A stretch of 64,000 nucleotides of DNA from Acidimicrobiales bacterium (lineage in GTDB: Bacteria; Actinomycetota; Acidimicrobiia; Acidimicrobiales; GCA-2861595): contig DATLFN010000058.1 in assembly GCA_035540975.1 (NCBI GenBank), forward strand, positions 463-64,462. Direction: 5' to 3'. How positions within the stretch are numbered: position 1 is the first letter of the stretch; each line of letters begins with the position of its first letter. The translations under genes were made by a program, and so were the position numbers. A model generated the notes under the pieces. That model ran no database searches and was not told the DNA's origin. It saw only the letters and a list, made by a program, of their open reading frames with translations. Shown here piece after piece: positions 1-64,000 of the stretch.

Positions 1-30
1 CCCGTCGGGGATCGGCTTCACACTGCCCAT
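1..30 (-). CDS. 5' end (10 codons, MGSVKPIPDG...) of an unidentified gene running off the left edge
   Basis: ATG at 28-30 (minus) is preceded by the Shine-Dalgarno GAAGGAGGA at 35-43 with a 4-nt spacer. The fragment is too short to name. Confidence 0.3.
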   Translation of the reverse strand, partial: MGSVKPIPDG

Positions 31-46
31 GGGGTCCTCCTTCTGT

Positions 47-60
47 CGAACGTACGTTCG
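47..60. promoter_or_regulatory. Perfect 14-bp palindrome CGAACGTACGTTCG between the arsR-family gene and the next gene start; candidate operator or small hairpin
   Basis: Read directly at 47-60. The GAAC-N4-GTTC core resembles the TGAA..TTCA inverted repeats bound by ArsR/SmtB repressors. Confidence 0.35.
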
Positions 61-105
61 CCGAGCCTAGCCCGGAAGGGCGGCTCGGGCAAGGGGGCGG
101 GCACC

Positions 106-432
106 TCAGCCGGCGCAGCAGCTGGAGTTGCCGCCCGGCAGGGCGACGGGGGTGAGCGCCTCGGGGTCGAGGAGGTCGCCGAGGGCGGAGCGGGCGGCGG
201 CGAACCCGTCCGGGTCGACGGCGTACAGCGTGAACCCGTCGGCCCGCCGGCTGCGCACCAGCCCCGAGCGCACCAGCACGCCGAGGTGGTGGCTCACCAG
301 GGGCTGGGGCAGCGACTCGCCGTCGACCAGGTCCCGCACGCACCGCTCCCGCTCCCGCAGCGCCCCGAGGAGCCGGAACCGCTTGGGGTCGGCCAGGGCC
401 CGCAGCACGGCCTGCACGTCGACGTCGACCAC
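106..432 (-). CDS. ArsR/SmtB-family metalloregulatory transcriptional repressor (108 aa from the GTG start)
   Basis: The 3' part of ORF 106..1635 reads LRALADPKRFRLLGALRERERCVRDLV...LPQPLVSHHLGVLVRSGLV, a winged-HTH signature, with a C-terminal CC pair. The GTG at 432 is the first plausible start downstream of the guaA stop. Confidence 0.8.
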   Translation of the reverse strand: MVDVDVQAVLRALADPKRFRLLGALRERERCVRDLVDGESLPQPLVSHHLGVLVRSGLVRSRRADGFTLYAVDPDGFAAARSALGDLLDPEALTPVALPGGNSSCCAG

Positions 433-485
433 CGGGCGAGCGTCGCAGAGCCCCGGCCGGCGGTCAAGAGCCCCGGGCGTGCCGG

Positions 486-2102
486 CTACTCCCACTCGAT
501 GGTGCCGGGCGGCTTCGACGTGATGTCGAACGCCACCCGGTTCACGCCCGGGACCTCGTTGATGATGCGGCTCGACATGCGCTCGAGCACGTCGTAGGGG
601 ATGCGGGCCCAGTCGGCCGTCATGGCGTCGTCCGAGGTGACGGCCCGGATGACGACGGGATGGGCGTAGGTGCGCTCGTCGCCCATCACGCCCACCGTCC
701 GCACGGCCAGGAGGACGGCGAAGCTCTGCCACACCTGGCGCTCCAGACCGGCCCGCCGCATCTCCTGGAGCACGATGGCGTCGGCCGCCCGCAGGATCTC
801 CAGGCGCTCGGGGGTGACGGTGCCCACGATGCGCACGGCCAGGCCCGGCCCCGGGAAGGGCTGGCGCCACACGATCTCCTCGGGGAGGCCGAGCTCCTCG
901 CCCACCGCCCGCACCTCGTCCTTGAACAGGTTGCGGAGGGGCTCCACCAGCTCGAAGTTCATGTCGTCGGGGAGGCCGCCCACGTTGTGGTGGCTCTTGA
1001 TGCGGGCGGCGTCCTTGGTGCCCGACTCGATGATGTCGGGGTAGAGCGTCCCCTGGACGAGGAAGCGGGCGTCCTGGAGGTCCTTGGCCACCTCCTCGAA
1101 CACCCGGATGAAGGTCTCCCCGATGATCTTCCGCTTGCGCTCGGGGTCGATGACGTCGTTCAGCGCCTCGACGAACCGGTCGGCCGCCTTCACGTGGACC
1201 AGGTCCACCCCGAACTGGCGCCGGAAGGTGTCCTCCACCTGCTCGGCCTCGCCCGCCCGCATCAGGCCCGTGTCGACGAACACGCAGGTGAGGTTGTCGC
1301 CCACCGCCTTGTGCACGATGGCCGCCGCCACCGCCGAGTCGACGCCCCCGGACAGCCCGCAGATGACCTTCTCGTCGCCCACCTGGGCCCGGATGTCGGA
1401 CACCTGCTGCTCGATGACCGAGGTCATCGTCCACGACGGGCGGCAGCCGGCGACCTCGTACAGGAAGTGCTTGAGCACCTCCTGGCCGCGGGTGGTGTGC
1501 ACCACCTCGGGGTGGAACTGCACGCCGAACAGGCGCCGGTCGGGGTCCTCGATGGCGGCCACCGCGTCGGGCGTGGTGGCCACGACGCGGAAGCCGGCGG
1601 GCGGCACGGCGATGGAGTCGAAGTGGCTCATCCACACGTCCTGCTCGAGCGGCAGGTCGGCGAAGAGGGCGGAGCCGTCCACCACCGTCATGGCCGTCCG
1701 CCCGTACTCGCCCCTGCCGGTGCGGCCCACCTCGCCCCCGAGCTGCTGGGCCAGGAGCTGGGCGCCGTAGCAGATGCCGAGCACGGGCACGCCGGTGTCG
1801 TACAGGGTGGGGTCGACCGACGGCGCGCCCTCGACGTGCACCGACTTCGGGCCGCCGCTGAAGATCACCGCCGCCGGCCGGCGGGCCATCATCTCGGCCG
1901 CCGGCATGGTGTGGGGGACGATCTCGGAGTAGACGTGCGCCTCGCGCACCCGCCGGGCGATCAGCTGGGCGTACTGCGCGCCGAAGTCGACGACCAGGAC
2001 GGTGTCGAAGCTCGGGCCCGTTGCGCGATCGCGCGCCAGGGGGTGGCGCGCGATCGCGAAGTGAACGGCGGCCCCAGGCCCGCTCGGCGCCGTACCGCTC
2101 AT
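486..2102 (-). CDS. guaA: GMP synthase (glutamine-hydrolysing), 538 aa
   Basis: Full-length similarity: a GATase1 segment ([20 protein letters not shown]), an ATP-PPase P-loop (SGGVDSAV) and the C-terminal KPPGTIEWE. The ATG at 2100-2102 sits 310 codons inside the 848-aa track ORF. Confidence 0.95.
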
Positions 2103-2110
2103 CCGCCGGC

Positions 2111-3274
2111 CTACTGCCCCATGCCGACGTGCTGCGAGCGCTGGAGGTCCTTGCCCTCGGTCTGCAGCGCGGGCGCCACCATGACCTCGGCCTTCTGGAA
2201 CTCCTTCACCGACTGGTACCCGCATGTCGCCATCGAGGTGCGCAGGGCGCCGAACAGGTTGAGCCGGCCGTCGTTCTCGTGGGCGGGGCCGACCAGGATC
2301 TCCTTGAGGCTCCCGCGGGCCTTGGTGCGCACCCGGGTGCCCCGGGGCAGCGTGGGGTGGAACGTCGCCATGCCCCAGTGGAAGCCCCGGCCGGGCGCCT
2401 CGTGGGCGGCGGCCAGCGGCGAGCCCATCATCACGGCGTCGGCCCCGCAGGCGATGGCCTTGGCGATGTCGCCGCCCCGGCTGATGCCCCCGTCGGCGAT
2501 GACCTGGACGTACACGCCCGTCTCGTCGAGGTGGCGCATGCGGGCCCCCGCGGCGTCGGCGATGGCCGTCGCCTGGGGGACGCCCAGCCCGAGGACGCCC
2601 CGGGTGGTGCAGGCGTTGCCGGGGCCGACGCCGACCAGCACGCCGACGGCTCCCGTGCGCATGAGGTGGAGGGCGGCGTGGTACGAGGCGCACCCGCCGA
2701 CGATCACGGGGACCTCCAGCTGGCGGATGAACTGCTTGAGGTTGAGCGGCTCGACCGTCTTGGAGACGTGCTCGGCCGACACCACCGTGCCCTGGATGAC
2801 CAGGAGGTCGAGCTCGGCGTCGAGGACGGCCTTGGCGTACTGCTGGGCCCGCTGCGGCGTGACCGAGGCGCAGGCCACCACGCCGGTCTCCCGGATGTCC
2901 TTGATGCGCCGGGTGATCAGCTCCAGCTTCACCGGCTCGGAGTAGATCTGCTGCATGCGGGCGGTGGCCTTGGCGTCGTCGAGACGGGCGATCTCCTCGA
3001 AGAGCGGCTCGGGGTCCTCGTAGCGGGTCCACAGGCCCTCCAGGTTCAGCACGCCGACGCCCCCCAGCCGCCCCACCTCGATGGCGGTGGCCGGGCTGAC
3101 CACCCCGTCCATGGCCGACGCCATCAGGGGCAGCTCGAAGCGGAAGGCGTCGATCTCCCAGGCGATGTCCACGTCCTCGGGGTCCCGGGTCCGGCGGCTG
3201 GGGACGATGGCGATGTCGTCGAACCCGTACGCCCTGCGCCCCGACTTGCCGATGCCGATCTCGACCTCAGCCAC
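2111..3274 (-). CDS. guaB3: GuaB3-type IMP dehydrogenase-related protein (no CBS pair), 387 aa
   Basis: [31 protein letters not shown]...[14 protein letters not shown]...IADGGI is typical of actinobacterial GuaB3. The GTG at 3274 is preceded by GGGAGGGG. Confidence 0.85.
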
Positions 3275-3371
3275 GACCCCTCCCGTTCGCTCCCGAAAGA
3301 GGGATTCTACGCCCGGGAGGCTGGGAAGCCGGGAACCGGCGGCCCGTCCCCGGTTCGGCCCGGTGGCTCCG

Positions 3372-3923
3372 TCACCGGCGCCCGGACCTCGACGCCCGCC
3401 CGGCCGCGGCGGGCGGCGGTGAGGCCGCGGCGCCGGGGCCCGCCGGCGGCCGGACGGCACCGGGTGGCGACTTGCGCACCCGCCGGGTCGGCGGCGCGGC
3501 GGCGGGCCCCGCCGCTGAGTCGGCCGCCGGCTGGTCGGCCGCCCGGGGCCCGGGCGTGGGCTGGCCGGCCGCCGGCTGGTCGGCCGCCCGGGGCCCGCCC
3601 CGCTCCACCTCGAGCTCGGGCTCGGCCGCCGGGGGCCCGCCCCGCGCCGCCTCGGGCGGGGGCTGGCCGGCCTCCCGCGGCTCGTCCGGCGCCGGCTCGG
3701 GCGCCGTGGACGCCGGGGGCGCCGGGCCCCGAGCGGCCACCCCCTTCCCGCCGGCGCGGCGGGCGGCGGTGCGCTCCAGCACCTCGGTGGTCTCCTCGGG
3801 TGGCAGGCCGGCGCCCTCCAGGACGCGGCGCAGCTCCGCCGCCGCCTCCGCCTCGGCGTCCTCGCGGACCGACCGCCGCGGCCCGCCGCCGTCCGAGGGA
3901 CGCGACAACCGGAAACCTCGCAT
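3372..3923 (-). CDS. Hypothetical protein, 183 aa: short acidic N-terminal part plus a Pro/Ala/Gly-rich disordered tail
   Basis: ATG at 3921-3923 with SD GAGGAGGAG 5 nt upstream. Third-position GC is very high, and the ORF lies 26 nt downstream of the GAF gene stop. No recognisable domain. Confidence 0.5.
   Translation of the reverse strand: MRGFRLSRPSDGGGPRRSVREDAEAEAAAELRRVLEGAGLPPEETTEVLERTAARRAGGKGVAARGPAPPASTAPEPAPDEPREAGQPPPEAARGGPPAAEPELEVERGGPRAADQPAAGQPTPGPRAADQPAADSAAGPAAAPPTRRVRKSPPGAVRPPAGPGAAASPPPAAAGRASRSGRR
3523..3597 (-). repeat. Exact 30-nt direct repeat (GGCCGCCGGCTGGTCGGCCGCCCGGGGCCC) at a 45-nt period inside the hypothetical gene
   Basis: Copies at 3523-3552 and 3568-3597 were read directly. 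They encode a duplicated GPRAADQPAA peptide. Confidence 0.8.
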
Positions 3924-3949
3924 GTGCTCCTCCTCTGTCGGGCCCGCCG

Positions 3950-4468
3950 TCAGGAGATGGCGGGCACCACGTCGGGGCCGCCCGCCGGCGGCCCGGCGGG
4001 TGAGGGCCCGGAGACGGCCGGCGTCCACTCCACGCCGGCCAGGAGGGCCGCCGCCTGCGACGCGTAGCGTACGGCCACCGACTCCCGGCCGGCGAACGCG
4101 TCGCGCTCGCTCGAGTAGAGATTGAGCACGCCGAGCGCCCGCCCGCGGGCGGTGACCGGCACGGCGAGCGTGCTGCGGACGCCACGACCGAGGGCGACGT
4201 GGGTGAACTCGGGCCACGACCGGGCGGTCGACAGGCAGGAGACGTTGAACACCTGCAGCTGGCGGAAGGCGTCGACGGCCGGGCCCCGCTGCGCCGTCCA
4301 CTGCGCCTGCTCCAGCTGGCACCCGAGCAGGCTGGTCCCCACGACGGTGACCGGGTCGTCGCCCCGGACGACGCTCACCACGGCCGCCCCGCACCCCGGC
4401 ACCGACGAGCGGACCTCCTCGACGACGAGGCGCAGGCCGTCGCCGTCGGGAACGCTCGCCACCGCCAT
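3950..4468 (-). CDS. Stand-alone GAF-domain protein, 172 aa
   Basis: The internal ATG is at codon 84 of ORF 3950..4717. The sequence ...RSTLAVPVTARGRALGVLNLYSSERDAFAGRESVAVRYASQAAALL is the GAF core seen in GAF/ANTAR regulators, but no ANTAR part is present. Confidence 0.7.
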   Translation of the reverse strand: MAVASVPDGDGLRLVVEEVRSSVPGCGAAVVSVVRGDDPVTVVGTSLLGCQLEQAQWTAQRGPAVDAFRQLQVFNVSCLSTARSWPEFTHVALGRGVRSTLAVPVTARGRALGVLNLYSSERDAFAGRESVAVRYASQAAALLAGVEWTPAVSGPSPAGPPAGGPDVVPAIS

Positions 4469-4548
4469 ATCGGACACACGGTAGCCCCTAGTGGCAGACC
4501 TAGTAAGGCGCGTCCGCACTGTGCGCGGCGACAGGTATGGACGCGCCA

Positions 4549-4579
4549 CGCCCCCGCCGCGGCGTACACGGCGGGGGCG
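4549..4579 (-). terminator. GC-rich hairpin (11-bp stem, 9-nt loop) downstream of the groES-groEL-small ORF unit
   Basis: The core stem CCCCCGCCG (4551-4559) pairs with CGGCGGGGG (4569-4577), extended by two flanking G-C pairs on each side. There is no U-tract, which is common in high-GC actinobacteria. Confidence 0.4.
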
Positions 4580-4602
4580 GCTCAGGACGAGGACGGAGGG
4601 CG

Positions 4603-4770
4603 TCAGCCCGCCACGATCTCCCGATGGGCCTGCACGGTGGACTCCAGCAGCTCCCGGAGCCCGCCCTTCTTGAGGTCGGCCATCACCCGCCCGGGCGGGA
4701 GGTCGCCCCGCTCCCACTGCATCCAGGAGGCGAGGAGCTTCTCGGGGTCGGGCGGCGGGATGTCGGCCAC
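4603..4770 (-). CDS. Small ORF, 55 aa (VADIPPPDPEKLLASWMQWERGDLPPGRVMADLKKGGLRELLESTVQAHREIVAG); below the ORF-track size cut-off
   Basis: GTG at 4768-4770 lies 5 nt after the groEL stop, and TGA is at 4603-4605. All but one of the 55 codons end in G or C, and the composition is balanced and non-repetitive. Confidence 0.45.
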   Translation of the reverse strand: MADIPPPDPEKLLASWMQWERGDLPPGRVMADLKKGGLRELLESTVQAHREIVAG

Positions 4771-4774
4771 CGAG

Positions 4775-6741
<1,967 letters not shown>

Positions 6742-6764
6742 AGCTTCGTCCTCCGGGACTGTCG

Positions 6765-6791
6765 TTAGCACTCTCGCCTGTCGAGTGCTAA
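6765..6791 (-). promoter_or_regulatory. CIRCE element (HrcA operator), perfect TTAGCACTC-N9-GAGTGCTAA
   Basis: Read directly at 6765-6773, 6774-6782 and 6783-6791. It lies 24 nt upstream of the groES start. Confidence 0.9.
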
Positions 6792-6819
6792 CGATAGGCG
6801 CGGCCGGGCGCTACGGCAA
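6791..6819 (-). promoter_or_regulatory. Candidate sigma-A-type promoter of groES-groEL (-35 TTGCCG, 17-nt spacer, -10 TATCGT) abutting CIRCE
   Basis: The -10 is at 6791-6796 and the -35 at 6814-6819 on the minus strand. This is a motif match only. Confidence 0.45.
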
Positions 6820-6845
6820 GCGCGCACGGCGCCCGGGGCGCGTCG

Positions 6846-7889
6846 CTACGACCCGACCACGACGGGCAGCCCGAGGTTCGGGTCGGCGCCCACATTGAGG
6901 GGCGTGGGCCCGTCCGACAGGAGCCGGAAGTACCCGGCGGCGGCGACCATGGCCGCGTTGTCGGTGCACAGGTCGCGGCTGGGAAGGAAGCCGCGCAGGC
7001 CGTCGGCGATGCACGCGTCGAGAACCCGCTCGCGCAGGCGGGTGTTCGCCGCCACGCCGCCGCCCAGGACGATGCCGGTGGCGCCGACCTCGGCCGCCGC
7101 CCGCTGGGCCTTGGTGACCAGGACGTCCACCACCGCCTCCTGGAACGACGCCGCCACGTCGGCCACCGGCACGTCGGGGTGCTTGCGGACGTAGTTGACG
7201 ACCGACGTCTTGATGCCGCTGAACGAGAAGTCGTAGCCCTCGCGCAGCAGGCCACGGGGGAACTCGATCGCCTTGGGGTCGCCTTGCATGGCCAGGCGGT
7301 CGATGGCCGGGCCACCCGGGTACCCCAGGCCCAGGAAGCGGGCGACCTTGTCGTACGCCTCGCCGGCGGCGTCGTCGATGGTGGAACCGAGCAGCCGGTA
7401 GCGGCCGTGGCCCTCCATCGAGACGAGCAGGGTGTGCCCGCCGGAGACGATGAGGACGACCAGGGGCGGCTGGAGGTCCGGCTCCTCCAGGAAGGCGGCG
7501 TAGATGTGCGCCTCCAGGTGGTTGACGCCGACGAAGGGCACGCCCCACACCAGGGCCAGCGCCTTCGCCGCGCTGAGGCCGACGAGGAGGGACCCGACCA
7601 GGCCCGGCCCGACGGTGGCGGCCACCGCCCCCACCCCGTCGCCGTCGATGCCCGCCTCCACCAGGGCCTCGGCCACCACCGGCGTGAGCAGCTCGACGTG
7701 GGCGCGGCTGGCCAGCTCCGGCACCACCCCGCCGAAGGCGGCGTGCAGGTCGACCTGGCTGCTGACGACCGACGACAGCACCTGGTGCCCGTCGACCACC
7801 ACGGCGGCCGCCGTCTCGTCGCACGACGTCTCGATCCCCAGGACCTTGAGCGGGGGAGGTGTGGCGGTCGGAGTCGCGGTGTCGGTCAT
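6846..7889 (-). CDS. tsaD: tRNA N6-adenosine threonylcarbamoyltransferase TsaD (Kae1/Gcp), 347 aa
   Basis: LGIETSCDETAAAVV...GVNHLEAHI...SGGHT...CTDNAAM. ATG at 7887-7889 overlaps the rimI stop (ATGA). Confidence 0.95.
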   Translation of the reverse strand: MTDTATPTATPPPLKVLGIETSCDETAAAVVVDGHQVLSSVVSSQVDLHAAFGGVVPELASRAHVELLTPVVAEALVEAGIDGDGVGAVAATVGPGLVGSLLVGLSAAKALALVWGVPFVGVNHLEAHIYAAFLEEPDLQPPLVVLIVSGGHTLLVSMEGHGRYRLLGSTIDDAAGEAYDKVARFLGLGYPGGPAIDRLAMQGDPKAIEFPRGLLREGYDFSFSGIKTSVVNYVRKHPDVPVADVAASFQEAVVDVLVTKAQRAAAEVGATGIVLGGGVAANTRLRERVLDACIADGLRGFLPSRDLCTDNAAMVAAAGYFRLLSDGPTPLNVGADPNLGLPVVVGS

Positions 7890-8464
7890 CGGGCTTCCTG
7901 TTCGGGGTCGATCTCGGTGGCGGCGCCGCCGGCCGCGTCCAGCCGGGCCTCGATGCCGGACAGCCGGCGACGGTAGTCCACGCCGTCGATGTCGTTGGCC
8001 CACATCACGAGGGCGTCCTCGTTCGTCTCCACGTAGTAGTTCTTGCGCACGCCGGCGGGGGCGAAGCCGAACCGGCGGTACAACGACTGCGCCCCGTCGT
8101 TGGTGACGCGTACCTCGAGGGTCAGGTGGCGGGCGCCCCGTTCCAGGGCCGTGCGGGCCATCCGGAGCAGGAGCCGCGAGCCGATCCCGTGGCGTTGCCA
8201 CCGCGGGTCCACGGCGAGGGTGGTGACGTGGCCGTCCTCGCCGCTCAGCATGAGCCCCGAGTACCCGGCGACCATGCCGTCGACCAGGGCGACGGAGTAG
8301 GCGCGGGTGCTGCGCAGGGCCAGCTCGCTCATGAACAGACGCAACGACCACGGCCGCGGATAGACCTGCGCCTCGATCCTCAGCACGCCCCGCAGGTGGC
8401 GCCGGCGCATGGGCGTGAGGACGACGTCCGGCGGCCCCACGGGCTCGGGGACCCGGGCCGCCAC
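7886..8464 (-). CDS. rimI: Ribosomal-protein-alanine N-acetyltransferase RimI (GNAT), 192 aa
   Basis: GNAT motif LAVDPRWQRHGIGSRLL in the conserved tsaB-rimI-tsaD position. GTG at 8464 is preceded by GGGAGGG. Confidence 0.85.
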   Translation of the reverse strand: MAARVPEPVGPPDVVLTPMRRRHLRGVLRIEAQVYPRPWSLRLFMSELALRSTRAYSVALVDGMVAGYSGLMLSGEDGHVTTLAVDPRWQRHGIGSRLLLRMARTALERGARHLTLEVRVTNDGAQSLYRRFGFAPAGVRKNYYVETNEDALVMWANDIDGVDYRRRLSGIEARLDAAGGAATEIDPEQEAR

Positions 8465-8518
8465 TACGCCCTCCCGCCGCCCGGCCCGGCCTCCCGGGGG
8501 ACGCCGGGGTCGCCGTCG

Positions 8519-9217
8519 TCAGGCACTCTGGCGGCGTTCCCAGTTGATCTCGGCGTCGGCCTTCCGGAGGTACATCGGCTCCAGCTCCGACGGCTGCACG
8601 AACTCCTCGCGCAGGGCCTTGGCGTGGGCGAGCTGCACCAGGGCGGCCGGCGAGGGGTAGGCGAACGCGCCGTCGGCGATGGAGAGGTGGCGGGCGTCGT
8701 CGAAGGCGCGGCCGTAGCGGACGGCACCGTCGCCCACCAGCAGGCAGTCCTCCCCCATCGCCATCAGCTCCGAGGCCAGCTCGGCCGGCGCGCACACCCG
8801 CGGGTTCGCCACCCGTTGGACGCCGCCGGGGACGGGCCGGTACAGGGCGGCGAACACCTCGCCGCGGCGGGCGTCGACCACCGTGGCGATCAGGCCCTCG
8901 GTGTGATGGAGGGCGAAGGCGAGCAGGTCGAGGCTGGACAGGCCGAGCATCGGCACCCGCAGGGCGTGGGCCAGCGCCTTGGCCGTCGCCACGCCGACCC
9001 GCAGGCCGGTGAACAGCCCGGGGCCCACGTCGACGGCCACGACGCTGACCTCACCGAGCTGGACCCGCGCCTGCTCGCAGACGAACTGGACCGCCGGGAC
9101 CAGCGTCTCGGCGTGCCGGCGGCCCCGTGCCGCCGTGAACGACGCGAGGGCGCCCTCCACGCCGCCGAGGGCGCATCCCACCTGCATGGTGGCCGTCTCG
9201 ATGCCGAGGATGATCAC
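8519..9217 (-). CDS. tsaB: tRNA threonylcarbamoyladenosine biosynthesis protein TsaB (YeaZ), 232 aa
   Basis: ILGIETATMQVGCAL...VAVDVGPGLFTGLRVGVATAKALA. GTG at 9215-9217 overlaps the tsaE stop (GTGA). Confidence 0.85.
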   Translation of the reverse strand: MIILGIETATMQVGCALGGVEGALASFTAARGRRHAETLVPAVQFVCEQARVQLGEVSVVAVDVGPGLFTGLRVGVATAKALAHALRVPMLGLSSLDLLAFALHHTEGLIATVVDARRGEVFAALYRPVPGGVQRVANPRVCAPAELASELMAMGEDCLLVGDGAVRYGRAFDDARHLSIADGAFAYPSPAALVQLAHAKALREEFVQPSELEPMYLRKADAEINWERRQSA

Positions 9218-9693
9218 GCCGACCACCGGTCCAGGGCGCCCCGCAGGGCGCCTGCCCGCGGCGCCCACGCGGGGCCGACGACACGCGCCGAGATGTGGCG
9301 GTCGTCGTCCCCCTCGCCGAACTCGAGGCGGATCTCCAGGTAGTCGGCCGGCAGCACGGGCGCGATGACGTCCCCCCACTCCACGAGGGCCACGCCCCCG
9401 TCGTCCAGCAGCTCGGGCAGGTCCAGGTCGGTGACCTCCCGGAGGTTGTCCATCCGGTAGGCGTCGGCGTGCACCAGGGTGAGCCGGCCGTGGTAGGTGC
9501 GCACCAGGATGAACGTGGGGCTCACCACCGGCTCGGTGACGCCGAGGCCGCGGGCGAAGCCCTGCACCAGGGTCGTCTTGCCCGCCCCCAGGTCCCCGGA
9601 CAGGAGGACGACGTCGCCCGCCCGGGCCACGGTGGACAGGGCGGCGCCCAGCTCCCGGGTGTCCTCCGCCGACTTGGTGAGGACGCTGATCAC
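9214..9693 (-). CDS. tsaE: tRNA t6A ATPase TsaE (YjeE), 159 aa
   Basis: Walker A motif [15 protein letters not shown] followed by SPTFILV. GTG at 9691-9693 overlaps the upstream UDG stop (GTGA). Confidence 0.9.
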
Positions 9694-10256
9694 ACCGGCA
9701 CCGCCAGGTGCTCCTTGGCCCGCACCAGGTCGGCCCGGATGCCTGCCATGGCCTCGCCCGCCGATCCGCTGCGCAGGACGAACGACGGGTGGTAGGTGGG
9801 CACGACGACGGCGTCCCGGTACCGGTAGGCGCGGCCCCGCAGGGCCTTGATGCCGGCCGAGGCGCCGAGAAGCAGTCGAGCGGCGAAGTTCCCGAGGGTC
9901 ACGATCACCCGGGGGGCGATCAGCTCGATCTGGCGCTCGAGGTACGGACGGCACGACGCCACCTCCTCGGGGAGGGGGTCGCGGTTCCCGGGCGGGCGGC
10001 ACTTCACCACGTTGGCGATGTAGACGCTGTCCCGGCCGACGCCCAGCTCCTCCCGCAGGAGGCGGTCCAGCAGCTGCCCCGACCGGCCCACGAAGGGCTC
10101 GCCCTTGAGGTCCTCCTCGTGCCCCGGGCCCTCGCCCACGAACATCAGGTCCGCCGAGGGGTCGCCCACGCCGAACACCACGGTGGTCCGCCCGCCGGCC
10201 AGCGGGCACCGGGTGCAGGACAGGGCCTCGCGTTCCAGCTCCGCCAGGGCGAGCAC
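9690..10256 (-). CDS. Family-4 uracil-DNA glycosylase (Fe-S type), 188 aa
   Basis: CTRCPL...[37 protein letters not shown]...[14 protein letters not shown]...HPSF are family-4 UDG motifs. The start is set at GTG 10254-10256, which is uncertain. The frame stays open far upstream only because the region lacks stops. Confidence 0.85.
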
Positions 10257-10327
10257 GACCGCGAATGGTAGTGGCGAGCCGGGGTGCGGACGGCCGGATC
10301 GGGGCGACGAACGGGGCTGAGGCCCGC

Positions 10328-13300
10328 TCAGGGCGCGAAGAGGAACCGGCGGGCCACCATGGCCGCCCGGGCGTCGCCGCCGAACAGCCCGGTCGGGCGG
10401 GTCGGGCACGGCGCAGAGGAAAGGGGGGCCGGCGTCGGCCCGCCGCAGCCGGCGCGGGTCGTGAGGGCTTCCCGGGACCACCCGCCGCCCCGCCACGGCA
10501 CCCGGACCCGGTCGAGCGGCGAGCGCCCGTCGGCGCCGCCTCCGTCGACGGGGGTCGGCGGGCCGGCGGACGGGGCCGGGCGTCGCCCGGCGCCGACCAG
10601 GCTGCTCCGCGCGCCGGCCGTGGGGGCGTGGGGCGCCGGCGCGGTCGCGACCCCGACGGCAGCTCCGCCGACCAGCGGGACGACCGACCGGGGGGCGTCC
10701 CGGCCGGCGGTCGAACGGCCTCCGGCGGGCCGCGCATCGATCGGGCGGTCGCCGCCCGGGACCAGCGGGACCGGCGCGAGCGCCGGCAGCTCGCCCGCGG
10801 GCCCCGGACCGGCGGCAACGGGCCCGGGGAGCACGAGCCGCGTACCGGGCGCCAGCTCGCCGGCCATCACGGCTGGGCCGTCGTCGTGCTCGTACCCGAG
10901 GACGTGGCCGAGCTCGTGCACGAGCACGCTGAGGAGGTCCATCCGGCCGGCGGGCACGGGCGACAACGGGTCGAGGTGCCACCCCCATCCGGCGGCGTCG
11001 GCGTCGAGCAGCACGGTCGTCCCGATGACCTCGGCCACCTTGCCGGCCTGGAGGTCGGCGACCTCGACCCGCACGCCCGAGAGCAGCCCGGCGTCGGCGC
11101 CGGCGGCCACCCACTCCTGCACCGCCAGCGCCAGCACCGGCTCGGCGTCGGCCGCGGACAGCACGCGCGCCGTCGTCCCCGGCCCCGCCGGCTCCGCCGC
11201 CGTCAGCGCCCGCTCGTTGTCGAGGATGGTCACGGTGGCCGAGCCGTCGCCCACGGTGGCGTTGGTGAAGGACGTGACGTTCACGGAGAACGTCTCGGTG
11301 TCCTCCTTCACCCGGTCGCCGATGACCGGGATGGTGAAGGTGAGGCTGGTCACGCCCGGGGCGAAGGTGAGCACCTTGGTGACGGCGCCGTAGTCCGACG
11401 CCGCGACGGCCGAGCCGTCGGCGGTCGACAGCGTGACGGTCACCGTCGAGGTCGACGCCGCCGACAGAGTGACCGTGATGGTCACGTCCTTGGTGTTGCG
11501 GTCCCCCTCGGTCACCGTGGCGTCGGCGACGCTGACGGCGGGGAGGGTGGCCGGCGGCGGGTTGTCGAGCAGGTTGAGCGAGGCCGCCGCCGGCGTGCCC
11601 ACCACGTAGCTCGGGCCGGGCAGGGTGCTCGGACCGAGAGTGACGGTCACCGTCTCGGTGGGCTCGGCGGTGGCGTCGGTCTTCGGCGTGACGACGAGCG
11701 TCATCGTGGTGGAGCCGGCCGAGAACGTCGCCACCAGGCCGTCGGCGCTGATCGTGCCGCCGGCGGCGGACACCGTGTAGTCGGTGCCGAACGTGGCCGT
11801 CCCGCTCCAGACGACGTTCACCTGGAGCAGCACCGACAGGTCGCCGTCGCGGCGCAGCTCGTAGGTGCCGGGGGCCTGGCCCAGCTCGGAGGCCACGTCG
11901 TCGGTGGTCGTGACGGTGACCGTCGGCGTCACCGGCGGGGGCGGCGGGGGCGGGGGCGGGGGCTGGCTGGCCTCGAACTGCGGGTCGTTGGTGCGAATGC
12001 GCCAGCGGTCGGCCGACGCCGTCCCGCCGCGGGCGAGGAGGCCGAAGCGCCCGTCGGCCACCGCCGCGTTGTAGCCGTGGCTGCCGGCGAAGGACCCGTT
12101 CACCACGACGCTGACCGAGGCGCCCTTGATCATGAGCTGCACGGTGTGGTCGGCGCCCGCCGCCAGCACCCACGGGGTGACCTTGTCGATCGTCCACCCG
12201 CCGTTGGGCGCGTGGTGCCCGATGAGGACCTGCTGCCCCGGCACGTCCAGCACCACGAACTTGAAGTCGTCGACGTCGTACTGGTCGAAGACGATGCCGC
12301 CGGTCCCGCCGGTGCGGACGACGGCGGTGAGCTCCAGGAAGGCGTTGGGCTCCAAATTGGTGACGGTACCGTACGTGGCCAGGGCCAGCTCCGACACGCC
12401 GGCCGGCGCCGTGCCCTCGAGGCGGCCCGAGACCGTCGCCCAGTCGGGGTTGGCGGCGAACACCAGCGTGCCACCGTCGAACGTCTCCTCGGCGTCCAGC
12501 GTGGTCGCCGGCGGCAGAACCTGGACCGCCACGTTGTCGAACGTGCCCCGCGCCCCGTTCGAGCCGATGCCGATCATGCCCTTGTTGAGGCCGACCGGCA
12601 TGCCGAACAGCGTCCGGGTGGGGAAGGTGTACGTGAAGTAGGCCGTGCCGTCGACGGTGACCGTCACGTTCGTGCCGTTCACGGCGACGAGCATCTGGTA
12701 GTAGGTGTCGGGCTTGATCTGCACCGGCTGCTGCGCCACCACGTGCCACCCGGTGGCGTCCCGGTAGCCCATCTCGAACTTGTCGGTCGAGATGTTGATG
12801 CCGGCGAACTTGAAGTCGGTGGGGCTGAAGTAGTCGAAGATCACGTAGGCGTTGGCGTTGAAGCCGCCGGTGGGCTTCACCGACTTCACCGACGCCCGGA
12901 TCTCGTAGTACACGGGCAGGTACTGGTCGTGGTTGAACACCGCCACCGCGTCGCCCGTGGTCGTGTTCGACGACACCTGGAGCGTGCCGCCCGAGACGCT
13001 CCACGTGCCGCTGTCGGGGGCGAAGGAGGAGAAGGTGCCGTCGTTGAAGTCGGCCGAGCGCAGGACGTCGCGGTGGCCGCCCGGGATGTTCCCGGCCTGG
13101 GGGTCGGTCGGGCCGCCGGCCTGGTCCTGCCACAGCCCGTGGTCCTGCTGGATGACGAGGCCGATCTCGCCGTAGGGCTCGCCGTGGCGGGCGATGAGCT
13201 CGGGGTCGTCGGCCGTCTGGTCGGCGGCGCGGGTGGGGTCGGCGCCCTGGCTGCGGGACAGCTCGTAGAGGAACTCGAACAGCTGGGGCGGCACCTGGCG

Positions 13301-16300
13301 GCTGACGGTGGCGATGCCGAAGGGGGCGAAGGGGACGATGTAGGAGTTGAACTCGCCGATCCAGTCGATGAGCCGGTCGCCGCCGGTGTTGCCGATGAGG
13401 ACGTCGAGGCCGGCGCCGCCCACCGCCCGGTCCTCGTAGCTCGGATGGGTGTCCGGCGTGTCGTTCGGGCTGGGCTGGATCTTCTTCGGGTGCTTCGGGT
13501 CCGGGTAGTTCGGGTCGTCGGCCCAGGCGACCACGTCGTCGGCGTTGAGCAGGTCGTTGCCCCAGCCGCCCCACAGCGTGTCCTTGCCGGTGCCGCCCAC
13601 GATCCAGTCGTTGCCCAGGTCGCCGAAGATGACGTCGTCGCCGTCGGTGGCCACCGAGTTCATGGCCAGGCAGGCGCCGTTGGGCGAGAACAGCACGCAC
13701 CCGTTCACCAGCGGCCCCTCGGTGGTGCTCCAGTTGAGGAACCAGTTCCAGCCCGAGGTGTTCTTCGCCGCCGTGCCGTTGTCGTTCAGGGCGATGGCCC
13801 GGCGCGGGTCGTACTCGTCGTAGAGGGCGAACTCGCCGACGCGGTCCTCGTTCTGGTTGCTGGTGTGCCAGGCGTCGTTGTCGGCGCCGAAGTCGAGGGC
13901 GTTGCCCCGGTTGTACGGGCGGGTCCAGTCCGAGCGGATGACGCCGGCGCCGTCGAGGCGTTGGGTGTAGTTGGCGTCCATGGCCTCGGCGCCGGACATG
14001 GCGTCGTCGCCCGAGCCGCCGTGCAGGAAGTCGCCGCCGAGGCCGCCGAAGATCACGTCGTCGGAGTTGTTGGCGTCGAACAGCGAGTCGTCGGCCGCCC
14101 CGGTGGGCGTGTGGTTGAACGGCGTGATGTCGAAGGCCTTGGCCAGGGCGCCGCCCACGTTGATGGTGGCCTCCTGGATGTGGCCCGGCGTGTAGATGAG
14201 CTCGTCGAGCACGTAGCCGTCGGTCACCCGTGTGTCGGGATCGCCGATGCGGAACCGGTACACGCCGTAGAGGGGCTCCGAGAGCTGGGTGGTCCAGCAG
14301 TCGGGCTGGTTGTTGGCCTGGGTGCACCCGGTGTTGCGGCTGGTGAGGATGCGGCCGTCGTCGCCCAGGATGCCGTCCGAGCCGGTGCCGCCCGAGAACC
14401 AGTCGGCGCCCCAGCCGCCGACGAGGTCGTCGTCGTCGGCGTCGCCGAACAGCACGTCGTGGCCCACGCCGCCGTACCCGGTGTCGTCGCCCGCCTCGCC
14501 GTGGATCTCGTCGTTGCCGCCGATGTCCCGCAGCCAGCTGTTGCGGCCGGCCGGGTCCTGGAGGGCGAGCACGTTCGAGCAGGTGCTCATGGTTTCGGAG
14601 CCGGCGGTGCTGCACGGGCCGGCGCCCGGGGCGGCGAGGCCGAAGGCCGACGGGTCGTAGTCAGGACCGCCCACGGTGTAGTCGAGGAGGTACACGCCGC
14701 GGACCACGATCTTCTCGGGCCCGTAGTTGTCGTAGTTGAAGGTGACGTAGGCGGGCAGCGACGGGTCGCCGGTCGGGTTGATGTCGATGCCGTTGACGCC
14801 CACGATGCGGATGATGCGGCCGTTGTCGCCCACGATGGTGTCGGCGTCGCGGGCGTGGCGGGAGGCGTCGACGGTAGCCAGCGTGAGGTCCTGGTCGTTG
14901 CGATCGGCCTGGGTGCCCGCACCGCCGAAGATGATGTCGGCGCCGTCCGGCCGCAGGAGCGCCCCGCCGCTGAGCTGGGCCGCCGCCCCCACCTTGCTCG
15001 TGCCCAGGGCGGCGCCGAGGAGGGCGGCGTAGGCGTCGTCGAGGCTGAAGAAGTCGCTGCTGCCGCCGACGATGTCGTCCTGGCGCAGGCCGCCGAAGAT
15101 GACGTCGTTGCCGCCGTTGCCCTCGATGTAGTCCTCGCCGTCGGTGACGGCCTCGAACGACGGCACCAGGTCGAGGTCGCCCACCACGTCGCACACCGTG
15201 CCCACGCAGCCGTCGGGCGTGCGGGAGGCGCCCACGTGCGACGTACCGGCGAAGGCCGAGGCGATGCTGCCGTCGCCCTGGATGATGTCGTGGCCCAGCT
15301 GGCCGAAGATCATGTCGTGGGCCGGGCCGCCGGCGATGTAGTCGTTGCCGAAGCTGCCCGCCGCCTCCGTGCCGTTCTCGATGGCGAAGGTGTGGAACTC
15401 GGCGAAGTCGATCTCGTACTCGGCCCACCAGGGCGCCCCGTCGGGATCGCGGTAGTGGCGCTCGGTGCCGTCGGTGAGGAGCTGGCCGCTGGCATCGGCG
15501 CTCGGGAAGGGCGCCCGGTCGGAGCGGCTGTAGAGCAGGGTGCCGGCGAGGGTCTGGAACCGCGGGCTGAAGAAGTCGTCCTTCAGCAGGCACTTGACGT
15601 TGTCGCCGAAGATCAGGTCGTCCGCCCCGCCGCCGTCGATCATGTCGTGGCCGGCGCCGCCGATGAGGATCTCGGGCCCCGAGCCGCCGAAGATCACGTC
15701 GTCGCCGCCGTTCTGGTAGCGGGCCGAGCACACGGCGACGATCAGGTCCGCCTGCGTGGTCTGGATCCGCTGGAGGCGGGGGTCGGGCAGGTTCGGGTCG
15801 ATGACGTCCATGAGCACGACGCCGTGGTCGCCGAACACCACGTCGATGTACACCCGCTCCGGGCCGCCGAGGATGGTGCCGGGCCCGTTGCCCTCGACCC
15901 GATCACGGCCGGCGTCCAGCGAGTCGGCCACCGGGGACGGGGAGGGCTCGATGGTCGTGCCGTTGTTCTGGAAGCCGACGCCGGTGATGGTGGGCAGCGG
16001 GCTGGCGTTGGCCACCGGGATGTACAGGGCCCGGTCGAGGATGTTGACGTTGATCCCCGAGTCGCCGTACACGTGGTCCACGCCCCGCAGGCCGAGGATG
16101 ACGTCGTCGCCGGAGCCGCCGGCCAGGTGGTCGCCGGCCTGGCTGCCGGTGATGGTGTCGTTCCCCTCGCCGCCGTAGGCGGTGACGCCGATGGTGGGCA
16201 GGGTGCACGAGGCGAGGGTGCACGGCACGGTGGCGAACAGGTTCGAGGCGTTGATGACGTCGTGGCCGGCGTAGGGGTACGGGTCGGCCAGCGGGAAGAT

Positions 16301-19300
16301 CCACTCGTCGTCCTCGTTGTCGCCGTCGGACAGGCGGGGGAACGGGTCGAACGGCTTGGGCCCGAACTCGTAGCCGAGCACGTCGAAGCTGTGACCCGAG
16401 TACCACACGCCGTCCTGCGACGTGTCGCCGTAGAGCACGAGCGGCGAGTTGGGGCCGCCGAGGACGGAGCCGCACGGCGTGGCGATCGCCGGGTTGCAGG
16501 CGGTGAGCGTGTCGCCGCCCACCCGCGGGCCGCCGCCGCCGTCGATCGTCGGGTCGTAGCCGAAGACGGTGAGGGAGGCGTAGGTGGCCGGCGTCAGGGC
16601 GGAGCCGGCCAGCGTCATCTGCGTCGGGGTGAGCGCCGAGATCGTCCACGGGCCGGCGATGCCCGATATCCACACCATCTGGCCGACCTTGAAGCCGTCG
16701 GCCACGAAGCTGCCGCCGTCGGTGCGGATCACGGAGTGCGTGGTGATCTGAGTGGGACCGGTGAAGATCTCCTTCTTCGGGTCGGAGACGTGGACCGTGC
16801 GGGTGGCGGTGCCCGGCGTGAGGGTACCGGCCGTCGCCTCGCCCGGAGCGGTGGTGGGGCCGAGGAACATGACGCTGCCCGTGCCGCACGAGCCGAAGCC
16901 GGTGGTGTTCGGCGGCGGCGGGGGGCAGGTGAAGTTCCCCAACCCGAGGATGGTCCGGGTGCCCGTCTCTCCGCTGACCTGGACGACCTGGCCCACGGCG
17001 TAGCCGTCGTCGCGCCAGTCGAGGCCGTCGTTGCGGGTGAGCGAGGAGGTGGTGCCCGTCGGCGATCCGGACGGGGCACCGTTGGCGGCGGTGGTGGAGC
17101 CGGCGATGTTCAGCAGGCGGTTGCCGCCGCCGTGGATCACGGTGAGGCCGCCGTGGAAGCCGGCCACGTACACCTTCCTGGTCGAGGTGCCGGCGGCCAC
17201 GCTGGTGCTGCCCCGCAGGACCATGGTGGTGGCCGTGAGGTCGACGACCCGCCAGCGCTCGGGCTCCGTGCCGCCGACCAGGACGAGGTGGCCCTCGAGG
17301 AAGCCGTCGGCGATCCACGAGCCGCTGCTCCGGGTCAGGGTGATCCCGATGGCAGTGTGGGCGACCGTGACCGGGATCTCGGCCAGCACCGTCTTGTCCG
17401 TGCCGGTGACCGTCTTGACCATCGAGGCGACGCCGGCCAGGGCTGGCCCGTTCCCGATGAGCATGGTGGTGCGGTCCTGGGAGAACCCGGTGACCGCCCA
17501 CTGGCCGGCGACGCCGGAGATCGTCACCAGCTGGCCGACCAGGAAGCCCTGGGCCTTCCAGTCGAAGCCGGCCTTGGTGAGGCTGCCGCCGGTGGCGCCG
17601 CCGGTGATGGCGATGGTGCCGGTCATCGACACGGGGGAGGCCGGGTCGAGGGTGCCCTGGACGTCGATGGTGTCGTTGCCCTTGCCGCCCAGGAGGTTGA
17701 CGACCTCGATGGTGCTCTTGGCCCCGTCGGTCCGGAACTTGCCGTCGACCAGGGCGATGTTCCCGAAGCTGATGCCGCCGGGGAAGGTGGGCGGGTCGCC
17801 GAACGTGTCGGTGGCGGCGTTGCCGAACGCCAGGTCGCCCGCCGTGCCCAGGCCCTTCAGCGTGGTGGACGTCATCACGCCGTACAGGTCCTGCTGGCTG
17901 GAGTCGTTGAAGATGTTGAGCACGTCGATCTGCTGGCTCTCGGGCGGCTGGGCGCCGACGTTGAACAGGGGGCCGTCGGCCTCGCCCGGCAGCTTGATCC
18001 CGTTCTTGAGCGAGCGGTCGGCGCCCGTGACGCCGCCCTCGACCGACAGCGGGCCCCGCAGCTTCGACACCAGGTGGGTCGAGACCGGGAAGACCTTGAC
18101 GCCCTGGCGGGTGATCGGCACCTCGTAGAACGGGTCGGCGTGCAGGGTGACCGTGCGCTGCTCGTACCAGTCGGTCGGCGTGAAGGTGACGACGGCGCCC
18201 AGGCGCACGACGAGTACGCGGGCGGCGCCGTCGACCGCCGTCTCCCAGGCGGCGTCCACGCCGCCCTCGGCGGTGAACTCCAGGACGTTGTCGCGGGTCT
18301 TGTTGACGCCCCGGATGACGGCGATCTTGAAGTCCTTGCACGCCGTCCGCACGCCATTGGCGTCGAGGGCGCACACCCGCACCCGCTGGCCCTCCAGGAA
18401 GCCGTCGGACAGCCAGCCCGGCTCGGTCGAGTCGACGCCGGAGACCGGGCGGGTGAAGCGGTAGACGTCCACGCTGTCGTCGTTCGCCACCCGGGCGGCA
18501 GTGGCGCCCGGGCCCTCCCAGCGACCGAGGCGGGTGAGGCGGCTGATGGTGGCGTCGGCCACGCCGGCGGCGGCGGCCAGCGGGGCACCGTCGACCGTCA
18601 TCGACTTCCCGTCGGCGCTGATGGCCCCGATGGTGCGGTCGTAGGTGCTGGCGCCGTAGTTGAGCCGGATGAGCTGGCCGACCTTGAAGCCCTCCTCCAT
18701 GAAGGTGCCGAGGTCGCTGCCGTTGGCCCGGGTGATGGTGTTGCCGCTCACCGTCAGGAAGCCCAGGAACAGCCGGGCCGGCACATAGCGGCCGATCTCG
18801 CTGAGGGTGACGGCGACGCCGTCGATCTTCGTGACGTCGGTGGTCCCGTCGGTGAGCACGGCCACGTTCACGTCCGCCGTGGGCCGCTGGGTGAGGCGGA
18901 TCGTGTAGTCGTCGTCGGCGCCGCCCAGCTCGATCAGCGTGCCGGTGCCGCTCTCGATCGGGACCACGCCCGGCGTGTCGTCGTCGATCACCTCGACGTC
19001 GAGCAGCCCGGTGCCGGAGCGCAGGTTCGGGAAGATGTAGCCGGCGTCGGTGGTGGAGGCGTGGCGCACGAAGGCGAGGGCGGCGATCTGCGGGTCCTCG
19101 GCCCGGAAGTCGTCGCCTGCCTGCACCTTGACGAGGACCGGGACGTTCCAGTTGGTCGAGTCGAAGGTGATGCGGGCCACGCCGCCGACGATGGAGAACC
19201 GGGGGTCGGTGGACGACAGGCGGGCGGCCTGGGCGCCGGCGGCGTCCAGCACGATCTCGACCACCACGGTCTCCCCGGCCGGGACCTCCTTGGCCAGCTC

Positions 19301-22300
19301 GACCAGGATCTCGTCGTCCAAGCCGGTGTAGTTGCCGTTGAACGTGCCCGGCTCGATCACGATGGTGCGGCGGTCCTCCTCACACCCGGAGGGCAGCGAG
19401 CAGGAGCCGGGGGTGATCTCGGTGACGTAGATCCCCGGCGTGTCGTTGTCGCGCAGGGTCACCTCGACGTTGCGGACGAGGTAGGCGTCCAGCTCGGGGT
19501 CGTCCGGGGCGATGACGCTGTGCTGGACCACGACCACCCGGTCGCCCTCGGAGCGGGTGTCGTCGACGGCGTACACGTAGACGTACTGCGGCGCCGTGTC
19601 GCCCGGGGCGAAGGTGAGCACCAGGGCCCGCTGGTCGACGTCGACGAACTGGCCGTCGATCCACGCGAAGCGCCGGAACTCGTCCAGCTCGTCGCAGCCG
19701 GTGCCCCCGAGGGTGCTCGACGTGCACAGCCACAGGGTGTCGCCGGGGCCGCCGGTGAGCGGGAACGGGTTGACGAGGAGGTCGTCGGCCTCCTCCTGGG
19801 GCGAACGGGCGGCCGAGACGGTGACGTGGACGGGGCCGGCCATGGCCGCCGCGGCCAGGGCGTTGATGCGCACCGAGTACACGTCGGCCGTGGGCGAGGA
19901 ACCGCCGAAGGTCGGGGCCGGGCCGTTCTCCCGGACCGTGGTGCCCGAGCCGGTCTCCTCGACGATGATGGCGCCCACCGCCGGGACCGACACGTTGGTC
20001 TCGATGCCGTCGGTGGGCAGGCCGTCGTAGCCCGGGTCGCCGGAGGTGACCCAGTGGTCGACGGCGCCGCTGATGCCCTCGAGCTCGCGGGTGATGATGT
20101 CCTCGGTGATGTCGCCGGTGACGTTGATGGTGTCGCTGCCCAGGCCGCCGATCACCCGGTAGGCCACGCCGAAGGCGGTGGACTGCACGAAGAACTCGTC
20201 GTCGCCCTCCAGGCCGTCGACCTCGACGATCTCCAGGTTGGCGTAGCGCACGTTGAGGCCGGCGCCGAAGATCCCCGACTGGGTGATCACGATGTCGTCG
20301 GCGAACTCGGTGCCGAGGACGATCAGCTTGTCGATGCCGGTGCCGCCGTCGACCGAGACCGGAGCGTTGACGTTGTACTGGACCTCGTCCTCGCCGCCGC
20401 CGGTGCGGATGTCGAGCGGGCGGTCGGTGGAGAAGCCGCTGCCGATCACGGGCCGGGCCACGTTGTCGGCGTCCAGCGGGATGACCTCGGCCTGCCACGG
20501 CTTGGAGGCGAGGTCGGCGTCGGCGTTGTTGCAGGTGCCGTCGCCGTTGTTGTCGAGCCGGAAGGTGCCGTCGCCGTTGATACAGGCCGGCGTGGGAACC
20601 CCGTTCACCGTCTTGGAGCCGTTCACCAGCGGGAAGCGGCCGGTGACCAGGTCGGCCTCGAGGGTGACGTCGGAGAGGCCGCACACCCCGTCGCCGTCGG
20701 TGTCGGTGTCGCACACGGCGGCGATGGCGAAGGCCCGCACCACGAACAGGTCGTTGTCGTCGTCGCCCTCCAGGCGTAGCTCGGCCTGGTTCGAGTACAC
20801 GGTGAACTCGTCGTTGCCGGTTCCGCCCTGGACGACCATCGGGGCCGAGATGCCGGGGCTGAGCCAGCCTCGGGTGGTCGGGATGAGCTCGGGGAACGTG
20901 TCGTTCGGCACCAGGACGCCGATCGGGTTGTCCCGCTTGGTGCCGAAGATCTGGCCGATCTGGAAGGTGTCGAAGCCGGCGCCGCCGTCGAGGGTGACGA
21001 TCACGCTCGTGTCGTCGGAGAAGAAGGCGTCGTTGCCGCCGCGGCCGAACACGCTGAGGCGCCCGTTCAGGCCCGTGTCGTAGTTGACCCGCTGGACGAA
21101 GGGGTTGGGGGCGTCGACGTCGCTCGGCCCGTCGAAGCGGTGCTCCTCCAGCGGGCCGTGGAGCAGGACGACGAACCCGGGCCGGTCGGCGTCCGCCGCC
21201 GTGGGTGAGGTGCAGCCGTAGGCGGCGTCCAGGGCGTACGGGCTCTCGGTGTCGATGCAGGTCACCCGGCGCAGCAGGAAGACGTCGTCCGTCGGGTACT
21301 TGGTCACCATGGGCAGCTGCGACGGGTCGTTGCCGTTGAGCGTCGAGTTCCTCCCGTACATGGCCAGCTCGTCGACGCCGTCGTCGGGTGCGCCGGTGTC
21401 GAGCACGTTGATCACGTAGTTGCGGTCCGGGCCCTGGCTGCCGGTGGTCCAGATCTCGTAGAAGTCGGTGTCGGCCTGGCCGTCGAGGGTCAGGGCATGG
21501 CCGGCGCCGTTCGGGTAGGCGGGCGAGCCCTTCACGTCGGCCGTCTGGAGGAAGTAGACGAGGAAGCGGTCCTCGCCGTCGTCGCCGGCGGAGTCGAGGT
21601 CCTGGCTGCCGTGGACGTCGGTCTTCGAGCCGATGAACACGTAGCCGCTGGCGCCGTGGGTCTCCAGGCCGCCGCCGGCCAGGGCCGGGTCGCCGCCGGT
21701 GTCGCCGAACTGGAAGGTGTCGGCGTCGGTGTGGCCCCAGATGTTGGTGGTCTGGCCCGTCACCGGGTTCACCGTGGACGGCTGGCACGAACCCATGGGG
21801 TCGCCCGTGGTCAGCACGCAGTCGGCGATGATGCGGCCCCGCAGCACGGCGGTGGCGCCGAAGTGCTCGTCGAGATCGGTCAGCGGGTCGTGGGCGGCGC
21901 TGGCCGCGTCGATGTAGATGTCGATGCCGCGGGCGGCCAGGACCTCGCTGTTCTGGTGCAGGTCGACGTCGTCGCCCACCCGCAGGAGCACTGAGCCCTT
22001 CTCGGCGAAGATGCGGGCCCGGGTGATGAGGCGGGGGGCGTCGGGGTCGTTGCCCGGGAGCCGGGTGCCGCTCTCGGCGAAGCGGGCCGAGCACGACGAG
22101 GCCACGGTGCAGCCGAGGAGCACCAGGTCCTCGTCGAGGTCGGGCGTGGTCTCCCGCACCGTCAGACGGATGTCGCCGTCGTAGGTGTGGGCCAGGGCCA
22201 GGCGCAGCGTCGCGTCGGTCTCGGTGAGGTAGATGCCGTCGGTGGCCTCCAGGGCCACGTCGCCGGTGCCGCAGCTCGGGCTGACGGCGCACGAGGAGTC

Positions 22301-25300
22301 GATGTCGAGGTCGTTCGTCCCGTCGGTGTCGCCGATGTCGGCGCCCGCGCCGTTGGCGTCGAGGTCGATCTCCTGGCCGATCACGTCGGCGTCGTCCTCA
22401 CCCGTGTCGACGCCCTGCTCCCGGTCGAGGATGGAGCCGCCGACCGTGCGCAGGGAGACGTCGGCCCGGGTCTGCACCAGATCGACCCGGAGGTCGCCGA
22501 TGAGCTCGTCGAGGTAGATGCCGGTGGTGGAAGGCGCCTGCACGTCGAGGGCGACGACGGCGCCGGTCTTGCCGTTCAGCACGTCGACATTGGTCTCCAG
22601 GAAGTCGGCGGCGAGGCCGATGCCACCCACCAGGCCGCGGCCCACGTCGGGCAGGGTGACGCCGTCGGCATCCACCAGGGAGCCGGCCACCATGGTGATG
22701 TTGACGCCGGTGACGTCGATGGTGGGCTGGCCGTCGGCGTCGACGATCCGGCGGGGCGAGAAGAGGGTGACGTCGTCGCCGGTGGAGTGGACGTGGCCGG
22801 CGGTGAGGTCGCCGTACAGCTCGTTGTCGACGATGAAGCCGTTGGTGCGCAGGAAGATCTGGGAGACGTTGGCCGGCAGGCCGTCGTCTGCGGCCTCGGT
22901 GAGCGGGGTGTAGGGCAGCAGGGTGGAGGCCACGTCGGTGAAGGCGGTGATGTCGAGAACCGTGCCGGTCTCGTCGTGGCGGACGTGGATGTCGTCGCCG
23001 GCCCGCAGGTCGCCGTAGGTGCTGCCGTTGTCGCCGAAGACGTAGTGGCTGTCGACCAGGTTCCGGTCGGTGCCGAAGGCCCGCAGGACGTGGATGAGGG
23101 TGGGCGGCTGCTGGGCGGCCGGGTCGGGATCGGGCCAGAAGTGCTGGACGTAGGTGCCGCTGGGCGGGACCCGGAGCGTGGTGCTCAGCGGGAACGGCGC
23201 CGGGTAGACGTTGACCGTCGTGTCCAGCACCGTGCCGAGCTGGTTGCCCTCCACGCTGTCGTGGATGACCACATCCACGTCCTGGCCGGCCGCGATGGTG
23301 TCGATCCGGACCGTGAAGGGGTCGCCGAACGTGGTGTTGTCCCGCCGCACCGCGGTGAGGTCGAGCACCACGTCGCCGGCCGCCTTGGCCCGGATCTCGA
23401 AGTCGCGCAGGGCGGCGTCGAGGTAGTTGAACCGGATGAGCTCGACCGCCACCGGCACGCGCGGCCCCGTCTGGCGCCCGATGCTGCCCGTGCCGGCGTC
23501 GATCTCCAGGACGTTGGTGCGGACCAGCTCCACGTCGGTGTCGCTGCCCGGGATGGCGAAGATGGCCACCAGGTTGGCGTCCACGCCGGTGCTCTCGATC
23601 CCCTCCAGGTCGAGGTCGTTGTCGGAGAGGATGTCGCCGCGGACGTTCTCGATGATGGTGGTCCCGATCGGGTTCTCGATGGCCCCGTCGAGCACGATGT
23701 CGGAACGGCCCACCGTGGTGCCGGCCGGGTGCAGGTTGCGGATCTGCACGCCGGTCATGGGCACGGCGTGGATGAGGTCGAACTCGAAGGTGGAGCCGGC
23801 CGAGTAGGGGTCGATCGTCTCGGCGATGGAGGCGTGACCGGTGGGATCGGTGGGATCGGGAAGGACCTGGACGGCGATCTCGATGAGCGGGTCGTTGGCG
23901 CTGCTGGTGACGTCGATGTCGTTCGTGACCAGCTTGCGGTCCGAGTAGTTGAGGATGGTCACGCCGTCCCAGGTGTCCTGGACGTAGAACTCGCCGGCGT
24001 TGCCGTAGATCACCGAGTCGGGCCCGGTGATGTCGTTGGCCTCGAACCGGGCGAAGCCGCTGCGGTCGTAGATCAGGTCGCCGACGACGATCCACTGCCC
24101 GCTCAGGATGGTGTCGCCCACATCGAGGAGACCCGAGTAGGTGTTGGTCGCCGGGTTGTAGGCCCGCACGTAGACGTTGCTCGTCTTGGACGTGATCTTG
24201 CCGGTCTGGTCGACGATCAGGAGCGGGTTCGGCTCGCCCAGGAAGTAGACGGTGGACTCCCAGTAGATGCGCCGGAGGGGCTCGCGGGGGTCGCTGTCGC
24301 CATGCGGGTCGTGGCTGACGAACGCGCCCCCGTGCGGGTTGCGGTGGGCGTCGTACCGGGTGACGAACTGGTGCGCGGCCACGAAGAGGTACGCCGTCTT
24401 CAGCCTGGAGTCGTTGTCCCCGGAGACCCGGGCCTGGGTGGTGAGCGTCAGGTTCGTCGTCGCGTCGGCGTCGCCGAAGGCGCAGTCGCAGGAGGCGTCG
24501 GAGCTGGCGTCGACGTCGATGTCGTCGTAGACGGCCTCGATGTCGATCCGCTCGTTCCCGGTGATCTGGATCTCCGTGGTGGAGTTGGCAGGCCTCAGCC
24601 AGACCCTGGTGTCGCCGCCCACGTTGATCTCGGCATCGGCGTCGGAGTCGGCGGCGAAGGCGTCGGCGTCGGAGTCGGCCGTGGCCCGCAGGTGGACGCG
24701 GGTGACCCGGGCGTCGAGGTTGACGAAGTCGGCCAGCAGGCGGGCCGAGCCACCGATCTCGGACCAGGTGAGGGAGTTGGCATCGATGTGGACCTTGGCG
24801 GTCGCCTCGCTGTCGACGCCCAGGCCGCCGCCGTCGCTCTCGGCGTCTGCTTCGGCGTCGAGGCTGGCGGTCGCGCCCACGTTGATCGTGTCCTTGGCGG
24901 TGAGCGTGCCGTTCACGATCGTCTTGGTCGTGTGCTTGAGGTTGACCGTGGCGGTGGTGTCCACGCCGGCCCCGAGGCCGCCGGCGCCGCCCGCCGAGGT
25001 GGCGGTGGCGTCGTGGGTGGCGCCGGCGTTGACGTTGATGGTCGTGGCCGTGAGCTGGGCGCCCGAGTTGATCGTGAGCGTGGTGGTGGTGTTGGCCGTC
25101 GCCGTGGCGTTGGCGTCGCCGACCGACACCAGGCCGCCGCCGCTGTTGGTGGTGTTGGCGCCGGCCAGGGCCCGGTTGTCGATGGTGACGTTGATGGTGG
25201 TCGCCGTGATGACGGCGTTGGCGCCGATGGTGTTGGACACCGTCGTATCGGCCGTTGCGCTGGCGTTGGCGTTGGCGATGTCGATGGCGCCGCCGCTCGA

Positions 25301-28300
25301 GCCCGACGAGGAGGCGGTGGCCGTCTGGTCGCCCGACGGCGCCCCGGCCAGCACGCCGCTGCCGCCCACGCCCTCGAGCGCGTGGGTGCCGGTGCCGAGG
25401 GAGGCGAGGTCGAACACCAGGTGCTGGATGCTGTTGCCCGGCGACGTGATGTTGACGCCCTCGACCTTGAACTGGTGGGGCCCGCCGGTGCGGCCGCCGT
25501 TGCTGAACGAGATGGCCGAGCCGCCGAAGGTGTCGGACAGCCGGAACCGCGTCGCGCTCACCGGGATCGCGAAGTAGACGGCGCCGTCGGTGAGGCCCGA
25601 CAGGGGGGCGTCGTTCTCCTTGTACAGCTTGTGGACGGCCTTCACGCCGGCCGCCGAGCGGTCGCCGCTGATGGCGATAACGCTGGGACCGGGGTCGCCG
25701 CTGCCCGGGCAGTCGGCGTCCAGGCCGGTGGCGCCGCACTTCGTCGTGGCCAGCTGGATACGGAACCCGTCGACCCGGCGGACCCAGTAGAAGGTGTTGT
25801 TGGAGAGCCCGCCCAGGGGCGACCCGTTGGTCACCTGGTAGAAGATCCGGTCGCCGGTGTTGAAGTTGTGCCCGGTCTGGGCGTCGCCGTCGTTGTTGAA
25901 GTTGGTGCCCAGGAAGATCGTGTTCTGGTTGTTGTCGTAGACCAGGGCGTTGTTGGTCACCTGGGGCTTCGTGGAGCTGGCCATCATCAGATCGACGACC
26001 TGGCTGTTGAACGTGTGGGTAGCGAACGCCCGGTACGTCACGGGGTCGTTGAGCTGGAAGTTGTGGGCGGTGTCGACGTAGCCGCCCGTGACGTCGCTGC
26101 CCACGGCCGAGGCGTTCACCGACTCGGTGTCGCGCACCACCAGGGGATCGGCGAGCTTGATGGTGAACTCGTCGACCTTCTCGACCCGGTAGAGCTTGCC
26201 GTGCACCAGCCCGCCGACGGCCGTGCTGCCGGTGGGGGCGAAGTACCAGACCAGGTCGCCGTCCACCAGCCCGTGGCGGCCGTCGAAGCGGATCTCGTCG
26301 GTCTCGACGTCGACGTCGCCGGCCGGCTGGCCCGGCGGCACGTTGACCTCGTTGCCGGTGAACACCACACCCAGCTGGAGCGACTTGGTGGAGTCCACAC
26401 CCGGGCCCGAGGGGATGATGACCGCGTACCGGCGGTTGTCGGTGAGGCCGCCGATGGTCGTGCCGCCGTTGTCGCGGTAGGTCACCGACTGGCCGGTGCT
26501 GAGGCCGTGGACGGCGGAGAACGTGATCCGGTTGCCGGCGATGTCGTCGGCCAGGGTGACGTCGCCCACGGCGCTGAACAGGCCGTTGCTGTACACCGGC
26601 GGGTTGGTGTTGTGGGTGGCGTCGATGGTGACCGTCGGCGCCGTGATGGTGGCGCCGCCGCCGACCGACACCTTCACCTCGGGCGACGTGCTGACCGTGG
26701 CGCCGAACCCCGTGACGTTGATGGCCCCGCCCGAGCCGGACCGAGTCGTGGCGTCACCGTCGCTGATCCCCTTGGCCCGCACGGTCACCGCGCTGCCGGC
26801 GACGATCACGGCGCCGCTCTGGCCGAGGACGGCCTCGACGGTGGAGTCGACCGTGGCCTGAGACGCCGAGCCGGTGGAGATGTTGATGGCCCCGCCCGTT
26901 CCGGTGTCCAGCACCGAGGAGGCGAAGTCGACGCCCTCGGCGGTGACCACGTAGGTCAGCGCGCCGCTCCCCGACGTTCCCTGGCGGACGTGGCCGAGCG
27001 CCTCGGCCTTGGTGGTGCCGGCCGTGGTGGCGGCCGGGTCGATGTTGGTCGAGACCTGGATGAGGGCGCCGCCCACCGTCTTGGCCCGGGCGAGCGAGAC
27101 GTCGGCCGACTTGGCCTCGACGGTCACGGTGCCGTTGGGCGCGGCCAGCGTGGTGCTGGCGCCGGTGGAGGTCGTGACCGTGGCCGAGGCGTTGGCGGTC
27201 ACCTCCGCCTTCGAGGCCGAGACCAGGAGCGAGGCGGACAGGGACTCGACGCCGGCCTTGACGATGTTCGAGTCGAGCAGCGTGCCGCTGTTGGTGTTGT
27301 GCCAGGTGCTGATGCGGACGTTCCCGGTCGAGCTGGTGATCCAGGACGAGCCGGTGACGCTCGTGGTGATCCTGGGCTTGGCCTCCGCCTTCGCCTTCAC
27401 GATGCCGACCGCCACGATGCCGGCGACCGACGACCCCGACGCCAGGGCCTCGACGCTGGTGTGGACGTCGGACTCGACCACGACGTTGCCGGAGGCGGTG
27501 ACCGACCCGGAGACGGTGGTGGTCACGGTGGGCGAGGTGGTGGCGGTCGACTCGACGTCGGCGCCGCCGCCGCCCAGCGCGGCGGCCACGCCGGCCACGT
27601 CGGACTTGGAGGAGGAGCGGACCCGGCTGCGGATGGTGATCGAGGCGGCGTTCGAGACGGTGCCCGTCATCGACGTGGTCGTCGAGCCGCCGACCGTGGC
27701 GGTCCCGTCGATCACGCCGACGCCGGCCACCAGGCCCAGGCCCACCGCGAAGCCGTCGGCGAAGGCCCGCTGGTGCACGAGGCTCTCGATCACCAGGTTG
27801 CCGGTGACGTTGACCGTCTTGCCGCCGACGCTGGTCGTGACGGTGGACGAGTCGGTCGAGGTCACGACGCCGCCCGCCACGCCGGCGACGAGCGAGCCGG
27901 ACCCGAGCTTGACGCCCGAGGACGCCTGCTCGGTGTACCCGGGCGGCAGGTCGGGGTTGCCGGCCGAGTCGGTGTTCAGCCGCGAGCGGAACGTCACGTG
28001 GCGGCCGGTGAGCGAGCCCGTGCCGGTCGTGAACGCCGACACGGTGGGCGACAGCGTGGCGGTGGCCCCCGCCGACCCGGCGGCGAACAGACCGCCGGCG
28101 CTGACCCCGCTGCCGAAGGCCTTGGCCGCGGCACGGGAGATGGCGGTGAAGGCGGCGTCGAACGAGCCCGTCGCCACGCTGGCCTTGTTCCCGACGTAGG
28201 ACTTCGTCTGAGGCGACGCGGTGGCGGTCGTCGTCACCTTGGCCGCGTCGCCGAGGATGCCGACGCTCACGAAGTCGGCCGTGGCCGAGACCCGCGAGAG

Positions 28301-31300
28301 GGTCGTGGCCGTGGCGACGACGCCGGACGCACCCGTGGTTGTGACGCTGGCGGCGTTCGCCCCGCCCGCCTCGGAGCCGACCCGGGTGACGGTGGCGGTG
28401 GTATCGGAGGAGGAGACCGTGCTGCCGCCGATGCTCAGGCCGCTCACGCCGACGAAGGACGAGGTGGCCGTCGGCGTCTGGGTCCCGTTGGCCACGAGCG
28501 ACAGCGAGCCGGCGGTGACGGTGGACCCGTCCCCGACGGAGGCGTTGACGGAGCCGGCCGTGCTCGCCGCCACCGCCATGAGGTTGACCTGGACGCCGCC
28601 GACGCTGACGGCCGCCGTCGTCGCCGTCGACGTCGCCACACCGGTGGCGTTGAGGCTGGCCGCGCCCCCGCCGAGCGACACGGTGGCGTTGTCGCCCACG
28701 ACGGCGCTGGTCGTCTGGGTCAGCGTGGCGGTCGTCTGGGAGCCGCTGCCGCCGGCGAGGGAGACGCCGACGAAGTTGGTCTCCGCCCTCGACGTGGCGT
28801 TCCCGGTGGCGTTGGCGGTGAGCGACCCGGCGGAGAGCGAGCCACCGTCGGCCACCCCGGCGATCGTGGTCCCGCCCAGGGTGGCCTTGACGTCCATCAC
28901 GGTGATGCTCAGCCCGCTCACCGAGACGTTGGCGTTCTCGGCGGTCGCCCACGTGTTCGAGGTGGCGGTCAGCGAGGCCGCCCCCGTGAGGGTGGTGGTG
29001 CCGGCGATCGTGGCCTGCGTCGTCTGGGTGACGTTGGCCGCGATGACGGCGCCGTTGCCGCCGAGGAGGGTGACGCCCACGAAGGTGGCGGAGGCGTCCA
29101 CGTGGCCGGCCGAGCTGTTGTTCGACGTGGCGGTGGCCGTGAGCGAGGAGGCGGTGAGGCTGGTGCCCGAGGTGCTGCCCACCTTGGTGGTGCCGCCCAG
29201 CGTCGACTTCACGAACTGGGCGGCGCCCGCCACCACACCCACGTTCACCCCGGTGGTGTCGGCCGTCGGCGTGGAGGTGGAGGTGGCGGTGAAGGTGGCG
29301 GCGCCGCTGAGCGTCACGACGGCGCCGCTGCGCAGCCCGGCGTCGGTGGTCTGGCTGATCTTGGCCTCGGTGGTGGAGACGGTGAAGGTGCCGGCGGCCA
29401 CGGCCACGGTGGTGGACTCCGGCGTGGCGGTGTTGGTGGACGTCGCCGTGAGCCCGAGGGTGGTGGCGCCCAGCGTGCCGGCCACGTAGGCCTCCGTGGT
29501 GCCGGCGGCGTCGGCCTCGCTCAGGACCACCGAGCCGCCCACCGCCGTCACGCTGACGCCGAGGAGCGTGCTCGTGGCGTCATTGACCGGCGTGGTGGCG
29601 GTGAACGAGGCGGCGCCGGTCAGGGTCGCCTCGCTGCCGGCGGCCATGAAGGCGGACGCCGCGCCGTTGGTCGACGCCTTGGAGCTGGCGCCGGCGCCGG
29701 TCACCGCGCCGACCCCGACCACGTCGGCGTCGGCGTCGGCGTCGCGGTTCGACGTGGCGGAGCCGGTCAGGCTGGTCGCGGTCAGCTTCGCCCCGCCGCC
29801 GAGGTAGGCGCGGGCAGCGGCGCCGACCGTGGCCTCGACGAGCACGACCGAGACGGCGAGGGCGCCGACGCCGACGCTCAACATGTCGGAGTTCGCCGTG
29901 GCCGTCGAGGTGGCGGTGAGGGTGGCGGCGCCGGTGAGGGTGACCGTGGTGGTCGGCGTCGCCGCCGGCACGTTGCCGGTGCGGGCGCCCACGAACGCCT
30001 CCGTGTCGCCCGACGCGCTGGCCTCGGACGTGCCGCCGGTGCCCGTGATGGCGCCGACGCCGATGGGCGTGACCTCGCTGGTGGCGGTCTCGGTGGCGGT
30101 GGCCGTCACGTCGAGGGTGGTGGCCGTCACCGTGGCGCCCTCGCCCACGTAGGCCAGCGTCGCCTGGGTGATCGCGGCGTCCGAGGTGAAGGCGGCGATC
30201 GACACGCCGCCGATGGCGCCGCCCTTGGCGCTGGAGTCGGCGGTGGAGGTGGAGACGGCGTCGATGTCGACCGTGCCCGTGAAGGCGAGCGAGGTGGTGC
30301 CGGAGGGCACGGCGCCGGCCCGGGCGCCGACGAAGGCCTCGGTGACCCGCGAGATGGTGCTCTCGGTCCCACCGGCGGCGCCGCCGCCGCCGAGGCCGAA
30401 GCCCACGCTCACCACCGAGGCGTCGGTGGTGTGGTAGCCCTCGGCCTTCACCTGGAGGCTGGGGGCGGTGACGGACGTCGTGCCGCCGCTCACGTAGGCC
30501 AGCGTGCTGCCGCCCACCGAGGCGTCGGCGAACATGACGGCCACGCCCACGGCTGTGCCCACGGCGGCGCCGTCGCCGGAGGCGGTGGCGGTGAGCGTGG
30601 AGATGGCGTGGACCTTCACGGCGCCCGCGGCGGTGAGGGCGGAGCTGCCGGCGTAGGCCTGGGTGGTGCTGGCGATGTCGGTGGTGGAGCTGGCGCCGGC
30701 CCCGGAGAAGCCGACCGGCGCCACGCTCACGGCCACGGCCACTGCGGTGGCAGTGGGCGACTGGGTGGAGGTGGCCTCGATGGTGATGCCGCCTCCGTTG
30801 GCCGTGGCCGTGGACCCGGTGACGGAGGCCGACGTGGTGCTGGTGATCTGGTTGTCGGTGTAGGAGACGCCGGCGGCCACGCCGACGAAGCCGACGCTGA
30901 ACGCCACGGCCACGACGGTGGCCGTGATGGACGAGGTGTCGGTCGCCGTCACGTCGACGGTCGTGGCCGCCGTCACCGTGCTGCCGGCGGAGACGCGGGC
31001 CGTGGCGTTGGTCGCGATGGTGTTGGTGGCCACGGCGGCGCTGGCGGCGGCCGAGATCGAGGCCGGCGACACCGAGATGCTGAGGGCGGCGGCCACCGGC
31101 GTGGCCGTGATGGTGGACGACTCGGTGGTGGTGACCGCCACCTTCCCACCCGTCGAGGTGACGGTGGAGCCGTCGATGGCGGCGGTGGTCGCGCTGGTGA
31201 CGTCGTTGAGGGCGGTGGCCGAGCCGAGGGAGGCCGCCCCGCTGCCGCCCAGCGACACCGACACGGTGAGGGCGGCGGCGATGGCGTTGGAGGTGATGGT

Positions 31301-34300
31301 GGCGGTGTCGGTGGCTGTGACGGAGACGTCGCTCGCGGCGGTGACGCCCCGGCCGGCCGACGCCAGGCTGTTGGCGATCGACGCCGTGGCGCTGGTGGAG
31401 ATGGTGTTGATCGTCTGGGCGCCGGCCAGGGCGGCCGCGCCGGCCGCGGCCGCGCCCACGGCGACGGCCACGCCGATGCCGGTGGCGGTCGTGCTGATCG
31501 TCGGTGTGGTGGAGGCCGACACGGTGACAGCGCCGGTGGCGGTCACCTTGGAGCTGTCGACGGTGGCCAGGACGACGTCGCCGATGTCGTTGGTGGACAC
31601 GGAGTCCGACACGGCCACGCCGCCGGCGAAGCCCGCGGCGGCGGAGATGGCCAGGGACACGGCGGTCACGGTGGTGGTGTCGGTGGCGGTGTCGGAGGCC
31701 GTGACGGTGACGTCGCCGCCCGAGACGGTCGAGCCGCCGGCGATGGAGGCGGTGACCACGGCGTCGGTGGTGTTGGTCGCCACGGCCACCGCGCCGGCCA
31801 CGCTGATCGAGATGGCGCTGACGGCCACGCTGATCGAGGCCGACACCGGCGTGGCCGTGATCGACGAGGTCTCCGACGCCCCGACGGAGACGTCTCCGCC
31901 CGTCGAGGTGACGGTCGACCCCAGGATCTTCGCCGCCGTGGCGCTGGTGATGTTGTTGACGGCGACGGCCCCACCGATGGCGACGGCGACGCCGGCCGCG
32001 CCGCCGACGCCCACGCTGAGGCTGGCCACGATCGGGGTGGACGTGATGGTGGCGAGGTCGCTGGCACCGACCGTCACCGCCCCGCCGGCGGTGACCGTGG
32101 CGTTGTTCTGCACGAGCGCCTGAGCCGTCGTCCCGATCGTATTGGTGGTGGCGGCGCCCCCGAGGGCGACCGCACCGGCCACCGCCGCGGAGGCCGCGAC
32201 GGCGACGGCGATGCCGACCGTGGTGGCGGTGATGGTCTGGGTCGTGTCGGCGTCCACCGTCACCGTGCCCGAGGCGGTGACCGTGGCGTCGTCGATCTTC
32301 GCCGTCACGGTGTCGGTGACGGTGTTGGTGGCGATGGAGGCGCTGACCGCTGCGCCGCCCGAGAAGCCGGGGGCGACGGAGACGGCGACGCTCACTGCGG
32401 TGGCCGTCGTCTTGATCTTCGCCGTGTCGGCGGCCGTGACGCTCACGTTGTCGCCGTCGACCACCGAGGTGGCGCCGACGACCGACGCCTCGACCGCGTT
32501 CGAGATGGTGTTGGTCCCCACCGACGCGGCGCCCGCCACCGCGATGGACACGGCGGTCACGCTCACGGCCGCCGCGATGGACGCCGCCACGGGGGTCGCC
32601 GTGATGGTCGAGCTCTCCGTGCCGGTGACGCCGACGTCGCCGCTGTCCGAGGTCACGGACGAGTAGGCGACCTTGGCCCTGACCGTGTTGCCCACGGTGT
32701 TGACGGCGACCGCGCCACCCAGCGAGACGGCGACGCCGGCGCCGCCACCGAGGTCGACGCCCACGCTGATGCTGGCCACGATCGGGTTGGAGGTGATGAC
32801 CGAGCCGTCGGCGGCGGAGACGAGGACGTTGCCGCTGCCCGTGGCGGTGAGAGTCGAGACGCCCTGCACCAGGGCTTCCGCCGTGGTGTTGACGGCGTTC
32901 GTGGTCGCGGCTCCGCCCAGGGCGACGGCGCCCGCCACGGCGCCGGCGGCCACGGCCACGGCCACGCCGACCGTGGTGGCCGTGATGGTGGGCGTGGTGC
33001 TCGCCGACACGGTGACGCCTCCGGTGGCCGTCACCGTCGAGCCGTCGACCTTGGCCGTGGCCCGGTCGTCGACGTCGTTGACGGCCACTGCGGCGCTGAG
33101 ACTCACACCGCCGGCGAAGGCGGCGGCGGCGGCCACCGACACGGTGACGGCGGTGGCGACGGTCTTGATGGTGGCGGTGTCGGTGGCGGTGACCGAGACG
33201 TCGGCGCCGCTGACCGTGCTGGCGCCGACGACCGACGCCTCGGCCGTGTCGGCCACGGTGTTCGTGGCCGACGAGACGGCGCCGGCCACCGACACCGAGA
33301 TGGCGGAGACGGCCACGCTGATCGAGGCGGACACCGGCGTCGCCATGATGGTCGAGCTCTCGGTGGCGGTGACGGTGACGTTGCCTCCCGTCGAGGTGAC
33401 CGCGGAGCCGTCGACCGACGCCCTGGCCGTGTTGGTGACCGTGTTCACGGCCACCGCGCCGCCCAGCGACACGGCCACGCCGGCACCGCCGCTGAGGGCG
33501 ACGCTGAGGCTGGCCACCACCGGGTTGGAGGTGATGGTGGCGGTGTCGGTGGCGGTCACCGACACGGGGCCGGACGCCGTCACCGACGAGCCGTTGCGCA
33601 CCAGCGCCTCGGCGGTGGTCCCGATGGTGTTGGTGGTGGCGGCCCCGCCCAGGGCGGCGGCCCCGGCGAAGGTGGCGTCGGCGGCGATGGCCACGGCCAC
33701 GCCCACGGCGAGGGCGGTGATGGTGGGGGTGGTGGACGCCGAGACGGTGACGGAGCCGGACGCGTTGACGGTGGCGTCGTCGATGGCGGCGGTGACCGAC
33801 CCGGTGACGGTGTTGACGGCCACCGACGCGCTGACGGACACGCCCAGGCTGAAGCTGGCACCGGCGGCCACCGAAACGGTGACGGCCACGGCCGCCGTCT
33901 CGATGGTGGAGGTGTCGCTGCCCGACACCGACACGTTGCCGGCGCTCACGAAGCTGCCGCCGGCGATGGTGGCCGAGACCATGTTGTCGATGGTGTTGGT
34001 GGCCACGGTGCCGGCACCGGCGGCGGCGACCGAGAGGGCGGACACGGCCACGCTGATCGAGGCGGCGACCGGCGTGGCGAGGATGGACGACGTCTCGGTG
34101 GCGGTGACGAACACGTCGTCGCCCGTGGCCGTGACGCTGGAGCCGTCGATGGTGGCCGTCGCCGTGTCGGTGATCGTGTTGACGGCCACGGCGCCGCCCA
34201 GCGAGACGGCCACGCCGGGCCCGCCGCTCACCGCGACGCTGAGGCTGGCCACGGTCGGCGTGGCGGTGATGGTGGCCGAATCGGTGGCGGTGACCGAGAC

Positions 34301-37300
34301 GTCGCCACCGGCGACCACGCCGCGGCCGTCGGCCACGGCGCTGTCGAGGATCGACGCCGAGGCCGACGTCGAGATGGTGTTGGTGGCCGCCGCCCCGCCC
34401 AGGGCCACGGCGCCCGCCGCGCCGCCCGAGCCGGCCACGGCCACGGCCACGCCGACGGGGGTGGCCGTGATGGTCGGTGTGGTGGAGGCCGACACGACGA
34501 CGGCGTCGGCGGCGGTGACCTTGGAGCGCTCGACGCGGGCGCTGACCGTGTCGCTGATCTCGTTGACGGCGACGGACACGGCCACCGTGCCGCCCAGGGC
34601 GAAGCCGGGGCTGGCCGAGGCCGCCACCGAGACGGCGACCGTCGTGGCGGTGATCGTGGCCGAGTCGGTGGCCTCGACGGTCACGTCGGTACCCGACACG
34701 GTGGCGTCGGCGACGACGGCGGAGACGGCCGTGCTGGTGGTGTTGGTCGCCGCGGTGGCCGCCACCGACAGCGCCACCGAGACGGCGGCCACGTCGGCGG
34801 CCACGCCGATCGACGCCGCCGTGGCGGTGGCGGTGATGGCGGACGACTCGTCAGCCTCCACCACCACGTCGGCGCCGGTGGAGGTGACCGTGGCGTCGGA
34901 GACCAGGGCGCCCACGGCGCTCGAGACGTCGTTGACGGCCACCGCCGCGCCGAGGCTCACGGCGACGGCGCCGCCCCCGCCGATGGCCGCGCTCAGGCTG
35001 GCGACCGTCGGCGTGGCGGTGATGGTGGCGGCGTCGGTGGCCGTGACCGAGACGTCGCTGCCGGCGCTGACGCCCCGGCCGTCGGCCACCGTGCTGTCGA
35101 CGACGGACGCCGAGGCGGTGGTGGCCATGGTGTTGGTGGCGACGGCCCCGCCCAGGGCCACGGCGCCGGTGACGCCGCCCGAGCCGGCCACGGCGACGGC
35201 GACGCCGACCGGAGTGGCGGTGATCGTCGGCGTCGTCGATGCCGACACGGTGACGGCGTCGGTGGCGGTCACCTTGGTGCGCTCGACCTCGGCGCCGACG
35301 GTGTCGCTGATGGCGTTGACCGCCACCGACACGGCGAGCGAGCCGGCCAGGGCGAAGCCGGGAGCGGCCGAGGCCGAGACCGACACCGCCACGGTCACGG
35401 CGTTGATGGTGGCGGAGTCGGTGGCGGACACCGTCACGTCGTCGGCGGAGAGGATCGTGGAGTCGACGGCCGTGGCGGACACCGCGGTGGTGGTGGTGTT
35501 GGTGGCCGAGGTGGCGGCACCGGACAGCGCCACCGAGGCGGCGGAGATGCCGGCGGCCACGCTCACCGAGGCCGCCGTGGCGGTGGCCGTGATCGTCGAG
35601 GACTCGGAGGCGCTGACGGTGACGCTGCCGGTGGTGGACGTGAGCGTCGAGCCGGCGACCAGCGCGCTGACCGTGTTGGCGACGGTGTTGACCGCCACCG
35701 CCGCCCCGAGGCTGATGGCCACGGCGACGTCGCCGATCGCCACGCTGAGGCTGGCGACGGTGGGCGTCGCGGTGATCGTGGAGGTGTCCGTGGCGCTGAC
35801 GGTGATGGACGCCGCCGTGATCGTGCTCGGGTTCACCAGGGCGGCGACCGTCATGGTGACGGTGTTCGTGGTCGCCGCGCCGCCGAGGGCCAGGGCACCG
35901 GCACCGCCGCTGCCCGAGCCGGCGATGGCGATGGCCACGCCGACGGCGGTGGCGACGACCTCGGCGGTGCTCGAGGCGGAGACGGTGACCGCACCGGTGG
36001 CCGTGACGGTGGAGGACTGGACGGCGGCGGTGACCGAGTCGGTGATCTCGTTGACGGCCACGGACACCGCGGCGGCGGCGGCGAAGGCCAGGCCGGAGGG
36101 CGCGACCGACGCCGAGACGGCCACGCCCACCGCGGTGGCGGTGATCTTCGCCGAGTCGGTGGCCGTGACGGCCACGTCCGCCCCCGTGACCGTGCTGGCG
36201 TTGCGCACCCGCGCCTCGACGGTGTTGCCGATCGTGTTGGTGGCGACGGGAACGGCGGCGGAGACCGTGACGGCGGCGACCTGGAGGCCGACGCCCACCG
36301 CCACCGACGCCGCCGTCGGCGTGGCGGTGATGGCCGCCGCCTCGGTGGCCGACACCGCCACGTCGCCGCCGGCGTTCACGGTCGACCCGTCGACGACGGC
36401 GCTGACCGTGTTGGCGATCTCGTTGACGGCCACGGCGCCGCTGATGGCCAGGCCGACCGCCGTGCTGCCGACCGACACGGCGAGGCTGGCGGCCACCGGC
36501 GTGGCGTCGATGAACGAGCCGTCGGTCGCCGAGACCGTCACCGTCGACCCCGACACCGAGCTGCCGGTGACGAGGGCCGAGACGGTGTCGTCGATCGTGT
36601 TGCGGGCGAACGCGCCGCCCAGGGCGACGCCGGCGCTGGCGCCGTTCTGCGACCAGGCGCCCGACACGGCCACGCCCACGGCGACCGAGTCGATGTTCGC
36701 CGTCTCCGAGGCGGTGACGGCGACGGCGCCGCCGGCCGTGATGGTCGAGCCGGTGACGGTGGCGGACACGGAGTTGGTGATGTCGTCGATCGCCACCGAG
36801 GCGCCGACGGCACCGGCCACGCCCACGTCGCCGGTGGCGAGGGCGAGGGCCACGGCGGTGACGGTGGCCGAGATGGTGGAGCCGTCCGAGGCGGAGACGG
36901 TGACGCCGCCGGGAGTGACCGCCGTGGTGCCGGTGATCGAGGCCGAGACGGTGTTGTCGACCTTGTTGATGGCCACCGCGCCGCTGCCGGCCAGGGCGAA
37001 GCCGGCGGTGGTGCCGCTGGACAGGGCGCCGCCGATGGAGACGGCCGAGGCGGTGATCGACGAGGTGGAGGTGGCGGTCACGCTGACCCCGCCGGCGCCG
37101 GCCACGACCGACGGGACGGCCACCGACGCCGTGACGGTGTTGGCGATGGTGTTGGAGCCGACGCCGGCCGAGCCGGCCACCGAGGCGCTGACGTCGGAGC
37201 CGTTGGAGCCGACCAGGGCGCCCGCCACCATGACGGCGTCGATGTCCGAGGTGTCCGAGGCGGCGACGGTGACGGCGCCGGCGGAGGCGATCGAGCTGTT

Positions 37301-40300
37301 GTCCCGGACCAGGGCCTCGACCGTGTTGGCCACCGTGTTGACGGCCACGGCGGCGGCCAGGCCGAAGGCCAGCGAGCCACCGCCGCCGCTGTTCGAGGCA
37401 CCCACGGCACCGGCGAAGGCGGTGCTGGAGACGGTGGCGCCGGACGTGGCCGTCACCGACACGGAGCCCGTCTTCGCCGCCGTCGTCCCGAGGGGCGAGG
37501 CGTCGACGATGGCCCGGACGGTGTTGGTGACGGAGGCGACGACGACCCCGGCGCCGATGGCGGCGCCGCCGCCGAAGCCCTGGCCGCCGTTGGCGATCTG
37601 GATGGCGATCGCCCCGGCTGTGGCGCTGGTCGAGGAGGCGTCGGAAGCGGCGACGGTCACGGGGCCCGCCGTGGTGATGGCACCGGACTGGATGACGGCC
37701 GTGGTGGTGTTGGCGACCGTGTTCGAGATGCCCGAGCCGGCACCGGCCAGGCCGGCCGTGGAGCCCTGGCCCGTGCTCACCGAGCCGGCGATGCCGATGG
37801 CGACGGCCGACACGGTGGCGGTGGAGGACGAGGTGACCGACACGCCGGCGGCGGCCGTGACGGGCGAGTCGGTGACGGCGGCGGTGACGACATCGGCCAC
37901 GTCGTTGACCACCACGGCGGCACCGACGGTGACCGACCCGCCGAAGCCGCTGCCGGTGACGTTCAGCGAGGCGGCCAGCCCGCCGGCGTCGGCGTCGATG
38001 TCGGACTCGTCGACGGCGGCGACGGTGACCGCCCCGCCGGTGGTGGTGACGGGCGAGTCGGTGATCAGAGCCTCGACGGTCAGGCGGACGGTGTTGCCGG
38101 AGCCGGCCCCGGCGCCGGTGCCCCCGATGCCGCCCTGCTGGCTCTGCGAGAAGCTGCCCGTACCGGCCAGGCTCAGGGCGTCGACGGTGGCGCGGGCCGT
38201 CGCCGTCACGGTGACCGACTGGGCCTGGACGGCGGGCACCGAGGTGATGGCCGCCTGCACCGTGCGGGTGATCGAGTTCGACGAGGCCGAGATGGCGACC
38301 GATACGTTGAACACGCCGCCCTGGCTCTTGCTCACGGCCAGCGTGGCGGCGCCGGCGTCGGCCGTGATGGTCGACTCGTCGAGGGCGGTGATGGCGAGCG
38401 CGCCGCCCACGCTGAGCACCGGGGTGGCCGTGACGAGGGCGACGGTGGAGCCGGTGACGGTGTTGCCCGAGCCGGAGCCGGCACCGGTGAAGTTGATCCC
38501 GCCGCCCTGGCTGGTGCTGGTGACGGTGCCGGCGATGCCGAAGGTGAAGGCGTCGATGGTGGCGTCGGACGTGGCGGAGACCGTGAGGTTCCCGCCGACG
38601 GTGACCGACGCCGAGGCGACGGTGGCGAGCACGTCGGCGTTGATCTCGTTGACGGCGAGCGCGGCACCGACCGTGACGTCGGCGCCACCGCTCTGGCGGG
38701 ATGACAGCCCGACGGCGGCCCCGCCGGCGTCGGCGTTGATCGTGGAGGTGTCGGAGGCCGACACGGCGGCGTCGCCGGTGACGTTCACGACGGCACCCGT
38801 GCGGACGGCGGCCTCGACGTCGCTGTCGACCGTGTTCTTGGAGGCGGCGCCGGCGCCGGCCAGGGAGAACCCGGACCCGCCGCCGCTGCCGCCATGCGTC
38901 GCCGTGAGCCCGCCGGCGAACGTGAGGGCGTCGATGGTGGCGTTGGCCGTGGCCGAGACGGTGGCCCCGGCGGCGGTGACGGTGCTCGACTCGACGGTCG
39001 CCGTGGTCTCGGTGTCGACGCCGTTGAACGCGATGGACGCACCGAGGGCGACGGCGCCGGGTGGGCCCTTGTTCAGCACCACGGCGACGGCGCCGGCGTC
39101 GACCTTGATCGACGCGTCGTTCACGGCCGTCACCGACAGGTCCCCGCCGGCGACCACCGTGGCCCCCGAGACGGACGCCTTGGTGCGGTTGGCGATGCCG
39201 TTGGCGCCGCCGCTGCCGGCACCGGCGAACGAAACGCCGCCGCTGCCACCGCCGCCGCTGCCGCCGCCGGTCGAAGCGCTGCCGGCGATGCCGAGGGCCA
39301 GCACGGCGATGGCGGCCAGGGAGGACGCCTGCACCGACACCAGCGAACCGGCCAGGACCGAGGTGCCCGGCTCGATGGAGGCGAAGACGTCGTTGGCCAC
39401 GTCGTTGAAGCCGAGGCCGGCCGCCACGGTGAGGCTGTTGCCGCTGCCCGACGTCTTAACGGCGACCGCGGCGGCCGCCGTGTCGGCGTCGATCGTGGAG
39501 GTGTCGGTGGCCGTGATGGACACCGAGCCGGCGGTGGCCGTGACCGACGACGTGCCCCGCACGGCGGCCCGCACGACGTTGGCGACGCTGTTGACGGTGA
39601 CGGCGCCGGCGCCCACGGCCGAGAACCGGCCGTTGCCCGAGCCGCTGCTGTTGGTCTGCACGGCACCCGCCCCGGCCACCGCCAGGGCGTCGATGGTGGA
39701 GGAGGAGGTAGCCGAGATGGCGACGTCCTGGGCTGCCGTCACCGTGGAGTCGTCCACCAGCGCCTCGACGGTGTTGGCCACGTCGTTGATGGCGACGGAG
39801 GCGCCGAAGGCCAGCGTGTTGCCGCTTGTGACGGCCACGGCGGCGGCACCGGCGTCGGCCGTGACCACGGTGGCGTCGGAGGCGGCGACGGTGACCGAAC
39901 CGCCGGCGCTCACGTCCGAGCCGTCGAGCCCGGCGCGGGCGGTGTTGGCCACGCCGTTGAAGACCACGCTGCCGGCCAGGTCGAAGCTCCAGGGCGTGCC
40001 GCCGCTGCGCTGCTGGCTCCCGGAGATGGTGGCGGCCAGGCCGATGGCCAAGGCGTAGACGTCGGCCTCGGTGCCGGCCTCGATCACCACGTCGCCGGCC
40101 GCGTCGACGTCCGACCCCACCACGGTGGCCTCGGCGTCGCCGTCGGTGGTGTTGACGGCGATGGCGGCGCCCACGTTCACGCTGCTGCCGCTCGGGAACA
40201 GCACGAGGGTGGCGACGCCGGCGATGGCGTCGATCTCGCTGCTGTCGGACGCCGACACCTTCACCTGGCCGGCGGCGGAGACGCCGTTCGGGGCGGCCGC

Positions 40301-43300
40301 GTTGGTGATCCGGGCGGACACGTCGTTGTCGATCTCGTTCTTGGTGACGGCCCCGGCGCCGTTGAAGGCGATCGAGCCGCCGCCGCTGGAGCTCTGCGTC
40401 CCGTTGGTGGCGGCGCCGGCGATGGCGAGGGAGAAGATGGTCGCCGACTCCAGGCCCTCGACGAGCACGTCGCCGCCGGCGGCCACGTCGGACGAGTCGA
40501 CGAGGGCGTTCACGTCGTTGGCGATGGAGTTGATGGCCACCGAGGCGCCCAGGGTCACGGCCGTTCCGCCGGTCCGGGCCAGGGCGGCGGCGCCGGCGTC
40601 GGCGTCGATGTCGGAGGTGTCGGACGCCCGGACGGTGACGTCCCCGGTGCCGCCGGTGAGCACCGTGGAGCCGGTCCGCACGATGGCCTCCACCACGGTG
40701 GCGATCGAGTTGCCGCTCCCGGCGCCCGCACCGGTGAAGTTGAACCCACCGCCGCTGCTGCCCCCGCCGCCGGAGGAGAGGGCGCCGCCGATGGCGATGG
40801 TGAGGGCGAAGATCCCGGCGTCCTCGGTGGCGAGGACGTCGACGGCCCCGGTGGCGGCCAGCGAGGACGCCTCGACCAGGGCGCGGACCACGTTGTCGAC
40901 GTCGTTGAAGGCGAGGGCCACGCCGAGGCTGAACCCGTTGGCCGCCTGCCCCGAGCCGCTGGCCTGGGTCAGGGACAGGGCGCCGGCGATGGCCTCGATA
41001 CGGGTGGTGTCGTCCGCCTTCACGGTGATCGAGGCCGCCCTCAGGCTGCTGGCGTTGCCCACCGAGGCGGTGGTGGTGGCGACCACCTCGTTGAGCGACC
41101 ACGTGCCGGCCGCGGCGCCGACGAACGGGCCGCCGCTGCCGCCGCTGCTCGAGGCCAGCGACGCCGCCCCGCCGATGGTCAGGGCGAAGATCGAGAGGTC
41201 CGAGACGGCCTGGACGTCGAGGTCGCCGGCGACGACGAGGTCGGTGTCGTCCACCAGCGCCGACACCGCGGCCGAGATGTCGTTGAAGGCGAAGGAGATG
41301 CCGAAGGACAGCGACGTCCCGCCCTTGGTGCCGCCGGCCACCCGGGCGATGGACACGCCGCCGCTGTCGGCGGTGACGTCCGAGGAGTCGGTCGCCCGCA
41401 CGAGGACGCCGCCGCCGTCGGTCGTCGTGACGGCGCCGCCCACGACCTCGGCCTTCACGACCGACGTGATGTGGTTCACCGAGCCGGCCGCCGCCCCGGC
41501 CAGGGCGAACGGGGCGCCGCCGCTGCCGCTGCCGCCGGAGGCGCTCTGCGACTCGTTCACCAGCGCACCGGCCACCGCGATGATCAGGATCTCGGCCGCC
41601 GAGCTGGCCACGACTTTCACGTCGCCGGCGGCGTCGACCGTCGTGTTCACGAGGTGGGCGACCACCGTCTGGGAGAGCGTGGTGATGGCGGCGGAGGCGC
41701 CGACCGAGGCGTCGATGCTGTTGGCGCCGCCGCCGCCCTGGCCCGGGTTCTGGTTCTGGCCGTTCTGCTGCGTCTGGTCCCGCAGGTTGACGGCGAAGGC
41801 GCCGGCGATCACCAGCAGCTCGCTGAAGTCGGCGTCGGAGGCGTAGGCGGCCCGCACGTCCAGGGCGACGTCCGCCGGGTCGGTGCCGTCGCCGGTGGTG
41901 ATCGTGGCCCCGTCGACCAGCGCCTCGATGGTGCCGGCCACGTCCAGCCAGGTGATGGAGCCGGCGATGGCGGCCGTGTTGTCGACGTTGGCGCCGGCCG
42001 CCGCCACCAGCCGCACCTTGTCGTCGGCGGTGGCGTCGACCACGACCTTCTTGGCGGTCACGGTGCGGGCGCCGATCGTGGCCAGGACGCTGCGGTCGAC
42101 GTCGAACCAGCCGAAGGCCACGCCCACGCCGATCTTCACGCCGCCGGCGGCCGAGCCGGCGATGATCGTGACGTCGTTGCGGTCCGCGGCGTCGACGGTG
42201 AGCGTGCCCCCGATCGTGAGCGGCGACCCGGCGTCGAGGCGGACCTCGACGACCTTGGTGAGGGAGACGGCGGCGGCCGAGCCGGCCAGCCCGAACTCCT
42301 CGGCGCCCTTCTCGGAGGCGGCGGCGACGGAGATTCCCTTCACCTCGGATGAGGCCTTGACGGAGACGTCACCCGGGACCGTGCCGTTGACGGTGCCGGC
42401 GACGAAGGCTCGCACGGTGACGTCGAAGAGGTTGACGTCGATCCCGGCGCCGAAGCCGAACTTCGTCTGGCGGGCGTAGCCGCCGGCGTCAGACGTGAGC
42501 TGGATGACGTCCTTCGCCTCGACCCTGATGCTGTCGGGGTCGGTGATGACCGTGGCGCTCCCGACGCTCGCCTCGGTCGTGTTGGTGACCTGGTTGAGGT
42601 TGACCGCTCCGGCCACGGCTGCGGTGCCGCTTGACGGTTGCTGTTGCTGCCCAGCCGGTGGCCCGCGGATGCCGCCCGCCGCGCTGGCCGACGTGGAGAT
42701 CAGGCGGGTGTCGGTGGTGGCGATGATGCTGACGTTCTGCACGTCGGCGACGGTGACGTCGCCGGTGCGGGCGGTGGTGATCTGGTTCACCACGTTGTTC
42801 GTGAAGCTGCCGGCGATGCCCACCGAGGTGTTGGACTGGTTGGCGGGCGGCTGGTTGCCCTGGCTGCTGGTGGTGCTGGAGTTCTTGGTGCTGGCCCGGT
42901 CGAGGGCGTAGGGCGCCGAGATGGCCACGATCATGCCGTTGGCTGCCGCCTTGATGCGCAGGTCGCCGCCGATGGTGATGGTGCCGCCGCCGTCGAGGAC
43001 GGCGTCGGTGACGGTGGCCACGTCGTTCCAGGAGACGACGCCCGAGATGTCCATGCCGCCGGCGCTCTTGGCACCCTGCTGGGTGGTGTTGGTGCTGCTG
43101 GCGTTCTGCTGGGTGCCACCGGTGTTGGTGCCGGCCGGCTTCACCTGGCCGCCGAGGGCCTCGCCGGCGATGGCGATGGCGTAGAGGCGGGTGCCGGTAG
43201 AGGCGAGGATCACCACGTCACCCGTGGTCGTGACGTTCCCCGCCGGCGTGGCCCCGCCGTTGACGTTCCCCCGGATCGCCCTGGCCGTCGCGTCGACGTC

Positions 43301-46300
43301 GTTGACGGCGATGGAGATGCCGGCGCCGAGGCTGGTCTCGCCGGTGGCCGGGTCCTTCTGGATGCTGCCGGCGAACACGACGGCGATCACGTCGCTGGTG
43401 GCGTCCAGCGTGAGGTGCACGGCGGTGACGGTGGCGCCGTCCTCCAGCACCGCGGTGGCCGCGTTGGTGGCGCCGGAGAGGACGATGGTGCCGGCGATGC
43501 CGAAGTCCTTGGCCGCCGCGCCCGCCTCGGCCACCGTGACGGTGAGCGTGCGGGCATCGGCGCTCACCAGCACGTCGCCGCCGGGAGCGGAGAGCGTCGC
43601 CCCGTCGTCGACGACGGCGCTGGCCGTATTGGCCTTGGACGTCTTGAGGAAGGTGACGCCCACCGCGCTGCCGTCGCTCTTGGCGCTGATCTGGATCTTG
43701 GTGTTCTGGTCCTTGTCGCTGTCGACCGTGCCGAAGAACGAGAGCACCGAGGCGAACCCGCCGAGGTCCACCGTCTCGGAGAGAGCCTGGGCGTCGACGT
43801 GGATGCTCGGCCGGCGCACGGCATGGGTCCCGGCGACGGCCGGCAGGTCGGCCGTCTTGAGGTCCAGGCCGGTGCCGCGCCGGGCGAGCTCGCGGGTCCT
43901 GGCCAGCTTGACCTTGTCGGCGTCCACCTTGATCACGTAGTAGGTCTCGCCGTCCACCAGGCCGTGGACGGCGGTCGTGGTCGCGTCCTTGCGGTAGGTC
44001 ACCGCGTCGCCCGTCTCGAACCCGTGGGCCGTGAGAGTGAGCTCGTCGGTGGTCTCGTTGACCGCCGAGGTGCCCGCGAACGTCTTCTGGACCACGGGCC
44101 CGGCGGTGACGTCGGCGCCGCTGTCCACGTGGGCGGCGGCGGCGTTGGCGACGGTGAGGAACAGGAAGCTGCCGCCGAAGGCGAACTTCGTCTGCGCCTG
44201 CTGTTGGCCACCCGTCCCGGTGTTGCTCTGCTGGGTGGTGGCCGACTCCTTGGCGGCACTGGCCCCCACGTAGGTGTTGGCCTTGCCGCCCGCCACCGCC
44301 GAGTTGCGGTCGATGAAGCCCTGGAGGAAGTCGAGCTTGGCGACGGTGTCGGCCAGGTCCTGCTCGAGGTCCGTGGCCGGGTCCTTCGACACGAAGTCCC
44401 AGATGTCCTTGATGGCGTCGTACCAGGGATCGTCGTCGATGTCGGGGACGTTGAGGCTGACGTCGAGCAACTTGGCCAGGTCGGCGTCGACGGCCAGGGC
44501 CTTGGGCATGGTGGCCTCGGCCACCACGTTGACGTCCTTGGTCGCGGTGACGCTGGCCGCGCCGATGGAGGCGTCGGCGTCGTTGTCGTAGGTGGCGAAG
44601 GCGATGCCGCCGGCCAGGGCGGTCTGCCCGCCCGCGCTCGACCCGCCGATGGCGATGGTGGAGAAGGTGTCCTCGGTACGGGCCAGCACGAGCACGACGT
44701 CGGCGTTCACCACGGCGCCGTCGGCGATCTCGGCCACGGCGGAGTTGCCGCTGAAGGCCAGCACCAGCGCGGCGGCGAACTCCAGGCTGAGCTGGTTGTT
44801 GGCGCCGGTCTGGGGGTTGGTTCCCTGGGCCTGCGACGTCTGCTGGGTGTTCTGGCTGGCCGGGGTCGACTGCTGACCGCCCCGCACCAGCGAGCGGGCC
44901 CGGGTCTCGTTCTCCTTGTTCACCGAGCGGGCCTCCACCGTCACCTTGCCGTGGTTCGCCGTGGTGGACGACGTGGTGCCGTCGAGGACGGCCCGGGCGT
45001 TGGAGTCGGCCTGGCTGATGGCAATGCCGGCGGCGATCCCCCTGCTGGTCGGCTTGATGACCAGGCTCTCGGTGGCCACCTTGAAGGTGTTCTCGACCGC
45101 CGCCCGCACGGTGACGTTGCGCCCGGTGAGGCTGGGCGTGGCCATGGCGATGTCGGCGTTCGAGACCGGGCGTCCGTAGGTGACGGCCAGCGAGGGGCCG
45201 CTGGCCTGCTTCTTCGGGGCGGAGGCGTTGGCCGTGGTGCTCTGGTTCTCGACGCCGCCGACCACCCACGTCTTGGCGTCGAGCTCGTTGACGACCCCGG
45301 CCAGGATGGCGAGGTCGCCGGTGGCGTTGACGGTGACGGTGCCCTCGAGCACCACCGTGGCCGTGCCCTTGGAGACGGCGACGGTGAAGCCGTAGTCCTC
45401 GGCGCTCCAGTTGTCACCGGCGTTGGGCGTCTCCGGCTTGGTCTTCAGGGCCACCGTGTGGAGGAAGACGTCGGAGAGGGCCTTGGCCTCGATGGTGGTG
45501 TCGCCGGTCGAGGTGATGGTCACCAGGTCCCGCAGCGTGAGCGTGCTCTCCGAGCGGCCGAACACGCCTTGGGCCCGCACGCCGGAGATGTCGAGCAGCG
45601 GGTCCTGGGCGCCGATCAGGTCGAGACCCGACTCGACGAGGCTCGGGATCTCGAACCCGAGGAGGCTCGCCAGCAGGTCGAGGGTGGTGAGCTGCTGGCC
45701 CGACTGGAGGATGCGGTGGACCTTGCGCACCTCGACGAACGGGTCGCTGGTCTCGTCGGTCAGGGTGGCCTCGGTCGTGAGGGTGAGCACGGTCGCGGTG
45801 AGCGAGTCGATCTGGTACATGCCGTTGTTGGAGCCGGTGCCCAGCACGTAGATCTCGTTGCCGGCGGCGAAGCCCTCGGCCGTCCAGTCGCCCTCCTCGC
45901 GGGTGATGGTGCGCCCGGATGCGGCGAAGGTGAGCTTCTTGAAGTCCTTGGCCGCCACCTCGGGGTCGAGGGCCACGATGGGAGGGGCGGTGACCTCGAA
46001 GGCCTTGATGGTGACGTCGGTGTCGCCGGTGGTGGGGGACAGCGTCTCCGTGGCGACGATGGTGATCTTGGTGGCCTCGACGGTGAGGACGTGGAACTCG
46101 CCGTCGTTGGCCGTGCTCCCGGTGATGCGGACGATCTGGCCCGCCTTGAACCCGTCGTCCACGAAGCTGCCCGAGGCGCGGGTGATGGAGTCAGCCCCGG
46201 TGCCGCCGTCCACGAAGTCGACCGTGCCGGTGAAGGTGGCCTTCTCCTCCTCCTCGGCGTCGAAGAGGGTGATGACGTCCAGGTTGATGTCCGCCAGCTT

Positions 46301-48121
46301 GTGGAGCTGGGAGTCGACGAGGAGGACCACGTTGGCGCCGTGGAGGGTGGCGCCCGCCTTCACCTCCAGGGTCGACACCAGGTCGCTCCCGCTGAAGTCG
46401 GTGACGGAGGTCGTGAGGCGCTGGTCGTACACGTTGACGACAGCCAGGCGGAGGTCGCCGTCGACGTTCAGGGTGGAGCCCGCGCCGACGGTGAGGGTGC
46501 GGATGGCCTCCAGGTCGAGCTTGACCGTGGCGCCGCCGTCGGTGAGCGACACGCCGTCGTCCACGCTCACCGTGTCCCACTCGCGCGCCTCGACGTCGCC
46601 GGCGAAGGCGACCGCGGAGTCGAAGACCAGGGCGTCGGTGTCGTCGTCGGCCGAGTCGGCACCGCCCTTCAGGACGAGCTTGACGGCCAGCGTCCCCACG
46701 CCCTTGACGGTGAGCGTGTCGCCCCCGGAGCCGAGGTCGATGGTGAGCGAGCCGCTCGGTGCGGCGAAGGTGTGATCCTCGAACAGGTCGTTCATCGACT
46801 CGAGGAGCAGATCGGTGCCGCTGACCTTGAGCTCGACGACGTCGTCGCCGCTGCTGCCGACCAGTGTCAGGTTGGTCGCGTCGCCGATGATCACCGGCTC
46901 GAGGCCGGCGTAGGAGAACTCCACGCCGTCGAGCGTCACCACGCCCGAGTCCGGTCCGGTGGCCCGGTAGACGGCGGTCTCGTGGCGCGCGCGGACGTCG
47001 AGCACGTCGAAGCCCCGGTCCCCGCCGTCGACGGTGCCGGTGAGGGACCCGCCCTCCTCCACCACGAAGGTGTCCTCGGTGTCGGACGCCCCGACCAGGC
47101 GCTCGACGCCGGAGAAGGCGATGAAGCCGACGGCGCCGCGGTCGGGACCGGTGATGCTCCACGTGCTGTCGACGGCCGGGGCCCGGAGGGTGTCCGTGCC
47201 CGCGCCGCCGGCGAAGGTGACGCCCACCGTGCCGGCACCGACGGCCACCTCGACGGCGAGGTCGTCGTCGCCGTTGGTGCCGTTCACCAGTATGTCGGAG
47301 ACCATGGCCAGCGGTCGGGACCGGCCGCCGATCGTCACGTGCCCGTCGGCCGAGAAGACGAGCGTGGCCGGGCCGTCGGACAAGGTGATGTTCCACGGGG
47401 CCGGCGCGCCCGGGTTGGTGGCGGGGTCCGCGGTGGCGGCGGTGGTGACCGCCGCCGGCTCCGTCGACGTGGTCGTCGCCAGGTCGCCGGTCGTGGTGGC
47501 GGTCGCCGCCGACGGGGTGGGGGCGGCGGCGGTCGTGGTGGGCTTCGGGGCCGGCTCGGTCGTGGTGGGGGCGGTCGTGGTGGGGTCGGTCGTGGTGGTG
47601 GGCGACGGCAGCGGCACGACCTCGCCGGGCGGCGGCGTCGGCGCGGCGGCGAGTGGCACGCCGGCGCTGTGCCCGGGTGCCAGCGTCGGGCTCATGACGC
47701 CGTCGCCGTGGCCCAGGCCGAGGACGTGGCCGAGCTCGTGGCGCAGCACGGTGGCGAGGTCCATCCGAGACGCGGCGTCCTCGAGGTGCATCACCGACCA
47801 GCCGTGGCCGGCGGCCACGGGATCGACGGTGATGGTGGCGCCGGTGGACCGGCCCAGCTCGGCGTCGGCCAGGTCGGCGACGGTGGCGGTGACCGCCGCC
47901 AGGTCGGCGTCCGGCCTCGCCGAGAGCCAGTCGCCCTTGGCGGCGGCCAGGGCGGCGTCCAGCGCCGCCTGCGTGAGTGGGCGGGCGTCGGCGGCGGCCG
48001 GTGGCGCGGTGGCCGACACGAGCAGTTGGGCGGTCGCCGGCAGGGCGCGACCGACGGGCGGGACGACGCTGGCGGCCAGGGCCAGGGCCAGCGCGAACCG
48101 TCGAGCCGCGGCCCGCGTCAC
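10328..48121 (-). CDS. Giant secreted repeat protein, 12,597 aa (about 1.2 MDa estimated from length), multi-domain putative surface fibre or adhesin
   Basis: This is the only frame open across the full 37.8 kb, from the GTG start at 48119-48121 to TGA at 10328-10330. It has an N-terminal signal peptide. Recognisable extracellular modules share this frame: HExxHxxGxxH x2, GGxGxD motifs, LamG-like x2 and Calx-beta-like x2. It lies on the same strand as the surrounding operons. Confidence 0.9.
10331..10831 (-). other. 167-residue Pro/Gly/Arg/Ala-rich C-terminal tail of the giant protein, with no recognisable sorting signal
   Basis: Low-complexity sequence ending ...ARRFLFAP. I saw no LPXTG/LAXTG motif and no clear TM-plus-basic anchor. 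Confidence 0.5.
10832..11170 (-). other. C-terminal metzincin-like mini-module with [11 protein letters not shown] and a downstream VMA
   Basis: The first His codon is at 10916-10918. It aligns position-by-position with the N-terminal module (AR.L...W...VADL...D..AAG.GW...[18 protein letters not shown]...LAPG). Confidence 0.7.
11216..11926 (-). other. Two Calx-beta-like domains preceded by a Pro10 hinge (11933-11962)
   Basis: ...[18 protein letters not shown]...[24 protein letters not shown] and [12 protein letters not shown]...[19 protein letters not shown]...[32 protein letters not shown]...ATVTILDN. Confidence 0.8.
11981..13060 (-). other. Two LamG/concanavalin-A-like jelly-roll domains
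   Basis: [27 protein letters not shown]...[18 protein letters not shown]...[19 protein letters not shown]...GTFDNVAV, then a second copy TFDGG...[17 protein letters not shown]...[18 protein letters not shown]... Confidence 0.75.
13358..16189 (-). other. Region with dispersed hemolysin-type (GGxGxD) calcium-binding nonapeptide clusters
   Basis: [29 protein letters not shown]; [32 protein letters not shown]; [20 protein letters not shown]; [57 protein letters not shown]; [20 protein letters not shown]; [27 protein letters not shown]. Confidence 0.8.
16615..18730 (-). repeat. Cluster of six ~40-aa D-G-F-x-x-G-Q mini-modules (two more copies at 45776-46171)
   Basis: [12 protein letters not shown]; [12 protein letters not shown]; [17 protein letters not shown]; [17 protein letters not shown]; [14 protein letters not shown]; [17 protein letters not shown]. 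The N-terminal copies are [14 protein letters not shown] and [14 protein letters not shown]. Confidence 0.65.
18960..19990 (-). other. Two beta-sandwich (Calx-beta/cadherin-like) domains, each ending in V-x-[LV]-x-D-[ND]-D-T-P-G
   Basis: One ends ...[23 protein letters not shown] and the other ...[20 protein letters not shown]. The assignment is by eye and the family is uncertain. Confidence 0.5.
25540..26520 (-). repeat. Cluster of five ~45-aa H-G-x-x-x-G-D...G-L-x-x-G-x-x-Y-Y-V mini-modules (a sixth copy is at 43892-44032)
   Basis: [33 protein letters not shown]; [35 protein letters not shown]; [15 protein letters not shown]; [34 protein letters not shown]; [17 protein letters not shown]. 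The distant copy reads [35 protein letters not shown]. Confidence 0.65.
28100..30470 (-). repeat. Type-B repeats: about 15 units of ~52-56 aa beginning A-[YF]-[VL]-G / A-F-V-G
   Basis: [22 protein letters not shown]..., [11 protein letters not shown]..., [20 protein letters not shown]..., [18 protein letters not shown]... through [14 protein letters not shown], read directly. Confidence 0.65.
30470..45330 (-). repeat. Type-A repeat core: roughly 70-80 units of ~57-68 aa (longer near the N-terminus), Ala/Ser/Thr/Val/Gly-rich, alternating-residue beta-strand pattern
   Basis: The recurrent pattern is V-x-V-x-A-x-[DE]-x-[ST]-x-I-x-A ... G-A-[AS]-[VI]-A-[VI]-N-x-[IV]-x-[ND]-x-V-x-A-x-[VI]-x-x-S-x-V-x-A-x-G, read along residues ~930-5885. 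The boundaries are approximate. Confidence 0.75.
30780..36740 (-). repeat. Eight tandem ~735-760-bp super-repeats (four type-A units, ~250 aa each)
   Basis: The landmark [10 protein letters not shown](A) or close variants recurs at about 36.7, 35.99, 35.24, 34.49, 33.74, 33.00, 32.25 and 31.51 kb. Adjacent copies share long near-identical stretches. Confidence 0.8.
47396..47641 (-). other. Thr/Pro/Ala-rich linker (residues 161-242)
   Basis: [52 protein letters not shown]..., a low-complexity spacer typical of secreted actinobacterial proteins. Confidence 0.8.
47672..47986 (-). other. N-terminal metzincin-like mini-module (residues 46-150) with [11 protein letters not shown] and a downstream VMS Met-turn candidate
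   Basis: The HExxHxxGxxH motif starts at His128 (47738-47740). It is paralogous to the C-terminal module at 10832-11170. Confidence 0.7.
48029..48121 (-). other. Signal peptide of the giant protein (residues 1-31, [31 protein letters not shown]|QLL)
   Basis: Basic n-region, hydrophobic core and an A-T-A cleavage-type motif. The cleavage site is predicted by eye only. Confidence 0.7.
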
Positions 48122-48245
48122 GCGGCGGCGTTCCCGGATGGGCGCGCCGTGCCGGCTCCAGCCGGCGCAGCGCGACGCATCCCAGCGCCCACGGCGCGTG
48201 TCGTCGAAGCGGACTGCACGGACCTCCCCCTCAAGAGCTGCGACC

Positions 48246-48278
48246 CTTATAGGCAGCAGGCGGGCCCCGGGATGTCAA
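48246..48278 (-). promoter_or_regulatory. Promoter-like motifs upstream of the giant gene (TTGACA ... TATAAG) in a locally AT-richer patch
   Basis: On the minus strand, TTGACA is at 48273-48278 and TATAAG at 48246-48251. The spacer is 21 nt, too long for a canonical sigma-70-type promoter, so the call is weak. Confidence 0.25.
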
Positions 48279-48452
48279 GGGTCTTGGTGGAAATTGCCGA
48301 AATCGCCTGGTCGTGCCTCTTCGGCGGGGCTGGTCACCGTGATGAGCGCCGGGCAGCATGACCGGAACCCGCCGCCGCGCCGATCTCGACGGTCGGTCGA
48401 GCCTTTCGGGGCGGACCCTCGACCTCGACCTGCGGGTCGGCGCCGGTGACCG

Positions 48453-49640
48453 CTACGGAGCGTCGGCGCCAGAGGCGGGTATCACCACTCTGGGCACCCG
48501 GGGCCCGATCCCGCAGAGCACCTCGTACGTGATGGTGCCGAGGCGGCCGGCCCACTCGTCGGCGCGGATCTCCTCGTCGCCCTGGCGGCCGAGGAGCACC
48601 ACCTCGTCGCCGGGGGCCACCGGGGCGTCGGGGCCGCAGTCGACCATGAGCTGGTCCATGGTGACGGTCCCGGCCACGGGGCGGCGCCGGCCACCCACCA
48701 GGACCTCGGCGCCCAGCTCGCCCAGGCGGCGGGTGACGCCGTCGGCGTACCCGAGGGGGACGGTGGCCACGACGCTGCGCGGTGCCGGCACGGCGTAGCG
48801 CCGGCCGTACGACAGCCGCTCCCCGGCGTCGAGCGTGCGCACCAGGCTGACCCGGGCCCGCAGGCTGAGGGCGGGGCGGAGGTCACCGGCCCGGACGGCG
48901 CCCGGCCGGGGCGAGTGCCCGTACACCGCGATGCCGCAGCGGACGAGGTCGTAGCGGGCGCCGGGGTGGGCCAGGGCGCCGGCCGAGTTGGCGGCGTGCA
49001 GCAGCCCGGGCACCGACCCGTCGGCGGCCAGGGCGTCGCGCACCTCCTCGAAGCGGGCCAGCTGGGCGGTGGTGAAGGCATCCTCGCCGGGGTCGTCGGC
49101 CACCGCCAGGTGGGTCCACAACCCGTCCAGGCGCAGCCCCGGCGCGGCGCGGACGGCCTTGGCCAGCGCCGGCACGTCGCCCGGGTCGGCGCCCACCCGG
49201 TGCATCCCCGTGTCGACCTTGAGGTGGGCTCCCATCGGGGCGCGTCGCGTGCCGACGGCGTCGGCGGCCGCCGCCACCCCGGCCTCGGTGTACAGCGTGG
49301 GGGTCAGCCGGGCGGCGGCGACCGCGCCCATGGCGCCGGCCGGGGGCTCGGACAGCAGGAGGACGGGGGCGTCGATCCCGTCGTCGCGCAGGGCCAGCCC
49401 CTCCTCCACCAGGGCCACCGCCAGCCACGTGGCGCCGGCGCCGAGGGCGGCGCGGGCCACGGCCGTGGCCCCGTGCCCGTAGCCGTCCGCCTTGACGACG
49501 GCGCACACGGCCGCCGGAGCGGAGCGCTCGGCCAGGAAGGCGACGTTGGTGGCGACGGCGCCCAGGTCGACCTCCGCCCAAGCGGGCCGCCACGCCGGCG
49601 GAGGCGGCCCGCCGAGCGCCGGCTGGACGGGGCCGGCCAC
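48453..49640 (-). CDS. alr: Alanine racemase, 395 aa
   Basis: AWAEVDLGAVATNV...AVVKADGYGHGA (PLP lysine motif)...YGHSP...TVTMDQLMVD. GTG at 49638-49640 lies 2 nt after the nnr stop. Confidence 0.9.
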   Translation of the reverse strand: MAGPVQPALGGPPPPAWRPAWAEVDLGAVATNVAFLAERSAPAAVCAVVKADGYGHGATAVARAALGAGATWLAVALVEEGLALRDDGIDAPVLLLSEPPAGAMGAVAAARLTPTLYTEAGVAAAADAVGTRRAPMGAHLKVDTGMHRVGADPGDVPALAKAVRAAPGLRLDGLWTHLAVADDPGEDAFTTAQLARFEEVRDALAADGSVPGLLHAANSAGALAHPGARYDLVRCGIAVYGHSPRPGAVRAGDLRPALSLRARVSLVRTLDAGERLSYGRRYAVPAPRSVVATVPLGYADGVTRRLGELGAEVLVGGRRRPVAGTVTMDQLMVDCGPDAPVAPGDEVVLLGRQGDEEIRADEWAGRLGTITYEVLCGIGPRVPRVVIPASGADAP

Positions 49641-49642
49641 CG

Positions 49643-50989
49643 TCAGCGGCCGGCCCGGGACGACAGCCAGCGCGGCAGGTAGAGGTCGGCGATGTCGCCG
49701 GCGACCAGCCCCTCGGCGGGGCCGAGGGCGGCGGCCGCGCCGTGGACGTGGGCCCCGAACGAGGCGGCGTCGGCGCCGCCCAGGCCGCGGGCCAGGAAGG
49801 CGCCGATGATGCCGGAGAGGACGTCGCCGCTGCCGGCGGTGGCGAGCCGGGAGCTGCCGGACGTCGTGAGGCGGACGGCGCCGTCGGGCGACGCCACCAC
49901 GGTGGTCGACCCCTTCAGCAGCACCACCGCCCCCGCCCGCCGCGCCAGGCGACGTGCCGCGTCGACCCGGTCGGCGCCCGGCCGGGAGCCGCACAGTCGC
50001 TCGTACTCGCCATCGTGGGGCGTGAGGACGCGGACGGGGCCACCGGGCACTCGGCCTTCCTCGGCGGCCACCAGGCCGTCGGCGTCCACCACCGCCGGCA
50101 GGTCGGCCCCTTCCAGCACCCGGCGCACCTGGGCCGCCGCCTCCGGGTGGCGGCCCAGCCCGGGCCCCACGACCAGGGCGCGGCACCGGGACGAGGCGTC
50201 GAGCACGCCGTCGGCCCACCCTTCACGGGGCAGGGTGATGCCCACCATCTCGGCCAGCGGCAGGAGCGCCACGTCGGCTCCCGGCACCCCCAGGCGCACG
50301 TTGCCGGCGCCCGCCCGCAGCGCCGAGCGCCCGGCGAGGACGGCGGCTCCCGTCATCCCGGGCGACCCCGCCGCCACGAACACCGCGCTCTGCCACTTGT
50401 GCGCGTCCCGCCCGCGGGGCGGGATGCGCACGTCGGCGTCCTCGACCAGGTGCACCCTCGCGCTGGACACGTCCAGCCCGATGTCGGCGACCTCCACCCG
50501 GCCGGCCCGCTCCCGACCCTGGCCCAGGAGCAGGCCGGGTTTCAGGGCGGCGAAGGTGACGGTGGCGTCGGCCCGCACGGCTCCGGCGCCCGCCTCGCCG
50601 GTGAGCCCGTCCACCCCCGAGGGGATGTCCACGGCCAGCACCGGCGTCCCGAGGGGCGGCGCGGGAGCGTGGTACTCGCCGCGGAAGCCGGTGCCGTAGG
50701 CGGCGTCGATCACCAGGTCGCACACCGGCAGCGACGCCGGGGCGCCGGCCGCCTCGATGACGGCGACGCGCACGCCGGCCCGCCGGAGGCGGGCCGCCGC
50801 CCACCGCCCGTCGGCGCCGTTGTTCCCCTTCCCGGCCACGACCACCACCCGCCTGCCGTACGCCCCGCCCATCAAACGCACGGCCGCCCGGGCGACGACC
50901 GCGCCGGCCCGCCCGATCAGCACCTCGACGGGCTCCGGCGCCGCCTCGTCGACCGCCTTCATCTCCTCGGGCGCGAGGACCGGGATCAC
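49643..50989 (-). CDS. nnr: Bifunctional NAD(P)H-hydrate repair enzyme (epimerase/ADP-dependent dehydratase), 448 aa
   Basis: YjeF_N part (VVVVAGKGNNGADG, DAAYGTGF) plus carbohydrate-kinase part (LVVGPGLG, LTPHDGE, TAGSGDVLSG). GTG at 50987-50989 overlaps the acpS stop (GTGA). Confidence 0.85.
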   Translation of the reverse strand: MIPVLAPEEMKAVDEAAPEPVEVLIGRAGAVVARAAVRLMGGAYGRRVVVVAGKGNNGADGRWAAARLRRAGVRVAVIEAAGAPASLPVCDLVIDAAYGTGFRGEYHAPAPPLGTPVLAVDIPSGVDGLTGEAGAGAVRADATVTFAALKPGLLLGQGRERAGRVEVADIGLDVSSARVHLVEDADVRIPPRGRDAHKWQSAVFVAAGSPGMTGAAVLAGRSALRAGAGNVRLGVPGADVALLPLAEMVGITLPREGWADGVLDASSRCRALVVGPGLGRHPEAAAQVRRVLEGADLPAVVDADGLVAAEEGRVPGGPVRVLTPHDGEYERLCGSRPGADRVDAARRLARRAGAVVLLKGSTTVVASPDGAVRLTTSGSSRLATAGSGDVLSGIIGAFLARGLGGADAASFGAHVHGAAAALGPAEGLVAGDIADLYLPRWLSSRAGR

Positions 50990-51351
50990 AGCGCGGCGAC
51001 GACGGCTTCGGCGACGGCGTCGGTGTGGGTGATGGAGAGGTGGAGGGTCGTGACGCCCTGCTGCCCGGCGAGGGCGGCGGCCCGGCCGCTCAGCCGCAGC
51101 GACGGCGCACCGCTGGCCGCCGTGCACACCTCCACGTCCCGGAAGTCGACGGCGCCGAGCCCGACGCCGAGCGCCTTCATGGTCGCCTCCTTCGCTGCGA
51201 AGCGGGCGGCCAGGCGGGGCGCCGGGTCGACGAAGCGGGCCCCGTAGGCCAGTTCCCCCTCGGTGAACAGCCGCTCGGCCATGCGCGGGGTCCGGGCCAG
51301 CGCCCGCCGGAAGCGGCCCACCTCCACGGCGTCGATGCCCAGGCCGATCAT
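50986..51351 (-). CDS. acpS: Holo-[acyl-carrier-protein] synthase, 121 aa
   Basis: MIGLGIDAVEVGRF...FAAKEATMKALG...LSITHTD. The ATG overlaps the glmS-like stop (ATGA). Confidence 0.9.
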   Translation of the reverse strand: MIGLGIDAVEVGRFRRALARTPRMAERLFTEGELAYGARFVDPAPRLAARFAAKEATMKALGVGLGAVDFRDVEVCTAASGAPSLRLSGRAAALAGQQGVTTLHLSITHTDAVAEAVVAAL

Positions 51352-54300
51352 CCGCGCCAGCGGTCGGCCAGGACGTGGACGGGCTGGGTGAGGAGGTCGA
51401 CGATGCCGACCTCGCCCAGCACGTCCTCGCCGAACACCGGCTCGGTCTCCGTGACGGCGTCGACCAGGGCGTCCCAGCGGTCCCGGTACCCCTGGAGGAC
51501 CGCCTTGGCGTCGGCGGGGGCCAGGCGGTCGGCGAAGCGGACGTGGAGAAGGGTCATCCCGGTCACCTGGGCGTCCTTGGTCTCGGGGACGAGGACGATG
51601 GTGCGCCCGTCGCGCCGGCCCCGGGCCACGGTGACCTCGCGCTCGGTGGCGGCCCGGTGCTTGGTGCCGAGGAGCCTCGGGTCGGTGTCGGCCCGCGACG
51701 TGAGCTGGCGGGCCACGCCGCCCCGGTCGACCACCGCGATGCGCGCCGCCCCGTCGGCCACCGACCCGTCGATGCGGTAACGGGTGAACCCGGTGACCTC
51801 CTCGACGGCGGCGTCGAGGGCGGCCAGCGTGCGCAGGGCGCGGTAGCCGAGGTGGTCGCGCGCGGCGCCCGCGGCGAGCAGCTCGCCCACCAGCGGCACC
51901 CGGAACAGCGCCTCCTCGGAGCGGGAGATGCCCACGGTCACCGTCTTGGCCTGGTGCTTGATGGCGTCCACCGGGCGGGTGAGCGCCTCGATGGCGCGGG
52001 TGAGGGCGTCGGTAAGGTCCTGGATGACGACGCTCGGCGTCCCAACCTTGCCGAACTCCAGCTCGTACCCCTCGAGGGGGGACAGCCCCCGGGCGTAGCG
52101 CAGCAGCGACGCCACCCGCACCGCCGCGCCGGCGTCGAGGGTGCCGTCGTAGGCGCCGCCCCGGAGGGCCTCCAGGAAGCGGGAGGCGGGGCCGTCGATG
52201 CGGGCGGCCAGGGCGGGCAGCAGCTCGTCCGGCCCGGCGGCCGTCGACACCACCGCCTCGACGGCTGCCCGCGCCTCGCGGAACGGCACCGCCTGGGCGT
52301 CGATGGTGAGGGCGGCCTCGTACCCGAACAGGTGCCCGGCCATGGCCGACAGCACGAACGACAGCATGGGGTGGGCGGGCGGCACCTCCAGCACGTCGAG
52401 GGCGGCCGGGTAGCGGGCCCCCTCGGTGGCGATCACCACCGGCGCCGCCTTGTGGGCCCGGTAGATCGCCACCTCCTTGGCCACGTCGTCGGCGTTGGGG
52501 CCGGTCAGGCCGGCGGCGCACACCAGGATCAGAGGCTCGGAGGAGAGGTCGATGTGCTTCTTGTCCTCCGTGGCGTCGCAGGCGATCGACTTGTAGCAGA
52601 GCTCCGACAGCTTGATCCGGACCTCGGCGGCGGCCACCCGGTTGGCCCCGTTGCCCACGATCGCCCAGTGGCGGCGGGCGGGCGCGTGGCGGGCGGCGGC
52701 GGCGGCGATGGCCGGGCGCCGGGCCAGCACCGCCTCCATGGCCGCCGGCAGGTCGCGCAGGCCGGCCAGCAGCTCCGACGCCCGCCGCCGGTCGCCGCAC
52801 CCCGCCTCGTCGGCCACGGCGAGGGCGAGCAGGAAGCCGGCCGCCACCTGGGCGTAGAACGCCTTGGTGGACGGCACCGCCATCTCCACGTCGCGCCCGT
52901 CGGAGGTGTAGAGGACGCCGTCGGCCCGCTGGGTGAGGTCGCTGTCCCGCCGGTTCACGATGGCGACCACGGCGGCGCCCCGGGCCCGGACCAGGTCGAC
53001 GGTGCGGTTGGTGTCCGTGGTGGTGCCCGACTGGCTGATGGCGACCACCAGGGTGTCCCCCATGTCGTCGTCCAGCCCGAAGCCCGACAGCTCGGTGGCG
53101 GGCAGGGCGTCGACCACGATGCCGGCCCTCGCCAGCCACGGCGCCAGCGCGGCGGCCAGGCTGTGCCCGGCGACGACCGCCGTCCCCTGCCCGATCACCC
53201 GCACCCGGCGGATGGCGCCGTCGCGCAGCCCGGCCCGCAGCGCCGGGGGCAGGGTGTCGTCGCCCAGGACGACCCGCAGGTCGCCGCCTTCTCCTGCGAT
53301 CTTGCCCCGGAGCGTCTTGCGGAACGACGACGGCGCCTCCGTCACCTCCTTGAGGAGGAAGTGGGCGAACCCGCCCCGGTCGATGTCGCGGGTGGTGATC
53401 TCGGCCCGCCGCACCTCGTCGGGCGTCACCGGCAGCACCGCTCCTCCGTACGAGAGGCGCTCGATGCCGTCGACCGTGCCGGCGCCGCCGGCGTCCAGCA
53501 CCAGCACCTGGCCGGCGGGACCCCCGCCGTCGGGGGGCGTCTCGCCGTCCATGCGCACGTAGCGGCTCGTCTCCTCCACCAGCCCGTACGGCTCGCTGGC
53601 GACCACGAAGGCGTCCTCGGCCAGCCCCACGTAGAGGGCCTGGCCGCTCCCCCGCAGGGCGAGGAGCAGGCGGTCGGGCGCGTCGGCCGCCACCGCGGCG
53701 ACGGCGGTCGATCCCTCGAACGACGACACGGTCGCCCGGAACGCCTCGCTCACCGCGTCGCCCTGGCGGAGACGGCGGGACACCAGGGCGGGGATCACCT
53801 TGGCGTCGGTGGTGAACGCGGCGGGGATGCGCAGGCCGGCCTCGGCGATGAGGTCGGCATAGTTGTCGACATCGCCGTTGAGGGCGGCCGCCACGTACGG
53901 GCCGCCGGCATCGCCGTCCTCCTCCTGGTTGAGGGGGTGGGCGTTGGCCTGGGAGATGATGCCGACGCTGGCCCACCGGGTGTGCCCGAGGACGGCGGCC
54001 CGGGCGCCGGGAGCGTCGAGGGCGCGCCGGAGCAGGGCGTCGTCGGCGACGGCGCGCCGCAGCGCCCGGGTGTTGTCGCCCAGCTCGCCGATCTCGGCCG
54101 CCGCCTTGTACACGAACGACAGGTGGCCGCCCGGCACCCGCACGGCGAGCGACGTGAACAGCGGGTCGGCCATGCGCTCGTCCAGCTGCGCCCGTACCGC
54201 CGGGTCGTCGAGGTCGAGCCCGTGCCCGGTGACCAGCAGGTGGAGGCCGGCGGAGTCCCGGCCCCGGACCTCCAGGCGGTCGATGCTCGACAGGGCCGAG

Positions 54301-54749
54301 TGCACGGACGCGTAGGCGTCGACGGTGGCCTCGCCCGCCCCCGGCCCGGCCAGCGCCGCCACCGCCCGGGCGGCCGGGAGCCGGTCGCGGCCCACCGACC
54401 ACGACGCGTCCTTCACCCGCACGAGCGTGGCGTTGACCGCCTCCAGGTCGGCGATGGACAGCGCCAGGTCACCGGCGTCGAGGGCGGCCTCCAGCCGGGC
54501 GACGGCGGCGTCGACCTCGGCCAGGCCCGAGGCCACGGCGGCGACCAGGCCGTCGTCGGCGAGGAGGGCCCGGATCCCGGGGGTCCCGCTCAGCGCCCGC
54601 TGGACGCGCTCGAGCGCCTCGGCGGCGTCCCCCAGGGTTGCGGTCGAGCCGAGGGCGGCGGAGGCGACGGCCAGGTCGGAGATGACCTCCGACGCCGGCG
54701 GCGCAGGCCGCCCGCTGGGGCGCCGGAGGATGGCGACGATTCCGCACAT
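51348..54749 (-). CDS. glmS: Long-form glutamine--fructose-6-phosphate aminotransferase-like protein, 1,133 aa (class-II GATase plus two SIS domains plus extra segments)
   Basis: MCGIV Ntn-cysteine start, RGRDSAG, HTRWAS, SIS motifs ISQSGTTTDT and KLSELCYKS, and a GlmS-tail-like AKTVTVG at residues 934-940 followed by ~190 more residues. It sits in the canonical glmM/glmS/acpS position. Confidence 0.8.
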   Translation of the reverse strand: MCGIVAILRRPSGRPAPPASEVISDLAVASAALGSTATLGDAAEALERVQRALSGTPGIRALLADDGLVAAVASGLAEVDAAVARLEAALDAGDLALSIADLEAVNATLVRVKDASWSVGRDRLPAARAVAALAGPGAGEATVDAYASVHSALSSIDRLEVRGRDSAGLHLLVTGHGLDLDDPAVRAQLDERMADPLFTSLAVRVPGGHLSFVYKAAAEIGELGDNTRALRRAVADDALLRRALDAPGARAAVLGHTRWASVGIISQANAHPLNQEEDGDAGGPYVAAALNGDVDNYADLIAEAGLRIPAAFTTDAKVIPALVSRRLRQGDAVSEAFRATVSSFEGSTAVAAVAADAPDRLLLALRGSGQALYVGLAEDAFVVASEPYGLVEETSRYVRMDGETPPDGGGPAGQVLVLDAGGAGTVDGIERLSYGGAVLPVTPDEVRRAEITTRDIDRGGFAHFLLKEVTEAPSSFRKTLRGKIAGEGGDLRVVLGDDTLPPALRAGLRDGAIRRVRVIGQGTAVVAGHSLAAALAPWLARAGIVVDALPATELSGFGLDDDMGDTLVVAISQSGTTTDTNRTVDLVRARGAAVVAIVNRRDSDLTQRADGVLYTSDGRDVEMAVPSTKAFYAQVAAGFLLALAVADEAGCGDRRRASELLAGLRDLPAAMEAVLARRPAIAAAAARHAPARRHWAIVGNGANRVAAAEVRIKLSELCYKSIACDATEDKKHIDLSSEPLILVCAAGLTGPNADDVAKEVAIYRAHKAAPVVIATEGARYPAALDVLEVPPAHPMLSFVLSAMAGHLFGYEAALTIDAQAVPFREARAAVEAVVSTAAGPDELLPALAARIDGPASRFLEALRGGAYDGTLDAGAAVRVASLLRYARGLSPLEGYELEFGKVGTPSVVIQDLTDALTRAIEALTRPVDAIKHQAKTVTVGISRSEEALFRVPLVGELLAAGAARDHLGYRALRTLAALDAAVEEVTGFTRYRIDGSVADGAARIAVVDRGGVARQLTSRADTDPRLLGTKHRAATEREVTVARGRRDGRTIVLVPETKDAQVTGMTLLHVRFADRLAPADAKAVLQGYRDRWDALVDAVTETEPVFGEDVLGEVGIVDLLTQPVHVLADRWRG

Positions 54750-54764
54750 GGGCCGTCCGCCAGT

Positions 54765-56105
54765 CTACGGGCCGAGGAGCCGCTCCACCTCCGCCACCAG
54801 CCGGGCGGCGGAGGCGTCGGCCTGCGCCTCGGTGGGCGCCTCCACCATCACCCGGACCAGGGGCTCGGTGCCGCTGGGCCGCACCAGCACCCGGCCGTGG
54901 GCGCCCAGGCGGTCGCTCTCGGCCGCCACCGCCGGCGCCACCGCGTCGTTGACCGCCGCCGCGTCCCGGCGCACCGCCAGGCGGACGTTGCGCAGCACCT
55001 GGGGCAGCCGGGTCATGGCCTCGGCCGCCAGGTCGGCGAGGGGGCGGCGGCGGCGGGCGATCAGGTCGAGGAGCTGGAGCCCGGTGAGGATCCCGTCGCC
55101 CGTCGTCGCCAGGCGCCGGAAGATCAGGTGGCCCGACTGCTCGCCCCCGAGCGACCAGCCGTTGGCGTCCAGCGCCTCCAGCACGTGGCGGTCGCCCACG
55201 GGCGTCTCGTGGACGGCGATGCCCGCCTCCTCCATGGCCAGTCGGAACCCGAGGTTGGTCATCACGGTGACGACGACGGTGCCGCCGTCGAGCCGGCCCC
55301 GGCTGCGCAGGTCGAGGGCGCACAGGGCGATGAGGTGGTCGCCGTCGACGACCTCGCCGGTGCCGTCCACCGCCAGCACCCGGTCGGCGTCGCCGTCGAA
55401 GGCCAGGCCGGCGTCGGCGCCGTGCTCGGCCACGGCCTTGCGCAGGGCGGTGAGGTCGGTCGACCCGCAGCCGTCGTTCACGTTGGTGCCGTCCGGGCGG
55501 TCGCCCAGCACCTCCACCCGGGCGCCCGTCTCCCGCACCACGGCCGGCGCCACCACGGAGGCGGCGCCGTGGCCGCAGTCGAGGACCACGAACAGGTCCT
55601 CCAGCGTGCGCCCCTCCAGCGACGCCACGAGGTGGGCGGCGTAGGCGTCCACGGCCGCCGGGTCGCTCTCCAACGCCCCCACCCCGGCCCCCGTCGGCCG
55701 CGCCGACGGGTCGCCGGCGGCGATGCGGGCGAACTCGGCCTCCAGCGTCGCCTCCTCGTCGTCGGTGAGCTTGCGCCCGCCGGGGGCGAACAGCTTCACC
55801 CCGTTGTCCGGGAACGGGTTGTGCGACGCCGAGACGACGGCGCCGGGCGCCCGCCAGCCGGCCGAGGCGAAGGCCACGCCCGGCGTGGGGATCACGCCCA
55901 GGTCGACCACGGCCATCCCCTCCGACGCCACCCCGGCGGCGAAGGCGGCCTGGAGCATGGGGCCCGACCGCCGGGTGTCGCGGCCGACCACGAAGGGGCC
56001 GCCCAGCACCCGTGCCGCGGCCCGGCCCAGGGCGAGCACCAGCTCGGGGGTCAGCTCGTCGTTGGCCAGCCCACGGATGCCGTCGGTGCCGAACTCCAGC
56101 GGCAC
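54765..56105 (-). CDS. glmM: Phosphoglucosamine mutase, 446 aa
   Basis: FGTDGIRG, the active-site VVSASHNP, and the GEQSGH loop. GTG start. Confidence 0.95.
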   Translation of the reverse strand: MPLEFGTDGIRGLANDELTPELVLALGRAAARVLGGPFVVGRDTRRSGPMLQAAFAAGVASEGMAVVDLGVIPTPGVAFASAGWRAPGAVVSASHNPFPDNGVKLFAPGGRKLTDDEEATLEAEFARIAAGDPSARPTGAGVGALESDPAAVDAYAAHLVASLEGRTLEDLFVVLDCGHGAASVVAPAVVRETGARVEVLGDRPDGTNVNDGCGSTDLTALRKAVAEHGADAGLAFDGDADRVLAVDGTGEVVDGDHLIALCALDLRSRGRLDGGTVVVTVMTNLGFRLAMEEAGIAVHETPVGDRHVLEALDANGWSLGGEQSGHLIFRRLATTGDGILTGLQLLDLIARRRRPLADLAAEAMTRLPQVLRNVRLAVRRDAAAVNDAVAPAVAAESDRLGAHGRVLVRPSGTEPLVRVMVEAPTEAQADASAARLVAEVERLLGP

Positions 56106-56111
56106 GGGGAG

Positions 56112-56504
56112 CTACCGCTTGGAGTACTGCGGCGCCTTGCGGGCCTTCTTCAGCCCGTACTTCTTGCTCTCCTTCTCGCGTGCGTCGCGGGTGAGGAACC
56201 CGGCCTTCTTGAGCGACGTGCGCTGGTCGGGGTCCAGCTCGGCCAGCGCCCGGGCCAGCCCGAGGCGGAGGGCGCCGGCCTGGCCGGACGTGCCGCCGCC
56301 GTCGATGGTGGCGTCCACGTCGTAGACCTCGGCGGTGTTGGTGACCCGCAGCGGCTCGGTGGCCAGGGTGACCTGCACGGCCGACGGGAAGTACTGGTCC
56401 ACCGGGCGCTTGTTGATGATGACGGTGCCGGTGCCGGGGCGGACCCGGACCCGGGCGACCGCCCGCTTGCGACGGCCGGTGGACTGGACGAGCGGCTTCG
56501 GCAT
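56112..56504 (-). CDS. rpsI: 30S ribosomal protein S9
   Basis: ...[19 protein letters not shown]...[17 protein letters not shown]. Confidence 0.97.
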
Positions 56505-56513
56505 CGGGCGTTC

Positions 56514-56975
56514 CTAGCTCTCGCCGGCGGCGACGCGGCGGGCCGAGGCGAACTCGACGGGCCGGGGCCGCTGGGCCGAGTGCGGGTGGGTGGGTCCGGC
56601 GTGGATCTTCAGCTTCTTGATCATGGAGCGACCGAGCGGGCCCTTGGGCAGCATCCCCTTGACCGCCCGGCGGACGACCTCTTCCGGCCGGGTGTCGAGC
56701 ACGTCCTGCACGCTCCTGGTGCGGAGGCCGCCGGGGTAGCCGGTGTGGCGGTGGACCTGCTTGGTGGACGCCTTGTCGGACGTCAACACGATCTTGGCCG
56801 CGTTCACCACGATCACGTGGTCGCCCGTGTCCAGGTGGGGGGCGAAGATCGGCTTGTGCTTGCCCCGCAGGAGGCGCGCCACCTCGGTGGCCAGGCGGCC
56901 GAGGACCAGGCCGTCGGCGTCGACGACGTGCCAGGCGCGCTGGATGTCGGAGGGCTTCGGAGAGTACGTACGCAA
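56514..56975 (-). CDS. rplM: 50S ribosomal protein L13, 153 aa
   Basis: (L)RTYSPKPSDIQRAWHVVDADGLVLGRLA...HTGYPGG. TTG start at 56973-56975. The long upstream part of track ORF 56514..58661 is antisense to ilvA and was discarded. Confidence 0.93.
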   Translation of the reverse strand: MRTYSPKPSDIQRAWHVVDADGLVLGRLATEVARLLRGKHKPIFAPHLDTGDHVIVVNAAKIVLTSDKASTKQVHRHTGYPGGLRTRSVQDVLDTRPEEVVRRAVKGMLPKGPLGRSMIKKLKIHAGPTHPHSAQRPRPVEFASARRVAAGES

Positions 56976-57025
56976 CTGGAGCGCCTTTGGATCGGGGCGT
57001 CGACCGCCGCTCGGGCGAACATCCA

Positions 57026-57055
57026 AGGATAGGGCGCCGACGGGGCCGTCGCCAA
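57026..57055 (-). promoter_or_regulatory. Candidate promoter of rplM-rpsI-glmM (-35 TTGGCG, 18-nt spacer, -10 TATCCT)
   Basis: Motifs read on the minus strand in the 114-nt divergent spacer between rplM and ilvA. This is a motif match only. Confidence 0.3.
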
Positions 57056-57089
57056 CCGCCGCCCGATTGCGCCCCGGTAGCCTCCGCCC

Positions 57090-58289
57090 GTGATCGGCCT
57101 GGCGGACGTGGAGGAGGCCCGCCGCCGCCTCGCCGCCGTCATCCGGCCGACCCCCGTGGTCCCGTCCACCTCCCTCTCCGGGCTGGCCGGGCGCCCCGTG
57201 CTCCTCAAGCCGGAGTACCGCCAGCGCACCGGGTCGTTCAAGATCCGCGGCGCCTACAACTTCATGGCCGGCCTGGAGGCGTCCGCCCGCCGGGTGGTGG
57301 CCGGCTCGGCCGGCAACCACGCCCAGGGAGTCGCGCTGGCCGCCTCCCTCACCGGCCGGCGGGCGACGGTGTTCATGCCGACGACCGCCGCCCTCCCCAA
57401 GGTCGACGCCACCCGGGCGTACGGCGCCGACGTGCGCCTGACCGGCTCGTCGGTGGACGACTGCATCGCCGCCGCCCGGGAGCACGCGGCGGCGACCGGC
57501 GCCGTCCTCGTCCCGCCCTTCGACGATCGGCGGGTGATCGCCGGCCAGGGCACCATCGGGCTCGAGATCGCCGAGGAGGCGCCCCAGGCGCGCACGGTGG
57601 TGGTGCCGATCGGAGGCGGGGGGCTGATCTCGGGCATCGCCGCGGCCATGGCCGCCGCCCAGGCCGGAACCCGGGTGGTGGGGGTGGAGGCGGCCGGCGC
57701 GCCGACCATGCGGGCCGCCCTGGACGCCGGGCGCTGCGTGCCGCTGCCGGCGGTCGCCACCATGGCGGACGGCATCGCCGTGAAGTCGGCCTGCGACCTG
57801 ACCCTCCGCCACGTCCAGCGCCTGGTCGCCGACGTGGTCACCGTCACCGAGGAGGAGATCAGTGCCGCCCTCCTCCTGCTGCTGGAGCGGGCCAAGGCGG
57901 TGGTGGAGCCGGCCGGGGCCGTGGGCCTGGCGGCCGTGCTGAACGGCAGCGTCGGCGGCGAGGGCCCGGTCGTGGTCGTGCTCTCCGGCGGCAACGTCGA
58001 CCCGCAACTGCTGATCAAGCTGATCGACCACGGCCTGTCCGTGTCCGGTCGCTACCTCGTCCTCCGCATCGTGCTGCGCGACTCCCCCGGCGCCCTCGCG
58101 TCGCTCACCACCGAGGTCGCCCGCCTGGGCCTCAACGTGCTCGACGTCGAGCACCACCGGGCGGGGGCGGCCGTGGCGGTCGACGAGGTGGAGGTGGTGC
58201 TCACCCTGGAGACGCGCGACCCCACCCACCGGGCCGAGGTGGTCGCCTCCCTCAGCGGCCTGGGGTACCGGGTGGAGCTGGTCCGCTGA
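57090..58289 (+). CDS. ilvA: Threonine ammonia-lyase (PLP-dependent, short form with a C-terminal ACT-like domain), 399 aa
   Basis: PLP-lysine motif TGSFKIRGA, GNHAQGVA, the glycine loop PIGGGGLISG, and a regulatory tail. GTG start at 57090. Confidence 0.85.
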   Translation: MIGLADVEEARRRLAAVIRPTPVVPSTSLSGLAGRPVLLKPEYRQRTGSFKIRGAYNFMAGLEASARRVVAGSAGNHAQGVALAASLTGRRATVFMPTTAALPKVDATRAYGADVRLTGSSVDDCIAAAREHAAATGAVLVPPFDDRRVIAGQGTIGLEIAEEAPQARTVVVPIGGGGLISGIAAAMAAAQAGTRVVGVEAAGAPTMRAALDAGRCVPLPAVATMADGIAVKSACDLTLRHVQRLVADVVTVTEEEISAALLLLLERAKAVVEPAGAVGLAAVLNGSVGGEGPVVVVLSGGNVDPQLLIKLIDHGLSVSGRYLVLRIVLRDSPGALASLTTEVARLGLNVLDVEHHRAGAAVAVDEVEVVLTLETRDPTHRAEVVASLSGLGYRVELVR

Positions 58290-59631
58290 CCGGCGGCCGG
58301 GGGGCGTGGGCCGCCGACGGCCACCAGCCCGCTGCCACGCCGGCGAACACGGCGGCCCCGCGGGCGACCGCCTCCGCCACCGACGAGCGCACCACCGGGA
58401 CGCCCGCCTCCGCCGCCTTGGCCCGCAACCACGGCACGCTGCGGCTCCCACCGCCGAACACCAGCATCCGCCGGGCCGGCCCGCACACGTCCTCCACCCC
58501 GTGGGCCGCCTCCCGGGTGCGGGCGGCCAGGGCCCGGAGGACCCCGTTCCAGACGGCGGCGGGCGCCCCGCCGGGCGGGTCGCCGGCCTCGGGCTCCCGC
58601 CCCTGGTGGCGGGCCGCCCTGGCCATCGCTTCCACCCAGGCGGCGGCGTCGACCGCGTCACCCGCCTCGTGGGCGAGGTCGTCCAGCTCGGCCGGCGTGC
58701 GGCCCAGCGCCCGGGCGGCGGCCCCGATCACCAGTCCGGCGCGGGCGGCGCTGGCGATGGCCGCCCACCCGTCGCCGTCCGGCCAGAGCGAGACGGCCAC
58801 GCCCCGGTCCAGGGCGGCGCCGACGTCGGGCAGGCGGACCGACCGCCCGACCACCGTCTCGGCCGTGCCCACCGAGTTCGCCAGGTCGCCCACGCCGGCC
58901 CCGGCGCCCACCGCACCGGCCAGGTGGTCGTGGCCGGCGACGGTCACGGGCACGCCGACCGGCACCCCGAGCCAGGCCGACCCGGCGGGGGTCACGGTAC
59001 CCATCGCCGCACCCGCCGGCGCCGGCTCGGCGAACACGTCGCCCGCCAGCCCGAGGGCCTCGGGGACCTCCGGCATCGCCTTGCGCCGGCCGACGTCGTA
59101 GCCGCCGGTCCGGGCCGCCAGCGACCAGTCCGTCGCCCGCACATCGGTGAGGCGGTGCAGGCACAGCTCGGGCACGCCCAGCCACCACCGGACGTCACCC
59201 ACCCCGTTGGCGGCCAGCCAGCCGACCTTGGCGACCGACGACACGGTGCGCAGCCGCTGGCCGACGCGCCGGTCCAGGTCGTCGCCGAAGCGGTCGTGCA
59301 GCAGCGAGACGGCCTCGGCGCCGCGCGGGTCGTGCCACGCGATCACCGTCGCCAGCACCCGCCCGCCGGCGTCGAGCGGCGCGCCGCTCTCGGCCAGCCC
59401 GGCGATCCCGACGGCCGTCACCTGGGCGACGGCGTCCCCCAGGTCGCCCACGACGGCCGCCACCGTCGCTAGCAGCGCGTCGACCTCGGCCTCCACGCCG
59501 GTGCGGCGCTCCTCGAAGGGCGTCGGGCGCGCCGCCGATCCCACCTCGGCGCCGGCGCGGTCGAGGAGCACGGCCTTGGTGCGGGTGGTGCCGACGTCGA
59601 GGCCGAGCAGGAACCGGGCGGTGATGCCCAA
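58252..59631 (-). CDS. FGGY-family carbohydrate kinase, about 459 aa
   Basis: LGLDVGTTRTKAVLLD (N-terminal actin-fold phosphate-1 motif)...GHDHLAGAVGAG...VFGGGSRS. The TTG start at 59629-59631 is tentative. The 3' end overlaps ilvA convergently by 38 nt. Confidence 0.7.
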   Translation of the reverse strand: MGITARFLLGLDVGTTRTKAVLLDRAGAEVGSAARPTPFEERRTGVEAEVDALLATVAAVVGDLGDAVAQVTAVGIAGLAESGAPLDAGGRVLATVIAWHDPRGAEAVSLLHDRFGDDLDRRVGQRLRTVSSVAKVGWLAANGVGDVRWWLGVPELCLHRLTDVRATDWSLAARTGGYDVGRRKAMPEVPEALGLAGDVFAEPAPAGAAMGTVTPAGSAWLGVPVGVPVTVAGHDHLAGAVGAGAGVGDLANSVGTAETVVGRSVRLPDVGAALDRGVAVSLWPDGDGWAAIASAARAGLVIGAAARALGRTPAELDDLAHEAGDAVDAAAWVEAMARAARHQGREPEAGDPPGGAPAAVWNGVLRALAARTREAAHGVEDVCGPARRMLVFGGGSRSVPWLRAKAAEAGVPVVRSSVAEAVARGAAVFAGVAAGWWPSAAHAPRPPVSGPAPPGTPGR

Positions 59632-59711
59632 CGGTAGGGGCGACGGTCCCGCCCACGGCGTGCAAGGGACGCGCCGGGGCCGGGTCGGCGGCGGCCGCGG
59701 CGCCCGGCGGC

Positions 59712-59814
59712 GCCGGATCGGGCGGCGGGCGGCGGCGGGGACCTCGGCGCCCGGCGCCGCCGGATCGGGCGGCGGGCGGCGCCGGGTCAGGCGGCGGCGG
59801 GGACCTCGGCGCCC
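59712..59814. repeat. Imperfect tandem duplication (~47-62-nt unit) spanning the 3' end of the DUF1385 gene and the spacer downstream
   Basis: GCCGGATCGGGCGGCGGGCGGCG occurs at 59712 and 59759. GGCGGCGGGGACCTCGGCGCCC occurs at 59731 and 59793. The second copy carries a 15-nt insertion containing the gene stop codon. Confidence 0.7.
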
Positions 59815-60635
59815 GATGCCACTGCTGCCGGCGTCGTCCCTTCCAACCGGTGGTGGTGTTCCAGGCAGGCGGCCAGCGCCCGGCAGCCCACGGACTGCTC
59901 GGCCGCCGTCGGCTCGGCCGTGGTGACGAAGCGCTGGAGGGCCCGGCCCCCGACCAGCAGCGCCCGGCTCAGCGGCGAGCGGGGGCGGCGGGCGGCGAGG
60001 GACACGCCCTCGGCCCCCACGGCAAGCAGGGCCAGCAACGCCGGCAACTGCACGGCGGCCGGCAGGGCGACGAGGGCGAGCGCCCCCAGCATGGCGACGA
60101 ACACCAGGTTGGTGCCGCAGCGGTCGTGCACCCGGGGGCAGGCCAGCACGGCAGCCACGTCGGCCATGGGGATGCCGGCCTCGTGGGCGGCCACCGCCTT
60201 GTGCTCGGCGCCGTGGTACCGCCACAGCGACCCCGGGGTGGCCAGGCGGAGGACGGCGAAGGCCAGGACCCAGGGCACGGCGGTGACGACGAGCGTCGCC
60301 GGCAGCGACCGGGCAGCGTGGCCGACGAGGAGCGAGAACCCGATCCCGACCGCCTCCACCCCGACCAACGTCACCAGGAAGCCCCGGTTCCGGCGGCGGG
60401 CCCGGCCGCCGGCCCGCCCGGCGCCGTGCCCGAGCATGCCCCGGGACACGGCGAGGCGCATCCCGCTGGCGAGGCCGACGAGGAAGCGGAGGACGGGGAC
60501 CCGGCGCAGCCGGCCCGTCCGGACGGCGCCCACCTGCACGGTGCCGTCGTCGCGGGCCACAGCCCAGGCGCGGCTCGTCCGCATCAGGACGCCGTCGGCC
60601 AGCGCCTGCCCCCCGATCCGCACCGCGTTGCTCAC
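59787..60635 (-). CDS. DUF1385-family membrane protein (YqhQ-like), 282 aa
   Basis: IGGQALADGVLMRT and YHGAEHK signatures plus several hydrophobic segments. GTG at 60633-60635. Confidence 0.7.
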   Translation of the reverse strand: MSNAVRIGGQALADGVLMRTSRAWAVARDDGTVQVGAVRTGRLRRVPVLRFLVGLASGMRLAVSRGMLGHGAGRAGGRARRRNRGFLVTLVGVEAVGIGFSLLVGHAARSLPATLVVTAVPWVLAFAVLRLATPGSLWRYHGAEHKAVAAHEAGIPMADVAAVLACPRVHDRCGTNLVFVAMLGALALVALPAAVQLPALLALLAVGAEGVSLAARRPRSPLSRALLVGGRALQRFVTTAEPTAAEQSVGCRALAACLEHHHRLEGTTPAAVASGAEVPAAA

Positions 60636-60682
60636 CGCGTCGCCCCCGTCGCCCGTGTCGCCCGTGCCGTTCCCACACGAGC

Positions 60683-61522
60683 TTACGGGTGTGCCGCCCG
60701 GTTCTGGTCCGGGTAGAGCACTTCCCACAGGCACAGGCCGTGGGGCGGGGCGGGCTTGGCCGCCTGCGAGCGGTCCCGGGCGCGGAGGATGGAGGTCATC
60801 TCCCCGGCTCGCCGGCGCCCCCTCCCCACCGAGACCAGGGTGCCGACCAGCGAGCGGACCATCTGGTGGCAGAACGCCGACGACTCGATGTCGAAGCGCA
60901 GCAGGCCCTGCCCCAGGTCGACCCAGCGGGCGTCGCGGACGGTCCGCACCAGCGAGGCAGGCGGGTCGTCGGCCCCGGCGTCGGCCGGCTCGGGCGGTCG
61001 GCGGCAGAAGGAGGACCAGTCGTGCTCGCCGATCAGGGCGTCGCACGCCAGGGTCATGGACCGCAGGTCGAGGGGGTCGGCGACGTGCCAGGCGGTGGTG
61101 GCCAGGAAGGGGTCGGGCAGCGGCCGGTTGAGCACCGTGTAGCGGTAGCGGCGGCCGGTGGCCCACCGGCGGGCGTCGAACCCGGGCGGACCGACATCCA
61201 CCGACCGGACGACCACGGCGGGGGCCAGCATCTTGTTGAGCGACCGCTGGACGCCGGCGGTGTCGGGCTCGTCGACGGCGTCGAACGAGACGACCTGCCC
61301 CCAGGCGTGGACGCCGGCGTCGGTCCGGCCGGCACAGGTCAGCGCCACCTCGTGCCCGAGCACCTTGGCCAGGGCGTCGCCCAGGTCGCCGGCGACCGTC
61401 CGCACGCCACGGTTGACGGCGAACCCGCGGTACCCCGTGCCGTCGTAGGCGACGACCATCCGCACCCGCACGCCCTCGGAGGGCGGCACGGGTCTGCCGG
61501 GCTCGTGGTCGAAGAGGGTCAC
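60683..61522 (-). CDS. truA: tRNA pseudouridine(38-40) synthase TruA, about 279 aa
   Basis: VAYDGTGYRGF...AGRTDAGVHA (catalytic Asp)...RYRY. The start is uncertain: GTG at 61522, or GTG/ATG at 61471 or 61459. Confidence 0.85.
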   Translation of the reverse strand: MTLFDHEPGRPVPPSEGVRVRMVVAYDGTGYRGFAVNRGVRTVAGDLGDALAKVLGHEVALTCAGRTDAGVHAWGQVVSFDAVDEPDTAGVQRSLNKMLAPAVVVRSVDVGPPGFDARRWATGRRYRYTVLNRPLPDPFLATTAWHVADPLDLRSMTLACDALIGEHDWSSFCRRPPEPADAGADDPPASLVRTVRDARWVDLGQGLLRFDIESSAFCHQMVRSLVGTLVSVGRGRRRAGEMTSILRARDRSQAAKPAPPHGLCLWEVLYPDQNRAAHP

Positions 61523-61700
61523 GGAAGGGGCCGCCGGGCCGGCGGCCGCCGAAGCCGCCGCAGGCGGCCTGCCCGGCTGCCGGCGACGGAGGGCGCGGGG
61601 GGCGCCGCCCCCCGCATTGGTACCGAGCGGAGGGCGGCCGGCGAGCCGGCCGACCGGAGCACCGTCGACTCGCCGAGCAGGCTCTGCTTGCGACGGCGAA

Positions 61701-62060
61701 CTAGACGAGCTCGATGCGCGCCATGGGGGCGTTGTCACCGTGGCGCGGGCCCAGCTTCAGGATGCGGGTGTAGCCGCCCGGACGATCGGCGTAGCGGGGG
61801 CCGATGTCGTCGAAGAGCTTGTGGGCCATGTCCTTGTCCCGGATGAACGACACCACCTGGCGATGGCGGTGGACGCCGCCCTTCTTGGCCTTGGTGATGA
61901 CCTTCTCCACGACCGGCCGGAGCTGCTTGGCCTTGGCCTCGGTGGTGACGATGGCCTCGGCGGCGACCAGCGAGGCGACCAGGTTGCCCAGCATGGCCTT
62001 CTGGTGGGCGGCGTCGCCGCCCAGCCGCCGGCCCTTCTTGGGTGCGCCGGGAACGCCCAT
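61701..62060 (-). CDS. rplQ: 50S ribosomal protein L17, 119 aa
   Basis: [21 protein letters not shown]...[21 protein letters not shown]...GGYTRI. Confidence 0.95.
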
Positions 62061-62065
62061 CGCCG

Positions 62066-63010
62066 CTACTCCCCGCCCTTGGTGCGCAGCGCCAGGCCCC
62101 GCTCGTCCAGCTTCTGGAGCACCTCGTCGAGCGACTTCTGGCCGAAGTTGGTGATGGCCAGCAGGTCGTCCACCGTCTTCTGGACCAGCTCGCCGACGGT
62201 GTTGACCTGGGCGCGCTTCAGGCAGTTGCGCGGGCGCTCGGACAGGTCGAGGTCCTCGATGGGAAGGTCGAGGTCGGGCGAGCCGGTGGTGGCCGAGCTG
62301 ACGTCGCCCAGCTCGAGGCCCTGGGGGCTCTCGCTCATGTCGGCGACCAGGCCCACCAGCGAACGGAGCGTCTCGCCGGCCGAGGCGAGCGCCTCGCGCG
62401 GCGAGATCGAGCCGTCGGTCTCGATGTCGAGCACCAGGCGGTCGAAGTTGGTGGACTGCTCGACCCGGGTGGGCTCGATGGTGAAGGCGACGCGGCGCAC
62501 GGGCGAGAAGATCGAGTCGATCGGGAGCACGCCGATGGTGGCCGAGCGCTTGTTGCGGTCGGCCGACACGTAGCCCCGGCCCTTCTCCACGAACAGGTCG
62601 AGGGCCAGGCGCCCCTTGCTGTTCAGGGTGGCGATGTGCAGGTCGGGGTTGAGGACCTCCACGTCGTTGGCCGGCTGGATGTCCCGGGCCGTGACGGTGG
62701 CCGGGCCGCGCGCGTCGATGCGCAGGGTGACGTCCTCGTCGGTGTCCACCCGCAGCACCAGGTCCTTCAGGTTGAGGATGAGGTCGGTGACGTCCTCCTT
62801 CACCCCCGGCAGGGTGGCGAACTCGTGGAGGGCGTCGTCGAAGCGGACCTGGGTGACCGCCGACCCCGGGATCGCCGACAGCAGCGTGCGCCGGAGCGAG
62901 TTCCCGATGGTGTGCCCGAAGCCGGGCTCGAGCGGACCGACGGCGAACGACTGACGGTTGTTCTCCTCCTCGGTCACCGCCTCGACGGTGGGGCGTTGGA
63001 TGATCAGCAC
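62066..63010 (-). CDS. rpoA: DNA-directed RNA polymerase alpha subunit, 314 aa
   Basis: (V)LIIQRPTVE...[21 protein letters not shown]...C-terminal domain [26 protein letters not shown] at 63008-63010 lies 6 nt after AAGGAG, so the track ORF was trimmed by 11 codons. Confidence 0.95.
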
Positions 63011-63089
63011 GACGTACTCCTTTGGCCGGCGGGGGCCCGGCACGCTTCCCTGGTTTGGTCCGTCTCCCGGCCCGAGCCGGGGGCACGGG

Positions 63090-63716
63090 TTACTTCGAGT
63101 AGAGCTCCACGATCAGCTGCTCGCGCACGGGGACGTCGATGTGCTCGCGCAGCGGGAGGTCGCGCAGGGTGACCTCGAACCCCTCGGCGCCCGCCTCGAG
63201 CCACGGCGGGACCTGGCGGTCGAGGGTGTCGACGTTGTGGCGGATGACGATCATCTCCCGCGACTTCGCCTTCAGGGCCACCGTGTCGCCCTTGCGGAGG
63301 CGGTAGCTCGGGATGTCGACCCGCTTGCCGTTGACCAGGACGTGGCCGTGGCGGACGAACTGGCGGGACTGGCTGCGGCTGGCGCCCCAGCCCGCTCGGT
63401 ACACGACGTTGTCGAGGCGGAGCTCGAGCATGCGAAGCAGGTTCTCGCCGGTGATCCCGGACTGGCGGGTCGCCTCCTCGTAGAGGTTGGCGAACTGCTT
63501 CTCCAGCACGCCGTAGATCCGGCGGGCCTTCTGCTTCTCGCGAAGCTGGCCGAGGTACTCCGAGCCCTGACGCATGCGGTCACGGCCGTGCTCCCCAGGG
63601 GGGTAGGGCCGGCGCTCGATCGGGCACTTCATCGAGTCGCACTTGGGGCCCTTCAGGAACAGCTTCATCTTCTCGCGCCGGCAAAGGCGGCACACGGGAC
63701 CGGTGTAACGGGCCAT
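63090..63716 (-). CDS. rpsD: 30S ribosomal protein S4
   Basis: [23 protein letters not shown]...YGVLEKQF...S4 domain [10 protein letters not shown]. Confidence 0.97.
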
Positions 63717-63729
63717 TGGTTCTCCTCCC

Positions 63730-64000
63730 TCAGACCCGGCGCCGCTTCTTGGGGCGGCAGCCGTTGTGGGGGATCGGGGTGACGTCCTTGATGCCGGAGA
63801 CCTCCAGGCCGGTCTGCTGGAGCGAGCGGATGGCCGTCTCCCGGCCCGACCCGGGACCCTTCACCAGGACGTCGACCTTGCGCATCCCGTGCTCCATGGC
63901 GCGCCGGGCACATGCCTCGGCCGCCAGCTGGGCGGCGAACGGCGTCGACTTGCGGGAGCCCTTGAACCCCACGTTGCCGGCCGACGCCCACGCGATGACG
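63730..64000 (-). CDS. rpsK: 30S ribosomal protein S11, 3' part (5' end beyond the right edge)
   Basis: ...[28 protein letters not shown]...[13 protein letters not shown]...[16 protein letters not shown]. The frame is open to position 64000. Confidence 0.9.

Follow-up and report, generated by a model that had tools for sequence, protein, structure and literature searches.

A 37.8-kb gene of an uncultured Acidimicrobiales bacterium encodes a predicted megadalton exoprotein of a widespread, unstudied family

The minus strand of a 64,000-nucleotide stretch of DNA from an uncultured Acidimicrobiales metagenome-assembled genome (MAG), here called the window, carries a real single gene for a 1.24-MDa protein that is built almost wholly of beta-repeats. 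Homology places the protein in an unstudied family of giant proteins that is widespread across many bacterial phyla. It is almost certainly exported, as indicated by its signal peptide, its acidic Ca-binding composition, and its short-range cysteine pairs. By analogy with known systems, we favor, at a probability of roughly 0.6, a Sec-exported surface fibre or adhesin that is stabilised by Ca2+ and disulfides. The features of the gene and its product are listed in Table 1.

Translation of the giant gene contains a single stop, the terminal TGA, in agreement with an earlier claim of one uninterrupted frame filling 59% of the window (37,794 of 64,000 bases). The longest competing frame of that preliminary description, an antisense frame of 5,505 aa at 22187..38704 (+), was reproduced in the ORF listing. 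GC3 is 0.97-0.99 in each 1,000-codon tile, as compared with a GC of 0.57-0.73 at codon position 1 and 0.45-0.66 at position 2. In the giant frame, this is the pattern expected of coding sequence in a high-GC genome. From stop to stop, the frame stays open for 12,648 codons, whereas the longest open frames in 100 dinucleotide-preserving shuffles of the window reach at most 1,069 codons (mean 786). The view that this is a genuine gene and no GC-rich artefact is thus upheld by both GC3 and frame length. The computed mass of the product, 1.242 MDa, is close to the ~1.2 MDa estimated before, and its pI is 4.2.

Table 1. Features of the giant gene, its product, and the adjoining upstream frame (window coordinates).
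Feature	Residues	Coordinates	Strand	Remarks
Giant gene		10328..48121	(-)	12,597 codons, GTG start, TGA stop; ORF listing and own translation
Putative Sec-type signal peptide	1-31	48029..48121	(-)	Begins MTRAAARR; hydropathy and motif, by eye
N-terminal mini-metzincin-like module	~43-160	47642..47995	(-)	AAGHGW ... VMSP; Pfam Peptidase_M10, 23.1 bits
Pro/Thr/Ala-rich (PT) linker	~161-245	47387..47641	(-)	Direct sequence reading
N-terminal beta-rich region	~250-930	45332..47374	(-)	No Pfam or NCBIfam match
LktA_tand_53-type (NF012206) stalk	~1074-6022	30056..44902	(-)	63-64 units of about 61 aa
Second Ala/Thr/Ser/Gly beta-repeat region	~6023-6978	27188..30055	(-)	More degenerate; self-matches, weak HMM
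Family core	~6979-12049	11975..27187	(-)	Beta-helix-like, Asp-rich, 19 short-range Cys pairs
RTX Ca2+-binding nonapeptide blocks	~10650-11580	13382..16174	(-)	Within the core; HemolysinCabind, GGxGxD
ConA/LamG-like lectin-fold domain	11692-11866	12524..13048	(-)	3keto-disac_hyd / Laminin_G_3
Calx-beta domains	12105-12302	11216..11809	(-)	One weak, one strong
C-terminal mini-metzincin-like module	12318-12445	10787..11170	(-)	DAAGWGW ...; Pfam M10, 22.0 bits
Basic Pro/Gly/Ala/Arg-rich tail	12446-12597	10331..10786	(-)	Holds the last Cys pair; not conserved in relatives
Upstream ORF		48118..48219	(-)	33 codons; GTG start 4 nt past GAGGGGGAGG

The host assignment agrees with the flanking S9 and S4 proteins, which cluster with proteins of Acidimicrobiales MAGs. 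Together with a UDG-family gene, the giant gene is situated between alr and tsaE, within a conserved actinobacterial housekeeping cluster. alr lies on one side, and UDG-tsaE-tsaB-rimI-tsaD-groES-groEL lie on the other, with the UDG-family gene and then tsaE directly downstream. Other assemblies, at least 10 of them, reproduce no more of the giant gene than its 3' 0.3-1.6 kb, at 99.2-100% identity, and the basic tail of the protein is identical among independent assemblies. One metagenomic contig is the source of the 5' end and of the 36-kb interior, neither of which was found in any other assembly searched. When JGI metagenomes were scanned with the repeat core, no matches were obtained. A metagenome scan with residues 8101-9600 recovered relatives at 45-52% identity and one short fragment at 76%, none from the same population. 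The exact look-up of the predicted Alr protein, for other contigs reaching the 5' end, returned no record.

An assembly artefact would mean that this short-read contig is chimerically joined or has the number of repeats wrong, the real gene being shorter, split, or reordered. It would fit the spanning of the gene by one contig, the ending of the same-population assemblies just inside the 3' end, and the finding of interior fragments nowhere else. We consider it very improbable, since the frame and GC3 are intact across 37.8 kb, and the order of the parts agrees with that of a 12,918-aa homologue on a finished plasmid and of several other genomes. Furthermore, the repeat copies are just 60-82% identical in DNA, so that assembly collapse is unlikely, and among the coding repeats TRF detects no tandem array above its threshold.

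The N-terminus of the protein has three Arg residues, a 12-residue hydrophobic core (Kyte-Doolittle peak 2.55), and a cleavage site between A-T-A and Q near residue 31. Judged by eye, hydropathy and cleavage motif both agree with the Sec-type signal peptide proposed earlier. Tat export was considered and rejected, as the sequence RRFAL departs from the S/T-RRxFLK consensus and a Ca-binding, disulfide-bonded protein of 1.2 MDa is an implausible Tat substrate. By hydropathy, the giant protein has no transmembrane or other hydrophobic segment beyond the signal peptide. An LPxTG motif is absent from the whole protein, as is a C-terminal transmembrane segment, and hence no cell-wall anchor was found; the C-terminal combination of LPXTG, hydrophobic segment, and basic tail of sortase-anchored proteins is lacking. 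The LEPR-XLL motif (NF012209), the N-terminal signal of a related giant protein described below, has no match in residues 1-200 even at E<=10. With the same model, the Pseudosulfitobacter protein scores 32.3 bits at a cutoff of 17. The sole TRF array lies in the PT-linker region, at 47488-47588.

The stalk is matched by the curated repeat family LktA_tand_53 (NCBIfam NF012206), although the preliminary description could assign this repeat core to no named family. The five 1,000-aa tiles that cover residues 1001-6000 score 80.8, 329, 375, 378, and 295 bits at a cutoff of 50 bits, with 64 matching stretches. With an HMM of a single unit, 63 units are recognised at a spacing of 61-62 aa. At residues 2126-5822, 59 units follow one another in unbroken tandem, the period varying between 57 and 71 aa (mode 61-62), and four-unit super-repeats of 245-252 aa occupy residues ~4150-5750. 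A structure prediction of super-repeats had been proposed as a check; the AlphaFold2 (AF2) model of residues 4208-4711 is all-beta, with pLDDT 93.8, pTM 0.90, and ~93% of residues in strands. The more degenerate region that follows shows self-matches within residues 5800-6600 and a weak HMM match that reaches residue 6553.

For approximately 3,500 aa of the family core, searches of Pfam, NCBIfam, and PDB gave no match. Pfam searches of 1,000-aa tiles, together with relaxed searches (E<=1) of shorter pieces, found nothing in residues 150-1800 and 6000-10600, and residues 1-2000 and 6001-10000 were likewise without a match when the PDB was searched by sequence. Residues 8101-9300 were modelled by AF2 with a pLDDT of 75.5. 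Foldseek searches of the stalk and core models against PDB and BFVD revealed no significant structural analogue. The best matches are curli CsgA (E 0.32) and HxuA (E 0.4), and a BFVD match at E 7e-4 has a TM-score of 0.15. Because these matches are not significant, the term beta-solenoid fibre rests on secondary structure and weak top matches. Cysteines occur solely as short-range pairs, 20 in number, at residues 7462-12572, which is the C-terminal ~40% of the protein.

Several modules toward the C-terminus are recognizable. The GGxGxD nonapeptides noted previously are confirmed; they form the blocks near the C-terminus that are typical of RTX/T1SS proteins, with 21 GGxGxD matches in the protein, and the Pfam HemolysinCabind model gives 67.8 bits over 4-6 stretches. 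PDB matches include the RTX chains of CyaA. Two LamG-like domains had been described. One stands (28.1 bits, cutoff 26.8), but the second is undetectable: the self-similar pair 619-786 / 10159-10313, which was tried as the second LamG, was rejected for want of a Pfam match. Both Calx-beta-like domains of that description were recovered, one strongly at residues 12200-12302 (E 7e-21) and the other weakly at 12105-12187 (E 0.012).

The two terminal modules are paralogous, being 44% identical to each other. The two HExxHxxGxxH zinc motifs reported earlier are located at residues 128 and 12402, both intact, and each is followed by a Met-turn, as in metzincins. Neither module reaches the Pfam gathering threshold for a full catalytic domain (23.1 and 22.0 bits versus 24), and the M10 matches are confined to a third of the profile, covering only positions ~96-140 of its 159. 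Among 120 homologues of the C-terminal region, 45 carry the C-terminal module with HExxHxxGxxH intact and a Met shortly after it, and many of the module-bearing homologues have a precomputed PF00413 match. GC3 of the basic tail is 0.90-0.93, and homologues cover at most ~76% of the last 597 aa.

The core is colinear with giant ORFs of dozens of genera at 45-69% identity, in Actinomycetota, Planctomycetota, and Proteobacteria. A Mycobacteriales MAG matches at 69% identity over 4,156 aa and Pirellula at 46% over 5,211 aa, and the cultured genera include Microbacterium, Sinomonas, Ensifer, Mesorhizobium, and Neptuniibacter. The core matches 1,454 representative clusters, and homologues of residues 8101-9600 are 36-47% identical over up to 100% of the segment. 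A genome scan with a trimmed 7-sequence alignment located 75 loci in GTDB species genomes, most of them with an open frame that exceeds 6,800 codons. Homologous loci were further recorded, by occurrence alone, in Chloroflexota, Bacteroidota, Spirochaetota, and Verrucomicrobiota. The relatives are mostly free-living soil and marine bacteria. Since the family spans many phyla, the window protein is large, not unique, and the architecture is not new as had been thought: the same layout is found in a 12,918-aa Pseudosulfitobacter protein. The preliminary description held proteins this large to be rare in bacteria; UniProt contains more than 41,000 proteins of 5,000 aa or longer (PMC11573180). Its statement that it knew of no characterised actinobacterial protein with such an architecture still holds, in that the titles and abstracts of the literature on 'LEPR-XLL' yielded no experimentally characterised member.

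The closest named relative is WP_114295156.1, a 'LEPR-XLL domain-containing protein' of 12,918 aa that is encoded on the complete plasmid pDSM107133_a of Pseudosulfitobacter sp. DSM 107133. The two proteins are nearly equal in size and have the same N-to-C layout. Residues 7213-12655 of the relative are colinear with residues 6979-12049 of the window protein at 33-50% identity, and its residues 239-453 are homologous to window residues 275-468. It likewise has LktA-type repeats in mid-protein and a C-terminal GHGW...HExxH module. The window protein is thus homologous in its body to the LEPR-XLL family (NF012209, LEPR-8K) but lacks the N-terminal motif that WP_114295156.1 carries. Unlike this relative, it opens with a signal peptide of the classical kind, followed by an additional N-terminal metzincin-like module and the PT linker, and its repeat units are more numerous.

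The linked genes differ as well. HlyD, site-2 protease, SapC, and prepilin-peptidase genes lie downstream at the Pseudosulfitobacter locus, and none of them follows the giant gene of the window. In Pseudosulfitobacter, the gene directly downstream of the giant gene is annotated as an HlyD-family adaptor, and a GAF-HlyD gene takes this place in all three alphaproteobacterial loci with a visible gene end. This linkage is a pattern seen in the loci compared, with no curated family criterion behind it. The window contains no HlyD-family adaptor gene, and downstream of its giant gene UDG and tsaE are found instead. The ~5,000-aa block appears to have moved between monoderms and diderms, exchanging only its export device (Sec versus LEPR-XLL plus an HlyD-family adaptor). 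The export device of Pseudosulfitobacter would add a site-2 protease to these two parts.

Giant surface proteins of other bacteria offer the closest functional analogies. The giant RTX adhesins MpIBP of Marinomonas primoryensis, LapA, and SiiE are exported by T1SS and have a C-terminal signal, an N-terminal retention module, and Ig-like extenders. The window protein shares with them the megadalton size, the acidic Ca-dependent design, and the order of a long repetitive extender followed by C-terminal RTX repeats and lectin-like or Calx-beta/LapA-like domains. It differs in its N-terminal Sec-type signal, its actinobacterial host, its LktA-type extender, and the lack of nearby T1SS genes: the flanks, 10 kb to one side and 16 kb to the other, contain no ABC transporter, membrane fusion protein, or outer-membrane factor genes. 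Ebh of Staphylococcus aureus is largely helical, with FIVAR/GA repeats and a C-terminal membrane anchor. As is predicted for the window protein, Ebh and Giant1-5 of Apilactobacillus kunkeei, the latter being giant surface proteins of a monoderm (PMC12863079), are Sec-exported monoderm surface proteins, of several thousand to ~10,000 aa.

As a surface fibre or adhesin, the protein would pass SecYEG as an unfolded chain, led by its N-terminal signal peptide. Folding would follow outside, with Ca2+ binding as a driving force together with the 20 short disulfide loops, which are confined to residues 7462-12572. The product would be a fibre a few hundred nanometres long, whose repeat stalk may keep the conserved binding region of the C-terminus at a distance from the cell. 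By analogy with the giant RTX adhesins, its role would be adhesion, in cell-to-surface and cell-to-cell contact, and processing of the fibre or of its targets would probably fall to the terminal Zn modules. In diderms, the same body would work with an N-terminal LEPR-XLL signal and a GAF-HlyD adaptor encoded after the giant gene; in the monoderm version of the window, a plain Sec signal would have replaced the LEPR-XLL/HlyD device. It is also conceivable, though doubtful, that the ~5,000-aa block is an as yet undescribed type of extracellular module, one whose specific function goes further than generic adhesion.

A protein without an anchor motif could instead be released, as an extracellular scaffold or matrix protein or as an enzyme-bearing fibre whose point is its two Zn-peptidase modules, directed at proteinaceous substrates or prey envelopes. 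HExxHxxGxxH and the nearby downstream Met are strictly conserved in the terminal modules of the family, and giant genes of Omnitrophota are reportedly linked to cell-wall degradation by predatory bacteria. However, the peptidase-like modules make up ~2% of the protein, stay under the Pfam threshold in the window protein, and are represented by no C-terminal module in several relatives with a visible C-terminus. Strong conservation is seen in the 5,000-aa beta region, not in the peptidases, and we regard a released scaffold or enzyme as rather unlikely. An exoprotein of contact-dependent competition, that is, a polymorphic toxin whose beta-stalk delivers a C-terminal metallopeptidase to neighbours, is less probable still. 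The long filamentous stalk with a small C-terminal HExxH domain is in line with this function, and so are the LktA/FhaB-like repeats, LktA being a toxin whose export route is a type Vb two-partner system (bioRxiv 10.1101/534297). The C-terminal module, however, is conserved in the family rather than polymorphic, and the same module is duplicated at the N-terminus. The genes downstream include no small immunity gene. Neither a TPS domain nor a TpsB partner is present: residues 1-1000 contain no TPS (haemagglutination activity) domain, their only Pfam match being the sub-threshold M10, and the flanks of the giant gene hold housekeeping genes only, with no TpsB/LktB transporter gene.

LktA of Fusobacterium necrophorum is a leukocyte toxin of ~3,200 aa. 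Its NF012206 tandem repeats are shared with the window protein far above the 50-bit cutoff, which could suggest a secreted cytolytic toxin of the leukotoxin kind. We find this highly unlikely, as the likeness is limited to the repeat. Unlike LktA, the window protein has neither a TPS domain nor its partner, spaces its units at 61-62 aa, and carries a further 5,000-aa conserved region. The secretion route is different, equivalents of lktB and lktC are absent from the window, the host is an environmental Acidimicrobiales MAG, and the relatives live mostly free in soil and sea.

The giant gene is a complete, uninterrupted example of a family of megadalton exoproteins that is itself very large, is usually fragmented in metagenome assemblies, and is named just 'hypothetical' or 'LEPR-XLL domain-containing'. 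The stalk is now tied to a curated repeat family and has an all-beta AlphaFold2 prediction of high confidence. The core, with 45-69% identity across phyla and ~3,500 aa without a curated model, is a target for domain definitions and structural work. Between monoderm and diderm versions, the main differences appear to be the export signal and the linked genes, and this offers a natural experiment on megadalton secretion. If the core is indeed a new module, the window gene would be a clean monoderm example for finding its role. General knowledge of bacterial giant proteins is unchanged by this gene.

Rfam and promoter/terminator scans of the 5' region gave nothing usable, and an upstream TTGACA...TATAAG pair was not counted as a promoter because its spacer is 21 nt. 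The TGA of the short upstream ORF overlaps the GTG of the giant gene (GTGA), and this 33-codon frame may be a translational-coupling leader.

The giant gene represents, in full length, a family that is already known, widespread and uncharacterised. Proteins of this size had been described as rare in bacteria, a view that does not hold for the databases, as UniProt contains 41,754 proteins of at least 5,000 aa (PMC11573180). Giant-gene surveys already exist as well, one example being bioRxiv 10.1101/2023.11.21.568195. What merits attention is the placement of the stalk in NCBIfam NF012206 together with a confident all-beta model, a region of ~3,500 aa that is strongly conserved without a curated domain, and an export device that has apparently been exchanged between the monoderm and the diderm members.

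With residues 8101-9600 of the protein as query, 33 relatives were found at 36-47% identity and up to 100% query coverage, in Micropruina, Nocardioidaceae, Acidimicrobiia, Microbacteriaceae, Burkholderiaceae, Mesorhizobium and Roseococcus. All are annotated as "hypothetical", with no Pfam domain in the matched region. An exhaustive phmmer search with residues 8301-9500 against 1.84 billion cluster representatives gave 1,454 matches at E ≤ 1e-3 and 486 at E ≤ 1e-30. In the homologue database, the matches included neither the window protein nor the identical 3' fragments encoded by other contigs, and no match was longer than about 2,600 aa. This database seems to lack very long proteins, and full-length relatives were therefore sought at the DNA level. 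When one genome of each GTDB species was scanned for the pattern of a conserved 221-aa stretch, 75 loci emerged, in Actinomycetota, Chloroflexota, Planctomycetota, Alpha-, Beta- and Gammaproteobacteria, Bacteroidota, Spirochaetota and Verrucomicrobiota, including isolates and complete genomes. In most of them the frame is open through the entire 20.5 kb fetched (>6,800 codons). Colinear identity to the window protein is 69% over 4,156 aa in a Mycobacteriales MAG, 46% over 5,211 aa in Pirellula, and 45-48% in Microbacterium, Sinomonas, Ramlibacter and Neptuniibacter.

A 12,918-aa homologue with the annotation "LEPR-XLL domain-containing protein" is encoded by Pseudosulfitobacter sp. DSM 107133 on its complete plasmid pDSM107133_a. 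Residues 6979-12049 of the window protein are colinear with residues 7213-12655 of this homologue at 33-50% identity, and residues 275-468 align with its residues 239-453. It also bears LktA-type repeats (3393-5343) and a terminal GHGW...HEFNH module. It follows that the two proteins have their entire architecture in common and not merely individual domains. The term LEPR-XLL is mentioned in the full text of just two papers and is absent from their titles and abstracts. On the Rhodococcus antarcticus plasmid NZ_CP110618.1, a 3.1-kb unannotated gap (locus 23145-26275) lies between "hypothetical" CDSs of 6,747 and 2,189 aa, both homologous to the window protein. One frame of the gap is entirely open, with 1,043 codons without a stop; the plasmid probably holds one longer gene, broken or mis-annotated.

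The single uninterrupted ORF of the preliminary description is confirmed by the ORF list, and its translation contains TGA only once, at the end. Its stop-to-stop frame spans 12,648 codons, whereas shuffling the window 100 times with dinucleotides preserved gave at most 1,069. GC3 is 0.97-0.99 in 13 of 13 tiles of 1,000 codons, and GC at codon positions 1 and 2 is 0.57-0.73 and 0.45-0.66. Such a profile is what coding sequence shows in a genome of ~73% GC, and it also accounts for the long antisense "shadow" ORFs, the largest of which had rightly been named as the longest competitor. Plus-strand ORFs inside the giant gene (up to 5,505 aa) were rejected as genes and regarded as shadows of its codon bias; GC3 of some of them is also 0.97-0.99. 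The product has a computed pI of 4.2 and a mass of 1.242 MDa, in line with the earlier estimate of roughly 1.2 MDa.

Other samples (ENA ERZ272567xx, Logan SRR runs, JGI 33000729xx) provide at least 10 contigs that cover the 3' flank and extend 0.3-1.6 kb into the giant gene from its 3' end, at 99.2-100% identity. All other-sample contigs of the same population (L001-L010 and L089-L094) stop inside the gene, at positions corresponding to window 10618-11908, and L003 terminates in a 108-nt inverted duplication typical of assembler artefacts. Short-read metagenome assemblers systematically break at the giant gene. Homologue-database and JGI metagenome searches and an exact look-up of Alr found no second assembly of the interior and 5' end. 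That the gene itself is an assembly artefact, either a chimera or a collapsed repeat, is nevertheless highly improbable: frame and codon bias are unbroken, the only array detected by Tandem Repeats Finder (47488-47588) lies in the Pro/Thr-linker region and none within the coding repeats, the repeat copies are just 60-82% identical as DNA, and the order of parts agrees with homologues from finished genomes.

Features of the giant gene, its product and the adjoining genes (nt, window position; aa, residue of the window protein)
Feature	Position	Strand	Remarks
tsaE	nt 9214-9693
UDG-family gene	nt 9690-10256	-
Giant gene	nt 10328..48121	-	12,597 aa, GTG start; mechanical ORF list
Largest competing ORF	nt 22187..38704	+	5,505 aa, antisense to giant gene
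alr	nt 48453-49640
Signal peptide	aa 1-31		three Arg, hydrophobic core, ATA/Q; judged by eye
N-terminal metzincin-like module	aa ~43-160		contains AAGHGW
Pro/Thr linker	aa ~161-245
Beta-rich region	aa ~250-930		no family match
LktA_tand_53-type repeat core	aa ~1074-6022		NF012206
Second, degenerate repeat	aa ~6023-6978		Ala/Thr/Ser/Gly
Conserved core	aa ~6979-12049		Asp-rich
RTX nonapeptide blocks	aa ~10650-11580		HemolysinCabind, 67.8 bits
ConA/LamG-like domain	aa 11692-11866
Calx-beta	aa 12105-12187		weak
Calx-beta	aa 12200-12302		strong
C-terminal metzincin-like module	aa 12318-12445
Basic tail	aa 12446-12597		Pro/Gly/Ala/Arg-rich

The N-terminus fits the proposed Sec-type signal peptide. 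The repeat core, previously considered unassignable, matches NF012206 ("tandem repeat-containing filamentous protein") in 64 stretches, each tile scoring 80-378 bits. A single-unit HMM made here detects 63 repeat units, 59 of which form an unbroken array (residues 2126-5822) that repeats every 57-71 aa (mode 61-62); in the DNA the spacing is 183-186 nt, with four-unit super-repeats of 735-756 nt. AlphaFold2 prediction, suggested earlier as a check, gave an all-beta model of residues 4208-4711 (pLDDT 93.8, pTM 0.90) from an input alignment of twelve paralogous windows of the protein itself. About 93% of its residues lie in strands of 13-25 residues with two-residue turns between them. Foldseek found no significant analogue in the PDB, the best being curli CsgA and FapC at E 0.3-0.6.

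The conserved core holds 19 of the 20 Cys pairs, all of which are short-range (2-46 residues apart), with none before residue 7462. The model of residues 8101-9300 (pLDDT 75.5, pTM 0.74) contains many short strands as in beta-helices, and its top Foldseek matches, all non-significant, were HxuA, RsaA, RTX lipases, serralysins and the MpIBP antifreeze beta-helix. The GGxGxD nonapeptides noted by eye are recovered by HemolysinCabind. One of two proposed Calx-beta domains is strong and the other weak, and one of two proposed LamG-like domains was found. A domain of ~55 aa per repeat (GF..GQ.I.I.G...N.G.Y.I..V....L.L) occurs near both protein ends, at residues 619-786 and 10159-10313 (nt ~45764-46267 and ~17183-17647), and recurs in the Pseudosulfitobacter homologue. 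Pfam does not match this domain, which was probably the source of the second LamG-like assignment.

The two HExxHxxGxxH motifs correspond to one metzincin-like module near each terminus, sharing 44% identity. The N-terminal copy scores 23.1 bits against Pfam M10 (cutoff 24), over profile positions 96-140 only. Among the 120 homologues listed for the last 597 aa, 45 have the C-terminal module, with the consensus ..DADAAGWGW..(R)MDLLSVLxHELGHxLGxxH..G(V/L)M..LAPG.R; they retain the zinc ligands and the catalytic Glu as well as a Met a few positions further on, and many carry a precomputed PF00413 match beside Calx-beta. In two alphaproteobacterial giants the module lies ~100 aa before the C-terminus, and several others are without it. 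In our view the module is genuine yet accessory, a minimal Zn-peptidase module of putative activity. None of these homologues covers the basic tail, where GC3 is still 0.90-0.93.

The LEPR-XLL model NF012209 scores 32.3 bits on the Pseudosulfitobacter N-terminus and does not match the window N-terminus even at E ≤ 10. In the diderm relatives, the giant gene has an HlyD-family adaptor gene directly downstream. In 3/3 alphaproteobacterial loci with a visible gene end (L024, L029, L061), this is a GAF-HlyD gene. In Pseudosulfitobacter (L086/L088), the annotated downstream genes encode an HlyD-family adaptor, then a site-2 (M50) protease, a SapC-family protein and a prepilin peptidase; as a group, they resemble a putative set of genes dedicated to exporting or processing LEPR-XLL giants. 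No such gene lies downstream of the giant in an actinobacterial relative, Allorhizocola (L017), or in the window. The monoderm version therefore appears to use plain Sec export. It has also acquired an N-terminal copy of the metzincin-like module.

Going beyond this anatomy, the protein most likely leaves the cell unfolded via Sec. Extracellular folding would be aided by Ca2+, as the RTX blocks, Asp-rich composition and Calx-beta suggest, and by disulfide loops, which lie only in the C-terminal ~40%. As in giant RTX adhesins, a long all-beta stalk made of the LktA-type array would then offer the conserved C-terminal region for binding, including the lectin-fold and Calx-beta domains found there. 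Assuming a rise of ~4.8 Å for each rung of ~20 residues, the fibre would, as a rough estimate only, be ~0.25 µm long for about 11,000 residues. Neither an LPxTG cell-wall anchor nor a hydrophobic segment past the signal peptide was found; the fibre might be retained by the basic tail or by the N-terminus. An enzyme-bearing or matrix fibre, with the zinc modules in the foreground, is an unlikely alternative to such a binding stalk; a contact-dependent toxin is less likely still, and an LktA-like cytolysin, despite the repeat family, is very improbable.

The genes flanking the giant gene are housekeeping genes: rpsD, rpoA, truA, rpsI, glmM, glmS, the NAD(P)HX repair enzyme gene and alr on one side, and a UDG-family gene, tsaE, tsaB, rimI, tsaD, groES, groEL, a GAF protein gene and guaB on the other. 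S9, S4, RimI and other flanking proteins are exact members of clusters named after Acidimicrobiales, Acidimicrobiia or Actinomycetota MAGs. In M. tuberculosis, alr-tsaE-tsaB-rimI-tsaD-groES-groEL1 (Rv3423c-Rv3417c) is contiguous; in the window the giant gene and the UDG-family gene lie between alr and tsaE, interrupting an otherwise conserved actinobacterial alr-tsaE-tsaB-rimI-tsaD-groES-groEL cluster. Because the 71-nt gap between the giant-gene stop and the UDG-family gene contains no convincing terminator, read-through into essential genes is possible. No obvious Shine-Dalgarno sequence precedes the giant gene's own start. A 33-codon upstream ORF (48118-48219, minus strand) has a GTG start 4 nt past a strong Shine-Dalgarno sequence, GAGGGGGAGG, and its TGA overlaps the GTG start of the giant gene (GTGA); it could be a translational-coupling leader, or chance in 78% GC DNA.

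Follow-up and report, generated by a model that had tools for sequence, protein, structure and literature searches.

The giant open reading frame on the reverse strand of the 64,000-nucleotide window analysed here carries, close behind its start, a small module (residues ~46-156) that is best explained overall as a minimal but complete domain of a zinc peptidase from the matrixin branch, and as one of a pair of caps at the two ends of the protein. Fold, family, conservation of the catalytic residues and terminal position identify this module as a minimal metzincin from the matrixin branch (MMP, MEROPS M10-like). It is a known kind of fold (metzincin/matrixin) in a stripped-down variant.

The giant gene and its N-terminal module

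The reading frame (10328..48121, minus strand) encodes 12,597 aa from a GTG start, and an examination of alternative upstream starts showed that, from the upstream stop to the GTG at 48121, the frame contains no ATG, GTG or TTG. Its GC3 of 0.98 indicates that it is a real coding sequence. From the N- to the C-terminus, the protein comprises a putative signal peptide, the mini-matrixin module, a Pro/Thr linker, about 50 LktA_tand_53 repeats (NF012206, which scores 1012.9 bits), RTX repeats, a LamG-like domain, Calx-beta, a second mini-matrixin and a basic tail; PF00353, PF06439, PF03160 and PF00413 are matched within the final 2,597 aa. On one side the giant gene is flanked by the housekeeping genes alr, nnr/yjeF, glmS, glmM and rpsI, on the other by a uracil-DNA-glycosylase-like reading frame (recognised by eye in the translation), a tsaD-like gene, GNAT and groEL, and among these neighbouring genes no secretion, sortase or inhibitor partner was found. 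A 33-codon reading frame with a strong SD (GGGGGAGG) lies upstream (48118..48219, minus strand), and the TGA at which it stops and the GTG at which the giant gene starts overlap (GTGA); the two may be translationally coupled, which concerns the regulatory context and lies outside the domain.

The first 31 residues (48029..48121, minus strand) look, to the eye, like a Sec-type signal, with an h-region of 12 residues (mean Kyte-Doolittle 2.57) and a possible cleavage site after A-T-A, so that the first-pass annotation, which placed the module right after a signal peptide, appears to be correct in this point. N-terminal copies in related proteins have comparable leaders with RR and a hydrophobic stretch. 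A Tat signal was considered for the RR in the leader and rejected, because the motif is a poor fit and it is implausible that Tat would export a 1.2-MDa protein. At most ~15 residues lie between the predicted cleavage site and the first helix of the module. At its other end, a Pro/Thr/Ala-rich linker (~residues 157-236; 47414..47653, minus strand) joins the module to the first beta-rich shaft domain, and in relatives the corresponding place is taken by low-complexity linkers that are acidic or Ala/Pro-rich.

Positions 47672-47986 (minus strand) translate to ARPLTQAAL and onward, i.e. to residues 46-150 of the reading frame, and match the sequence quoted in the first-pass annotation exactly; the complete HExxHxxGxxH and the Met reported there are both present. 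The module as a whole runs to residue 156 (47654..47986, minus strand). In the predicted model, helix A (residues 51-68) is followed by three strands (residues 78-81, 90-93 and 96-99) and by the active-site helix (residues 122-133), ahead of which lies an AAGHGW segment (residues 103-108). The zinc-binding motif HExxHxxGxxH occupies residues 128-138 (H128, E129, H132, G135, H138; 47708..47740, minus strand), and downstream of it follow GVM, with M143 (47693..47695, minus strand) as the Met-turn residue, and a conserved L147-x-P-G150. Such a motif is far beyond chance: the entire giant protein contains only 119 His and only two HExxH, one in each of its homologous modules, and from its composition 3.4e-5 occurrences of HExxHxxGxxH are expected.

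Fold and family assignment

All 40 aligned family members match PF00413 (Peptidase_M10) at E<=0.01, and the HMM and structural assignments, which would have refuted the first-pass annotation had they pointed to a non-peptidase fold, speak in its favour. The isolated module scores 26.6-27.5 bits against this profile (cut-off 24), the score falling to 23.9 in a 600-residue piece and to 20.7 in a 5,000-residue piece, and only profile positions 95-141 of 159 are aligned. Sequence-profile matches in the PDB include MMP-20 (4.6e-7) and karilysin (1.2e-6), in which helix A is also aligned and in the same order, at an identity of only about 20%. A model predicted with AlphaFold from the alignment is confident (pLDDT 95, pTM 0.87); the single-sequence prediction was poor (pLDDT 61) and was set aside. 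The best 50 Foldseek matches of the model are all MMP catalytic domains, with probability 1.0 and a TMq of 0.55-0.61, and the TM-score normalised to the MMP target is 0.33-0.52. From this fold match we infer that the three His and the Glu would converge on a single metal site.

Matrixins, which are about 160 residues long and have five strands (MMPs, karilysin; MEROPS M10A, PF00413; PDB 4R3V, 2XS3, MMP-9, MMP-12, MMP-20), are the best HMM, profile and fold matches of the module and share with it the HExxHxxGxxH on the active-site helix, an invariant Met downstream of the motif, a helix A with a conserved Trp, and an 'I-D...W' segment ahead of the active-site helix. The module, in contrast, has about 105 residues and three strands with two long helices, and no helix past the Met-turn, in agreement with the earlier remark that it is unusually small for a metzincin. 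According to model and sequence, it does not have the full matrixin set of a five-stranded sheet, helices A/B/C and an S-loop that carries structural Zn and Ca: only four residues (85-88) separate the first strand from the conserved L89-G90, at the site of the S-loop in MMPs, which leaves no room for the structural sites. The C-terminal helix C of MMPs is absent, and so is their cysteine-switch propeptide (PRCGxPD), no Cys occurring before residue 7462, the first Cys of the 12,597-aa protein. Moreover, the residue past the third His differs from the Ser typical of matrixins, the Met stands 5-10 residues past the third ligand, and, unlike matrixins, the module is the terminal part of a much larger protein.

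Small size alone could also suggest membership in one of the small peptidase families already described, snapalysin (M7) or the mini-zincins (Zincin_1/DUF1025), which have a similar length (105-130 aa) and share HExxHxxGxx[HD]. Snapalysin (MEROPS M7, PF02031, PDB 1C7K) is a very small secreted actinobacterial metzincin of about 132 aa that has a Met-turn, as does the module, and an Asp as third ligand, as do some relatives of the module; PF02031 even aligns weakly with residues 65-150. This alignment reaches only 16.4 bits against a cut-off of 25, and 4 of the 40 family members match the profile at E<=0.01, so that snapalysin, which the first-pass annotation had brought into play, does not hold up as the family of the module. 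The NCBIfam snapalysin model (NF033628) gives an E of 0.29 and the snapalysin structure an E of 0.24, and snapalysin is a free enzyme with its own propeptide, whereas the module is shorter and embedded in giant proteins. The mini-zincin Acel_2062 (PDB 3E11; Trame et al. 2014) has a zincin scaffold of ~110 residues with a likewise three-stranded sheet and short loops, which is thought to derive from larger peptidases (PMC3890501), and in a figure legend of the same paper the mini-zincins are labelled M94. In Acel_2062, however, the motif is HExxHxxGxxD, a Met-turn is lacking, the protein is a cytosolic stand-alone dimer, and the crystal contained no zinc (PMC3890501), whereas the module has an invariant Met and is exported. 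Only one of the 40 family members matches PF06262 (E 0.004), compared to all 40 for PF00413, and the structural matches above are exclusively MMPs. Membership in either of these small families is accordingly extremely improbable.

Conservation across the family

The module family comprises 2,430 cluster representatives at E<=1e-3, aligned over query residues 3-113, and thousands of proteins match the whole ~105-residue stretch from end to end, far beyond the motif alone. These representatives, the conserved residues, the Peptidase_M10 matches and the fold of the model make the module a domain and not a chance motif. In our alignment A1, ten residues are invariant: W65, D100, G107, W108, H128, E129, G131, H132, G135 and M143. 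The family pattern consists of an L-T...W helix, D-L, L-G, I-D-x-x-A-A-G-W-G-W, M-D-L-x-T-V-x-x-HExGHxxGxx[HD], G-x-M and L-x-P-G, in which the AAGWGW segment is invariant or nearly so. The N-terminal module fits the family as defined by A1, a unit of ~105-120 aa that lies at most about 200 residues from a protein end.

Among 134 unselected aligned relatives, H128, E129 and M143 are retained in every one, H132 in 129 and H138 in 123, and the Met stands in all of them 5-10 residues past the third ligand. The third position is occupied by H in 123, D in 4 and E in 4 of these domains when counted in the alignment, and by H in 122, D in 4, E in 4 and T in 3 relatives when counted with a motif regex; eight of the 11 replacements are thus Asp or Glu. 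At cross-phylum loci, Asp is the third ligand in 23 of 96 motif occurrences; the cross-phylum scan (6-sequence alignment) was restricted to the exact pattern HELGHVLG[LY] and is unusable for judging the conservation of the first two ligands. In a few relatives, ligand positions are taken by Arg, Leu or Thr.

Database names of the giant relatives ('choice-of-anchor D', 'Calx-beta', 'RTX toxin-like') make no mention of a peptidase. Literature searches on small or shortened matrixin domains of giant bacterial proteins returned nothing on this module family, and no assayed or solved member was found in them.

A second copy at the C-terminus

The giant protein possesses a paralogous mini-matrixin at residues 12316-12432 (10826..11176, minus strand; found by genome search, phmmer and Pfam), which is preceded by Calx-beta and contains the HExxH motif followed by ...AVM. 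It is 44% identical to the N-terminal copy (E 5e-19) and ends 165 residues before the C-terminus. The earlier description of a single module at the N-terminal tip has therefore to be given up: the module occurs near both ends of the same protein, and many large secreted proteins from many phyla have it as a regular end-piece. The same two-ended layout is found in other actinobacterial giants of 7,400-11,300 aa (P0014, 7,426 aa; G176 ORF, 7,448 aa; G354 ORF, 11,282 aa), and in the phylum sample all 15 copies are terminal, nine of them N-terminal, six C-terminal and none internal. In other phyla the module is mostly C-terminal; the family includes Actinomycetota, Planctomycetota, Pseudomonadota, Chloroflexota, Cyanobacteriota and others, and is nearly restricted to very large proteins. 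Cultured carriers are Sinomonas mesophila MPKL 26, with the N-terminal cassette (locus L037), and Bradyrhizobium species, with the C-terminal type (L047-L052). N-type and C-type copies form separate groups on the tree and represent old, distinct lineages.

In six loci (L024, L030, L033, L034, L039, L041) the C-terminal copy leads through a linker into a TM helix with basic residues behind it, and in monoderm relatives C-terminal copies lie 40-170 residues from the membrane anchor. In diderm bacteria, several copies are internal or stand upstream of tails resembling type I secretion signals, which makes a single role for the whole module family uncertain. The tail of the protein studied here (165 residues; 10331..10825, minus strand) is rich in Pro, Gly, Ala and Arg, contains no clear TM helix (top 17-residue Kyte-Doolittle mean 1.69) and has 18 R+K against 9 D+E in its last 154 residues. 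A frameshift hiding a TM anchor was considered and discarded: the annotated frame keeps a GC3 of at least 0.90 up to the stop, and neither alternative frame yields a hydrophobic anchor.

Possible function and alternative explanations

That the module binds zinc and is catalytically active is somewhat more likely than not. By homology, zinc would be held by H128, H132 and H138, E129 would activate water, and M143 would form the Met-turn beneath the site, while the hairpin 89-99 (conserved L-G...I-D) would contribute the edge strand against which a substrate is expected to align. Set against an MMP catalytic domain, the module is two strands short and has also lost the C-terminal helix, the cysteine-switch propeptide and the S-loop together with its structural Zn/Ca sites. 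Precedents exist for truncated scaffolds of the zincin or matrixin type (PMC3890501, PMC3406945). MMPs rely on helix C and the S-loop for the shape of the S1' pocket and for the stability of the fold, so that activity of a module that has neither is not guaranteed.

The missing S-loop, helix C and propeptide would also suit a domain that is no enzyme at all, a zinc-dependent or metal-free structural, capping or binding element, or a pseudo-protease that serves folding, anchoring or ligand recognition, and the solved mini-zincin Acel_2062, without zinc and of activity not known (PMC3890501), as well as the few relatives with Arg, Leu or Thr at ligand positions, could be taken in this sense. However, metal binding does not need a general-base Glu, yet this residue is present in all 134 relatives, as is the Met, and the third ligand is mostly exchanged for residues that still bind zinc. 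Such a pattern is expected of enzymes and not of pseudo-enzymes, and we consider a non-catalytic module improbable; for the same invariance of Glu and Met, the degenerate metal-binding cap proposed in the first-pass annotation is unlikely. An active module might, on the other hand, face outwards from the free fibre ends, the first of the suggestions in the first-pass annotation, and cut foreign substrates, for instance proteins of the environment or the surfaces of competitors or prey. The intact and conserved catalytic residues agree with this possibility, the N-terminal module is a free end once the signal peptide is cleaved, the adjoining LamG, Calx-beta and RTX domains resemble binding modules, and many diderm carriers resemble secreted proteins. 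But the monoderm C-terminal copies are located at the cell-proximal end and not at a tip, a cleft stripped of S-loop and helix C would serve a general protease poorly, and a general enzyme should turn up in free secreted form as well, whereas the module is found almost only in very large ones. The earlier picture of the tip of a fibre is doubtful, given that both copies adjoin segments that are, or in relatives clearly are, membrane-embedded (signal peptide; C-terminal TM anchor), and an outward-facing protease appears rather unlikely, if less so than a non-catalytic module.

Because both copies adjoin membrane-embedded ends (the signal peptide, and the TM/basic tail in relatives), we tentatively suggest that the module might act near the membrane, where it would trim its own giant protein or sister molecules or set them free, rather than serve as a free digestive enzyme; this possibility ranks somewhat above that of an outward-facing protease. 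The tail of the giant protein itself has no clear TM helix, so that the juxtamembrane argument comes partly from relatives. Removal of the leader by signal peptidase would leave the N-terminal copy without a tether. The linkers beside the modules are of low complexity and unconserved, and for this reason no cleavage site can be named.

A working model is provided by CLCA1/CLCA4, in which the N-terminal MMP-like domain of a secreted or anchored multidomain protein cuts its own chain and frees a fragment from the membrane anchor (PMC11231702 and its reference 19). These proteins are eukaryotic and larger, with the motif HExxHxxxGxxDE, and are likened to the module at the zincin level; self-cleavage in bacteria would be an analogy. 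Serralysins (MEROPS M10B) resemble the giant protein in being secreted and in uniting an M10-type site and RTX calcium repeats on a single chain, but there the full-size N-terminal protease is the main body of a ~50-kDa enzyme, whereas here the peptidase-like part is a small cap, carried by a repeat protein of 1.2 MDa that has a signal peptide at its N-terminus. A more far-reaching reading is that the module constitutes a separate minimal metzincin family at the MEROPS level, the smallest natural Met-turn peptidase domain (~105 residues), without S-loop and C-terminal helix, which would carry out juxtamembrane self-processing of giant surface proteins in cis or between sisters, with two paralogues specialised for the two ends. 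Taken as a whole, this reading is more doubtful than near-membrane action alone.

Significance

The N-terminal module described here is one clean example of its family and not unique to this genome, and its value by itself is modest. Should the module prove active, the lower size limit known for catalytic domains of natural metzincins would shift downwards, and it would become apparent which parts of the MMP scaffold are dispensable. Knowledge of its role would annotate a recurrent and at present unlabelled end-piece of giant bacterial surface proteins, which number in the thousands across many phyla, and the module could explain how such megadalton proteins mature, are released from the cell surface, or stay there.

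Zinc motif and domain family

The giant ORF (10328-48121, minus strand) encodes 12,597 aa from a GTG start and is truly coding, because its third-position G+C is 0.98 in a window of 73.6% G+C. Residues 1-31 look like a Sec signal peptide: the n-region is rich in Arg, the hydrophobic core of 12 residues has a Kyte-Doolittle mean of 2.57, and A-T-A stands just before the likely cut; the N-terminal module follows, its flagged part covering, by translation, residues 46-150 (47672-47986, minus strand). The first-pass annotation had read a metzincin-type zinc motif here, and translation of the stretch bears this out: the giant protein contains 119 His in 12,597 residues, HExxH occurs only twice, and from composition HExxHxxGxxH is expected only about 3.4e-5 times, so that a chance origin of the motif is excluded.

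A full HMMER scan with residues 44-156 against 1.84 billion representative proteins returned 2,430 matches at E<=1e-3, of which 247 reach E<=1e-10, spanning the whole query (residues 3-113) beyond the zinc motif alone; judged by these matches, the flagged stretch is a domain family and more than a motif. Among 134 full-length domains from the best 150 matches, the invariant or nearly invariant positions comprise W65, D83-L84, L89-G90, D100 and A103-A104-G105-[WH]-G107-W108 in the N part, and M120-D121-L122, H128, E129, G131, H132, G135, M143 and L147-x-P-G150 in the C part. None of the 134 domains lacks the general base E129 or the Met, and H132 is found in 129 by alignment (128 by motif count). 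As third ligand, 122-123 domains have His, 8 have Asp or Glu and, by motif count, 3 have Thr.

Family assignment and fold

The best Pfam match of the module is Peptidase_M10 (matrixin), with 26.6 bits against a cut-off of 24 (E 6e-6), and it aligns only profile positions 95-141 of 159, i.e. the active-site helix and the Met-turn; a search of NCBIfam with the module gave no significant match. A profile of A1, an alignment of 40 family members, matched MMP-20 (4.6e-7), karilysin (1.2e-6), MMP-11 and MMP-16 among PDB sequences, with helix A ('ltqaeldaalaqakaeWlaa' in the A1 profile) weakly aligned too and the order kept. The AlphaFold2 model was poor without an alignment (pLDDT 61) and confident with A1 (pLDDT 95, pTM 0.87), featuring a helix at 51-68, strands at 78-81, 90-93 and 96-99, a helix at 122-133 and then ordered coil. 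When this fold was compared with the PDB in Foldseek, the best 50 matches were all MMP catalytic domains (karilysin 4R3V, MMP-9, MMP-12, MMP-13, MMP-1), with probability 1.0, TM scores of 0.55-0.61 (query) and 0.33-0.52 (target) and an identity of about 20%. Instead of a confident non-peptidase fold, the outcome that had been set against the metzincin reading, Pfam, AlphaFold2 with A1 and Foldseek gave a fold that is, as modelled, MMP-like. That the module belongs to the snapalysin family M7 or to the mini-zincins is very improbable: its Snapalysin M7 score in Pfam is 16.4 bits against a cut-off of 25, and among the A1 sequences 40 of 40 match PF00413, compared with 4 of 40 for M7 and a single one of the 40 for the mini-zincin model PF06262.

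Whereas the MMP catalytic domain has about 160 residues and five strands, the module model has three strands and lacks the S-loop, which in MMPs bears the structural Zn and Ca sites; from the first strand to the conserved L89-G90 there are only four residues (85-88). The C-terminal helix C is likewise absent (the profile finds no match over its positions 142-159, and the model has no helix after the Met-turn), as is the cysteine-switch propeptide, the first Cys of the giant protein being residue 7462. L89-G-x-[ST] presumably resembles the 'L-A-H-A' edge strand of MMPs, which would mean that the substrate-binding edge strand is kept, and I-T-[IV]-D100...W108 is what we take to be the likeness of the MMP 'H-F-D...W' segment ahead of helix B. 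The module is clearly homologous to M10A, yet falls outside the architecture by which M10A is defined (five strands, three helices, S-loop, cysteine switch), and we therefore regard it as a variant of the M10A type. A precedent for its size is the mini-zincin Acel_2062 (PDB 3E11), a zincin of about 110 residues with a three-stranded sheet, which has no Met-turn, is cytosolic and stand-alone, and was crystallised without zinc (PMC3890501); truncated scaffolds are not necessarily dead.

Two copies in one giant protein

From N to C terminus the giant protein consists of the signal peptide, the module, a Pro/Thr linker and about 50 LktA_tand_53 repeats (NF012206 match, 1012.9 bits), followed by RTX repeats, a LamG-like domain, Calx-beta, a second module and a tail. 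This C-terminal copy (residues 12316-12432; 10826-11176, minus strand), found by a search of the window's own genome, carries the zinc motif followed by ...AVM, and is situated between Calx-beta and a 165-residue Pro/Gly/Ala/Arg-rich tail (10331-10825, minus strand). The two copies share 44% identity (E 5e-19); the N copy is closer to the N copies of other proteins (55-65% identity), which argues that the two-ended layout was inherited and did not arise by recent internal duplication.

In a maximum-likelihood tree of 66 module copies, with short sequences and moderate support, 10 of the 11 N-terminal copies fall into one actinobacterial group of 13 rows (SH-aLRT 87), and the window's C copy is placed among other C-terminal copies of actinobacteria. 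The tree requires 3 changes of the N label; with shuffled labels the mean was 10.4, and 0 of 500 shuffles were as low. Such a tree is indicative of N- and C-terminal copies being old paralogues. L031, a non-N row within the N group, has the same downstream cassette as N-type copies and is probably itself of the N type, with a frameshift in its long-read assembly. The conserved N-terminal cassette comprises a leader, the module, a low-complexity linker and a 'W-x-L-x-M/L-S...FGG...I-x-I-x-G-x-x-x-DD' beta domain. It recurs in the cultured actinobacterium Sinomonas mesophila MPKL 26 (L037, NZ_KV908323.1:382761-388087) as a leader, a module with Asp as third ligand, an Ala/Pro linker and the same first beta domain.

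The giant gene is flanked by housekeeping genes (48453-56513 and 2111-9379), with alanine racemase, an NAD(P)H-hydrate repair enzyme, glmS, glmM and rpsI upstream, and a tsaD-like gene, a GNAT acetyltransferase, groEL and IMP dehydrogenase downstream; in these two intervals no gene dedicated to secretion, no sortase gene and no inhibitor gene was found. An upstream ORF of 33 codons (48118-48219, minus strand) is preceded by a strong Shine-Dalgarno sequence, GGGGGAGG, and ends in a TGA that shares bases with the GTG start of the giant gene (GTGA), whose own Shine-Dalgarno is weak; this ORF may serve translational coupling or encode a leader peptide.

Distribution

The 40 genomes nearest to the window's own, all from its genus, family or order and several of them nearly closed, lack the module at E<=1e-5; the giant gene thus has a patchy distribution, owing to loss, to transfer or to repeat-rich genes dropping out of assemblies. 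Across the phylum, full-length copies occur in 5 of 401 sampled genomes, the window's own included, and all reside in very large open frames (3,214-13,159 aa where contigs allow). Nine copies start 92-207 residues past the in-frame stop that precedes them, the ends of six lie 70-194 residues ahead of the stop, and no internal copy was found in this sample. Modules at both ends are present in ORFs of 7,448 aa (genome G176) and 11,282 aa (genome G354), and in the giant relative P0014 (7,426 aa).

A cross-phylum scan of GTDB species genomes, restricted to the exact peptide HELGHVLG[LY], revealed full modules in Actinomycetota (Gaiellaceae, Thermoleophilia, Acidimicrobiales, Sinomonas mesophila), Pseudomonadota (seven Bradyrhizobium species, Massilia, Acinetobacter, Labrenzia), Planctomycetota, Chloroflexota, Verrucomicrobiota, Cyanobacteriota (Calothrix), Spirochaetota and Myxococcota, mostly near the C-terminus and in few cases internal. 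The giant relatives are named 'choice-of-anchor D', 'Calx-beta domain-containing' or 'RTX toxin-like' in their sources, never peptidase.

Three giant open frames (13,159, 11,695 and 7,448 aa), each with an N-terminal module, lie within 100 kb on one 189,503-base contig (G176:C45:23478-121595). Three loci of this contig (L009, L025, L026) possess a short conserved segment, PSPxxLxGVxxxARxFWxxVVP..., between signal peptide and module; it resembles the module's helix A, with weak HMM matches to profile positions 7-53, and may represent a pro-segment or what is left of a half-module. The window protein does not have this segment. The only other weak module match in the window's genome (L003, G000:C146:29472-29564; E 0.34) lies in a 400-aa open frame and is presumably an ordinary metallopeptidase.

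Position relative to the membrane

After six monoderm C-terminal copies (L024, L030, L033, L034, L039, L041) a linker of 40-170 residues leads to a clearly hydrophobic helix and then to a basic stop-transfer stretch, as in the tails ...LAVVLTMVLLVGALLRRRTR, ...WLLLFVLLVVVAASRPTRRLRWR and ...LLVLLLVSTALYRPRRRAR; this succession represents a C-terminal membrane anchor and places the module of these six relatives on the outer face near the membrane. The other tails, including the window's, are Arg-rich and have no clear TM helix; in the window protein the maximum Kyte-Doolittle mean of the tail is 1.69, and the last 154 residues hold 18 R+K versus 9 D+E. No frameshift hiding an anchor was found in this tail, where GC3 of the annotated frame is at least 0.90. 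The N-terminal copy starts 5-18 residues past the predicted signal-peptide cleavage site and would also be membrane-held during and just after export. The C-terminal modules of Bradyrhizobium (L047-L052, L056, L070, L071) have an insertion of about 30 residues after the AAGHGW segment (GWFVDPTP...EF...), Asp as third ligand, and then a conserved tail of about 90 residues ending in DLVV or DLIV, which we take to resemble the signal at the C-terminus of proteases and lipases exported by type I secretion.

Possible function

In the mechanism that we propose, zinc would be held by H128, H132 and H138, E129 would activate water, and the substrate would sit along the 89-93 edge strand. The conservation pattern argues for a working catalytic site, because a purely structural metal site could do without the Glu; real peptidase activity is the reading towards which we incline, and a non-catalytic zinc or structural cap, for which the conserved Glu would be needless, appears unlikely.

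As to the substrate, the module may perform local processing, i.e. release, trimming or maturation of its own giant protein or of sister molecules, a task that in a membrane-anchored protein falls to the MMP-like domain of CLCA1/CLCA4 (PMC11231702). Such a role is the most economical one, because the module occurs almost nowhere but at the termini of very large exported proteins, adjoining membrane-embedded segments. We advance it tentatively: the linkers beside the modules contain no conserved cleavage site, the window tail has no clear anchor and the context differs in diderm bacteria, all of which count against local processing. That the module is instead an outward-facing protease acting on foreign substrates is in our view doubtful.

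The module is a true mini-metzincin of the matrixin type, to this extent as first annotated, and is probably functional; it is one of a pair and belongs to a very large unnamed family, and is no unique tip device. The window adds an example to this family and no new phenomenon. It is the module family that merits biochemical characterisation, and Sinomonas mesophila MPKL 26 provides a practical organism for experiments on the N-terminal cassette.
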